A stretch of 64,000 nucleotides of DNA from Amoebophrya sp. A120 (GCA_905178155.1 CAJINV010000004.1:2741456-2805455), one strand, 5' to 3'; counted from the stretch's first letter, positions 1-64,000 are shown. Numbers and translations are program-made. Notes: generated from the sequence alone by a model not told the origin.

Positions 1-43
1 AGTAGTCAGAGAGCAAAGTGGAACCTCTGAAAGCAAAGCAGGG

Positions 44-233
44 CTCCCTGATAGTAGGAAGCCAACTAGCGGCCCGCCGGGTTCTTCAAGGTGTCCTTAA
101 CCCGCCGACCTGAGTCGGCGACTTCCCTTAATTTCCCGGTTGAAATTAACGGAAGTCGCCGACTCCGGTCGGCGGGTTAAGGACACCTTGAAGAACCCGG
201 CGGGCCGCTAGTTGGCTTCCTACTATCAGGGAG
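44..233. repeat. Near-perfect ~190-bp palindrome (~90-bp arms, short loop)
   Basis: ctccctgatagtaggaagccaactagcggcccgccgggttcttcaaggtgtccttaacccgccgac... is mirrored by ...gtcggcgggttaaggacaccttgaagaacccggcgggccgctagttggcttcctactatcagggag. Confidence 0.95.
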
Positions 234-654
234 TGTAGTTGCTGGCACGTCATTCTTCTCCACTGACAGTACTAGGCAGTGTAGTTGCTGGCACGACAGT
301 ACTGGCAGGAGTTCCCACAGCTTGTTCTGGCGTGGAAGATGTTCTTGTGGTCGTCTTTGCAGGATCCGAACTACTGCTCTCAAGAACAGCCGGGCTTTTG
401 TAGTTTACGCTGTTGCTAGTGTTCACACGACCGTCAATCGGAAACACATCTGTGTTGGGATCGATTTTCGGAAAAGAGACAATTTTCGTGTCGCCCGGAC
501 CGGAGGCCGCAGGAGTCTCCTGGTTCGAAACTGTCGCAACCAACGACGCGGAAGACTGGAAATCCCCATGCCCCTCAGACGCAGTCGTGCTCGTGCGTCT
601 TATCTTCCCCTCATCGAATCAAATTGAGTCGTACTACCCCTCCATCTGCATCTG

Positions 655-2580
655 CTTTCTTCACGATCAGGCTCTGCAGGGCGGTAGCATATTTTTCGTG
701 CTACCACCCTCTCTCGGGTGGCTCTGGCCGGACCTTCGTCTTGTTCTACAAAGTCCGCGTCTACGAAATCAAGACACGAACTTTAGCTGCGCCTTAAAAA
801 TCTGAGATTCTTCCACTAGGCGGCTGCGCTGGATCGTGGGGAATTCAAATATGTATGGATCCGCACCTTGAATCGAGAAAAGATAGAAGGGATACATCTG
901 GAATCTCTATCAGAGAAAATCAATATCAGGATCTATCGACATCTCAGCAGCTCCTGGCCCAGATGTATATCTTTTCCTCATTCTCGAGGCTCCGCGCCCC
1001 CGTTTTCCGCTTTTTCGTCGTGGTCTAGTTTGCTTGTGCTTAGACTAGGGGCGACCTGCTAGCTTTCGTTCTTGCACCTTGTGCGCTCGTGGCCGTGGAA
1101 GAGAAGATGTGAACCCGTCCAAAGAAGATGTTGAGAGCCAGAGCCCGTCAAAAGAAGATGAAGTGCTGCCAGCGCTGTGGAGAGGGAAATCGCCGACCGG
1201 GACCATATTTCTAGATGGAATGCGCACACAGATGCGCGGGGCGCTGAGGCTCTACCTACTTTCTACTGTAAAGGGGCACAGCTGACCCGCCACGTACGGG
1301 TGTCTAACTATCTGGCATCGAAACTCCGTCGCAAGGAGTCGGGGGAGATACCGACGTGGCGTCAGTGGTGGTGAGTGTGTGTGTGCGATGGGTCTAACAA
1401 CTACTCTACGGCATAGCTCCCCCTGTTCTAGATTTTTCGGATCTCAGGGAACAAGGAAAAGCCTTGAGCCAAAATGGCTGTCGAATCAAATTGAGTCGCA
1501 CTACCCCTCCATCTGCATCTGTACAAAAGTATCATCGCATCAGTCGTACTCCACCTCCATCTGCATCAGTCGCACTACCCCTCCATCTCACAAAAGCACC
1601 GACTTTCGTTCCGTGCCAGGCGCTAACGCGCGGGCATGCATCACGACTAACACTATTGCATCCCGCCACTTGCTAGGTGGTCTGGCTGCTTACACCCCTC
1701 CAAACCCTTCACTCCGACTTTCGACCGTCTCCACGCCCTTCGAGCTCCACCATCCTGTGCTGTGGTGCTTGACTAGTAGCGCTTCTTAGGTCTACGCGAC
1801 GGGACTTAGATATTTTGACTGGGCATCAATTGTACTGCTCTTGCGGAATGCTACTGATCGCGTTCGTTCACTTGTTGTTCTTGATCACCTGCAGCGGCCA
1901 TCCCGGATGCCATGCGCCACTTGGTTTGATTGGGCATGCGCGGTTCCGCTCCTCCCGCGCCAACACCCCGCGCACCCCGCTCTGCGGCGCACTTTCTCCT
2001 TCTTGCGCGCTGCTGTGGTGATCGTCAAATTGAGTCGTACTACCCCTCCATCTGCATCTGTACCCCTCCATCCCCCGGAGGAAACGAGCAGGGAGGCACC
2101 GCTCTCAGGAGAAACACCTACTCGGCCAGCATTTGCTCCTGTTCCTTGTACCAGACGCGCCATGTTGCAACTACCACTCTTCGAGTTGCGGGCACTGAGG
2201 TACACTGCTGCAGCTTCTTCCCTTCGAGCCGCGGCCGGGTGCGCTCCGTCTGCTCACAAGCTTACCCTCTGTGGTGCGGCTGTCTACTCTGGGACGGTCC
2301 GGGGCTTGGGCGAGTTTAGGGTCATATTGGGCACCATATGTGTTAGGTGCTTGTCCCTTAACTCTGTAGACACTGCGCTGCCTCCGCCCTGGAGCAGCTT
2401 GAGGCAGAGCTCACCTCCCGTCTTTGTCACGATCAGGCGCTTCAAGGTGGTAGCATATTTGTCATGCTAACACCTTCTCTCGGATGGCTCTGGCCGGACC
2501 TTCGTCTCGTTCTACAAAGTTGGCGTCTACGAATGCAAGACACGAACTTTAGCGGCGCAAAAAGATCTGAGATTCTTCCA
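655..2580. repeat. Diverged ~160-bp direct repeat (655-815 and 2421-2580)
   Basis: Both read cacgatcaggc...ggctctggccggaccttcgtc...caagacacgaactttagc...atctgagattcttcca. A second shared block cacgactaacactattgca.cccgccacttg is at ~1642 and 3110. Confidence 0.85.
1463..1479 (-). other. Dinoflagellate spliced-leader (DinoSL) relic, 17 of 22 nt
   Basis: The minus strand reads AGCCATTTTGGCTCAAG, the 3' part of DinoSL DCCGTAGCCATTTTGGCTCAAG. Confidence 0.9.
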
Positions 2581-4708
2581 ATANNNNNNNNNNNNNNNNN
2601 NNNNNNNNNNNNNNNNNNNNNNNNNNNNNNNNNNNNNNNNNNNNNNNNNNNNNNNNNNNNNNNNNNNNNNNNNNNNNNNNNNNNNNNNNNNNNNNNNNNN
2701 NNNNNNNNNNNNNNNNNNNNNNNNNNNNNNNNNNNNNNNNNNNNNNNNNNNNNNNNNNNNNNNNNNNNNNNNNNNNNNNNNNNNNNNNNNNNNNNNNNNN
2801 NNNNNNNNNNNNNNNNNNNNNNNNNNNNNNNNNNNNNNNNNNNNNNNNNNNNNNNNNNNNNNNNNNNNNNNNNNNNNNNNNNNNNNNNNNNNNNNNNNNN
2901 NNNNNNNNNNNNNNNNNNNNNNNNNNNNNNNNNNNNNNNNNNNNNNNNNNNNNNNNNNNNNNNNNNNNNNNNNNNNNNNNNNNNNNNNNNNNNNNNNNNN
3001 NNNNNNNNNNNNNNNNNNNNNNNNNNNNNNNNNNNNNNNNNNNNNNNNNNNNNNNNNNNNNNNNNNNNNNNNNNNNNNNNNNNNNNNNNNNNNNNNNNNN
3101 NNNNNNNNNCACGACTAACACTATTGCACCCCGCCACTTGCCGTCGGTATCCACCAATACAAACGCATACAAAACTGGTCTATCATACTATACAATACTT
3201 ACATAGACTATATCATCGGTATCACACCAATACAATACTTACATAGACAGTGGGCGTTTCCCTGTCTATTTAAGTTGCCAAAGACCTTGAAAGTAGTCCG
3301 CTTGTTCTGGCGATACCTCCGCGAGCGTCTCGATTGGGTGCCAGCACAAGGACCGGGACGGAGTCATCCGGAGAACGCACCAGAAGGTGTGCGCGGGGTG
3401 GGGTGGCAACGAGCACCACGACCTCTGGATCGAGTTGTGGACGTACGCAGACTATCCAGCGACAGCGTGGCGTCTGGGTCTGGAAGAATGCAAGCATTGG
3501 GGGCACTATGTCCGAACTCCCGAAGAATCTGAATTGGGGCGGGGGGGCGGTGGCCCCTGCCCTATGTACCCAAGCCCCGCCCTACCACCACGCCCCCGCC
3601 CCCCCCCGGGTACAATACTCCACCTACTCCGCCCTACCACCAAGCCCCCCCCCCTGATTCCGAGGCCTTACTCGTAGATTTTTGTAGATTTATTCGTTGA
3701 CAGGAGGTGCCTGTAGCAGGCGAGCGGGGATTCGGTCTAAACTTCTAGGCCGCACCTACGGGCGTGTGTGTTTGGGTTTTCTCTGTCCCATTCGCGAGTG
3801 CTTGTGGTGCGGTACAAAAAAAGGGGAGCGTGCACTCATGTCCGATCGACCTTCAGGCGAAGACGGACCGCTGGCACGACTCAACAATTATTGTCGTCAT
3901 CGACAACGAACACAATCATCAAGCAGCCGAACCGTTGATGCTGTGAAATTCATTCGCGACGAAACGTCGCATCGTTGAGAGCCATCGCTGAGCTCTTGGC
4001 GATTCCGTTGAGGCGTCTCAAACCGTTGAGATGCAGCCGTTCCTTCGGGACATATCGGCTACAGCGTGGTAGTTGATAGGTGAAATGTCGGGCCCCCACA
4101 CGGATTCGCGCTTTTAACATGAGAGATTTCGCAAGATTTCCTTCGTGTTTTAGCATAAGGCCGTGCATAGTATTGAGATGCAACCGTTGAGATTGAACCG
4201 TTGAGATTCCTGTATAACAACCCTTTTTCTTGCTGTCGAATCAAATACAAATTGCGTCGTACTACCCCTCCATCTGCATCTGTACGTTTACTTCAACTCC
4301 TTACATACCCATCTATCTGTGCGCGAGTTGGTCATGGACGAAAGCGAAAGGTGGTGGAGTGGTACCTTCTACAACTATGTACAAATAGATCATGATAGAT
4401 CCGCTTCCGCGCGCATTTTCGCTACTTTTTTTTCATTATTTCTAAATGAGCTGAGCATCATCTGACAAAGGCCAAACGACGCCAAGCATTTTTCTTGCCT
4501 CTTATTGAAAACCTAAATCGATCATCTTGGGCTGCAGAGAGACACAGATGTGGTCCGGTATCGTCCAGGGACTCACACTCTTCTGCAAGTGATTGCCTCA
4601 CTCTGCAACTCCTGCAATGGCCTGATCTCACCTTTGGCACTAGGATGAAGATCGACCAAAAATTCATCAGCTTCCTCGTTCACAAGGACGTCATTTCCTT
4701 CCTTGTTG

Positions 4709-5036
4709 TTGTTCACAAAGGCGGCCATAAAGATGGAATGATATGCTCTCTGCCAAGGAGGTTTTTCTCCCTGGAGAGGCCGGATATCGCATGTCAAAGA
4801 ATGTGATTGATATATCTTTTTGTAGTTGAAGATGTTTATTTTTTTGATTGCGTTGTCGTTTTCGTCATGTAGTTTCCTTCCTTGTTCACAAAGGCGGCCA
4901 TAAAGCTGGAATGATATGCTCTCTGCCAAGGAGGTTTTTCTCCCTGCAGAGGCCGGATATCGCATGTCAAAGAATGTGATTGATATATCTTTTTGTAGTT
5001 GAAGATGTTTATTTTTTGATTGCGTTGTCGTTTTTT
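4709..5036. repeat. Tandem duplication, ~155-bp unit, period ~173
   Basis: ttgttcacaaaggcggccataaag...gattgcgttgtcgtttt starts at 4709 and again at 4882, nearly identical. Confidence 0.9.
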
Positions 5037-6421
5037 TTTCTGGTCTATAGCGGCCAAGCCATTTCTGTCGTTTTGTGACTCTGTACTGTGAGAACGAGAA
5101 GTAATTACAGTCAGACGCCTTGGAATAAACAGGATCACAGAAATAGCAAGGCGCTTTTGCTAACATTGCCTTTCAAAAAAAAAAAGGGTACTGCCTAATA
5201 GTCTTAGTCTGCCGGCTTCAAAGGGTACAGTTTGTAACCGCACAAAAGTTCGCTCTCGCTCGCTATTATTTTATATCAAACTAAACAGTCTAGTCTGGCT
5301 GCTCAGATGCAGTCTCTGAGCTTTTCAATTATATGAAAATACCTCCGTAGAGGCAGGATTTGTCTCGCCGCCAGCCATGAGATTGACAAAAATTAGTCTA
5401 CTGGATCTGCAGCAGATAAAGGTTCAAGTTGAGACTGCAATAATTCCTGCAGTGTTAGTTAAGCTGCACAAAAGAACGTGTTCTCGAGATGTATAAAAAA
5501 AAATACGAACTACTTCTGACCTATCATTAGCTATAAGATGCTATTTTACTTTGTTCGAGAAAAATGTGCCAGCCCGAGTGTCAGGTTGGCGAAACCAACA
5601 CTCCCGAATCGGTGTCAATGGGCTTCGGCTTGTCTAGACGCTTCTTTTTTTGAGTATATCAATTTCTTTCTTATGCATGATGATGAATGTTTGTAGAGTG
5701 TTAATATGCCCTACTGCTGATAATGAAAACGTGCCTCGGCCATCACAGAAATCGCCCGGCGACATCTTTGCTTTACACCTGCTTGTCGCACGACCGGAGT
5801 TCTACTCACTGGTATTGATAGTGAGTTGCGCACCAGCCATTTCCATTTGCCTCCCCCTCAGCGCCCCAATGCTTAACTCCGCCACTGTAGTTCTGCTGGT
5901 TGTAGTTGTTCATCTTTGACCTTTTATATTGCAACCCCGACGGGTAATCCCGCCAGAATTTGAAGTCATCGCTTTTGCAATCGTTGAAGTTTCGCCGGAA
6001 TTGTCGAACCAGCGACGCCATATGCTGACTCCGCTCACACGAAAAATTCACGTAAGAATCTCGGAAGTGGTCCAACCCTTCTGGCTGCGAGTGTTTGCCC
6101 CAATCGCCATAGCACGAAATTGCGGCGGCGGAGCAGCACCGCGACACGATGTCAACCGTAAGCGTTACTTCAGGAAAAACCACCATTTCTGTAAAGTTGT
6201 AATTTTAATGTGCTTTTACGTTAATTCATCAATTATGCACGACCATATGCATTCGGTTTAGTTTTTATTAGAGGAAACGGGGCAGGCTCGCAGATGTTCT
6301 TCGTGTTCACTCGTGGCTCCCACATCATGTTGTCTCACAACGAATAAATGAATAGCAGTCCGATAGACAAAAAATCGCTGACCACGTTCTTTCGGCGCTG
6401 CAGCACGCAATAAAAATGTAT

Positions 6422-7387
6422 CTATGTATCTATATAATTGATACCCTCATCCCGGAGGACTGCAATCGGATCATTCGGATACGCGCCACCAGAGGACTGC
6501 GCCTCCAGAAATCTATCGGCGTCCGTGATGCGATAGATCGGAATAGCAGCCTGGCCCGCGGGCATGTGCACCGGCGTGACGCGCGTGACCCTCAGCCAGT
6601 GGCTTCGAAAGGGGTCCGGCCCCGTCTTCGCGTACCCACCGAGCGGGAAGTCGGTACTGGCACCGCGATAGAGCGCGACGATTTGTCCCCTGGCAAGGAG
6701 CTGGTTTCCTCTGTCGGGCAGGACGTCGAAAATGACTACTTGGTATTCTTTAAGAAGCAAGTTACTCAAGTCGTCACATTCGTCCCGCTTCATCTGCGTC
6801 GTCGCGACCACCACTGCAGCGTCCGTTCCGTTGCTGATCTCTGCAGTTTTGCGCAGGACAGCACGCCCAAGCTCGGCCTGCAAGGCCGTGTCGTCGGACG
6901 CGGAGAGCCGCTCGCACCGCAAAGCGTAGTCGTCTGCCTCTGGATCCGAACTGTACGCCTTCGCGTCGAGTAGCCCGTTGCTGCAGGTTGTCTGCGCGCG
7001 GCCCCGGCGGGGGGCAGCAGCTTTTCCTGGGTCTTCGCGGGAGAAGAAGCTGCGGGGCAGTGCGGGAAGAATCCGGACCGCAGGGGCAGAATAGTGGTCG
7101 CTGATGAAGATCGCCTTGCAAGTGGTTGTAATCTTTCGGTTCGGCGCCGCAGTCCTCAGTCTGAAAACCATCGTGCTGTCTGTCTTCAGAGGTAACGCAG
7201 GAAGACTTATTGTGTTCCCGTTGATAATGTTCACAAAGTTTTCTACTCCACAACCCTGCGCAGAGGGGGTCGGACACAGCAGGTCGACGACGGGAGGCGG
7301 ATTGCTTGGTGGAATAACGCGTGGTGGAGCGCAGCAGTTGCTGGCTGGCAAAAAGTTGTTTGCCGGGTTCTCCGGCGGACAACTCAT
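6422..7387 (-). CDS. Uncharacterised protein (321-aa ORF; may be an exon of a larger gene with 7593-9494 and 5806-6186)
   Basis: Long GC-rich ORF with globular-looking sequence; no family recognised. Confidence 0.55.
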   Translation of the reverse strand: MSCPPENPANNFLPASNCCAPPRVIPPSNPPPVVDLLCPTPSAQGCGVENFVNIINGNTISLPALPLKTDSTMVFRLRTAAPNRKITTTCKAIFISDHYSAPAVRILPALPRSFFSREDPGKAAAPRRGRAQTTCSNGLLDAKAYSSDPEADDYALRCERLSASDDTALQAELGRAVLRKTAEISNGTDAAVVVATTQMKRDECDDLSNLLLKEYQVVIFDVLPDRGNQLLARGQIVALYRGASTDFPLGGYAKTGPDPFRSHWLRVTRVTPVHMPAGQAAIPIYRITDADRFLEAQSSGGAYPNDPIAVLRDEGINYIDT

Positions 7388-7592
7388 CGCCCAATTACCT
7401 TTTTTTCAATTTTCTACATTACCTACAAAATCAAAATTTCATTTCCAGCTCGGCTGTTTGTGCCGACGTCCAGTCTATCTACCTACAAACTGAGGTCACG
7501 TTTCGCTATGAGAAAGGGGATCCAACGTCTGCAAAAAACAATGTCCGCAAGCAGCTGGTGCAGATGCCACTTCTTCTACAACACTAAGTACG

Positions 7593-9494
7593 TCAACAAT
7601 CCTCGGATGTAAAAATAAATTTACTATTCCATTCGTTGGGAACAGGTCCAGGTCCAGGCTGTAGCACCGTGTGCCAGCCAATATCACCCGGCGGGTGCGG
7701 GTGCGAAGCGGAGTTTGTGTTGTGCAGCTCGCAGTAGGTCGGTTGCTGTCCCTGCACATGCAGCTGTTCTTGCGGTGCATGTAGTTGCATCTGCGACTGC
7801 GGCATGGAAGCCAGATTAGCTGCTGCTGCTGTGCCACCTCTTCCATCAAAATTGCTATACCCGTTTTGCTGGATCATTATTTGCGGTTGTGCACCGGAAT
7901 TGGGCACAGCTGCAGGATTGTAGGCATTGTTGTACTCGTTCTGCATCCCCGAAGCGTCAAGAGCTTTGTCGTAGTTGTTGCATGCTGCACTAGTTAGGTT
8001 GTTGTGGTACGGGCCATTGTTCCCGCCTAGTACTGGGCCACTCAGTATCATGGGCACGTCGTTGCTACGTACCTGCACATCCTGATGTTGCAACACACCC
8101 ACAGCACCTGCTCGTCCGTTGTGGGTGTTTATGCCGTAGAAACAAGCCGGCGCCGGGCCTTGCTGAGTGTGCTGGCTGCTAAGAGGAGGACAATCTGGCT
8201 GTGGCGTCCCTTCTTGTTGATGCTGCGGATGTCCCGGCACCAGCCCCTGCACCTGTTGTGGCTGCGGCGGCAGTTGCTGCGGTACTTGCTGCGGCAGTTG
8301 CTGCGGTACTTGCGGCAGCTGCTGTGTTAGGGTTAGCTGTTCCCCCCTTGGTACGAGTCCGAAAAAAATTGCTTCGCCTAGACGGCCCTTCGGAAGAGAC
8401 ATATCAGCAGGATGGCTGTTTCCTGCCACATTGAAAACATTGCTTCGCGGCGCAGCAATTGGATCTGGCCTGGCGCTGTAAAAAGTCCCTCCGTTCGGTT
8501 GTGTCTCCAAGTTGTACTGGTAACCAGAAGAAGCGCGATCTTCACTCGCTGGCGCCATGTTTGGCTCCGGCATCGTCTCCATCTGTGTCATTATGTGGCT
8601 ACTCATAACCGCTTGTTGATGTTGCGCACCACGATCTGCCGCCACACTCACACTCATCCCGGGTGCGGGTAGCTGTGGGTCGTGTCCGTGTGGCTCCAAC
8701 ATATTAACTTGTGGCGCACCACAAAAATTATGCGGTGTCAAGAAGTTCGGAGCTAGCGTATTTAGCCCAGCAGGTGCGGCCGCGCCATAATGTGCGATCG
8801 GTCTGCTCTGTGCGACGATATCGTCTCGACTGACCACAGGAAGTGCGGAGGTCGGTTCATTTACTTTCTGCGCAAGCATTTCTTCATCTCGACTGAGAAC
8901 AGGAAGCGTTCCTGAACAAGACGCGCCACCGCTTTCCGGACCCGTCGCGGTTTGTGGTAAGTTGTAACAAGCGTGCACGCCATTGCCGTAATTGTTGTAG
9001 CTGTTCGGCGTTGGGGTTGGCGTGGGAGTGGTGGTCAGAAGATTCTCGTCCATCGGAGACAGCCCTTCGTCCGCGGTACTTCCGCAGTAAGAGTGCGTAC
9101 TAGCCGGCGCACGTCCATCCAGGTCTTCTTTTGATAGTGCAAGTCTTAGATCTGCTGGCTCAAGAACATGATCTTCGTGCCCTGCAACAGAAGTCTTGGT
9201 AAAAATATTCGATCTAGTATTCCGAAAAGTATCCTGCGGGTACGTGACACCGCGCTGCAGCTGAGTCGCATCATCGTGGTCAAAAGGCAGAGGCGCGAGA
9301 CTGTCCTCCTCCTCCTCAGCTTGATAGGCACGCACATTCCCAGCAGCCGGTGCCGAACGTATCGACTGCGAGCGATGTAAAGCACGAGGCGAGAAATTGC
9401 TCTGCTCTTCGGGAGCCATAGCCGAGGACGCATTCGGATTTGCAACAGTGGCGTGCTGCTGGTGCTGCTGTAGATCTCCCGTTGCGGCTCTCAT
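7593..9494 (-). CDS. Low-complexity Q/N/P-rich protein (large exon)
   Basis: 633-aa ORF from ATG 9494 with QQLPQQVP repeats; a possible GT donor lies near the 3' end. Confidence 0.65.
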   Translation of the reverse strand: MRAATGDLQQHQQHATVANPNASSAMAPEEQSNFSPRALHRSQSIRSAPAAGNVRAYQAEEEEDSLAPLPFDHDDATQLQRGVTYPQDTFRNTRSNIFTKTSVAGHEDHVLEPADLRLALSKEDLDGRAPASTHSYCGSTADEGLSPMDENLLTTTPTPTPTPNSYNNYGNGVHACYNLPQTATGPESGGASCSGTLPVLSRDEEMLAQKVNEPTSALPVVSRDDIVAQSRPIAHYGAAAPAGLNTLAPNFLTPHNFCGAPQVNMLEPHGHDPQLPAPGMSVSVAADRGAQHQQAVMSSHIMTQMETMPEPNMAPASEDRASSGYQYNLETQPNGGTFYSARPDPIAAPRSNVFNVAGNSHPADMSLPKGRLGEAIFFGLVPRGEQLTLTQQLPQVPQQLPQQVPQQLPPQPQQVQGLVPGHPQHQQEGTPQPDCPPLSSQHTQQGPAPACFYGINTHNGRAGAVGVLQHQDVQVRSNDVPMILSGPVLGGNNGPYHNNLTSAACNNYDKALDASGMQNEYNNAYNPAAVPNSGAQPQIMIQQNGYSNFDGRGGTAAAANLASMPQSQMQLHAPQEQLHVQGQQPTYCELHNTNSASHPHPPGDIGWHTVLQPGPGPVPNEWNSKFIFTSEDC

Positions 9495-9504
9495 CGTTGA
9501 CAAA

Positions 9505-9542
9505 CTGAAACCTAACCCTGACTAAACCCTAAACCCTAAAAC
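9505..9542 (-). repeat. Degenerate interstitial telomeric (TTTAGGG)n
   Basis: aaacctaaccctgactaaaccctaaaccctaaa directly upstream of the ORF start. Confidence 0.7.
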
Positions 9543-10554
9543 TGTGAAAACGCCTTTTGTTCTTAAAGTACAATCCGAAAGTAGCTTTACTTTTTGTTTC
9601 TGGTACCTTAATCTTCACAAATCGATTTCCCGCCTAAATCAGATGCCTTTCATTCATCTTTGTTGTATATACTTCGTTGTGTTCCGTCGAGCTTGAAGAG
9701 TTATATTTCTATCTGAAATAGAGTTCACCTACACCTCTTGGTCAAGGCCGCTCGTCTGGCGTCGAGGACCACAAGTAGTCAGACGTACACTATGTTCCTA
9801 CATGATCGTATCTCGTACGAGAAACGAAGTACAAAAATAATGGTGCGTCCTCGACTCCATAGAACTATACAACAGAGTTGTTTGCCTGCGCATTTTTTAC
9901 AAAATATCTTTGCAAGGAGATCGACAGAAGTGGCTTCACTTGTTCTTGTGGTCCTTGTCTATATCATATACAATTGCAGTTTTTGTTTTTGAGCTTGTTC
10001 ATCACGACGTAGTCTCACTCGTGAAGTGAGCCTGGTTGTTGGACTGGACAGAGCAAAGGATCGTCGTTGAAAACGAGAGCAATGCTCCATGTCAGCGAGG
10101 ATCGATGACTGTGAACTTCGACTCTTCTTGAGAGCGACACAGAGTGCGGAACCATAAATCAGCATAAACTAATTCAAGTTCTCCATATAATTGCGACGGC
10201 TACAGGACATCAGAAGAGAACTCTTAACTACATTGCGATTGCTGACGACCAAGTACAATGGTGAGAATGAGCCTTCGCCTTCGGATCTTGTGGTTGTGCC
10301 GCGTAGTACGAGTCCACGAATAGATAAGAATAAAGCACTTCGGTTAAATTTTGCTGTAATACGCGTTTTTGCCGTCGTACTCACAGGACGGGACATGATC
10401 AGAATGTACGTACTTGTTTCACACGAATGCTGAACCACATCAATGCGCCCCCTTCGAGTCAAAGTCACAACTCTCACTCTGGCACGATGCAATCATCATC
10501 AGCTTCTACCTCCTTATGTCCACAACTGCTTCCACCATTCGTGGTTTGCGTCAG

Positions 10555-11434
10555 TCACCGTCCCGCTTTCTCAAGATTGCTCACTTCCGCTTCAAACGCT
10601 TCCCGCATCCCGGTCACGGTAGCAGTTAGCTCCTGCGCCTGATTGCGCATACTTCGCATTTCATCAAGAATCGCCTCCCCTGCGACGTTATGAACTGCAA
10701 AAGGAAAAGTCTCGTACTCGTATAACTGCATTACAAATTTCCTCAGCATGAGAAGTAAAATTTGTATATGCGAATTTACCTTAAAGAAAAGATTTGCAAT
10801 GCATGATTGCAATACGAGTGCGATACTTTTGCACAGGATAGACATCCTGCTTCTCCTCCGCGGTCGGTGGCGGGCTAGCACCGCCGCCCGCGGCCGTTGC
10901 AGAGCCTGCTGCATCTCCTTTTTCACTATCGGCGAATGAGGTGCTTTTGTTGCCTTTCTTGGCGGGACGATCAACAGATGAAGATGCTGCACAAGTAGTT
11001 GATGTCCTCTTCATCACCCCGCGACCAGCGCCAGTTCTCCGCGTAGAAGATTGCTCGTCTACGATCACCGGCGGTGCGTACAGAGAAACCCCTCGTTTCC
11101 TGTTCTCCCGGAATTTTTCCAGAGCCTTTGCGGACTGCAAACTCGCGTATCCCGCGTGCTTGGCTGCGTCGTCGGCAAACATGCGCCCGGGTCCGGGTTT
11201 CTGCAGCCCTGCCGCGCGGGCGGCGTAGTAGGAGGCTTTATCCGAGTACTCCTTCCCCTGTTGCAGCAACGCTTCCGGCCCGGCAAGCCGGTGTCCGCAC
11301 GGACAAGCGGCGAGCACGGACGACTGTTTGGTGCGGAGTCCGAGCATAGCCTCGCTGATCTGCGCGGAAGCCTCACCAAGGGCGTCCAGAAAACTCGTTT
11401 TGTTGTGGGGGAGAGAAGGGAAGGAGGAAGACAT
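10555..11434 (-). CDS. Uncharacterised protein, 2 exons (one introner)
   Basis: ORF from 11434 joins the 10555 frame (...EKQDV|AGEAILDEMR...) when 10684-10840 is removed. Confidence 0.7.
10689..10840 (-). mobile_element. Introner, family A (152 bp)
   Basis: TAT..ATA ends, TGCAAAAG TIR, direct repeat gacgt/gacat. Confidence 0.9.
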
Positions 11435-12104
11435 TTTTGACGTTTTCTTTTTTGTGGACCACTTGGGAGATTAGATCAGAGCCGTCCGTGTGTAAATCTG
11501 CACTAAATGGGGCAGGAGCTCGAGCTCGATTGATGAACTGGAAAAATGTACAAGATAAACATCCACATGGACGATGTTACCAGTTGGAAGAGGAAAGCCG
11601 AATGCGTTACCCGAAATTTTTATTTTAGTCTTCAAAGATTGAGCCACAGACGCGAAAATCACAATTCCTTGCTTTTTTTACGACTGAAATGCCATGCTCC
11701 GCTACAACACTGCTATCACACGAATGCGATTTTTACGAAGGAGCGGCCACTGCTCAACAAGCGATTGCGATTCACCGTCAGCTTCTTCCATTGTTATGTA
11801 TTGTGAAAATTATCGAAGCTTCAATCAACAGCAACAGGGCGAGCGAATCGATAATACGAGAAGAAACAGAACCGAAAATAACACCATGACGAGTGCGCTA
11901 CTTTCATTTATGCTGAAGATGTGTGTCCTCGTCCAATAAGTTCTTTCTGACCATTATTTTGATGCTGTCAAGTTGAATTCCATCTAGCGACAACGCTTGC
12001 CCTCCATCGCGAAAATGCGTAGTCTGGATTGTTTCCTGCTCCCGATCCATCGTAGAATCGTAGCGAACTACGGAACAACCAAATGATCGCAAATCTTCGC
12101 ATGA

Positions 12105-12701
12105 TCACAAATCAAACGACTCTTTGCCCCTGGTCGTCGCCCGCGCGGCCCGCAGAGCGCGGTCGCGGGCAAATTTCGAGTGTGCAAAGGCGTTTTCCAC
12201 GTTGGTCTGCAGTTTTGCGGCCCCCGGAACGCCCTGCACCTTCACCATCGCCGCCTGATTCAGCGTGCTGGCCTTGTCGTTCAGTCGCGCTGCCTCGAGC
12301 AGCAGGTCCTTCGGGGTCGACACAGTTTTCAAGCCCCGGCCGAAACAGCTGCTGAAAACCGGTAGCGACCCGAGCGTCGTGGAGAGAAAGGTCTCGATTT
12401 GGCTGGGAAACGAAAACGCGCTGGTTTTTAGTCGGTTGGAAAGGCCGGCTTCGGAGATGAGCACTGAGTTGTGGCTTTCGCCGATAGAAGAGGACGCTGT
12501 GTCGTCCGCAAGAATTCTACTCGAGGAAGCACATGATGAGGAGGAGCCAGATGTTGATGAAAACGTTCCTTTCACTCTTGCCGTTAAAACCGCATCGGTA
12601 TGATCCGCCGGAAAGAAGGCTCTTGCGAAGAAGGACGAAGATGCCGTCGAACCTCCTGTCATCGAAGCACCAACGGCGGCGTTGGCGCTGCTAGACACCA
12701 T
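12105..12701 (-). CDS. Uncharacterised protein, possible paralog of 10555-11434
   Basis: Intronless ORF; the C-terminal segment P..LL......DKAS....PG....AL...RG resembles the neighbouring gene. Confidence 0.6.
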   Translation of the reverse strand: MVSSSANAAVGASMTGGSTASSSFFARAFFPADHTDAVLTARVKGTFSSTSGSSSSCASSSRILADDTASSSIGESHNSVLISEAGLSNRLKTSAFSFPSQIETFLSTTLGSLPVFSSCFGRGLKTVSTPKDLLLEAARLNDKASTLNQAAMVKVQGVPGAAKLQTNVENAFAHSKFARDRALRAARATTRGKESFDL

Positions 12702-13083
12702 GATCTTGGTTTTGCGTTTCTCAAGAAGGTAGATTTCAACAAGAACAACGCAGACAATTTTGATAAAGTAAACGCGTTCTTTCGTTTGGCTAGAAGTACC
12801 AAGAGTCTTCTCCAGAAACACCAATGCTGCTGGCTCGGATCATGTTGATTCAGCTTCTGAAAAGAACGAACGGCATCATCGATGTGCGAAATTGATGGGT
12901 TCTATTGCTCGAGCTCGACTTTTCTTGTCGACCGTTCACGAAATGAGACAACGAGTTCTGCAGTCGACTCGAAATTCCCGTCGCGAGTCCTGACAGAACT
13001 TCATAAAATGCGTGAAACACGAAGAAGAAGAAGAACAGGTCCGATGGGTACTTGATTCTATTGCCATGAAACAAAAACTTCCA

Positions 13084-14257
13084 CAACTGGCACGAAAACG
13101 ATTGACGAGAATGCAAGGTAAGCACCACGGGCATGCACACACACACCGCCCGGAGGCGGCATGCAATGCACAGCACTGGGAGCAGGATCTTCTCTATCTT
13201 TTTCCAAGGAGGTAACTTGACTTTTCTTTTTCTGAGGGAGCACTACTTTTGTTGTCGTTAGAATAAACAAAACTACCGCCTCTGCATGTTGTGGCCGAGG
13301 TGCATACAAAACGCAGGACCGAACTTTTTCCATCTAGTGCCACCGAGCCGCACAGTGGTCTTGTGCGCTACCACTAGAGTTAGGTCGAGGCGGGCGCTAG
13401 CGCTACGCGGCAGTCACGCAAGCTGGGCTCAACGCAGCAGTCAGGCAATCCTAACCACCACGTCGGCCGTAAAACAGATTTGCGTTTGTCAGAAGTTAGG
13501 AGCTGAAAGAGAAATAACTAAACCCTTTTGCAGACTAGAGAAACTAAAAACTAGGCTCCGAAGAGCTGAGCTGGAATGGGCGAGAAGACTAAGCTCCGAG
13601 GAGCTACCTTGGAAAGGTTTGAAAAAACTATGCTCCGAGGAGCGGGCCTGGGGGAGCTAAAACAAAACGAAGCTTTCAGATTTTGGATTTCAAACAAAAA
13701 AGAACTACACGGCAATAGGTCAGAATAATGGTTTTGGTAATGCGAAAACCCTTAAAACGGCTACAAGTCGTGTTTTGTCGAGATCGCCAGGCGAACTAAC
13801 AAAACTGCAGTTTTAGATGGGGACAAGGCGATACGTGTGAGATCATGGAAAACAGCAGCTCTATTGGACTTTCACTACCGTTCGTGAGTCTGTTTTCCCA
13901 CCATAGCATCGGGACAAGGCGAGCTTGATAAACCAAAAATGAGGTAAAACATTAAGCCAAGTGATCGTGTAATAGCATCGCAAGATTATCAACAACGGCG
14001 TTACCAAGCGAGACAAAACACGACGTCACTCGTCTCTCATCAGTACACCATCGTGTTGCGGACTAGCAAAGCTCTCAACTGATAAAGAGAAAGGTAAAAG
14101 AAAAAAGAAAGCCAAACTCAGGTAGTTTGACTTTTACCTTGCTGTAAAGAGACAGAGATAATGCACTATTTAGAAAGGTACGGTTTTTTTTTTTTTGTGT
14201 TTTTTATTTAACGATCAACTGGCACGAAAACGATTGACGAGAATGCAAGGTAAGCAC
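13084..14257. mobile_element. ~1.09-kb segment flanked by perfect 42-bp direct repeats
   Basis: caactggcacgaaaacgattgacgagaatgcaaggtaagcac at 13084-13125 and 14216-14257. Confidence 0.55.
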
Positions 14258-14796
14258 GACTTCGACTCTCGAAGATACGATCGGATCCTGCGAAAGACCC
14301 TTGCGAGTCGTGGCACATTCAAAAATTAGCAGGAACATGACAAACTACCGTGTAGGTACATGATTAGGTGGCCTTGTTTGCTGCAAGACCCAACAAGTTG
14401 TAGAGCCATTTCTTTGAACTTCTCTGTCGAGTACGTCTGTGTCAGTGTGTGTCGCTTGTTGATGAAGAAACAAATGGTGCTCGCGTTCATCGAGGATCGC
14501 CTACTCAGGTGCAACGAAGAAAATTGGACGATAGCAATTATGCGGGTACAACCTTATAATGCACTTAAAGAAGAAGGAGGTGTGAAGTTGTAAATTGAGA
14601 TCGGAGCCAAGTCCTTGAAACGTTTTCTTATATCGATCCCAAATTTGTATATTGTTTCCCGTTTGAGACGAGAAGGAGCTCTTGTCGTTGCTTGTCGTGA
14701 TTTCTCTCGCAAAACGTTACACAGTTGCGACCAAGCTCGAAGGATCTTTATCCACCACGATAATTACGTCTATTTATCTTCATTTCGACATCATCA

Positions 14797-17700
14797 TTAT
14801 TTCCTGGAGAGCAAAACCCCGTTTTCGATGTGGGGCGTGAAGGGAAAGTGGTCCAGCACCGCCCACTCCGAAACGGAGTGCGTCCCTGCCAACACGTCCA
14901 GATCCCGCCGCAAGCTGCTGGGCGAGCAGGAGATGTAGAGAATTTTGTCGAACTGGGAAACGAATTTCAAAGTAGTCTTGTCGACGCGAGTTTTCCTTTT
15001 CTCCCCCTGTTTCCCGTTGCTGGACGCGTGCTGCAGACCCTCCCTCGGCGGGTCCACGAGCACCCAGGAATCGTCCGCCTTTATGGAAGCGTCAGGATTG
15101 AAATCGTCAAAGTTGAAATAATTTCTCATGCATAAATTGCAAGACATGAAGTGCCTCTCTTGCAGGGATGGCAAGTGAGGCAGATTGTGAGCCTATTTAG
15201 GGTTTGGGATAGAGCTGCTAAAGTAGCATGACAAAAGCAGTCTTCTGTGCCCAAACAGCATGACAAACTGGATTCAAGTGCTCCGAAAATTTGTCATGCG
15301 CCGCTTGGAAATTGGGCTTTCAAGAACTGGTATCGACTTTATGCATTGCAAGTTGTTTCAACTTTGTCGATTTCAATCCTGACACTCCCATAGCCTTCGC
15401 GCGCGCAATCACGGCTTCGTTTTTCTGGAACTCCTTGCAGGCCTTCTGACTCGGCGCGAGAATCGCGTGGATTTGAGTTCTACAACTACTTCCTGTTGGT
15501 TTTGCTATTTCTGGAGAACCGGCCACCAACCCGTTTAGCTGAATATTCCTTTCCAGCATCTGCACTAGGTTCGCATCGATCTCAACCGCGTGAATCTCGT
15601 CGAAGAGGTCACTGAGCGCGATCGTGTGACTCCCAATACCGCAGTACAGCTCCAAGAGGGAAGTTGTCCTCGTCGGGGAGGACGTGATAGAAGTGTTCTG
15701 TTGTCTGCTGATGTGGTTGCTCTCCTGCTCCGGCAACCAACATTTCTTGTACTTCTTCACCATGGCCCGGAGCCACTGCGCCGTGCTGATCTGAATCCAG
15801 GGGTTTGGGTTACTGAAGGAATTGAACACCAGAGCGTAGTGGATTTCGAAGAAGTTTTTGCTCTTTTTCATACCCCTTGCGGTCGTGGTGGCCTGGAGGT
15901 CGCCGTCGTGTACACTTTTGCTATAATTCGCGTGGTCCTCAAACTCAAATCCCATCGAGTGCTTGTTCATCATCGTCTTCGCCTTACAACTCGTTTTATT
16001 CTCGATCTGCAGTGACTCCCGCAACGTTACCTTTGCCGCCAGCCTCCGGCAGGTTTCCGCGGTTGTCGCCCAAGAGATTTGCGCTGGACTCTGTTTCTTC
16101 CCCGATTTTTTTAGCACAATCAGCCGATCCTTGGTGGAAAAGAGGAAGGTGCGTGTGACAGTAGTAGTGTCGGGATGGGAAGAAGGAGGGAGCACTTCTC
16201 CTCCGGGATGTTCTTGTCGTTCTTTTCGTTCATCTGGAGCTGCGCCGTCAACTAGTAGAGCCGCCTTTTTAGCAGAATTTGTCGTCGAATAAGTGGGCAC
16301 CTCCGAACGGCGCTGTTCAAAATCGTATGCGGATCTTTCGAAAAACAACTCGTGGAGGAATGGAGCCAATTCCTCCGGAGAATCAAAGGAGAGGTTTTGT
16401 TTCTGTTCTTCAGCTTCAACAGCGAAGTTGTCAGCCTTATTTCCTGGTGCAGGTGCTTGTGGTCGTGTGGAAACAGCACAGGGGGCGGTGGCTGTGCAAA
16501 TGTTGGCTGCAGGGGGAGCTCCGCCGCCTCCCGCGTTTTCCGCATCACCGAGGTCGTCCGAAGTTGGAACAAAGCCTTTGCCGCGGTCTACTTCACAGCT
16601 GGGGTCGATCTTTTTCCCATTTAATTCGAGGTGGACTCGTGCTCGTCCGTTATTTTCATCTTGTTCGGCTTGTTTATTATTATTTCCAGCTGAATGCTGC
16701 TCCGGAAGACGAAGAACATCCTTAAGCAGCAGCGGACGAGAACCACGATCACCAGAGCCAGTACCTGTCGAACTTGCGCACACCTCCAGCTTGTTCCCGT
16801 CGAATAGAAACTGGCAAACCATGTCAAGCCCCGTCGTCACCGTGTGCAGCTGCATGCCCGTGAAGGCCTCGCCGCGGAAATTGTGCAACAAACAGCGGAC
16901 TTGCGTGTTTAAAAAGAAGCTGTCGTCGCAGACGACTTGCAGCCCCTTCGCCAAGCTCGTAATAGACATCCGCTCCGGGACGGTCTCGCGAATGACGATT
17001 TCTGACAGAACGTCGTTCGCGTTCTTCTTTACCTTGCACGACACCGGAGCAGGAGCAGGCGATGAAAAATTATTTTTGTTCATGCACTTCAGCACAGGCT
17101 CGGCGTCGAACAATATGAAATGCAACTTGGACAACTTCAGGATCTCAGCGATTGTTTCCGAAACGACCTGCGTTGTAGTATCGCGATCCACGTTCTTCTT
17201 GTTTTGTTCCTCGCCCTGGTGGTCCTCTCGATGTTCATCAGCTTCGTCGACGTCGTTGTAGTTTCTTGTAGTTGTAGAAGAACAATGCTCACCGTTCTTC
17301 TTCCCTTGTTTGGTGCTCCGTTCCGCCAGCTCGTCCTCCCACTTCCTCATTTCGCACTCGACCTTCCGACGCCCGATGAAATTTCGGTTATAAACGTGGA
17401 AAAACCACACGAGAGGGAGTTTCAGGAAATGATCAGGAGCGCCGGGCGGGGGAGGACCACTAGTGGTAGTGCCGCAGCTTGGGGGGTCAGAAGGTGACGC
17501 TGACGTTTTCGAAGTGGTAGGAGCACTACTTCTTCCACCCGCGCCGGTGCTTGAGCTGGGAGAATCATCACCACACCCACACGAAGCTGCGCTATTCGTT
17601 TCTGCTTTTTCCCCTCTGACTACCGCGTCCGCGACCTCCACTGCAGGAGAACAACTTTGTTTTTGAGAAAATAACCCACCCGACGACGACGACATCCGCC

Positions 17701-18560
17701 ACAGCTCCACCACTTTCCGCACAAAACTGACTTTCACCACTGAAATTCTGGTCCGGAACCGAAACTGCTGGTCTGGCGACCGGAACAGGGACAGGGTTTG
17801 CCTTTTCTTGCATTCTGCCGCCTCAGGGAAATAGTCTTCGACAAAAGAAGTTTTTTTTCCAAACTCAAACTCGTAGGAAGTCAGGGTCGGGGGCGAGAAG
17901 TGTATGGGGTTCTCAAACGTTACATTCTCAACTGTTACATAAATTTGTCATGCAAAAGCACCATCATCACCCACGCGACCAAGCTGCTTCGCATGACAAG
18001 TTTACCTAGGGCTAAACAGCACCTAAATCTGTGTGGAACTTGTAATGCTACAGGCGCAATCTCCCCTCTTTCACTTTTCTCATTCTTGCATCACAAATCC
18101 ATGTAACAGTTGAGAATGTAACAGTTGAGAACGCCATAAAGTGGTCGCTGAGGTTGTGAGGAGTAGATTTTTGCGATGTACTAGTACACAAGGATATTTT
18201 ATTTACGTCGAGACCTTCCGCGCCAGAGCTGCTCGTCGTCCCACCACAATGATCACGGTTGGTTTGACTGGGCGATGTTGCGTTATGATACTTGATTTCG
18301 ACCGCCCCCGCAGACGTTTGATGGTGACTTTGTCCGTCGTACACAGTATGGTTATTTTTCACAGGCGTAGTCCCGGCAGAAGAAGATGACGCAGCTGGTG
18401 CCCCACCAGCGTCGGTGGACCTTGTTCTTGATCGATTGGAAAATAAATCTTCCGTTTCCAACCCGGGGACGATGCCGTGCTGCTTGGCGCTGCTTGTCTT
18501 CATCGTAGTTGACGTAACAGGCCTGCGGATAGATGGATCATGGGTCGTCGGGGGCGGCAT
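14797..18560 (-). CDS. trmA: TrmA-like tRNA (uracil-5-)-methyltransferase, 3 exons, with long low-complexity insertions
   Basis: Motifs LFRSPDQQFRFR, SFSNPN, LLELYCGIGSHTIAL, VDPPREG, KILYISCSP, DHFPFTPHIENGVLL. Frames join after removing introners 17903-18138 and 15082-15392, each plus 5 bp. Confidence 0.88.
15082..15392. mobile_element. Introner, family D (311 bp)
   Basis: TIR TATGGAAGCGTCAGGATTGAAATCGTCAAAGTTGAAA; perfect direct repeat gcctt. Confidence 0.92.
17903..18138. mobile_element. Introner, family C (236 bp)
   Basis: TIR TATGG.GTTCTCAA..GTTACATTCTCAACTGTTACA; perfect direct repeat aagtg; related to 45053-45294. Confidence 0.92.
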
Positions 18561-19556
18561 TTTTGTTGATTTTGATATGGGGGGTTACGCTTGGTTGAAT
18601 ACAATGTTTCAATTAGTATGTTCTTTCTGGTCAAACATACATCCTCAAATGTGTTGATAGTTGTGCCTTTTCAAGCAAACCTCTTCTAGCACGTCAACAC
18701 GACAGGACCAACTTGATCGCCTGCGAAGATGAAACACAGGAGAATGAATGATCTGAAAAATGTGGCGTGTCATGAAGGCGAGACCTTGTTTCGGGATCGA
18801 GTTTATGATCTCTGGGATTCATACTTGTCTGAAGCGGCCTTGCTGGACAAGCTCACGTGTTTTCGTCATTTCTCCTTGTGATCGTGATCCGATGAAGAGA
18901 CGAACGCAACGTGGAAGATGCTTTTGGATCCTTGGGCTTGGCCACGGTCGTCTCGGAAAATTTCTTTTTATTCAGGTGCTAGAGAGCGCAGAGGAACATG
19001 ATCAATATGATGCTGATATCATCAGAAAGCTGCAAAATTCTGAGTGTCAGCAGTACTCGCAAATAGAAAAAGATCGCCGCTCTCCACCCTGCCTTCACAG
19101 CGTTGCAAAGAAAATTATACGAAGATCTTTGTCTTTCTGATCATGCGGATTTTTCGAGGATGTGAGCTTCTGGATCTTCTTCCTGCTTTGAGAACAAAAG
19201 TTGTTTTTTTGTGCCGACAGCCACAACCACTTGTCCGACATGCAGCTTGTATTGGGTGGAAAGCTCTATCGTCGGTGACACTCATGGGTAGTTGAAATTC
19301 ATGATTTACGGGTCGTCGTGCTCGTGGTGGCATCACATTATCAACCTGCTCATGGGGGGGGGGGGCGGGGGGTTTACGCGGTAACTAAAAAAAGCGACCA
19401 AGAAGGGTACAGACAATTAGGGTACTACTGATGTTTGAGAAGACCTCCATGATCCAACCAATGAATAGATGGCACTTTACATACTAGTTGTGACAGAAGC
19501 TGCGAACGCGAAGGAAAACCCAGCGATGCAGTACTTAAAAAATGCGGGCCTCTACT

Positions 19557-22500
19557 CTATCCCCTCCCCCGGCCCCAGAGTCCGCCGAGCGCGCCCCCGA
19601 TTTTATTCAATGCGCCCTTGATCTTGCCCTGTTTTTTCGGCAGAAACTCTTCCAAGTTGGGGCCGGGCAGCTCGAGCTCCGCAAGGTCGTTGATGATGGG
19701 CGGCAGGTGGAGCAACTCCAGTGGCACATTGGGAAAGACCGTGCCGGGGAGCTGGTTATTCGCAGTAGAAGACAGAAGCGGCGCAGCACTTGACTGTCCG
19801 GACGTTGCCCCGGGCTCATCCAGCGCTCCGGGTACCGACAGAACCATACTACGTGCGTGCCACCTGGGAAATTTTGTGTTTGTAGACATCTGGATATGGA
19901 AATGGATTAGAAGAAGACATTGAATCATTCATCCTTTCTTGACTTGAACCAAATTCGCAACATCATGACCGCGTAGTTCAGAAACGAGCTACGTCGCGAT
20001 TTTATAAATCCAAAAAAAAAGAGATGAACAAAGTAGACTAAGATAAATACGCCATGGCTCTGTTCGGGAGGTCACTACGCAGTGTATTGAGAATTTTTGT
20101 CGCTTGCTGGAAGGGTTCCGGGAGCGTCAGTGGCTCTTCCGTTTGCTGCATCTCCATGCGGCCGCGTATGAGCTCCAAAATACCCGACGCCTCTGCGTAC
20201 TTGCCGCAACAGAGGTAGCAGAGCGCTGTTGTGAAATTTCGAAGAAGGTAGGAACGAATGATGAAGAGAATGAAAAGTGAAAAAGTTGCAATATGTAGTC
20301 GTTGATATTATTGTGAAGTACAACAGGAGGAAGACCCATAGAAATGTTGGATGCCTGCTGCTTTCCATCATACCCAACGACATCGACATCAACATGCGAA
20401 TGAACAAGATAAAGATTCTTCCAAATGCAAACTTCCAATACTTTTGTACCAACAAAAAAGCCGCGTAGGTTCATCAAAAGGTTTTCGACGTCTGCCAGAC
20501 CGTCTTCCAGCTCTTCGCTTTCCAATTTTCCGAATTGCGACTTAATCAGCTCCGCAAACCGCACGCCCTCTTCCGGCCGTGCCCCCTTGGCGCCGAGCTG
20601 CTCGATGGAGGAAAGACCGTCTATTTTCGCACCAAGCCGTTCCAGGAAAAGCAAGTCGCGTTCTGGGAAATGATTTGAGGTTGTATTTTCGATACACAGC
20701 AAGTTTTTGACAAGAACGAATAGTGCTTCTAAAAATGACGGCACTTCTAGGTTGGGAAATCATGAATGTGGTGTGGTGGTTCTAGTAAAAAGCGATCGTG
20801 CTTCTTAAGAAGTAGAAAACAATTTTCTAATTATATTCTTTAGTATCCTTTATCAATACCGACACAGATGGCCGTGAGCTGTTCGCGGCACATTTTTTCC
20901 AAAGCGGCCACCTTATCCCCTTTCCGGAGCATCTCTTCATGGATACTTGCCAAGGCGTCCTGCATCAAATTGACGCCCTCCGCGTAAATTTGCTCCACGG
21001 CGCTCTGCGTTGTTATACTGCTGGCGTTCATTTTCCCCCCAGCACTGGTGCTCGAACTACTTGCGCCGCTGGTGGTTGTTGTCGTGCTAGAAGTCGCTAG
21101 CACTTTCCCCCTATGAACTGCAAAAGTATCGCACTCGTATAAATGCATGACAAATTCCCTCAGCATGAGAGACAAAATTTGCAATGCGGATTTACCTTGA
21201 GAAAAAGATTTGTAATGCATGATTGCAATACGAGTACGATACTTGCACACAGGATACCCTCGGGCTTTTTCCACCGCTGCGAAGGCCAAGTCGAGCTTTT
21301 CCTTCGTCTGCCCCGACGTGCAGTCGATTTTTTGGCCGCGAAAGGAGTAGGTCTCGACGATTTCTTCCATTTCCACGTCGTCGACCTTGGTGATGCTCGA
21401 GGACGTGCTCTGCTTGCTCGCTTCCTGGTTCAGCACCCCCGCGTTGTGCTTGCAGCGCTTCAGCAGCGGGTCGACTTCTTCCACCATGGTTTTGTACAAA
21501 TCCGGGTCTTTGGAAGCGGCAGCCAGACGCTCGTACGCGGAACGGCACCTGATATGGAGTTATTGATGGGGGGTCGTTTGCTACCGAAGATATCACGACC
21601 ATCACAAATAGGATGGGAAAAACAATTAGCTTTTACTCACGATCATGCAACAAGTCGTAGTTGTGTACAGACGATGAAACACTACTATATTCGCTGGCGC
21701 GTTGCGGCCCAACAAAAACAATAAACCAAGCAGTTTAATAGCTCTCGAAGTACTTTTCGAGCATTTTCGCCGCCGCCGCGAAGTTTTCCTGTTCCATGAG
21801 CAGTAGTGAGTCCATGTAGAATTGGTAGGCCTCCGTTTCCCTTTATGGATTGCAAAAGTATTGTACTGGTATAAATTGCATCACAATTTTTTTCAAGAAG
21901 AAAAATGGAATTTGTAATGCTGATTTACCTCTAAAAGGGATATTTGTCATGCATGATAGCAATTACTACGAGTACGATACTTTTGCACAGGATACCCTTT
22001 GCGTTCGCAGGTCGCAGGTGTGGAGCGAAAATTTGTGCAGCACCTTGGCACAGGAACTAGCTTTTCTTAGCTTGCGCACGCTGTGCTGCTTGCTGGCACT
22101 GGAGAAGGCCGCGCGCACCGCATTGTCCCCCTTCAATTGTTGGAAAAAGGACCAATTGCGCTCCGTCTGTACCAGGAGAATTTCCAGGTCCTGCTCACAT
22201 TTGATCTCCAGGATGGGCGTCTCCTTCTTCCAGCGGCCCTTGCCTGGAAAATTAATTAAATATTGTGGGGAAACGAGATTAGGAACATTTACAATCATCC
22301 TGCTGCAAGATTCCTGAATGCATTGCTTAGATTCAGGAGATTTTTGCATGGTTTCGAATGATATTTCATAATAAATAAGTTCGTAATTTGCATCTCTATA
22401 CCGTGCCCGCGTTTCGCGGCTTTGTATAGGCGCTGGAGTCGTCGGGTGCAGTATTGGCGATACCGATAGTGATCGTTGTGGCGCAGGCCGTTGGCGTCTT

Positions 22501-22612
22501 GGTTCGCCCGGGCGGTCTTGAGCAGATCAAAACTGAAAATCTGCACCGGTGGAGTCAGTTTGTCTTCGGCCGGTGGCACCACGACAGCCTCAGACTCAGA
22601 GTCGACTTCCAT
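19557..22612 (-). CDS. SRP68: Signal recognition particle subunit SRP68, multi-exon
   Basis: GLRHNDHYRYRQYCTRRL, ERNWSFFQQLK, KLRKA, EVDPLLKRC, RPEEGVR and C-terminal PPIINDLA...P.L...GGLWG. GT-AG introns 22244-22401 and 21549-21753 plus two introners; some 3' junctions unresolved. Confidence 0.9.
21112..21256 (-). mobile_element. Introner, family A (145 bp), stop-free and in frame
   Basis: TAT..ATA ends, direct repeat ccccc/ccctc. Confidence 0.9.
21844..21994 (-). mobile_element. Introner, family A (151 bp)
   Basis: Perfect direct repeat ccctt; removal gives DLRTQRETEAY. Confidence 0.92.
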
Positions 22613-23855
22613 GTTCGCGGTGAGCGTTTAGCTCAAGTCGAGGAAAAAATGAATTTTGATAGATGGTTGGCACAAGTAGTAAAAGTAGGTCTGCTATGGG
22701 TTGTTGTGATACGCTTTTAATAGATTATTCTACAATAATTTGAAGTGAGGAATCCTCGGTGTTTCTGTTTTCAGGTACACGATGAATTTGATCAGACGAG
22801 GAATCAGTAAACAGTGATCGATGAGAGAAAGTTGAAGCGAGAAAAAGTTGGACCAAAAGCTTGTCAATGTTGTGTTCGATCGTCAGTGACCACCATGCTT
22901 TGATCTTAGCCGAGGCACGGCTTCTGTGGATCTACTTTTCCATCAAAAAGTTGATCTTCGGCTTTTGGAAGTTCTTGTATACATACTAGTCCTTTTGGTT
23001 TAATTTTTCAGCACTAGAAGAGCTGAATGCACTTTCAGAATGTGTAGTTTCCTGGCTTGTATACAGCTTATACTTATTGCCTCGCGGCAGTAGAGCATGC
23101 AGGATGATGAACAAGAACATTATGAGCTGCAGCCTGTACCTTGGTAGTACAATGGTATGTGCATCAATGCACGACACAAAGGATTATTAAAAGCACTGCT
23201 GTGCGAATTATTATTTTCGGCGTTTCTTTTTGCGTATGCGTATGCGTACTTATGCGTTTATTCGATGTAAGAGTTCATTTTGTGTCGTCCTGAAGACGGC
23301 TGGTAAAACATCAACATAATGCGTGATGGAAGTGAAGTCTTCAGTTCTGACAAGCTCTACCACAACTGCCTTCGAAACGAGCCGAGATGATCTAGGATCC
23401 GAGCGAAATCGAATATTCGTGTGTGTCGCAGCATCTTCGTGCATTTGACTTTTTGAAAAAGCATTCTACAGTGTGGCCATAGACAGGCCGCGACATAGAC
23501 ATCTGATGCACATGCGATACGATCACGAGCTCCTAACGTTTAAGCATCGCTAGTCGGGCGGCTCAAAAGGGGTTGCAAGCGCAGCACGGACAAAGAAGTA
23601 GCAACTTCGTCGAGAGGTGAGTGGGAGCAAAAGCTCTTTTTCAGGACCAATATTCTGTACACTAAGTAAAATCGGGCTTAGTAGGTTCTTGTAGTCAGCA
23701 GCAGAAAACTGACACTGCACATGATTAAGGCCCTTCTTTATCTTTGCTGTGAAAGAGCAGAACTACAAAGCACACGCTTGCTCGCGGCAACAACAAAACG
23801 GAAAATGCAGCTTCTATCCAGCGCGCTTTTCAAGTAGCCAGCCCGAGAAGTCGTC

Positions 23856-26800
23856 TTACATACCGTGATTCGCGACGACACGGACCACGTGGAACCGGGA
23901 CAGGAGATCCATATCCGGCGTATCGCAGCTCGAGAGCAGGATGAATTTAAAGTTCTTCGTCTCCAGCGCGAACTCGTATTTCTGAAACTCGGTGCCATCC
24001 AGCTGGGGGTCGACCAGTAAATCGTACAGCAGGTCCTCCTGCGTGAACAGTCGTTTGCTCAGCACCAGTATCCACTGCAAAGGTATCGTACTACTCGTAG
24101 TAATTGCAGTGACGGCGCATGACACATCTCCGATCTTAGGCAAATCAGCATTACAAATTCTACTTTTCTTCTTGCTCTTGGCATGTATTTGTCTTGCTAT
24201 TTCTACTAGTACGATACTTTTGCAATGCATAACCAGATTCAAAATGCCCTCCTGTCGCAAGATCCGGGCCGCTTCGAGTTTCCCGCTGTTCGCTTCGTCG
24301 CCCGCGGCTATGCATTACAAAAATGTCTGGGCCTGGAAGATTGCTGAGGTTTGTGATGCTGCGTCTGCTTGACACGGAAGGTGTGCCATGCAAGGCCTAG
24401 CATCACACCAGGTTTAGAGACGGTTTCCCAATGCTCAATCCGCATGACAAATGCCTTCTTTCGGCGACGGGAAAAGGAGCTCCCTTTGCTGTCTAAGCAT
24501 GACAGATTTTTGTGTGATCCAAGTATGCATCACAAGTTCGCGCATCCTTCCAGACCCAGACATTTTTGCATTTCATAGCGGCCGCGCCGAGGCCAAACGT
24601 GGCACCGCTCTTGGAGATGTCGTTCATCGATTTGTCGATCACGCTGGACAGCGCATGCAGGGTCCCGTCCGGGTTTTTGTCCAGAAGTGAGGACGTGGAA
24701 GTTGTACTAGCCTCTCCTCCCGTTGTAGTTCCTGTACTGGTAGAAGTTGCGCTCATCAAACTGCTCCCCCCGACGCCGAGGGCGGATCCCCCGGTCGACC
24801 GGGCTCGGGGGGGCAACAAGGACTCCAGGCAGATGGCCAAGTGGTCCGCACCGATGGGGGCGCCCATGCAATCGAGGACAAACGGGACGTCGTGGCGGAC
24901 GCAGTTGAGGAGGGCGCGACGCATGTTTTTCGTATCCGACACGTTCCACATCTTCAGCAGTGTGGCGCCACTGTATGAGAGTGCACAACTTCCCTCTCAT
25001 TTGTCCTGCAAAATCGCAAATCCAGTCGCTTCCTTGTGCCTGTGGCACTGCTTGCATGACAAATTTCGAAAGCCAAAACAGTACTACAGTAGGTACATAA
25101 ATTTGTAATGCACAAGCCCCAGGGTCGCTGGCGTTTGTATTGCTGTTCGTGCAAAAATACAAATGAGGGGGAGGGGGAGTTGGGCACTGTCATACGCTGT
25201 ACTCGAAAAACACACTCGCACGGCCCGAACTGTCCCAGACGAGGGGGAATTTCTGGTCTTTTGTGATGGCGTGGGGGCCGGACGAGCGCAGGACCGCGTC
25301 GGAGAGAAGTTTGAAGGGAAGGATGTATCAACTGCAAATATGTCTGAGTCTGGACACTTGTGATGCTAGTTTGTGAATGGTGGGCGCATGTCAATATGCA
25401 GCCACGCATAACAAGTTTTTGAGCTCCTGTCTGTTTCGCACTGCATATTTGCCTGACAGGGAAGAGCCTTTTTTCCTGCTCAGGCATTACAGATTTAAGA
25501 GTCATCGGAGACAAGCATGACAAACTTGCTTTGTTCCAGACCCAGACATATTTGCAATGCATAGGATGGTCAAGTTTGCGATTTTTGAGTTTTTTCGCTC
25601 GCTGCTATTTGGGTCCAGCTCGGCTTCGGCTTCTTCGTACCTGTGAGGAGAGATGACAAGCAGCTGTAGGTGGGATAGTATTCTTTTTGGAAGTGATCGT
25701 GATGTCATTCTCACTTCTATGTATGTATTGATGACCGCACCCCTGTCAAAATGCCCAAGCTTATTGCTTTTCTGCATCGAGCTTGAGCTTGGCACGTTTT
25801 GGTCCAATTAATCCAATGAATTTGCTACAATCGTGGACCCAGAAGGAGAAGCTGCAACATGCGAGAATTCGGGGAAACTTGTCTTGTGTCTGTTGTGATG
25901 CACTTTGTATATCACGTACGTTTTTGTTTCCTGACTGCACGACCTGCAGAACTAGTGTACATTTATAGCAGTTGTAGCAAATGAAAATCATACTTGAGCT
26001 TCAGCTCTTCCACCCGGTGCACGGCGTCTTCGAGTTTTCGTTTCAAGAGCGAAAGTTGTGACGCCATTTCCCTTATGTATGTCTCTTCCTCTTGCGCGGA
26101 GATAGCACTACCCGCTTGATTACTATTGCCGCCCGACTCAGGATTTGAAGACGCGTTTTGAAAATTTGCCTGCGCCATGCGTTTGACGATCTTGTCGGAC
26201 CAGGAGCGGTACGCGTCTGCGGCGTCGCGTTTGGCGTTCTCCAGTTCTATTTCCTCTTGTTCTATCTGTTGCTTCAATTTGTCCAGTTGCGCATCCGCGT
26301 GCTTCTTGGACAGTTGGCCCAGCTTTTTTCTCCCCTGCTCCAGCTTCGCCTGGAGCTGCTCTTTCAGTTGCTGTGTCTTTTCCGGCGTTTTGGCCCACTC
26401 CTGCAGCAGGTTCTCGCACTTGCTGTCGTTCGGTGCGACGGTGAGCGGGGTTTGAAACGAAGTGTCGTAGATGGCCGGATCCGCGCCTGATTCCAGCAAC
26501 ATTTCCACCACCACCGCGTTCCCGGCGAACGCGGCCCGCCACAGCGCCGTCCGCTGGAACTCGCCCTTCGCGTTGGGGTTCGCGCCGAAATCCAGCAGCA
26601 TCTGCACGATGTCCGGGTTGCCCCCGTTGGCCGCGGCGGAAAGCGGCGCATACCCGTCGCTGTCTTTCGCCTCGAGCAGCAGCACCGGGTCCTGCTCCAG
26701 CATCTTTTTCGCACTCTCAAACTCCCCGTCGTAGCAGGCGTCAAAGAAGTCGGTCTTCTTCTTCGCCACCTCCTTTTTCTTCCGCATTTCCTCCACCTTT

Positions 26801-27231
26801 TTCAACGCCTGCCGCTCGAACCGCCGCGCCTCCAGCCGGGCCGCCGCCTCGATGGCTTCGCGCTCGATTTGCTCGTCCATCAGCTCCTTTTTTCGCTTCG
26901 CGAACTCGTACTGTGCCTTAAACCGCAGAACCACCGTCAAAATGATCCGCGCCGCCGCCTTCTGCTCCTTTGCGTTCTCGGGCAGCAGGTCCGCCACCAC
27001 TTTGCGCGCGGCGACGTTCGCGGCAGCCTTCGCGTTAGCCTTGGCATTGATCCCGGCCTTCGCAGCATTCGCCTTGCTGGTCGCTTTTCCTACCCCAGGA
27101 CCCCCGGATGAGGCGTTTCCCGTTGTTCCCGGTGGCGGTGCGCGTAGTGCGCTGGAGCCCAGGGCGCCGGCCTGCTCCCGCCGGAAATTCGCCTTGAAGG
27201 ACGCGGCTTTGTTCTTCGGGGCTGAAGACAT
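23856..27231 (-). CDS. IQ-motif/ankyrin-repeat protein, IQANK1-like, 6 exons
   Basis: Ankyrin repeats DSDGYAPLSAAANGG and GANPNAKGEFQRTALWRAAFAG, coiled coil, C-terminal FPLVWDSSGRASVFFEY and RRALLNCVRHDVPFVLD. One GT-AG intron (25641-25993) plus four introners. Confidence 0.8.
24069..24231. mobile_element. Introner, family A-like (163 bp)
   Basis: Perfect direct repeat accag; TGCAAAGGTATCGTA / TACGATACTTTTGCA TIR. Confidence 0.9.
24309..24577. mobile_element. Introner, family E (269 bp)
   Basis: TIR with ATGTCTGGG.CTGGAAG; perfect direct repeat gcggc. Confidence 0.92.
24974..25194. mobile_element. Introner, family F (221 bp)
   Basis: TIR TATGAGAGTGCACAACT..CTCATTTGT; direct repeat cactg/cgctg. 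Confidence 0.85.
25326..25563. mobile_element. Introner, family E (238 bp)
   Basis: TIR TGCAAATATGTCTG.GTCTGGA; perfect direct repeat ggatg. Confidence 0.92.
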
Positions 27232-30200
27232 GGTGTTCCGGTAGGCCGTCGAGGCGGGTAGAAGAGAAAAACTTTATCCCCTTACTGACCGACGACAAGC
27301 CGTCCCATCTCGATCACCATCATCGAAGCCGGATCAGGCTTTGTCAGAACTACAGGTCATGGGTGCGAAAGGAGGAACATGCCACAAAATAAAACTGACG
27401 CAATCTGTAGTCGTGTGATCGGAATCCAAAAAATCAATCGTGGTCGTCAAAATGAAGGAACAATTTACTTACAACACAGATCACAGTGACTGATCGGGGG
27501 GATCACTCTAGTAAATATGGCGGGAGTAGCGTAGACAGGCGCATCTTCAGGAGAATTAATTCATAACTCACCGCAGCCTTGGCCTTTCCTCAGGTACTGA
27601 GTCGACGTGGTATAATGATTCACACGTCAAACGACAAGAACTTATGGAAATTCCTATACTATACGAAAAGAGCAGCGTGAATTATCAGGGGAGGGGGAGG
27701 GGGGGGGGACCCCNNNNNNNNNNNNNNNNNNNNNNNNNNNNNNNNNNNNNNNNNNNNNNNNNNNNNNNNNNNNNNNNNNNNNNNNNNNNNNNNNNNNNNN
27801 NNNNNNNNNNNNNNNNNNNNNNNNNNNNNNNNNNNNNNNNNNNNNNNNNNNNNNNNNNNNNNNNNNNNNNNNNNNNNNNNNNNNNNNNNNNNNNNNNNNN
27901 NNNNNNNNNNNNNNNNNNNNNNNNNNNNNNNNNNNNNNNNNNNNNNNNNNNNNNNNNNNNNNNNNNNNNNNNNNNNNNNNNNNNNNNNNNNNNNNNNNNN
28001 NNNNNNNNNNNNNNNNNNNNNNNNNNNNNNNNNNNNNNNNNNNNNNNNNNNNNNNNNNNNNNNNNNNNNNNNNNNNNNNNNNNNNNNNNNNNNNNNNNNN
28101 NNNNNNNNNNNNNNNNNNNNNNNNNNNNNNNNNNNNNNNNNNNNNNNNNNNNNNNNNNNNNNNNNNNNNNNNNNNNNNNNNNNNNNNNNNNNNNNNNNNN
28201 NNNNNNNNNNNNNNNNNNNNNNNNNNNNNNNNNNNNNNNNNNNNNNNNNNNNNNNNNNNNNNNNNNNNNNNNNNNNNNNNNNNNNNNNNNNNNNNNNNNN
28301 NNNNNNNNTACCGGGACTCTCCCGTGCCCTTTAGGCACAAACCCCACGGAATCCCAGCAATGCCGCCTGATTCCTGCTTCCGCACCGGTGGGACCGCCTT
28401 TTATCGCATTTCCCCCCGTTTTCGCCTGCTTTTATAGCGTTTTTCCCTGTTTCCATCTCCTTGCCCCTCTGCGCCCTTTCCTTTTCGCCCGTTCTTGCTG
28501 CTTTCTCTCCTTCTATTTGGCACCTCCACCCCGGCTGCCTCCCCCCCTTCGGGCTTCCACCCTCCCCTCCCTGTTCCCCTTCCCCGCTCCCTCCCTTCCC
28601 CTTTCCCTCCTTTCCCCCTCCCCCCCTTCCCCTGCTCTAGAGTCTGTGGCCCTTGCTACAGCAAGCGGCACGGCTGCGCTCAAGTACAAATACTGCGGTC
28701 ACACGGATAACAGCTAGTAACGTATATACAACATTGAAATTGATAGCTCCTTCATACAAAGTTGGTCCGACGATCACTCGTAACTTCGAACAAATTGGAC
28801 CGAATCATGCCTGGATACATCGAGAAAAAACCGATCCCAAATACCTCAAGAGAAGACATTGTAGCCACTACCGTCGCCGAGTCTTTATTCTTCATGCTTT
28901 TTCTTGTTTCACCTGGTTGCGCTAGCCAAAATTCGGATCCAGACCTTTCTTCTGCAAGCCTCCCTGTCAGTCTCAATCTCATCGGGCGCCACGCATGATT
29001 GCTAACTAAGCAGCAGCCGACACACCAGGCAATATTAACATGTTTCTCACACACTAACTAACAGGCGATTTTTCTTCTGTGGGAGAAGGGCTTGTGAAGA
29101 TAATTACCGCCTATCACAGATAAGGACCGACGAAACTTCATCGATTTGTGACCAAACAGAAGAGCAGCGATGAGCTAGGACTAGCCTTTCATAGGCAGAA
29201 GCATTTAATGCTTCTGCCTATGATATATATACAACAACGCAAACCGTTGAAGTGGCTACTTCAACAATTTATTGCGTCGCTGTTCAATTTCGTCACGCAG
29301 TTGTTATTGGTATGGTTATCAGAAAGTTGAGGGGGCCTTGGCCCGAAAGTTCGCGTTCGCCATGCCATCGGTGAACACATTTTGAAAAAATGTCCGATGC
29401 TTTTTCTATATAGACGCGAATGCTCCTCCCTGGTTCTCCCTGGTCCTCCAGGGTCCTCCCTACTCCCTGTCTATAAATTTCTCTGCCATTATAATATCAC
29501 GATCCCGATCGGATCACAAAACAGCTAGGGCCAGAGCCACATCCGATACGTATTAACTGTCGACGAAACGATGAGGCCCTGCATCTTCTGCTAAAAAAAT
29601 CAGAGCAATGTACAGTCAGGACCGCTCCGTTGGGGTATGTGTCGATACAGTATAATTGCGCCGCGGCGCTCCTACGCCGCCGGAGCATCAAGAGCTTTAT
29701 TGTACAAGGAATACTCTACGACGAGATAGTGCTAGTGGTAACGTAACTAGACTGAAAGTGAAACAAGTTTTCAGATATTCGCATTGATCGAGTTGAGCTA
29801 TCAATCATCAACGAGGTGAAGGTGGATGCGGAAACGTAGAATTTACTCATCGTCATCATCTGACCGTACATTTTTTTTCTGTACAAAACATTGAAACCGA
29901 AAGCGACACGTCCTCCGCTGCAAATTCTCTTGTCAGTTGTAGTTCTAGTTGTAGTAGGTGTAGGTCATTCGTTTACGTTTCTCTTTTAATATTATATCTG
30001 TATTTCTTTGATGTTTTTAATTTTTTTGACAAGGAAATGCAATGCCTTGAGAACAATGATTTCATTTTTCATACGCTTAATTTAATTTTGAAATAACTCT
30101 TTTCGTTTTTATTTTTCCGGAGTTCGCGTTACTGTTTCGGCAATCCCTGCTTTTACCACCGGAATTGGAACGATCTTTCTGCTCACATCCGGAACCTGGT

Positions 30201-31221
30201 GAAGTTGTCGCCTCTCACGCTCGGAACCTGGGAGATGCGATTTTTCAATGATCATATGACAATGCTGTTCGCATGTTCACCGGTCTTTGCCATTTCACGT
30301 CATGTTCGACTTGTGAGTCGCATAGCATGCAGATGCATTCAACGCTAGAAGAATAATCAAAACCTACCCCCACACTTATTGCAGACAAAATGTTAATGTA
30401 GTAACTCACAAGTACCTCCAAGTCCAATCGCAATCATGTATAATCTGTTCCCGAGCAAGTGCACTTTGCTAGTCCGGCTTGATGTTGTTCTACTACTATA
30501 TACACGATACTCGTAGGCTTTGTTTCCTGTGGACGATCTCGATCATAGATACATAATATCAAAACTTCGATTAATTTGTTAGTGAAGATAGTGTTGCAAA
30601 CGATTTACTTTCAAATACAGTCGCATTTTGTTTAAGAATTGCCTAGTAGTTGCTTTTTTGGTCATTCCTTTTTTGGTCATTCCTCCTCGACCAACGATAT
30701 TTTCGTTTTCCCGGAAGCAAAGATCCAGGCTCACGGATTTGGACTGTGCAACTCCTTACATGCTCCTACCTGAAAATATGCAATTAACATTTTCGTTTAC
30801 ATTTGACATTAACGTAAACGTTGGCTTTGACTTTGTAAAGAAACATAAAGTCGAAGGCGAATATCATCACATGGTGGAGCTCCAGCTCTTGATCACGCGC
30901 AATCAGTTAAAAAAATCATACCGTGCATTCATCACTCCGCCTGCACGTCGGCACTCCTCGTGGGAGATGAGGGGCTCGTGATTGATCGACTTTCCTCGTG
31001 TGTAGTACGCTGCGACACTTCGATCCTGCCGTCGCTTTGTTGCTCGTAAAAATCTTCAGTTCTTTCTTTGCCGGCATTCCTTTTGCAATCAAATCTTCTG
31101 CCCTCGTCTCTTCTCTGCCATTAGTTTGGTTTTGCTTTGTGAAGTCACTGCTTAGCCAGTGCGCTTTCTTTTTGCGCGGCCGCGGACAACGGTCTTGGCG
31201 CGCGCATCCTCCGTAGACGAG

Positions 31222-32133
31222 CTACATGGGCTGGATGACTTCGTCGGGGTTCACATGTTGCTGCGCTCCTTGACCCTGGCGCTGCAGTTGCTGGTCCACC
31301 CACTCACCGGCTCGCACCCCCATTCGCATCGATTCTTCTGGACTCGGTAGGCCCGCACCCCCACACGCCGCTACGCAGTATTCGTAGAGGGGACTCATGA
31401 TTCTTTGTCCGAAGATAATTCTCCGCCTCTGCGCCGCGGTGGGTCCTGCCGCACCTTCCCCACTTTGCACGAACGACGACTCCACGGCGAGGACACCGGT
31501 CCTCTCATCCAGACCGCCTTCGCAGAAGGTCTGGCACTCCTCCGCACTGACCTGCCCGTCCCCGTCGGTGTCCGCAGCGTACAGGCACGCCGCCTCCATC
31601 TCTTCGTAGCTGATTGCAGTGCTGTTCCCCATGGTGTTGTTCTTCCCAGCGGTGTCGACCATCTCCGCAGCGGCCTCACCATCCGCGGCAACCGCAACAG
31701 AGGCAGCCATTGCTTTGTCCTCGTTCTTACCGTCGTTCTCGTCTTCCAAACCGCCGGCGGCCACTGCAGTAGACGGAGTAGCCGCACCACCAGCGGGCGC
31801 AGCCGTGTCGCCACCACAGCACGCCGAGGTTGTAGCTGGGGTCGTTGCAGCGGTGGTCGACGACTCATCTTCGGGCTTCTTCGGCAGCTCGGCCGGATCC
31901 ATGTCGCCAGCGGGAGCGGCAGCGGCAGCTTCATCATGATTGGTGGAAGACCCCGCGCCCCGGAGTTGTGTGGTTTTCATCGTCTGCTTCTTCGTGTTCT
32001 GCTGCAGCCCGCTTACAAACATCAACCCGGAGCCGGGTTCTCCGGAAATGAGGCCAACCAACACCAGCAGGCTGCAGGTACCGCGGGGGCCGAAATACGG
32101 CCAAGTACTACGATGGTCGACGGGCGGCGACAT
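31222..32133 (-). CDS. EF-hand-containing protein with N-terminal hydrophobic segment
   Basis: 303-aa ORF; CSLLVLVGLIS hydrophobic stretch; canonical EF loop DTDGDGQVSAEE. Confidence 0.7.
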   Translation of the reverse strand: MSPPVDHRSTWPYFGPRGTCSLLVLVGLISGEPGSGLMFVSGLQQNTKKQTMKTTQLRGAGSSTNHDEAAAAAPAGDMDPAELPKKPEDESSTTAATTPATTSACCGGDTAAPAGGAATPSTAVAAGGLEDENDGKNEDKAMAASVAVAADGEAAAEMVDTAGKNNTMGNSTAISYEEMEAACLYAADTDGDGQVSAEECQTFCEGGLDERTGVLAVESSFVQSGEGAAGPTAAQRRRIIFGQRIMSPLYEYCVAACGGAGLPSPEESMRMGVRAGEWVDQQLQRQGQGAQQHVNPDEVIQPM

Positions 32134-33042
32134 GCTCGCTTATCGCTAGAGCGGGTGTAGTCGCTCTTCTTACAACCTTGCTTCGCCTGCTTCACTCTGG
32201 GCTCTTCACACACTCAATCTGAAGAAGGCAAATGTCTAGTCTGTGAAAGAATCGAAATACTACACAGAAGCAACTATCGAAGATCTTCGCTGCTGTACCT
32301 TCTACACGAATTGCTCGACAAATCGACGAAAAATCGAATAAGCATTTCCACAAGTCTGCAGAAGTGCTCAGCCTCAGTGAAGCATTGGAGATCAAGATGC
32401 CATTGCGTTCGGATAACTGTAGTTCGACTCTGAGTACTAAAGAGCACTTCTACATCGCTCGTTGCACTCCCAGCTATCGCAGACGTAAGAGACGACCAGA
32501 TCTACAACTCCCGATGTTTTTAACCAGCACTGCTACAGACATCTTTACGAGTTTCCCAACGAAATAAACTTCTGTCGATCACGACCCTTCATTCGACGTC
32601 GAATTTACTGCGTTATCGTTTTTTGATATGAGTGCTTACTTCTATCTTACAATCCGGCACGGTTGATACGGCTTATTTCGTGATTTCGGTACTACTATTA
32701 ACGTGAGCGACTTCATTCGATACACGTCAATACGAAGACTGGCGCAGCGAACAGTCTACGGGCTGGTGTTCCACGGGCAGGTGCTTCAATTGATGTAATC
32801 TTTCGCACATCTTCACTGCTTTCGAAACAAGTCAACCTTTCGTGATTTTTGGGCGATGATGAACTTGGTTCGTTACAACAAACGAGAAACTCACGCTCGT
32901 GTTGTTATCGATGCAACACCAACAGTAGTTCATCGACATTGTACAACTTCTGTAAACTCTGAATAAAGTCGTGCCAAGTAGTGAAGTGGCACTGCTAATG
33001 TGGAATCACTTCATCTTGCAGTTGCAACTAAAGCCCCCACAC

Positions 33043-35016
33043 CTACGTCGGCAGATAATGCTCGCCCGTGACCGGATCGACCATGCTATTTTTGTTCTTC
33101 AAATCCGCGTCGTTTTTCACGAGCCCGTAGCATCGGGGACACCGTGCTCTCGTGGTCCCGGAGCATGTAGGACACCGAATTTTTCCCAGTCCGATATCAC
33201 ACAGAAAAAAGCTGGCAGGGCATATCTGTAATGCAAAAATAAATACGCAAAAAAATCTGTATTGCATATCCGAAGCAGCATGCTATGGGGCCACCCATGG
33301 CAAATTTTTGTGTGTATTTATTTTATTTGCACTACAGATATGCCCTGCCAGCTTTTTTCCCTGGGATATCCGACGCAGTTTGCGCACGCCTTCGCCTCCC
33401 CCCAACAGTCCTCGCACCACCGCCGCCCCAGCCGCGCCACCACGCAGACCGCACACACGCTACTATCGGAAGCTGCCTGGGCCCCCCCCGCCCCCGCACC
33501 GGAAGAACCGCCGCCCGCTTGCACGGCGTGGTAGTTGGGGGCAATCGCCGCGGCGTCCTCCTGGAGGTATCCCCGGTTGTCGCAGTTTTCGCAGGCAAAC
33601 ACGTATCCTGTGCAAAAGTATCGCACAACTAGTATAAATTGCATTACAAATTTCCTCAGCATTAAATTTGTAATGCTGATTTACCTTGAGAAAAAGATTT
33701 GTAATGCATAAATGCAATTAGTACGAGTACGATACTTTTGCAGTTGATAACACACCCCGGCCGTCGCAGACCGTGCACACCAGGTAGCCGCAGGCCTGGC
33801 ACTTCGTGCAGGGTACGAAACCGGTGGAGAAGCACAGCTGACAATCGTGTTCGTCACCCGACGGTGGTTCGAGGTCAAACTGGAGCAGCTTTGACGGCAG
33901 GGAGGGATATTGTTGTTCTCGCGCGGATAAGGTGGATTTTTGCGAATTTTGCCGAAAGAATGCGTCTTGTTCGTCTTGTTCCACCGCGTCGTGGTCGTCA
34001 TAGTCATCGTCGTTATAGTTGACCGGATAAGAACCTCCGCCGGCGTACTGCTCTCCGTCAGGGCTGTAGTTGTTCCCACCTTGTTGTCCTCGACGTGCGC
34101 CTCGAACCGCTGGCTTTGGTACCCCGCTGGTACCTTGCAGGATTTCCAGTTCGAGCTGCTGCTCCTCCGCGAACGAAAGTGGCGGAAGACAGGAGAGAGG
34201 CGGCAACAATGTGACGGCGCACTCGATACTGCCGGCGGCTGTGCCGTTTTGCAGGAACAACGGGCGGGGACTCGTGATGAAGCGCAGCGTTGCGTCGTGG
34301 AGAAACAGCAACTGCGTGGAAGCGAGCAAGGTTCCCGCAGAGCCCATCACGCCAATCACGGCGGTGCGGGACATCTTGCTTGCACTCGAAGAAGATGAAG
34401 TAGACGCGGAGAAGTAGGTCGAGGATGCGCTGCCAGTTTTCTGCCCTCTGATCGGAATCACGCGGGCGCCGCCACTGCTGCTCTCGTCTATCCTGTGCAA
34501 AAGTATCGCACTCGTATAAATGCAGGTCTTGCATTTCTTTGTCAAGGCAAATCAGCATTACAAATTTTATTTCTCATGCTGAGAAAATTTGTAATGCATT
34601 TATACGAGTACGATACTTTTGCAAAGGATATCGTCCCACTCCGCACAAAAACAGGCCTCGCCGTGGTTGGTGCCGTCTTGATGTTGTTCGCCATGATGGC
34701 CGGTAGTTGATGTGTGGGCCACACCTGTTTTGTGGTTGTTCCCCCTGTCGTGAAACAAACCGACGACGCGCTCCAGTGGGCTGAAATCCGTCGTGTTCTC
34801 CGCCGACGCGGGGTGTTGTGCGGTGTCAAGCCCATCGCGAAACAGGACACAGGCGCAGCTCTCGTTCCTCCCGGGCTCCAGGGCACGGCGCAGAAAGTTG
34901 GTGCTCTGCCGGCCGACTTCGATCGCGTGGGGGGTCAGCGAAACCTTTCGGACGCGGAGCTCGATGTGCGTAGGGAATGGAAACATGCTGGGAAATTGGA
35001 ATTGGTAGAGAAACAA
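33043..35016 (-). CDS. Cys-rich protein with DnaJ-type CxxCxGxG zinc-finger repeats (5' exons probably extend to ~36000)
   Basis: CQLCFSTG, CTVCDGRG, CENCDNRG, CANCVGLG, CPTCSGT, CPRCYG; frames join after removing three introners. Confidence 0.75.
33195..33368. mobile_element. Introner, family B (174 bp), almost entirely a hairpin
   Basis: ~65-bp TIR gaaaaaagctggcagggcatatctgta...; perfect direct repeat tccga. Confidence 0.93.
33604..33749 (+). mobile_element. Introner, family A (146 bp)
   Basis: TATCCTGTGCAAAAGTATCG on +; direct repeat acacg/acaca. Confidence 0.92.
34489..34630 (+). mobile_element. Introner, family A (142 bp)
   Basis: Perfect direct repeat tcgtc; TAT..ATA ends. Confidence 0.92.
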
Positions 35017-36427
35017 CTGGGCAACTAATTGTATACGACGCCGACGTAGTGGCTACTCTATCTTCTATCAAGCCGCGACTGCGATTCTTCGTGCCTGGAT
35101 CTCGAGCAGAAGCGAAGACCACCAATCGAGACGACAGAGTTTTTTCCACAAGCCTCCTGCCCCTCAGAAGTAAGTGCTTGATGAACGCTCACTGTCATAT
35201 GCAGGAGCATTCGACGACGGGATGGTGACGATCATCAACGACTTACACTCACTCGGCCATAAGTTCTCCTTCTTCGGAAAGAACGACGATTGAATGTTAT
35301 TCATTCATTTTGGCGCGCGAGAATCATTTTCCATTATTTTGTTCATGGTTTATTTAATGCTTCTTGTTCGAACACGACAATTACTTCGCGCCTTCACCCT
35401 CGTTCAAAATCGAAAAGCACTTTCGCTGCACAATAAGAAGAAAGCAGTTCATCTTCATCTTCAAGTCGTGTCGCTAGTGACTGCAGCTGGAAGTCGAGTC
35501 CTCTCCTCGTGCTGGGAAATGTTCCCTCGTCTGTCATCGGTGTTTTCCACGGTGTTCTTGAAGCTACACCTTCAGAAGTCACGACGGAGTTGTCTGAGGC
35601 CTCGCGCTCCGCTGGTCAGAAGTGTGAAGAACTACTGAATCGCCTCGCGTTCAAATCGCGGAAAGTATCGTGAGGCGGAGGCATACACTGTGCTTGTTTC
35701 GATTTGCCCTTCACGATCCGCCGGCGCCGGTGTTGCAGCAAATTTTTCGTTGTGTGAGCTGGCTGTGGCCGCCGCGTTGGTGCTTCATGCGCAAGGACCG
35801 AGTGGCATCCCTTGTCGTCGTGGTTGAAGACGCTACTCGACGATTCCGATGAGATACCGGCGTTGGTGAAAGAAAAACTCGGTGTTGCGATCGGCCAGCA
35901 GGAGTTCCGCCCGCTTGTCGACCTCGAGGCCGCCGAGTGTAGGTAGGTCCCAGTTCTTTTCGCGAATTTGCCGGTATTTGCCAGATAGGTTGCTCTTGAT
36001 CCGCGTCGCGAGGTCTGGGAGTTACGATTATTTAGGTGATATAAGTCTGCGAGTTACGAAGATTTTTTCGCGAGCAGGTCTGCGAGGTTGTGCGAGTTTC
36101 GAAACCAATAAAAAAATAGTTTCAACAGCTTCGGGCCCAGACCCTGCACGCTTCAATAACATGCGACAACTATCACCAATTAGCTATGCGCCTAAAATGA
36201 GCATCGGAACGAGCGAAAAAAGGAAAACGACACTCATCAGCAGAAGCAACAACAAACTTCATCGTTTATACTTGCGTCTGTCTCTCCTTTCCGACTTCTT
36301 GCTTTTTTCGAGGGTATGAAATGACCAAATACGGATGTAGTGCTCTTTCCTGATGATGTTCAATGAGTATTATGATATCTTGAATCACCTACGTCTTCTT
36401 GAGAACTTTTCGGACCTGTCTGCGCAG

Positions 36428-37936
36428 CTAGCCCCATGTTGCTGAGATTTTCAGTTTCGCAAAAATATAAAGCAAGTTCACGCGCCGGACACGGACGGTG
36501 ACGATCCAAAATGGATTAGTACAAATGGACCACAGCCAGAACTGCAAACGACGAAGGTGATCATTGAGAACCAACTTCAAGTAGAAAAATCGAAAGAGCA
36601 GTTTCCTGCTCCCAGCTTCACTTTTCCCTTGGCTAAATTGTTTCCGGAGTTGGGCTGCGGCCACTGCGGGGTCCACTTTCGTTGCTCCCCCACTTGTTCC
36701 ACTGGGTTGCTGTCCCCCGCTTGCGGTTTCCTGTTGCAGCAACAGATCCGACTCCGAAGCGCGGTTGATCGCTGCGCGCAGCCGCGTATGGAGTACAAAT
36801 TTATTTTCATTCCCGCGGCACGCGTAAAAAATGCATCACAAGTTTCGCCAAGAACAGTAGAGTGGCGAGACAAAAACGTGTCGTGCTGTTGACCACTAGA
36901 ATCGAAGGGAAGTTTTCTCGTGCAGAAACGACGGACCGTAGTCCATTTTAATACTAGTACGTCTTGCAGTACGGGAATCAGTTCACTGTGGATCATAACG
37001 TGGCTCCGTCTGCAAGAGCCGCTCAATCTGTCGGACTCGGTGGGCGGGCACCGTGGCGGTCCTCGGTTTGCCGGATCCCCCGCTGCCAGCTGCGGCACCG
37101 GCTTGCGCGGCTCCGTCTCCCGCGGCGTTTTCGTCATCTAGCTGGGTGCGCATTTCGCCAGTCTCGGGGTCGAAGATCGTCGTTTGACACTGCTGATGCA
37201 TCGCAAAAGTAGTAAATCTCCGTAGTACTAGTACTGAGGGATCTGACTGTGAAACTTGTCATGCAGGATTCCGGTAAACGTATAATTATATTAATGTTGT
37301 ATAGCAATTTCTAGTACGACAACATTCCGATACTTTTGCGCGTGATAAAGGTCTTGCTTTTTCTGCATCACACTCTGCAGAAGCTGCAGGTGGTCATACT
37401 TCCACAAATCCGCCACGTGCTCGCGAATCCGGCTGGCCAGTCCGCCGCCCGCCGTGATGTCAACTGCCTCCCCACCACTAGAGCTGTGGACGGAATGCAA
37501 AATCCGGTCGACCCCTTCCAGCATGTATGCATTGCAATTTTTCTGTTTTTTTACTACACGACGATGTACAACAAAACTCAACACCAGCATGACAAGTTTT
37601 GTTTCCTCCATTGCCCAAATTTGTGATGCATATGGTACTTCTTACGTCGTGCACGGTAAAAAACCTTGAACACTCGCATAGCATGTTTTTCACGGTCACG
37701 TCCTCCTCCAGCAGCTCTCGCCATTCCTGCTTGGTAAACGCGAGACCAAGCTCGTCCAAGCGCTGCTTGCCCAGTTCCACCGCAACATAATTGGGATCCA
37801 CCACGTCCCCCGCGGGATTTGCGGCCTCGCGCGATTTGCTGCGGCCCGGCGGTTGTGACTGGGGACTTGTGCTGCTGGGGATTTGTGCGGCCGAAGCCGC
37901 GGGGTCTTGCGGGAGAGAGCTGGAGTTGGCCGACAT
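36428..37936 (-). CDS. Uncharacterised multi-exon protein (3' structure uncertain)
   Basis: ATG 37936 MSANSSSL...EEDVTVKNM|LEGVDRIL joined across an introner; further GC-rich exon-like blocks downstream. Confidence 0.55.
37526..37680. mobile_element. Introner, diverged (155 bp)
   Basis: TATGC..GCATA ends; perfect direct repeat gcatg; internal GCATGACAA. Confidence 0.8.
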
Positions 37937-38772
37937 GGTTTCAGAAGGAACACAGACAAGAAATCGATAACTCAAACGGACATCAGTAAATACGTACTTT
38001 ATTCTTGTTTCTGTGAGTATTAAAATTGAACGACTACGACTCACCTCTCTCTTTCTCTCTCTGCAGCTGTTCATCGGTTTCATCTTCTGGCGGCGTCACG
38101 AAAATCTCAGTCCCGGATCTTCTGGCGGGTGCTGATGTAAGCCTTAAGCCATGCGGCCTAGACAGTAGCGGCTAACATAGAAATAGCACACTCTTGCGCA
38201 TCGCCGTTGCTTGTGTGTGTTTTTTTTTCTTTCGAGTGTTTTGTTGTGAATCTTGGAAAATAATAAAAGTCCAAGGCGTGATGTTCAAAGGCGTCGCTGT
38301 CGTTCGTGAGAATTATGGGGCATCTTGCAGTATTGCGGTTTGCCTTGCTTCTGCAGCCGCGTCCAGGGGGACCGGGTCAGGTTCATCTACTAGCAGTCAT
38401 GTTCTACACACAGGTCGTGGCTAGAAAGCAACATATCAGACAGGATCTTCACCATCTGGGACAAGGACAGCGAAAAATTGACGCGTTCCACCACCGTAAC
38501 AAGACTAGTTTTTTTTGCCCACTGTCGTGGCCCTCCCGACCGCATCCACAAGAAAGATTCGCAATTGTTCTACGAACGCCGCATAGTGGTCAGCCTTGCT
38601 GGTGACGTATCATACCAAAATCTTCCTGCGTCACAACGGTCAAGCTGACAGCGGATTGCAGTTCACATGCGTGGTCATGCGTCGTGATATTTCCCCCACT
38701 GATGTTGACACGAGGAGTCCGCATAGGTGGAGTCCCCAAACGAGGAAGTTGAGTCAGAATACATAAGAGCTA

Positions 38773-40754
38773 CTAGTACTCGAAGGCGATCAACGAGACC
38801 GACAGCTTGACAATCATGACCAAAGTAGATTTGCTTCTGATACTGTTTTCCTTCATGTGCGCTGCAAAGTCGTCTATCATCACCGGCTATGCATTGCAAA
38901 AGTATCTACTACCTCTCCCTCGCATTAGCAAATTGCAACCCTGCAGCAGGACAAAACAAAGTGCTTTATCTTTACCTAAATCTGCATTTACAAGGGCAAT
39001 TTCCATCTTTCTTTCGGGACAAGTTTGCCATGCAATTCATCATGCTAGTACAAGTTAGGCACAAGCAGGCTTTTGCATTGCATACCGGCCATGCGCCGTC
39101 CTCGTCGTAGTCCTGTCGTGCATTGATTCATGTTGATCTTTCAGAAGAAGAAAAATCAATTCGAAGAACCTAAGTAGCGCTCCTCTGCCAAGCAACAGCA
39201 GGTTGAGGTTTATTTTATGCTGGTGCCAACATGCGAATCATCATCATACAAAATTGTAGAGCATGCTGGACCTAGCCCTAGGTTCTCACCGTGAAGTGAG
39301 TGGCGCTGAAATGAAATCGACGCAAGTGAGTGTCTTACCGACAAATCGGCTTTGCAGGTGAGCAACTATCAAAAGAAAAAGCTGAGCCGTGGCCGTGGTT
39401 CCTGACAATATTCAATTCATTAAACACAAGGGGCAAAAGCAACAGGAGCATACGTCGCAAGTAAAAAAGTTGAAGTTCTTATTGCATACAGCACGCTCTA
39501 GAATAACTTGGACTAAAAATCAAAAATTCTTTGCCCCTGGTGCTGTTTCTGTAGTTTCTTATATCTTTCTTCACATAGAGCAGGACATGCTTATGATGTG
39601 TCAAACGGTTCAGACCAAGCTTTTTGCTCTTTGATAGCAGTAGGTCGAAGACCATATTCCAGACGTCCTTTGATATTGCCGGTTTTTTGTTATGCTCTTC
39701 GACGTAAACGAGCCAGCTGTTTGCGAGTTCCGCGTTCCCAAAAAGCGGCAAAAGCAGTTTCCAGACTTCTATCGCCATCTGATTTTTTTTGTGATTTGTA
39801 TGTTGGACAGTGGAAAGAAAGAAATGGAAAATATTGCGAGTGGTCTTCAATACGATGATGTATTTTCATCTTCGGTGTTGTACCACACAGAATTATGATT
39901 ATCAATCGTTTTTGGAATATAAATAAGTCATCCGCGTAATCCCCATATTGATACAACGTCACAGAATGCCATGATTTTTCTACCTCTTTCCCGAGCTGCT
40001 TTTGGCCTGGCTCGAGGGAAAGGAGGAAGACGTTGTTGTAAACACGTTTGCACAAGGGATGCGTTGGCTGTAGTTGGCTCCGCATCTCGTCTACCCTTTC
40101 ACGGAGCTGCGCGCAATCCTGTGCACCAAACACGGCGAGACCTTTGTTGATTTCGGAAAAACAAAAATAGATAAGGACCACCTGGATACCGGGTGAAAAG
40201 AGCAACTTTGTGGCCGCTCTTCACTACTGGCCTCATTTTCATTTGACACTCAACACATGAACAGAAATCGAAATGCGGTGCACCATCGAGAGAATTATCC
40301 AGCTCTGATTCGATTGGACGAGGTCATCATGCGATAAGAAAATTTGCAAAGCGTCACTGCCTCTGTCGCGTGAAGGTGACACAATCTTTTCTCACAGAAC
40401 TGGGAAGGAGGACAGAGGCCGCCTAGATATCAAAACAAACTCAGCATTTTCTTGCGTTTTCCACTCTATACCGTGCAAAAACTCGGTTTTTGTGAAGCTG
40501 CCCATCTGTTTGGCGCCGCAGTGGTAACACCAAACCAGGGCTACGGGGTCCAGGGGCGAAAAGCCGAGGTCTTCGCACAGTTTCTCGGTGCCTGTTTCCG
40601 TTATTATCAGCTCACTGCTGCCGTCGTCCGGCGTTTCGGCGTACTGCGCAAAAAACGCTTCCTGCTTCCGCGTGTCGGGCTTTGGCGGGGCGTACCCATA
40701 CTGCCCGCGCGACCCCCCGGACCGTCCCATCCCTCCCGTCATGCTGGCAAACAT
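38773..40754 (-). CDS. DCN1: DCN1-like (defective in cullin neddylation) protein, multi-exon
   Basis: GTEKLCEDLGFSPLD, QMGSFTKTEF, EPGQKQL, AIEVWKLLL, AISKDVWNMVFD, YDEDGAWPVMIDDF. Exact stop uncertain. Confidence 0.88.
38888..39084. mobile_element. Introner (197 bp)
   Basis: TATGCATTGCAAAAG / CTTTTGCATTGCATA; perfect direct repeat ccggc. Confidence 0.92.
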
Positions 40755-42429
40755 GATGGACTTTTACAGGAAGTCGAAGAAGTGCCGGCGGAAATTATGC
40801 TCGTGAAGTACGAAGGTTTATTTTCCGGCACTAGTTGTTGATGCTTCTTTTATTGATACTGATTCAGTATCTGTTCCTAATGTGTATGTAGTTGGTGTGT
40901 TGAATGTGAACGATGTTGTAACCGCATCGGTGGATGAATTCGTCGCGCGTTTGTTCTTGAGTAGCTGCTGCAATAGCGTGCTGTCTTGTGGTGTTCCACG
41001 GGAAGGCTTCCTTGCGCTGAAGACGCGGGAGTGTTGTGCTTCTCGTTCTCTCCGGGGTTGTGCTCGTCGAGTAACAAGCTTTGCTTGTGTTTATTCCAAC
41101 GCGCAGACCGCCCCCTGTCCTCCTTGTGGGATCTTCAAGTAGAATAAACACTACCTGCGAGATGAATTATTGTGCGGGTAAAAAATCACCGCAGGTGTTC
41201 TTGAGTTGTGGACCAACTGCTGGTGCTCCTTACTGCAGGGAAGATGTTCACGAGGATCATCGAGCTAACCGTTCTCCAGGTCGCCCAGGCGTGTGGTCTG
41301 CGTCTGGCCTTTGGTCATACTCATAGAATCTCATTTTTGCATTTGCTAGAATCATAATTTCTTTTCATCAAGATCAAGATAACTCAAAATAGTTGTAAAA
41401 ATGCTAAGTAACTGTTCTTGATTTCTTTCTATGACATAAACACTTCTGTTGAAATAAACAGAAATACTGCGAACATAATGAAGGGGATAAAATCACAATA
41501 GAAAATGGATCAACATGATCGTATTAAATAGTAGCTTTGAAACAAGACCCGAATTATTTACCTCAACACTTCAGGAAGGGATAGAAAATTGAAATTCTGA
41601 ATTTGTGTGTGTGCGCCGTACGCATTGGATCCAGGATATCGAACGTAGTATCTATTAAGATCTCCACATCAACAAGAAACGAGGAAAAATAGTGACCACC
41701 TGATAGCCAGCACGATATTTGTAAACACGAAAGAGCCAAAAATAAATCGTCGTTTTTTCGTCTCATAATTTTTTCTTTGCAGCTCTGTCTGGTGCTTCTT
41801 CTTCAAAAACGAAACGCAGAATGAACCAACACGACCTCCATCCGCGCTAACTAGTAGGCCAACAACCAGCTGCATCTGACCGTCGTCCACATCAGTCGAG
41901 ACGACCTGTCGCGGCCATCAGAGCCTGTTCTTCGCTATCGATATTTCATCTCCAGCTTCTTCATCCACTTATTTTGTATTTGTACAGTGTTTTCATTTCC
42001 TTAGCTGTTGTTCGCTTCAATCTTCATTTCGAAATACCCAAAATCTGGACGATCGCGACGCTATATGCTCTGTTTTCCTTCGCGTTGTCATGATAGCAGC
42101 TGAAACAAAGCTTGTTCTCCTGGCTAAATTCTACAAAAACTTGGTTACTTTTATCCGTTTTCTGTATTCTCACGAACAGGTCGCTGTTGAAAAAAAATCA
42201 TCAGTGTGCTGCTGTGCCAGCGCAGGACTGCTAGTGCAGCATGGTAATACTTAGGTCGTAGTAGATATTCTAAGTCTAACTATATCCATCATCAATGTTA
42301 ATGTGCTCATTTCACCTCCTGCTTCTCTAGTAATATGCCGTGTCATTTTTCGCGTCAAAGTTGGGCATGGTGCAGTTGGTGTCGAAGAGACGCAAACGAA
42401 ACTGGTCCGAATTGTAGTCCGCCAAAGTG

Positions 42430-42578
42430 TATGAGTTGCAAAAGTATCGCACTCGTATAAATGCATTACAAATTTAGCATGAGAAATAAAATTTGTAATG
42501 CAGATTTGCCTTGGGCGATAGATTTGTTGTAAATGCAAGACTTGCATTTATACGAGTACGATACTTTTGCACAGGATA
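42430..42578 (-). mobile_element. Introner, family A (149 bp)
   Basis: TAT..ATA ends; direct repeat aagtg/gagtg; close to 34489-34630 in sequence. Confidence 0.9.
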
Positions 42579-42639
42579 GAGTGGGATTCCCCCGCCGCCG
42601 CAACCAAAAGCCCTTTCCGTCGTATCACGCGTGACAAGG

Positions 42640-44093
42640 TCTTTTACTCCCGCTCCCCAGTAGGTTTCCGATTTATAACACGCCCAACGATTAAATCTTA
42701 AACTACTTTCAAAAATGTTGCCTAGCTTCTAAAAGTCCGTGCGCAGGCTCTACCATGTTGGCCCGGTGCATCGGCAACGTGCCCTGTGTAAAGCATGACT
42801 CCAGCCTGTCGACCGGCATTGCCCCTCAACGCCATGCCCCAAAGGAAAAAGGCACAACAAGCAAGACCACTGGGGGCGGAGGCATAATTATCGTGCGCCA
42901 GGGCGCTTCTTTCGCAATGGCAACGATAGCCCCTTCTGGGCCATCGCGCGCGCCGCGCTTCGCTTTCACTGACGTGCGGGCGCGTGCTTCCGAATCGCTG
43001 GAGGGCTGGCCAATTTACGGCTGCGGTGCGGCGCGCTGGTTTGTGGTCCCGACTGACAACCCTTGTCGCTGTGCCGCTCCTCGCGCCCTGCGGAGGGCGC
43101 CGGAGCTGTGAAAGGCGGCGGCCAGGTTTTTTGTCTACTACGCCACTGCTGTTCCAGTGGGCCGCTCAACACAGGCCTGCTCACTGCTAGGCGCGACTCG
43201 CTCTCGCTTCTCCCCAATGCGGGCGCAAGCGGACCCATAGGCCGCCCGCTGTTATTTTGCGCGGCCTCAAAGAGCGCGCCCCGCCATTAGCCGGCCAGAA
43301 AAAATTGCCCGTGGGTGTGCGCTGCCGCTTTCTGGTAGGGACGCGAATTGCTCCGCCGCTTTGATGGAAGCAGGTCGCGTTCCCATTCAGCATCCAATTG
43401 CCGCCGAGCCTCCACGCATACACCTGGCGATTTTCTCGGCCACCCCAGGGGGCCTCGGCAGGGGGTCTGAGGGGGTCCTCAGACCCCCCCTCTATACCAA
43501 CGCCCAGCAAGACCTAGCTTTTTTGCAGCCCCCACGGTACGGTCCGCCAAAGGGGGGTCCCGAGACCCCCACCAATAACCCCCCCTCGATGGGCCGGAAG
43601 CTTCTGCCGTGTCTTTCGATTTCGCAGAAAACGGGGCGGCGGCCCTTCAAAGAAAACGCGCCCCAGAACATCTGGAAGGGCGCGAGGGTGTGGCGTTCGG
43701 GCTGCACACCGATACCCATTCCAGGCTTTTCCCAGGTAACTTTCTTGCATGCGCCGCTGCCCCGGTTACGGGCTTGGTGTGTGTGCATGCTTCCCCGGAA
43801 GCGTAACTAAGGCCGATTGCGGCGCCGCCGCGTTTTGTGCGCCGCGGGGGCGCGCGCATTCTGCTCCCAACAAAAGGACGGCCACACGTACCCGCACGAA
43901 GGCGGTGGAGTTTGTCTACCTGCCTGGTCCGTCGGCCCCCGGGCCCGGGCGAGGAAATACGAAAGCAGGGCCGAAGGGTGTTCCACGTAAGGAACCGGCT
44001 CAGCACATGGGCCCGATCACAAAAACACACACGCGCCCAACTCGCTTCGGCAGGCGGTTTCTTTTACTCCCGCTCCCCAGTAGGTTTCCGATT
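42640..44093. mobile_element. GC-rich 1386-bp insert flanked by perfect 34-bp direct repeats
   Basis: tcttttactcccgctccccagtaggtttccgatt at 42640-42673 and 44060-44093; compositional shift inside. Confidence 0.65.
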
Positions 44094-44518
44094 GTGCTGT
44101 AGTTGCACAGCAGTTTTAGCAATAGGACTTACTAGCTTGTGATCTCAATCCAGTAACTAACTCTACCTTGCATCTCGTCTGCATGTGACAAGCTGAGACG
44201 AACAAGACAACGCGGCTTACAGTTAGAACTACATGCAGATGGAGTAGACGTGGACCACGTGCACTCGCTTTTAATAGGGACTCATGCGAAACCTCCATCT
44301 GCTGGGTAGAGCAATGACGGAGTGGATCTTTTCACGCAGGATAGGTCGCCCTTATACCACATTTGGTCGTCCACTTGTCCCGTGTCAGACTGTCGGTTGT
44401 CGCTGTCGAAAGGAGCTGTGCAGCATTGAGGTGGAACTACAATTTTTTCTGATCGTGAAATGCGTATGACGAAAACAACTTTTCTAGTAGCTACAGCAAC
44501 ACAAACAAAGTAAAGAAG

Positions 44519-47500
44519 CTAGGAGAGTTCATGATGTTCTACATGATGAAATATACAGGGTCGCACTGGCGGGGTATCGGTGTATCGCAGGCGCAGCGTG
44601 TAAATGTCCGGCGAATTCGGATAGTGCACCAGTTCGAACCACTGCGAGGTGCGGTAGTCGCAGTAGTTGTATCCTGTGCAAGAGTATCGTACTCGTAGTA
44701 ATCGAAGTTATGCATTACAAATCTTTTTTTCAAGGTGAATCCGCATTACAAATTATGTTTCTCATGCTGGGGAAATTTGTATATGCAATTTACATTAGTA
44801 CGATACTTTTCCAATCCATAAGTTGTTGTACACTACCAAATATTCCTCGGGCGGTTCCAGCGGCCGCGAACTGTTCGTGAAGATCTCCGTACCGAGACAC
44901 CACCCGGTGTGCGACGGTCCTTCGTAGGTCAGATCGTACGTGTCGCCCTCGGCAACCTCCAGCTGGACCCATTTCGCCGTCCGGTTGGCGCAGCCGTAGT
45001 CGGGCGGGTTTGTGTTCAGGACCACCCCGGGCTCCATGCAGTCCAGCTGCTCTATGGCGTCCTCAACTGTTACACTCTCAAGTGTTATTAAATACATGAA
45101 TTTGTGATGCAAGAATGGAAAGAGTGAACGAGGCGACCTTGCGCGTCTGGCATGACAGATTTGGCACAGATTAGCAGCCTGTTTGGCCCTCTGATAATTT
45201 GTCATGCGAAGCAGCGTGATGGTGTCGATTCTGAAGATAGTCTTGCATGGCAAATCATGTAACAGTTGAGAGTGTAACATTTGAGAACGCCATATGCTCC
45301 GTGCGTTCCATCGTGTGCTTGATGAAAAACGGCGTTGCGTCGGGGTGGGCCATATCGTTTGCAAAAGTTGTATCGTGTATCGTGCTCGTAGTAATTACCG
45401 CAAGTAGTCATGCATGACAAACCTCCTGTTCATGTTCAAGGTAAACCAGCATGAGAAATTCGAACTCCACTTGTCATGCTGAGCTAGTTTGTGAAAATGC
45501 ACTTAGTACTACTAGCAAGTACGATGCAGCTTTTGCAATCTATACGCCACATCCGCGTCGCTGGAGTTGGAGTACCAGTGGGGCAGGTCCTGCCTTGTCG
45601 TGTCGCGCAAAATTTTGACGTCGCAGTATGCACTGCAAAAATGTCTGGGTCTGGAAGGAAGGATGCAACTTGTCATGCTAAGTTTGGACTGTGAAAAAAT
45701 CTGTGTTGCATGGTTGCCAAAAGTTGTCCACTTTTGACCAAGTTGGGAGGGAGTTTCTCATGCAGGGTAGGCATAATAGAGATCGCACAGAATCTGTTAT
45801 GCTAGGGCCTGCATTCCAGCCCTCGTGGGTCATGCAAATGCGCATTCCATTCTTCCAGACCTAGACACATTTGCATTTGATACGCAGACACGCTTGACGA
45901 TGGTGGCCCGCTGTTGGTCCACTTCGAGTTCGGTCGCGATGTCACCCCGGTAGGTATCAGAGTGCACAACTAGTACAACTCCCCCTCGTCGTCCCCCTCA
46001 ATTTTCGCAGCAAGTAAGCAGGAGGACCAGCAGCGGACCCGGCAGCGAAAATGATGGTGCATCGACATCACAAGTTCAGGCAGTGACTGCACCAGTATAC
46101 TGAAACTAATGTGGCGCTCGACCTCGCGGGTTGATCATGTCGTGAAAACCACACAGCTTCAAGATCAACACAGCATACAGCACTTGCTATTTATTTGCAT
46201 GACAGATCATGAGGGGAGCAGGGGGCTTTTGGTTTTGTCGTCGGCTTTGTGCAGTCGGATAGTAGGCCACCGTGCGACACAGGTCGTTCTTGTCCTCGTT
46301 CTTGCTTTTGGTTTCCGGGCCCCACTGTACCTGGAGGTAAAAGTCCCGGGCCGGGTCTGCGCTCTGCAGTGTAAAGGCGGCCTGCCGGTTCAGGGGGCAG
46401 GCAGGCACGTCGGGTTTGTTTTCGTAATACATCTTGTCGTACGGCGCCGGCTCGTCGTTGTTCGTGTTCGGATCCGAAAACGGCTTTTCCTTGAGCGGAA
46501 TGCGGCGCCACGTGGACTCCCGGTTGGTATCGGATTTGGCCCAGGGGATCTGCTTCATCCCCACAAAGTTCGTGTCCGGGACGCCCGGAATTGCGCTCGG
46601 GTCCACGTTATCCAGTGCAAATTTGTCAGGGTCTGGAAGAGTGTAAGTTTGTCATGCTTGTCTCTCATGACTCCTAAGAACTTTGTGATGCATAAGCCTG
46701 AGGAGAGTCTCTCGCCTGTCATGCAAAAACGCAGTTTGCCATGTAGAAAGCGAAACACGGAGCAGGAGCTCAAGAACTTGTCATGCTTGGCTGCGTGTTG
46801 CAGCGCTTCCAACAATCCCAAACCAGCATCACAAGCTTCCAGACCCAGACATATTTGCATTAGATACACATCGCTGGAGGTGTAGCGCAAGGGCCCGCCG
46901 GATTCGGGCTTCAGGTCCCAGTTCGGATTTATCCTGTGCAAAAGTATCGCACTCGTATTGCAATCATGCATTACAAATTTTTTATTTTTTCTCAAGGCAA
47001 AACAGCATTACAAATCTTATTTTTCATGCTGAGGGAATTTGTCATGCATTCATACGAATACGATACTTTTGCAGTTCATAGGATTTTCCACGTACTGGAA
47101 GACGGTATCGTGGTCGAGCGACCCCGGGCCGGTGTTTTTGTAAGTGAAGAACATGGAACCACCCTCAACTTTTTTGTCTTTCTGTGGAAGGCTGGATACG
47201 GAACTCGTCTTAGTGCTATGTTGATCAGCGTCGGTCGTGCTTTTTTTGCTGACTTCAATTTCGTTCGTCGAGGTGCTCTGCTCATTCACAACTTTCTTGC
47301 CCTTCACGTTCTTCTTGATCCCGTTCTTTACTCCGGAAGCTGAAGCAGCACGGATTTTCTCTTTTTTGTCGTTTTTTTCTGCATGGTGATGGGAGGTCTT
47401 CAACAGCGAGGAGGCCTGATGCTGGTCAACACGGTTCACGACTTGCAGAGCGAATGCTGCGCCCGGAGCAGGTTGGACAGAGTCAGAGAAGGTAACGTCC

Positions 47501-47838
47501 AGCACGACCTTGTAAATACTCCAGCACGACCAGCACGTCGACATGATCTTCATAGGACGGCGGGCGAGCATTTGAAGTAGAAGCTGGAGAGATTTTCTAG
47601 ACCCCGCAGAAGCTCCTGCTGTTGCACCTACAGAAGCTGCATTTTTAGAATTTTTCCGAGTGGTCTTCTGATCACTCATGGTGCGTCTACGGCAAAACAA
47701 GGACCGCGATGCATTGTTCCGGGGGAAAAATCCTGGTGCTGTCCACCGTCCGCACGAATCTTCTCGTGGGACCGCTTTATCCGGAGCCTGCTTCCCGTCC
47801 GGCTCCGGGGGAAGCTGCTGCTGGTGCAGTAAAAACAT
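44519..47838 (-). CDS. Uncharacterised Cys/Trp-containing protein with six introners (ends uncertain; may continue to ~42330)
   Basis: Exons join in frame: YVENP|NWDLK, TSSDV|DPSAI, KRVC|DVK, DADVA|HPD, ERTEQ|LDC, VYNN|YCDY. Confidence 0.7.
44670..44820 (+). mobile_element. Introner, family A (151 bp)
   Basis: Perfect direct repeat agttg. Confidence 0.92.
45053..45294. mobile_element. Introner, family C (242 bp)
   Basis: Perfect direct repeat tgctc; inverted relative to the 17903-18138 copy. Confidence 0.92.
45353..45544. mobile_element. Introner, family A-like (192 bp)
   Basis: TTGCAAAAG TIR; direct repeat ggcca/cgcca. Confidence 0.88.
45627..45882. mobile_element. Introner, family E (256 bp)
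   Basis: Perfect direct repeat cgcag; TGTCTGGGTCTGGAAG TIR. Confidence 0.92.
46609..46866. mobile_element. Introner, family E (258 bp)
   Basis: Direct repeat cacgt/cacat; similar to 25326-25563. Confidence 0.92.
46930..47080 (+). mobile_element. Introner, family A (151 bp)
   Basis: Perfect direct repeat ggatt; reverse-complement of the 10689 and 21112 copies. Confidence 0.93.
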
Positions 47839-47969
47839 GATGGCGCTGCGGATTATCCTCCGACCGGTGCTGCTTGAGGCGAGGAACAAAAAGTTCTTGT
47901 AGAAGGATTGTGCAGCAGGAGTAGTCCACGACCTCGCGGGTGGTGGTGGTCCCAACAAGCCCTATTGGT

Positions 47970-48621
47970 GGACATAGGCAGGATCATCCCCCCAAGGATC
48001 ACCCCCCTCAAGATGCAGGGGGGGTTAGGGGGGCCAGGGGGTGGGCCGGGGGCAGGAAGGTAGGGGGCAACGAGCGAGGCCGGGGGCAGGCAGCCAGGCT
48101 ACGGGGGGGGACAAGGGCAGGCGGGCCGGCGGCAGGCAGACCGGGGGCAGGGCGGGGCGGCGTTGGTATTTGCTGGAAGGCCTTCCCAGAGGTTTCCTGG
48201 GCCAAGATGTGCTACAGGCGGGCAGCCACCCGAGGAAGCCCGGGAGCGCCTAGCGCCTCGCCCCCTGAGGCAACAAAGGCGGCACAGTGAGCGAGCCCCC
48301 CCGGGCGGGGTCACGGCAAACCAACGAAGGGGGAAAGGGGGGGCAAAGAACAGAGAGGGGCGCGAGGGCGGCAAGGCCGGCGGCGCGTGCCTCCGGCCCG
48401 GAACAGGAAGGGGCAAAGGGGAATCGTCTGGGCCAGCCGTCGCGACGGCGCCGTCGCGACGGCTGGCCCAGACGACACCGCCGAAACCCTAAACCCTAAA
48501 CCCTAGCCCAAACCTAAACCCTATGCCCTTTAGGGGGGTGATCTTGGAAACTTGAGGGGGGTGATCTTGGAAACTTGAGGGGGGTGATCTTACCTTGAGG
48601 GGGATGATCCGGCCTACGTCC
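47970..48621. mobile_element. Non-autonomous TIR DNA transposon (652 bp) with 9-bp TSD
   Basis: TIR GGAC(A/G)TAGGC(A/C)GGATCATCCCCC; TSD cctattggt at 47961-47969 and 48622-48630; subterminal ggggggtgatcttggaaacttga repeats; internal CCCTAAA repeats at ~48484-48522. Confidence 0.9.
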
Positions 48622-49941
48622 CCTATTGGTCTTCAACAAGAAAGCTAGTAAATAATAGAGACGGGCACCCGGCGGCGTGGCCGTCTGCTGCTTGTACTAC
48701 GTTGTACAAGCCATTGACGTGCTTTCTGGCGCCGGGGAGCAACATTGATGTCAGCCCGGCCACAACATCGTCTCTTTTTCTGGAACTCCAAAAAGCACTG
48801 ACTGTTCTTTTATCGAGTCAGTTTGACTACCGCTTGTAATTGGTTTTGCTCTTGCGGTGGTACTGGTAACAAGATCATAAGTGAAAATAAAGAAACAAAG
48901 CCGTCATCATCTTGGGGTTCCGGCTCGCCTCGTATCGCTCTCAAAAAAAATCACGTAAGCAACAGCTCTACTCAAGTATGAAGTTGCAAAAGATGAATCA
49001 GACCAGCACGCGCTGCAGAAACACGACGGTCCGGCCTGTTGCATCCTCATCTTCGCCGTCTCTCATTTAGTAGCCTCCACATGCTGACTGAGAGCAGCCC
49101 ATTTTTTAGAGGTCGTGTAGCGGAAAAGGAGTAGAACTCTATCCGGCAACTGTGCTGGCTAACACCAGCTTGAAACAAAATGAAGAAAAATCTATGCCGC
49201 TTTTCGGGCGATTGATTTAAAAGCACAAACGTCAAATATTTTTTACTTTTTTCAACTTTTTTCGTGAAATGGGCGTGGAGAAAATCATGTTTGCAAACAA
49301 AATGCGGTACATGTCCTTCTTCTCATCTTGCTGTATCGATATTAGCGAGTTGATGGGTCGAAAGAGAGTATCAGTATATCCATGTCGGCGTCTGCATATA
49401 GATCCTAAAAACAACTTCTCATGCTTCTAGATCTAGAAGGATGCTTCGACCTTGAAGTCGAGTTCTGTTTCCTCATCGGATCGAAAGTTAGTTTCCACGA
49501 CTGGCTAATACTGGCGCAAAACCTCCGTGCTGCTACTCCGTCAAAAAGGTAAAATGATGGTGAGTAGATGACATGCTGATACTTATACCGGTCTTGTTTT
49601 TGATTTTGATATAAAATAAAATAAGTCTGCCGAAAGGAAAGCAGTTTTACATTTAGAAAGAAGCGACGACGTCCTCATCGATCTCTTCTACGTACCGCAA
49701 GAAGACAGAGACACGATATATTTTCCTGCATGAAATAAAACAAAGAAAATTATTCATCGCGTAATTTCGTCTTGCCGCGAAATTGTAGAGGAAGACTGGG
49801 AGGAAGGCGCCGGCCACTAAATATTAAGGACCAAGCCATATACTGCAACGAAAAGAAACAACTTCTGCGAAAATTACACCGAGGTTCCTCGACGTCGTCT
49901 CCCTCAGTTTTGATGTTCATCAAAAAATAGAAGTAGCTACA

Positions 49942-52900
49942 CTAGTACTTGACCAACGGAACGCCCACCTCCTCGCGATCCTGCACCCGCCGAGCGATCT
50001 CGCGCAGCTCGTCGGGGACCGGCTGGCCGGCCTTTTCCAGCACCTGGATCAGATGAGCAGCATAGGCGGTTTGCAGGAAAAAAACTGCTTCACCCTGCTG
50101 AATTTTCGTGCTATTGCTTTCGAGGGAATTATACAAACATGACCAGTCGTGGTCGTGGCACTAGGACACTACTTTCGAAAAAGAACAGATGCAACACAGA
50201 GCCAGCGACAGGCACAATACAATTTGGATTTGCACAACACCTGCTGCATGAAGCCTGCTTCCCCGTGCACGGGGGCAGGAAAGACGCGCCACAGAATTGG
50301 GTCGTTTTATGCTGGAAGCCCACAGAGCATCATCTTTATCAAAATTTAAAACTTCTCTTCACTATGAAGCAGTTTTTTTCCTTTGCATAGTCCGGGTAGT
50401 TGGGCCAGTGCTATCAAGTGTAAAAGTGTCTGGGTCTGGAAGATTGCCAGGTTTGTCATGCACATTTTGCATGACTCCTGATGTCTGTGATGCGTGCCCT
50501 AGCGCCACAGATTTTGTGAGGGCTTCCTGATGCCTATACCGCATGACAAATGCTCTGTCCGTGTAGCAAAACTTGGACTCTCTTTGCTGCTCATGCAATA
50601 CAGATTTTTTTACAATCCAAAATCAGCATGACAAGTTGGATTCTTCCAGACCCAGACATTTTTACAGTTGATAAGTACTCAAAGATCGCGATTGACGACG
50701 CCTTGGTTACCACCTCCCTGGTATAAAATTGCAAAAGTATCGCATAATTACAGCTATGCATGACAAATTGCCTTCCTTTTCCTACGGCTCTGCCTCTGCT
50801 ATAACAGCATGACAAATTCCATGATCTGTCCACACTCTTTAGCTAATTTGTATATGCAATTCAAACTAGTAACGATGTTTTTGCGCAGGATAACTGCCCC
50901 GTGCGGTTCGCCCGACACGATGCACGTAGTCTTCGAGCGAAGAAAAGTCGTAAATGAAGACGTGGGAAATGTCCGGAATGTCGAGACCGCGCCCAATCAC
51001 GTCGGTTGCCACCAAAAGCCGGATCCAGCCACGCCTGTAACATCAATTCAGTGGATTTATTCTTTTTTCCGGAACTACATGACAAACTGGTGCACGGATA
51101 ATCTAGATTATTGGAGGAGGACAAAGCTGTTGTGAAAGCACTCCTCTTTGCTGCCTTCGGAACATTCGGTACAACTTAAGTATCAACATTCTTACCGAAA
51201 AGATTCGATCGTGCCGGTGCGTTTATCCTGTCGCTTCCCACCGTGCAACGGTATGCTCTAAAAATCACGAGTTGATGAATTTGCATAAAAATCCCATTCC
51301 CAACAAGAATAACCAAACTTTGCCTTTCAAATTTTTTGAGTCATGATGATGCCTTTAAACTAGAAGAAAGATCTCCGCTCCAAGTCCAACGTCATCTTGC
51401 CATCACTACGTACTGAGTGGGAACAATATGCAAGTCGTTCTGCGAGCTTGCTAGTCACGACACACTATCACGACTTACATGACTTTGGTTTATGGACATA
51501 GACTTCGACATGCCGTAAAAAACGCAGATAAAAAGAGGACAAGCGTGAGGCAATTACATCATCTCATCAATTATCCGAAATCAACATTTTTCTGTTTCGT
51601 AAATGCAGCTGCCTCGTTGAAGCCCACGTTCCAGAGGTCACTGCACAAGTTGTCCGCCGTCACTTCTTATGCATTGCAAAAGCATCTTCGCACTGCAGTT
51701 CTGCATGACAAAAGTATCTTCGCACTGCAGGTCTGCATGACAAAAGTATCTTCGCACTGCAGTTCGTATAAATTGCAGTCCTGCATGACAAACTCCAGTT
51801 TTTCTTCTTGAGAAAGTTATTTGTCATGCGCTTTATACTAGAACTGGTACGGTACTTTTGCGGAATGCATATTTTTTCCGCGACGAAAATGAGGACCTTT
51901 ACGCCCTCGGGAAAGGACCGATTGGCGTTTTTCTCGTAGGCGGTTGTACTAGAATTGGAGTCAGTGGTTGCGATTGGGATGTTGTATAAGGCTTGTTCCT
52001 GCTCCTCTTCATTCTTTCTCCCCTGCTGGTCCTCTGTCGTCAACGTCGTGTAGAAGTTACTTGCACCTCCTTCATCGCACCGGCCATCGTTTTCCAGGAG
52101 GGCACCGCTGTTCGTGGAATTGGACACCTTCAGGTCCCGACAAGAAATATGCAATGGAACAATTTTTGATGCGTGCTACCACGCGTTAGAAGAAGTCCTC
52201 CTCGCACTTTCTTACTTTAGACTTTCCTAATTAGAAATCCACATTGAAGAACAAGATGAGCTCGGAAAGTAAGTTGTAGATCAACTTCCACTATACGTTC
52301 TAAGTAAAGTGCCAGTAGTACTGGCGTGTCAGTTCTCTATACAGAAAGATCTTGACAAGTTTTCTGAAGATCATGCACCGCTGCAGATGGTAGTACTTAC
52401 TCCCGCTTTCATTGATGCAGCTTCACGAAACTTTACCTTGTACTAGTGCTTGTGCTGAGGACTTGGCATGATCACCAACACAATTTTATTTTTCCTTCGG
52501 GATAATCCAGCAGTTCGGACAGAAAATCGTAAAGTAGCTTTTTCTTCAGTGTCTGCGCTGCAGCATAATCCAGTGACGGGTCCACCACGATCACCTTCTG
52601 GTCAATCTCCGGTCGGACGGTGAGAGTGCAAGAACCGGAAAAAGAAGTATCGTGTCCCTCATGTCCCTCAAGGGCAGACGAGCCGGCTCCTGTCGTGTTG
52701 GAGGCAGCATTGATCCTCGTTGAACCGTTATACAAGAAAAAAACTGTGTAAGCGTAAATCTCTGATGCGGAAAAAGCAAAACAGTTACACTTCTTGCGCT
52801 TGTCATGCTCGACATGCATGAGCATGATCGGCTCGTTTCCTATGTGTATGTTTTTTCCCTTCCTAACTGCGCATAACAAGTTTTTCCTATCATTGCAGAC

Positions 52901-55273
52901 AAACTTGTGATGCTGTTTTCCCAAAAGATTTACACTAACGCAGTTTTTTTCTTGGATAACCGTGAAGGTCCTGTTCGACCTCCAAAATCAGCTTCCGCTC
53001 GTTTTCCGCGAGTTCAAAGGCGACTTTTTGCACGGTCGCGTCCCACGTAGCCGTGAAAAAGTAGGTGATGCGCTTCCGTGGCGGTAGAGGACCTTCTGCT
53101 CGTCCGGGTTGCATTTTCATCGCCCGCGCGAGCTCTTCGACGACACCTCCAAACCCCTCGTCGAGCATGCGGTCCGCTTCGTCCATATCAAACAAAAAAG
53201 CGCTAACGTAAACGGTCCGTTTACGTTTAGATTTTATTTTTAGAGATTGCAGCTATGCATGACAAATTTTGCCTAGAATGCATGCTATGCAACACCAATT
53301 CCGATTCCGGGGCCATTTCTGATGCATTACTGCATCACAAATTTTTCCGGTAACCTTAGCACTTTTTCCTGTGATAGTCCAGGACCAAAATGCCGAAGTT
53401 CCGGCTCAGGTCGAGTTTTCCATCCTCGACGAAGTCCCTCAATCTGCCCGGCGTTCCGACCACGAGACGCGCAGCACAAAGGTACGGCTCCTGGTATTTG
53501 CGCCCCTGGCCGCCGTAGCAGCATACCGAGCAGATTTTTCGGCAAAAGGTCAACTTCTCAAACTCCTTGTGGATCTGGTCTGCGAGCTCCCGGACGGGAG
53601 CGAGAACTAGTGCGCGCAGCTCCAGGCCCTGCGCCTCTGCGGCCTCGAGTTGAATGATGGTGGCTACGAGGAACGCGAGGGTTTTGCCGCTGCCCGTGCG
53701 CGCGACACCGATAATGTCGATCGGGGCGTTGAAGGTCAAGGCGTCATTTGTTACCGTAGAAGAAGCCCCCATAATTCTTGTCGCGCCCTCGTCTGTAGTT
53801 CCAGGAGCTGCACGAAGTATGGAAATATCAGAACAACACGTTGAACTAGGCGTTTTCGCAAAGAGGTGTTGGACCGCCGGGGCCAGGAAGTATTTCTGGA
53901 TCTTCATCGGTCGCGTCCACTTGTACCAGTCGAGATTGTCGAGGACGTAGCCTTATGCATTGCAAAAGTATAAGTGTCGTAGTCGTACTCGTGAATCTGA
54001 ATTGCACTAGAAATTGCCTTAGCATGACAGATTAAATCTGTATAGGCGGATTTTCCTTAAGAAAGAGATTTGCAATGCACGCACGCAATTAGTACGAGTA
54101 CGATACCACTTTTCCAGTGGATAAGCCTGGAATCAAATTTTCCGTCAAGTCGTCCCGGAAACTGTCAAAAACAAACACGCTGTTGACGCCGTTTTCCGCA
54201 GCTGGAGGACCAGAGTCATTTCTGTCCTTCCCAGATGAGGATGACACGTGCTCCAAAACGATGGGCGCAGCTGCAGCAGAGACCGTCGACGAATCAGTTT
54301 CGATTTTTGTCGACAGGAGAAACTGGATCTGGATCCGGTCTGTTTCCAGCTCCTCCAGGGTGGCGAGTTTTCCAAACGAAGTCACCTCCTGCGGGTTGAA
54401 GCGGAAACCAGATTTTTTGTACTCCGTCCAACTTCCGGCTTCGTCTTTCACCCACGTGTTGCCTTCTTTGTCGACGACTGTGCTGCTGGTGACCGGGTTT
54501 TTGGTGAAAGACGCTGCGTTTTGTTGATTCCACGAACGAGTCGTGTAGTAGGTTGCGTTGTCTTCACCGGTCGTGGAATAGTTCTTGCTGTCCTCGTCTT
54601 CTCTGATGTTTCTGTAGTAGTTGTTTTTCCTGTCGTACGGGACGTCATTGCCGCGACCTCCACCAAAACTCCGGTAGTTCGAGGTTGTAGAAGCATGATC
54701 GTAGCTGTTGTATTTCGCTCGCCAATCTTCCGGGGCCTTCGCGGCCGTCGAAGCAGCGTCGTCGTAGTTTTCAGCCTTGTAATAGCGTGTGCTGTAGTTT
54801 CGATTTTGTTTCTGCCAGATCGTAGTAGACGATGAGTAGGACGAAAAGTCGCTTTTGTGGAGGTCGTGCGAAGGTGCTTTTCCGTCCCACTCACCGTCGC
54901 CTCGCCAATTGCCGGCACTTCCACCTTCGGGGTTGCCTCTGTCGTCGCGGTAGTTGGAATGCTGCGTGTTTCTATAGTTGTACCAGTCTCCGCTCTGTCG
55001 TCCAGTGGAGTCGCTGTAATTTTTGTCCCAAGAGGAGGCCCAACTTGACGACCCCGAGTTGGCAGCCCGCTGGTCGTGGGAAGTCGACGTGGGAAGTCGT
55101 TTATCGTTATAATTATTTTCCCTCTTCCCCCAGGGATCGTTGTTCTTGTAGTCCTGCTGCGTATCTAGCACGTGCTCACTAATAGGACCGGCCACGGTGG
55201 CTGCCGGTTCGTGCCCATGTGTCGAACTGGGCAGGGACGTACCATTAGTTGTATCGCCGTACGCTTCTGTCAT
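49942..55273 (-). CDS. DEAD-box RNA helicase (Dbp2/Dbp3-like), multi-exon
   Basis: Q-motif [86 protein letters not shown]. Confidence 0.92.
50412..50673. mobile_element. Introner, family E (262 bp)
   Basis: Direct repeat agtgc/agtac; TGTCTGGGTCTGGAAG TIR. Confidence 0.9.
50722..50892. mobile_element. Introner, diverged family A-like (171 bp)
   Basis: TAT..ATA ends; direct repeat cctgg/actgc (3 of 5); frame restored. Confidence 0.8.
51668..51871. mobile_element. Introner with internal tandem repeat (204 bp)
   Basis: TATGCATT..AATGCATA ends; about three copies of tcttcgcactgcag.tctgcatgacaaaagta; direct repeat 3 of 5. Confidence 0.82.
52729..52958. mobile_element. Introner, family G (230 bp)
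   Basis: TIR TAT.CAAGAAAAAAACTG.GT.AG.GTAAATCT; perfect direct repeat accgt. Confidence 0.92.
53186..53376. mobile_element. Introner (191 bp) splitting the DEAD motif
   Basis: Perfect direct repeat gtcca; TATCA..AAAAAG.GCTAA TIR. Confidence 0.92.
53954..54123. mobile_element. Introner, family A-like (170 bp)
   Basis: Perfect direct repeat agcct; removal gives [11 protein letters not shown]. Confidence 0.9.
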
Positions 55274-57436
55274 CCTGTTGTTCTTGCTTGAAGTACTTAT
55301 ATTCTTTTCTGTTCTTTTTACTGTCGTGTGCAGGTGCTGCGGTATTATGTATGATGATCTGTTTCCCTAAAAGATGCGTACGCCACTAACTTTCACATCT
55401 AGTATATCTTTGAAAACCGGCGACCACACGACCGCAAGCCAATGGCTTATATTAAAATTCAGTCTATAGCTGTAAAGAGTTGCTGAAGATATTACCGCTT
55501 TGCTATTCGTAATCAGCCGATTTTTTTTCTCTTAGTACTAGTAGAAGTCTACTTCGCTGCTCTATTCCATGCAGCTTTACTTGCTCGTTGAACTGGTGCA
55601 CCACACACCCGCATGTTGTTCATATTCTGCCTTCAGGCCATCCTTATTCCTTTCAACTTCAAGATACAGTTTCTAAAACACTGGTCATGATTCGTTGCCC
55701 ATGAACATGATTGGGTAGGTCGTCTACGTTGCTGGCAACAATACTTCACACGTACGCAGATGACCGACGAGGAGCAGTAGAAGATCATCTGCACTTCGAC
55801 GCGCCAGGCATCCTAGCCGCACTACAACTTCCTCTTTTGTTAGTATGCTCCTCCGAAAACAACTTGCGCTTCTCGCTTCAGGACCAAGTTTGCGACTATT
55901 TTTTTTTGGTTATGGTGTCCACGCACCAACAAACACTGATGTAGTAGAACTATGCATCACAGACACAGGACACTTCATCAAGTTGACTATAACTTCAGGA
56001 CGAACATCCACTTCACGGGGTAGTCGAGAAGTATTATAAAAGTCAAATCTACTACAACATCTTCTTCGGTTGATGTACCGGAATTGGTGAGCTATGAGCT
56101 GCAGATTTTCTCTTCTTCGCCGTTTTCGCTTGATACATCCATGTTTCTTTCACAACAGCATCTCCTTGGGAGACATCTAGTAAAAGCAGGTCACTCACAA
56201 AGGGATACAAAAGCAAATACGTGATGAAAAAATCAGTACTGCATGGCGGAAGCCCGCCCATTCTACGGGACTGCCAATGACAGATTTCTTCTTGTTTCGG
56301 ATACATATTCATTGTTACATCCAGAAGTGTGCGCTGCTAGCTTTTTTCTCTGGGATACCATTGCACTTCTCCAGTGGTCGGTGAAGAGCATGCTATCACC
56401 CGACGTATCCACACTTGCCTTTGGATTCTCAGTAGCATGATCAACACAATACTCATGCTAATCTAATCCATGTAATAACTCAAGAAAAATACCAACTGGC
56501 TGCAGCAGCTTTGGCTACCTTAAATCTGAAAAAAAAGAAAAACGCAAGCAAAATAAATCTTGAGAGACGGGCTATCTTCTGAGTAAAGTCACAAAGATAA
56601 AAATCTTATTTAGCTGCCTTTAAAAATTTGTTGGGAAGCGTCGCTTAGTAAAGGTTGTGAAAAAAGAAGTAAAAAGTTACTGCTCTGGACAAAATTCGAG
56701 AGCGTTGCTGAAAGCTTAAACGCGAATTTCGCTGTGCATAAAAATTGCGCTGTGGAGAAGAGAAGCTGTTTTTTGTTTCTGTGTTTTTTGCTTTTGACGT
56801 TTTGCTGCTATCCACTTTGCGAGCTGCAGATCTTCTTGGATGATCTGTCTTACGCCGATAAAAAGACGTGTTTTTTGTTTGAGTTTTAAACTTTCTCTTT
56901 CTCGCTTTTGAGTACTAAAAGAAGTCTGGACTTGCTGACGTTGAGCGCTACTTCTCGCGACCTGCGAGCGCCTGTATGAAACAAGCTTTTTCGGCACTAT
57001 ATCAGCATTGAATAAACAAGAAAAACTAAACAAGGATTCGACGCAATCCCTTTATTTGTCCTAGCACGCGACATTCGATCGCACAGGTGTCGAATCACAA
57101 CCCCAATCCTTGCACAGGCGCTCGGCATCAAAACGGTACTTGCTGGTTTCCTTTTTCTGCCCGTTGCAACAGCAGTACCAGTAACCTGTGTTCGTGGTAG
57201 TTAATTATGATTTCCATTTGTGTGCTTACAGTCTCTGCACTACACGCAGTACTACCAAAAGTCGCGCACTATGCACGCACACACATACACAACCGACAAG
57301 CACATTTCTTTGGTAATGAAGTAACATTTCAAGAGGCGCCAGTTATTGCATAGGGTAATGCATCGTAAAAATTAAAATAGCGCACTGGCAATGGAGAGAC
57401 ATGACGAAGAAAAAAAATGATCATCATTTTCATCAT

Positions 57437-58156
57437 TTACCGTCGTGGTCGTTCTGCCGGGTCCAGCTTGTCGGCTGAGCTCGCGCCGTATTCGCTGGTT
57501 CTGCCGGTTCGTGTCCCCACGGTCTTCCTGGAAAAGAGCCGTCCTGGGCGACCCTTCGTCCGTTGCGCACTGTGCCGGCGTATGTCGGACGGTTCTGTTT
57601 TTGAAGATTGGCTTCTTTCGCGCGTCGGTATCCCAACGACCCCAAAGACAAGAGGCGCACAAGAAAAGCCAGGACGAATCTGAACACCACTAGGAATCAG
57701 AGCAGTATCCACTTTGTAACGCACTCCGGTGCTTCTCGTGTGTAGTGCAGGTTTTCCGTTCCTTCCTAAATAAGCTAGCACGAAAGTGCCCGCATCAGGG
57801 TGCTTAGAGGTAAGAGCCAATATATTTGCAACGCTAAGAAGCATACGCGCCGCAATAGTTTCCCGTGGAGAAGCTAGCGCATCTGTGGCAGTGGTTGACA
57901 AGCAAAGCAGAGGCGTTTCATGCTTTTGGCCGTTCGGCAACGTTTTGCCGTTTCGGAATTTGCCATGCGTATTTGGGCCATTTAGTGACGCTCTTCCCCC
58001 TTCCCTTTTCGTGATCACGCCCAACATTTGGCGGGCGGCAGAGTAGTGCGCGGCTATTCTACGAGCTGAGTCAATATCTTCAGGCCCATTCTGCGGCCAT
58101 TTTCTCATCGCTACTACTGATCTGCGGCATAGGTGAGGTTTTCGGAATTTATCCAC
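57437..58156 (-). CDS. Hypothetical ORF, possibly mobile-element derived
   Basis: 239-aa intronless ORF from ATG; no recognisable motif. Confidence 0.3.
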   Translation of the reverse strand: MDKFRKPHLCRRSVVAMRKWPQNGPEDIDSARRIAAHYSAARQMLGVITKREGGRASLNGPNTHGKFRNGKTLPNGQKHETPLLCLSTTATDALASPRETIAARMLLSVANILALTSKHPDAGTFVLAYLGRNGKPALHTRSTGVRYKVDTALIPSGVQIRPGFSCAPLVFGVVGIPTRERSQSSKTEPSDIRRHSAQRTKGRPGRLFSRKTVGTRTGRTSEYGASSADKLDPAERPRR

Positions 58157-58318
58157 TTTTTTGATTTGTCTTGCTAATCACGGCCGAGCTCTTTGATTTG
58201 GGTGGACCTCAACGAAGGTCCACCTCGAAAGCAAAACGAGCGAAAGTATTTGTCGCTCGCGCCGCCGTGGAGGGGGCACAAGCACAATGGCGCGGAATGT
58301 TCTACATAATTACACTAA

Positions 58319-58339
58319 GAGAGAGAGAGAGAGAGAGAG
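58319..58339. repeat. (AG)n microsatellite
   Basis: Directly visible run of about 10 units. Confidence 0.9.
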
Positions 58340-60632
58340 ACAGCCGAAGTAGTAAACTAGTCCGGACTAGAGTAACGCACACCACACAGTTGAACGAAGA
58401 CCCTGCTTCCGCTCCCCCGCTTGAGTGATGCCGTTTTTGCCCACCTCGCAACGCCCTTCTGTGGTCCGTCTGATCTACCCTCGGAATGCGCGGGCGGCGG
58501 CGTGGCCCTAGGTGTCTGCCAAGCTGATAGAAATCCACAGAGAGTTTGGTAGTCAGTTTCGTCAAGGTCGACCGGAGGGCGTAGGGATGGTTTACCTGTG
58601 GCCTTGTAGCCCGAGTCTGGTAAGAACCGTTCTACGCGCTGACGTCGTCCACGAGATGTCCGTGAAGAGTAAGGCGGCAAGTTAAGGGGGAATTGAGATG
58701 ACGGGGAACTTAAAAAAAAAATAAAAGGCAGTCGAAAGCAAACTAGTTCCCCGGCTCGACGTGCGGCGACGCTGCCCTTCCACGCAGCGCCCCGGCGAGC
58801 AGTTGACGGCGTACTCACTCACCGGACAGGCCGTCTCCCGTTGTTCAGCGGGGCGGCTATTCTAGCACAAAAACAATAGAAGTAGTTTTTGCGACTTCTG
58901 TCTTTCTCTTTCTTCTTACTAAGCTACTACTACTACTATTTTTCTTTTTCTCACTAAGCTATCTGCGGACCTCGGCGGCGCATCAACCCGGTGAGTGAGT
59001 GAGGGCAGTTTGTGAAGGACGCATTTTGTGGTTTTTGTTTTTTCACCGACGTATTTTGGATCGAGGACCGACTTGCTTTTGTGTGTGTGTTTTCTGCGTC
59101 AACGTTCTTACGTTTGCTAGCGCTACCGGGGGGCTCTTCCTGTCCCCCCGGGTCCTAATGTGTTTTGATTTGGAAAGGGGTAGTATCCGTTCTCAAACAG
59201 ACGCAGGATCAAACGACGCAGGTTTGAATGTGTAGGATTGTGAAGAAGAATTTAAAAAGAATTTAGAGCGGGGTAACAATTGATTCAACTAAGTCGCCCC
59301 GGCGCCTTAGTCGTCCGTCCGGCCGGACGGACGGCTAAGTCGCCGTTTGCGGCGAGAAGCTTTTCCCTTCAGGCTAGCTGCCCCCCCAGAACCAAAATCG
59401 ATATCGCGAAGCGAGCACCGTCCAGAAACCGTATGCAAAGTCGCACTTTTTCAAATGGATTTTCATGGTTTTGGCATGTTTCTTTTTTTTGGATTTCCGA
59501 AAAAAAAACGCAAACTCAGCTCGTCGTATCATACATATTCGCCGGAAGGCGCATGGGAATGTCGCCGGAAGGCACATGGGCACGGCAAGGGGGCGCCCCG
59601 GATTTGGCGGCCGTATCTATCCCGGGAGTTGTTTGGCCGGGGCTACTTGGGCAAGCAACGCGCAACCCAAGCCGCTGGACCGATGTCCGCCGCCTTTGTT
59701 CGGCAATAACGAATGGGCGGCGCCAACACGCGCGCCGCCACAGCAAAAGCCTGGCGGGCCGCCGGCGGCTCGGGCTCCCTCGCAACAGCGGGGCATGAAG
59801 TTTGGCAAGCAAGCAAAAGCAGGGCACGCATGTGGGTGCTGGGCAATCACTTGCAGCGCTTCGCCGTGTGTGTTTGCTGGGCATGAAGCTGCACAACAAG
59901 CACAACGCGGGGAAACATAGAACAGGAGCTGCACAACATCGGCGCCCCAGCGAGCTTTTCTTTGCGTTTAAAATGCAGGCGGGCCGCTGAGTGGCCGGCT
60001 TCTAGCGTTGTCTTTTTTTCAGCAAGAGGCGCGCCAACATGCGGAGAAAAATCCGGGCCGTGAATCGTTGGCGCCTGAATCAATTTGGCCCGGTGAGAAA
60101 CTGGCGCCCCGAATTTTTACCGCGCGGAACTCTGCTTCGTTTTTTTCACAAGGAGACCAAAAGCTCTAGCGGTCGACCTCGAGTGGTCGCCCTCAACTTT
60201 TGATCAACTTAGATCAGCCGTTCGCCCATTATAGGCGAAGTCTTTTATTTTTCTGACCTCTAGAGGTCGCTCCTCTCCTTTGCTATCGGTCTGGACCTGG
60301 AGCATACCGTCGGGGAAAAAAATATACAAAAAAAACAAAAACCCCCGACCTCTAGAGCTTTTCCTCAGGTTTTCGTCAAAATGGCACATACAATAAATCA
60401 GCCACAGCATCGCGCTTGGCCAATTTTCAAAAAGTCGCTGCTTTTCGGTTTGGTCTCGTTTTCGTCAGGTTTTGGTCAAGTTTTCGCCACAGTATTATCG
60501 CGATTAAGATTCCCATACCTTATTTGGTCTCTCCTTTTTGGTCAAGTTGCTACGAGTCTACAGCTCTCTAATACTATGAAGCTGCTCTGTTTACATCGAC
60601 CTGGGGCGGTCGGTGGCGAGAAGCAAGACGAC

Positions 60633-60860
60633 CTAAAACCAGCAAAGTGGAAGACTTACCACACTGCCGAATACCGGACTCGCTTTCTCTACATATGCCG
60701 TAGCTTGTCCGTCACTCCCGATCACGGCCTGCTGGTCCAGCCCGGGCTTGGCCTGTTCGTCAGTAAACTCGGTCTCGACGGGGGGGACTAACCCATAAAC
60801 CGCTGTCGCAGCAAGGACCCCGGCAGAGCGCACCAGCTTCTTCAGGATTCCGAACGCCAT
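60633..60860 (-). CDS. First exon of a putative secreted protein
   Basis: MAFGILKKLVRSAGVLAATAVYG is signal-like and followed by an acidic segment; downstream exons not found. Confidence 0.4.
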   Translation of the reverse strand: MAFGILKKLVRSAGVLAATAVYGLVPPVETEFTDEQAKPGLDQQAVIGSDGQATAYVEKASPVFGSVVSLPLCWF

Positions 60861-62199
60861 TCTGGTGGGTGTTGTCTTTGTGGGTCTTTCTATTTCTTTC
60901 TACAAAAGACGAAGTAATGGAAGAGTACAAGGACGGAGCGGGCTGATGCAATCTAGTATGTAAAAGTCCTTGCCGCGGTACTTAGTTCGTGATTGCGTTG
61001 CTGGCCGCGTACTTTTGGTTTTGCGCCTCTAGAACATGCAAGCTGTACAATTATACCGTTTTAGTACTTCGCTCGCGCTTTCGCTCAGATGATGCGCAAC
61101 AGGCCAGCGCTATGAGTTCGAGCATGGTTATTCCCTAAAGAGATACATCTTTCACTCAACTGCTTTGCCTTTGCTTGGTCCTATATGCAGTTGGCCCTCA
61201 TCACGCAGAAACACGCTCGGGCGGCTCGTTGTGCTTCTTCTGTCTTTTCTACTATTCTGTTGTCAGCGCTACTCTATGCCAGCACGTCGCTTTTCCTTTT
61301 GTTCGTTTTCCTCGTATAAATTGGAATTGCTTCTTCAGCTTGCTTCAAGAAGCATTTTGTAAACGCTGGCCATAAGTACGCGTATTAATACGTTGGCGAA
61401 ATCTAGTACGTGCCCCACGCTCAAGCAGATGACTGACAAGATTCTCATCCGCACTTACTTTCTTGCGCCGAGCATCGCCCTAGTCGTCCTGCTTTCTAGT
61501 TTGTACTATATGCTCCTTGTCTGAGAAGTTGTGCTTCTCGCTGCAGAAGAAAAATCCGACCATGTTTTATCCGGTTTTGGTTCCCCAGAGCGAAGTTGCT
61601 GAGTTAAATTTACAACTTTTTGACGAACACCACGCGGCCGCCTTCATCCGATTGCCAAGAAGTATTCAAGAGACCAGACGAGAAAGCTAAATCTACATCT
61701 TCAGGTTCACTTGATGCAGCAGACACTGGTCCATTTCCCGTTGGTCCGTCTTATTCGGGGTTCTCGAGGCGGTTAAAATCATGTAAGAGCCTCGCGTCTG
61801 TGCAACGCTATTGGTAAGCAAGCTTTGAGCTGCTACAGATTCTCTCATATTCCCGTTTCTGCTATACGTGTTTCATCTCCGCAGGAGCTCCTTTGGGGAC
61901 ATGTACACAGTCCAGATCTACTCCAGTCGGTGGACGGATGGTCGAGTCGAAGTTTCAATGCTGCCCAAGAGCCCCGTGGATCGAGTCCAACTTTGCCGCC
62001 AGCTGTTCGCGTTCGGTAGTATGGAGAGGAAAAATTCTTATCCTAAACACGTAGTAGCTCCTCAAGTTCGTCGTGCTTTCATGAAAAGCCGCGAAGGGAA
62101 AACAAATCCGCTTCTGCTTTTGTTTTCTGGTGCTGGTCCTTTGTGCTGCATGACAAGTTGTGATCTATCATCGCACTGCTAGGCGAAGGATAAGATTTG

Positions 62200-63300
62200 T
62201 CTTCTTTTCCGTAACTGCCCAGAGCCGCGCACTCGCTCTTGAGGACTTCCACGAATCGCATACGGTAACCTGGATTTATCTTTTGTGTTTCTCATTCCCT
62301 TTCCAGTGATTCTCCCTCCGCGGCTGATCCTTATCGGTTTTTTCGTCTGAATGTGAATCATAGAAAGTGAAAGATATAATAATGACCGATGCACCAGGTG
62401 GAAGTGGTTCTGCTTCTGCGTCAGATGCAAGCACGTTAATTCAACACTTTTATTCTCTTCCCCACATGTTGGTGTTGAAACGACATCATATTCAAAAGCG
62501 AAAAATACAGTCTCTGGACAGCGGCCAGTCCCACGCTCTGCGGTTCCGCCGGAAGATCGGCCGCTGGTTCGTGATCGCGGTAGCCTCCTCCAGGTTTTGC
62601 GGAATCTTTCCCTTCCCGGCTTCCCCGGCGGCATCAGCACCCAAGTAGTCCTTCTGTGTCGCAAGTAGCAGGTCGAGACATTCCTGGACGGGAAGAGGAA
62701 GTGGAAAGAAAACAACATCAAAGCCAATGAATAAAACTTTAATATCATTTTCCAGGGCGCGGGCGCCTCAGTGTACTACGTAAATTCGCCCCTGGTCGCA
62801 TTTCAATAAGAACAATAGCCAGATGAACCTACTGCATGTAGACACGACTGTAGTTCGTTCCGCTGTGGACTCATCAAGTCCTCGAAAGCGACAACCACTA
62901 GCACTTCCGCTATCTTCAAATGTTTTCTTTTTTTTTTTTGATTCATCCTCTTTCATAGCGACCCCTTCCTCTGGATCTCTGCGTCCACGGCGTCCACCCA
63001 CTGCTGCTGTCCGGACGATATGCACTGCAAAAGTCTTATCGCACAACTCGACGAAATTTTCAAATCAATCATAGTGGCAGTATTTGTATTGCATGAAAAA
63101 TCTGGTTCTGGAGGTACTAATTCAGAATGACAAATTCTACTCGTGACCACGCTGAGCAAATTTGTCATCATGCAGTCACGCACTAGAAGAAGCAAGTAGG
63201 ATACTTATACTTTTGCACAGGATAGAAGACCAAACGCGCGACCCAACCTTGACGCTCTTCACGAGTTGACCTGGTTTTGAGACGGAAACTGAGTGCTTTC
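62200..63300 (-). CDS. Fragmentary multi-exon gene, unknown product (approximate bounds)
   Basis: Exon-like GC-rich blocks, one joined across introner 63019-63224 (GWVARLVF|VRTAAVG). Confidence 0.35.
63019..63224 (-). mobile_element. Introner, family A-like (206 bp)
   Basis: TGCAAAAG TIR; direct repeat gacga/gaaga. Confidence 0.88.
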
Positions 63301-64000
63301 GTTCTCATTTTCTGCACCAGTGGTGGAATAACATAGCAACAAACAAGTCGTGACCACACGGTATTAACAGTAAGAGCAGGCATGGCAGGTATTTGAAAAA
63401 ACCAATACTAGATCTAGATAGCATCCCAAAAGCAAACTTAACAGCTCAACCTTCGCACGTAAACTCGATTTCGGTTCCGAAAATGAGACAGCGGTGGAGA
63501 TCGTAGGTGACTCGTTCCGGAGGTATAACACGAAAAGGGACAACATGCTAAGTCTAAGACTAAGTCAAGTATACAATAGGCGCCCACTTAATACCGAAGT
63601 CGTTCTCATGCAGACGATATGCACAACAACCTGAAGGATATCAAAATGTATGTAAAACAACTTGACTCGCCATAGCTCGACGTTTAAATCATGCTGGATA
63701 AACGCGTGAAGATCCCGCACATTGCTGCCCACGCTCTGCAACGCGTCTTTCCAAATCGACAAACTCTTGTCCATCACCATGCTGATAGAGAATTTATTTC
63801 GATGCTTCCAATTGGTTTCTAATAAACGCATCAAAAACTTGCTAAAGTAGCAACATTTTATGTGAGAATGTACACTCAATTCACAGCTGCTAAATCAGCT
63901 GCACTGGGTGGAACGCAACAAGATATCCCACGTTAGTACTTAAGTTGTACCCGTGCGCAGGGGCGGCAGCACCAGTTCCCGCTGTTATCCACAAAAAAAG

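Follow-up and report, generated by a model that had tools for sequence, protein, structure and literature searches.

Introners built like small transposons are already described from this organism. According to the available text of Farhat et al. 2021 (PMC7789003), the introners of Amoebophrya sp. A120 are MITE-like, belong to many families, lack GT-AG ends and are supported by RNA; their inverted repeats start with TAT, seven further nucleotides and at least three A, and their direct repeats measure 3-5 nt (5 bp in the legend of Fig. S19). In the same text, splice sites are variable, 1-5 nt from the hairpin, with no clear dinucleotide signature; in Table S4 T stands at +2 in all nine of the top A120 motifs listed, while their 3' ends vary, and all nine A25 motifs start with TT, which fits the TTA repeat of A25. 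Non-canonical introns exceed 60% in these genomes, the A120 spliceosome is near-complete, with U1 snRNA not detected, and the splicing mechanism is stated, in the parts of that paper available, to be open. Gozashti et al. 2025 (PMC12130899, supplementary file 8) classify one A120 family, family 38, as Ginger-like, with 5-bp duplications and TA termini, but without homology to known Gingers and their termini.

The elements in the window analyzed here, a stretch of 64,000 nucleotides, are these known A120 introners, and their class and grammar are already published. All five features compared are present: the host, non-GT-AG introns supported by RNA, TAT arms, direct repeats, and repeated families without an internal transposase. 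The preliminary description of this DNA had made the connection, and it matches Farhat 2021; since elements and grammar were both in print, the finding as it was worded there is not a discovery. What differs from the variable sites of PMC7789003, as far as its available text goes, is the proposal of a single register, with one base removed before the element and four after it, U and A at intron positions +2 and +3, and a conserved A at -7. The cut register of A120 introners was not found in print, and the accessible part of a review on dinoflagellate RNA-binding proteins contains nothing on this mechanism.

Three other systems offer partial parallels. The nonconventional introns of Euglena (Nomura et al. 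2025, PMC12501133) also carry paired motifs at their ends, set at constant but unequal spacings from the two cuts, are likely of MITE origin and coexist with GT-AG introns; they are argued to be non-spliceosomal, the code being paired motifs at fixed spacers. The Euglena signature is N3CDG / CH'GN5-6 followed by a purine, whereas here the spacers are 1 and 4, the motif is TA(T)/A(TA), and the exon start has no purine bias. Spliceosomal introns of Giardia, Trichomonas and Spironucleus (PMC6679479) keep a fixed distance from the branch A to the 3' splice site, as is proposed here, and base pairing shortens their long introns, which we liken to the elements here; but GT-AG and a long branch consensus persist in them, and neither is present in the introns here. 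In Fritillaria borealis (PMC11282704, available part), MITE-derived introns with TIR and TSD are removed by an adapted U2 spliceosome, the ends AG-AC/AG-AT being favored along with a particular target; here, by comparison, neither the target nor the two terminal dinucleotides are constrained, apart from T at +2.

The grammar is that of a transposon. The preliminary description had listed 28 elements of 142-311 bp that begin with TAT, end with ATA and carry TIRs, with 17 perfect flanking repeats, nine matching at 4/5 and two at 3/5; elements and tally were all verified. Scanning for TAT...ATA pairs with similar arms and a repeat that agrees at 3/5 or better returned 29 matches: 27 of these elements and two low-scoring pairs (23739-24216 and 55897-56491) judged to be chance. 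The remaining element, 10689-10840, has a gapped arm and was identified by eye. At an arm score of at least 22 there were 22 matches against one in total across 20 block-wise dinucleotide shuffles; at 16 or above, 29 stood against 0-5 in each shuffle. By sequence, the 30 short elements of the window fall into 14 clusters, so that the claim of at least seven families stands; the largest cluster holds 168 of 356 elements. The end logo has TAT, seven variable nucleotides and an A run (A fraction 0.84-0.94 at positions 11-14), a pattern partly required by the metagenome search criteria but with which the window arms agree.

The duplication is uniformly 5 bp across families, the only length that fits, as the preliminary description had it: of 350 further elements that were located independently of the repeat, 253 have a perfect one, and the mean match is 0.92 at 5 bp against 0.23-0.31 at 2-4 and 6-9 bp. 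Element orientation stands at 42:44, and both orientations are spliced; the repeat bases have no GT, AG or G preference among 207-222 oriented elements. The 5-bp duplication and TA termini are those of family 38, and a Ginger-like transposase of the integrase type, provided in trans, may well have carried out the insertion. Unlike family 38, the window copies are non-coding and 142-357 bp long, and no integrase was found among the ORFs scanned. The single mobilizing enzyme supposed earlier stays hypothetical: Pfam gave no match for eight ORFs from four of six long candidates in 562 kb (L029 and L059, which overlap several short elements, were left out of the ORF scan), a viral collection gave no match, and the Ginger-like link is one row of a published table.

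All elements listed here are assigned to the minus strand. Several interrupt recognizable genes: a TrmA-like gene by 15082..15392 (311 bp, repeat 5/5) and 17903..18138 (236 bp, 5/5; of the same family as 45053..45294 but in opposite orientation); SRP68 by 21112..21256 (145 bp, 4/5) and 21844..21994 (151 bp, 5/5); DCN1 by 38888..39084 (197 bp, 5/5) and 39367..39636 (270 bp, 3/5); and a helicase by, among others, 52729..52958 (230 bp, 5/5), 53186..53376 (191 bp, 5/5) and 53954..54123 (170 bp, 5/5). Elsewhere lie 10689..10840 (152 bp, 4/5, main family), 24069..24231 (163 bp, 5/5), 24309..24577 (269 bp, 5/5), 24974..25194 (221 bp, 4/5), 25326..25563 (238 bp, 5/5), 33195..33368 (174 bp, 5/5), 63019..63224 (206 bp, 4/5) and 33604..33749 (146 bp, 4/5), at whose right end, on that side only, an RNA piece starts. 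Pfam supports the TrmA, SRP68, DCN1 and DEAD helicase assignments in which the frame was said to be restored; the gene labeled 'zinc-finger' gave no Pfam match on the exons tried. Scripted excision yields long frames: 1076 aa over 15082 and 17903, 616 aa over seven elements and 762 aa over three. One exon of the helicase matches, at 100% identity, a protein that carries the name Amoebophrya sp. A120; annotated protein P0001 maps residue for residue, and P0121 does so except for one intron-split residue.

Removal of the element plus one repeat, as the preliminary description supposed, is seen in RNA-type contigs. The evidence consists of assembled contigs from one sample, their RNA status being the tool's guess; the gene models may not be independent of these runs. 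At 13 of 13 non-canonical joints listed, the skip equals the element plus 5 nt, the relation that had been put forward as a check, at identical coordinates in 4/4 runs; two GT-AG introns serve alongside as controls, and the skip at 34489 is additional. Full RNA skips cover 11 of the 28 elements described earlier: 34489..34630 (142 bp, repeat 5/5, contig skip 147 nt), 42430..42578 (149 bp, 4/5, 154 nt, 4/4 runs), 44670..44820 (151 bp, 5/5, 156 nt), 45053..45294 (242 bp, 5/5, 247 nt), 45353..45544 (192 bp, 4/5, 197 nt), 45627..45882 (256 bp, 5/5, 261 nt), 45955..46261 (307 bp, 5/5, 312 nt), 46609..46866 (258 bp, 4/5, 263 nt), 46930..47080 (151 bp, 5/5, 156 nt) and, in the helicase, 50412..50673 (262 bp, 4/5, 267 nt) and 51668..51871 (204 bp, 3/5, 209 nt). 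Two raw-read RNA runs, X7 and X9, gave 3 and 64 partial reads of repeat sequence, uninformative for junctions.

The earlier list proved incomplete: at least nine additional elements, several with degenerate ends, are backed by RNA or annotated proteins. RNA supports 42623..44343 (1721 bp, 4/5, skip 1726 nt), which contains a nested 1.4-kb insert between 34-bp direct repeats; 50722..50892 in the helicase (171 bp, 3/5, 176 nt); and the degenerate 51252..51601 (350 bp, 3/5, 355 nt), which has no predicted end pairing. At 50070..50389 (320 bp, 3/5, sense 3' end mutated) a skip of 325 nt was deduced from RNA piece ends together with P0001. Annotated proteins skip 216 nt at 36787..36997 (211 bp, 3/5), 160 nt at 37526..37680 (155 bp, 5/5, weak arms), 158 nt at 37195..37347 (153 bp, 2/5, sense 3' end mutated), and, among degenerate elements, 326 nt at 36315..36635 (321 bp, 2/5) and 362 nt at 52148..52504 (357 bp, 2/5).

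That the boundaries are not GT-AG, as first described, is confirmed: for none of 31 window elements can any cut within the repeat give GT-AG (GC-AG is possible for two and AT-AC for one). Where, then, does the cut fall? Imperfect repeats fix the register, counted as the number of left-repeat bases kept on the + strand. Five RNA joints (42430, 42623, 45353, 50722 and 51668) require a register of at least 1, and two RNA junctions, those of 50722 and 51668, are hybrids of both repeat copies. A register of at most 1 is set by 50070, where the ends of RNA pieces are combined with P0001, and by 52148 and 37195 (both 0-1, annotated proteins only); this bound comes from three degenerate elements with ends set by eye, two of them read on gene models alone. 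The degenerate element at 36315 allows registers 1-2 only. Under a uniform cut the joint chance of this agreement is 0.012 for the ten RNA constraints and 0.0004 for all 13. The cut thus very probably lies one base before and four bases after the element, giving N-TAT...ATA-NNNN as the sense-strand intron. G occupies repeat position 3 in 16 of 31 downstream copies, which first suggested a proto-splice-site bias with the cut behind base 3; this register is ruled out by the lack of G, GT or AG bias in the oriented elements and by three degenerate elements that exclude it. Codon scoring of 74 mismatches between repeat copies failed to reveal which copy is exonic; a seeming contradiction from a stop codon, at L078, reflected a wrong frame call.

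The 1+4 register places U and A at intron +2 and +3, as in canonical donors, and A at -7; the three canonical introns read all start with GTA. The GT...AG pair of U2-type introns is absent; under this register a GT start occurs in 6/31 and an AG end in 1/31 window elements. Conservation of the ends agrees with these positions. Among 24 elements at metagenome loci, the terminal TA has 13 breaks at the sense 3' end against two at the 5' end, and the third base has seven at the 5' end against two at the 3' end (Fisher p 0.003); no 5' end is broken at the U of +2 (0 vs 7). Mutated ends from a second search point the same way, with weaker support (3:7 and 5:1, Fisher p 0.05-0.12). There are exceptions: the second base is broken at the 5' end in two elements, and the A at -7, a rule noticed post hoc in the data and not predicted, is altered in two. 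We infer a relaxed donor, U+2/A+3, and a putative branch point, the -7 A, acting as a fixed ruler to the acceptor. The bases upstream of this A form no consistent branch consensus and are predicted to lie in or beside the stem. A shared internal motif, GCATNACAA, was considered as branch point and dropped, since it is about equally frequent on the two strands (340:338) and several introns confirmed by RNA lack it in the sense direction.

An unrelated insert follows the same code. The GC-rich TIR element at 47970..48621, a hairpin whose duplication measures 9 bp and which likely sits in a 5' UTR, leaves RNA at three different junctions, of 668, about 664 and 649 nt. All three open with N-TA and carry A at -7, where the local A fraction is 0.175; the two junctions read directly use no repeat, and the third was deduced from depth arithmetic.

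On balance, then, these are non-coding TIR transposon introners with 5-bp duplications, probably removed by a modified major spliceosome. The first cut would fall one base before the terminal TAT, the branch would form at the -7 A, counted from the 3' end, and the second cut would follow four bases after the terminal ATA, with AG unneeded; the inverted repeats may aid by bringing the ends together. As TAT...ATA is its own mirror image, both signals would be supplied in either orientation; and as 1 + 4 = 5 removes exactly one duplication, any insertion would become a clean intron. Group II introns have a six-domain ribozyme fold with a bulged A near the 3' end; the short length of the elements and their splicing in both orientations would argue against that identity. 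A wider version of the spliceosomal reading is more tentative, and we hold it a little below even chances: that the Amoebophrya spliceosome dropped both G+1 and the 3' AG, reads N|UA...A-N6| and measures the acceptor from the -7 A, so that any TAT...ATA insertion, and unrelated TA-closed hairpins too, would become introns in both strains (N-TA in A120, T-TA in A25).

The strongest competitor, possible though rather doubtful, is a non-spliceosomal endonuclease and ligase that would read the hairpin base and make a staggered 1/4 cut, leaving circles or linear products and no lariat. Such a pathway, proposed for the Euglena introns with their own paired motifs (PMC12501133), would account for the strong end pairing predicted in most elements, the indifference to GT, AG or G in the repeat bases, and the tolerance of the nested insert in 42623. 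Against this, no sense-strand selection on RNA pairing was detected, as G-U is not in excess over A-C (38:32), and 51252, with no predicted end pairing, is cut exactly in 4/4 runs; arm positions 4-7 are paired in only about half of the elements. Terminal pairs, moreover, are often broken, with the asymmetry expected of a U-A donor and a branch A. The earlier supposition that excision reads the paired ends therefore holds only in part: cutting is asymmetric, apparently guided by sequence at U+2, A+3 and A-7.

Reverse-transcriptase template switches across hairpins, with no splicing in the cell, are very improbable. Hairpins between direct repeats are the classic setting of this artefact (PMC4176328, available part), unspliced contigs do occur at 45955, 51252 and 50070, and the junctions of the GC-rich element, likely in UTR, are variable; but those read directly use no repeat, junctions are identical in four runs even at two shared bases or where no hairpin is predicted, and retention would break SRP68, DCN1 and the helicase, the element plus 5 being no multiple of three in 230/350 cases and stops closing two or more of the three sense frames in each of 31 window elements. 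Somatic or stage-specific DNA excision, as of ciliate internal eliminated sequences, with RNA copied from excised DNA, is more improbable still: the elements resemble cut-and-paste transposons, one duplication is removed exactly, and rare excised DNA may exist beyond the joints listed for the DNA-type run, but that run has a continuous 7864-bp contig over 34602-42465 with elements in place, and register and end conservation track the direction of transcription, not element orientation.

The worked-out register opens the spliceosomal mechanism to test: it predicts a lariat branched at -7, a U at +2 that never varies, and an acceptor without sequence constraint. If it is correct, it would explain how tens of thousands of insertions in coding exons are tolerated, would supply a rule for the correct placement of these intron boundaries, and would show the extent to which spliceosome recognition can relax.

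A scan of the window for TAT...ATA pairs, based on arm similarity and on matching 5-mers at the flanks, recovers 27 of the 28 elements of the preliminary description, together with two chance pairs; the 28th, at 10689-10840, is absent from the scan output. At an arm score of at least 22 there are 22 matches in the window, against one in total across 20 shuffles. The tally of direct repeats (17 perfect, nine at 4/5, two at 3/5) proves exact, and excision in script of an element plus one repeat rejoins the host frames, as had been claimed. Pfam backs the host labels TrmA, SRP68, DCN1 and, as a DEAD-box protein, helicase. All host frames of the elements, and every gene in the window that elements interrupt, lie on the minus strand, which agrees with reports of unidirectional gene clusters in Amoebophrya. 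The window has two N gaps (2584-3109 and 27714-28308). Towards the end of the DCN1 gene, 38608-38842 is an additional TAT...ATA candidate with recognisable arms and flanking 5-mers without a match; a GC-rich stretch with short repeats outside called genes (59280-60260) may be another inserted element.

Removal of the elements can be followed in the contig sets X1-X4, four runs of a single sample, presumed to be RNA and placed on 42300-52000. Among the 15 of 19 joints listed, two are canonical, being the two GT-AG introns that these contigs skip, and 13 skip exactly element + 5, with identical coordinates in all four runs. The proposed identity of intron length with element + 5 thus holds at 13/13 listed non-canonical joints, as it does for element 34489 (34489-34630) in X1. 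The 13 joints cover all 10 previously described elements of 42300-52000 and three missed ones, one of which is 1721 bp long with a nested 1.4-kb insert. Those 10 together with 34489 mean that 11 of the 28 elements are shown spliced; the annotated helicase supports removal of three more.

Where the two repeat copies are unequal, the base kept in the transcript tells which copy was retained, and the cut register can be counted as left-copy bases on the + strand. Five RNA joints demand a register of at least 1, other joints set upper limits of 2, 3 or 4, and at two junctions the retained repeat is a hybrid of the copies. RNA piece ends and the annotated protein P0001 limit element 50070 to at most 1, annotated proteins do so for 52148 and 37195, and 36315 allows 1-2; this upper bound comes from degenerate elements with ends set by eye, and from gene models perhaps not independent of the RNA runs. 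Register 1 alone meets all constraints and gives N-TAT...ATA-NNNN as the sense-strand intron. Under a uniform cut the joint probability of the constraints is 0.012 (10 RNA) or 0.0004 (all 13). We strongly infer a single register 1, deduced rather than read directly; the motifs listed in Table S4 of Farhat et al. fit it, with T at +2 in 9/9 for A120 and a TT start in 9/9 for A25.

With this register, U and A stand at intron +2/+3, and position -7 falls on the first A of ATA; the three canonical introns of the window start GTA, with the same U/A at +2/+3. The prediction was that the sense 5' end would seldom have a broken TA. In 24 elements with one mutated terminus, the terminal TA is broken 13 times at the sense 3' end versus twice at the 5' end, and the third base seven times at the 5' end versus twice at the 3' end (Fisher p 0.003). 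When only elements with unanimous strand calls are counted, the ratios are 11:2 for TA (3':5') and 6:1 for the third base (5':3'), p 0.004; the confident calls of a first pass stood at 9:1 and 7:1, and those of a variant with fewer neighbours excised at 7:3 and 5:1 (p 0.05-0.12). Four window elements noticed by eye agree with the asymmetry. The -7 A pattern was spotted post hoc and afterwards checked on an unrelated, imprecisely removed element, 47970-48621: each of its three junctions, one deduced from depth, opens with N-TA and carries an A at -7, and the element could be an RT artefact.

A 20-base end motif used as query has no match in viral contigs and finds 152 stretches in metagenome contigs. 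Analysis of 150 metagenome loci (562 kb), with the repeat not used as a filter, yields 350 elements, 253 with a perfect 5-bp repeat and 73 at 4/5; only a length of 5 bp fits. Length + 5 is even by frame (120:105:125); relative to transcription, the main family is found in either orientation (42:44), and RNA shows splicing of both; neither GT, AG nor G is favoured among the repeat bases. Most elements of the window and of these loci contain the motif GCAT[TGC]ACAA, which is common to most families and strand-symmetric, its commonest 7-mer being ~70-fold enriched over non-element DNA; it is likely a binding site of a common transposase.

The most likely account of these elements, which we hold to be somewhat better than an even bet, is insertion by a transposase acting in trans and removal by a modified major spliceosome. 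The transposase would make a 5-base stagger; the spliceosome would accept a relaxed N-UA donor and branch at the -7 A, and a fixed ruler from branch to acceptor would replace AG. No transposase was found in eight ORFs from four long candidates. Giardia and Trichomonas, in the available text of PMC6679479, have such a fixed branch-to-acceptor distance, but keep GT-AG.

The main rival, a hairpin-guided endonuclease with a ligase, is possible and distinctly less probable; such a mechanism is argued for Euglena in the accessible portion of PMC12501133. Of the earlier proposal that excision reads paired ends instead of GT-AG, the second half stands, as 0/31 elements give GT-AG at any cut position inside the repeat; pairing alone fails to explain the data, because arm positions 4-7 are paired in 12-17/31 elements, G-U is not favoured over A-C (38:32), and the cut is exact even in element 51252, for which no end pairing is predicted. 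RT template switching (PMC4176328, in the part available) is unlikely for the TAT elements, as is their excision from DNA; a continuous 7864-bp contig of the DNA-type run X5 has the elements still in place.

A GC-rich 1.4-kb insert (42640-44093) is nested in element 42623 between perfect 34-bp direct repeats, unusually long ones; four ORFs tried have no Pfam match, and the insert has no other match in the window or loci. The element at 47970-48621 is GC-rich, with TIRs, 23-bp subterminal repeats, a perfect 52-bp palindrome (48424-48475), telomere-like CCCTAAA repeats (48485-48529) and a 9-bp duplication, which we take to be of MULE-like length; locus L024 matches part of it. The element L022:6184-6998, of 815 bp, is flanked by a perfect 5-bp repeat and has arms as in window elements 17903 and 45053, and no Pfam domain in four ORFs; its length is near that of published family 38 (about 810 bp). 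L058:476-2934, of the 24309 family, carries ~2.2 kb of extra sequence, possibly a nested retroelement, whose 415-aa ORF (1511-2758, minus) has no Pfam match. Inside two different elements, L006:505-1608 and L040:3351-4498, lie sequences that resemble each other (87% over 543 bp), which suggests a second mobile element nesting inside introners.

One helicase exon matches a protein labelled Amoebophrya sp. A120 at 100% identity, and that protein fits the window once nine elements of the TAT type and a single canonical intron are removed. For A120, the available text of Farhat et al. 2021 (PMC7789003) gives repeats that start with TAT, continue with seven variable bases and then have three or more A, and direct repeats of 3-5 nt; it describes splice sites as variable relative to the hairpin, and reports a transposase as not found and U1 snRNA as not detected. 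Family 38 is given as Ginger, with a 5-bp TSD and TA/TA termini, among 38/58 A120 rows of supplementary file 8 of Gozashti et al. 2025 (PMC12130899). As these two papers describe its features, the element grammar is already in print; the suggested link to published Amoebophrya introners is borne out by the features in Farhat et al. and the exon identity, and the elements belong to a class that has already been described. No paper was found giving the register or branch position, part of which Fig. 3 and Figs S19-S23 of Farhat et al. could show; the word 'lariat' is absent from the main text of that paper, and a search combining Amoebophrya, branch point and lariat found no literature. The proposed splice code for these elements is the new and testable part.
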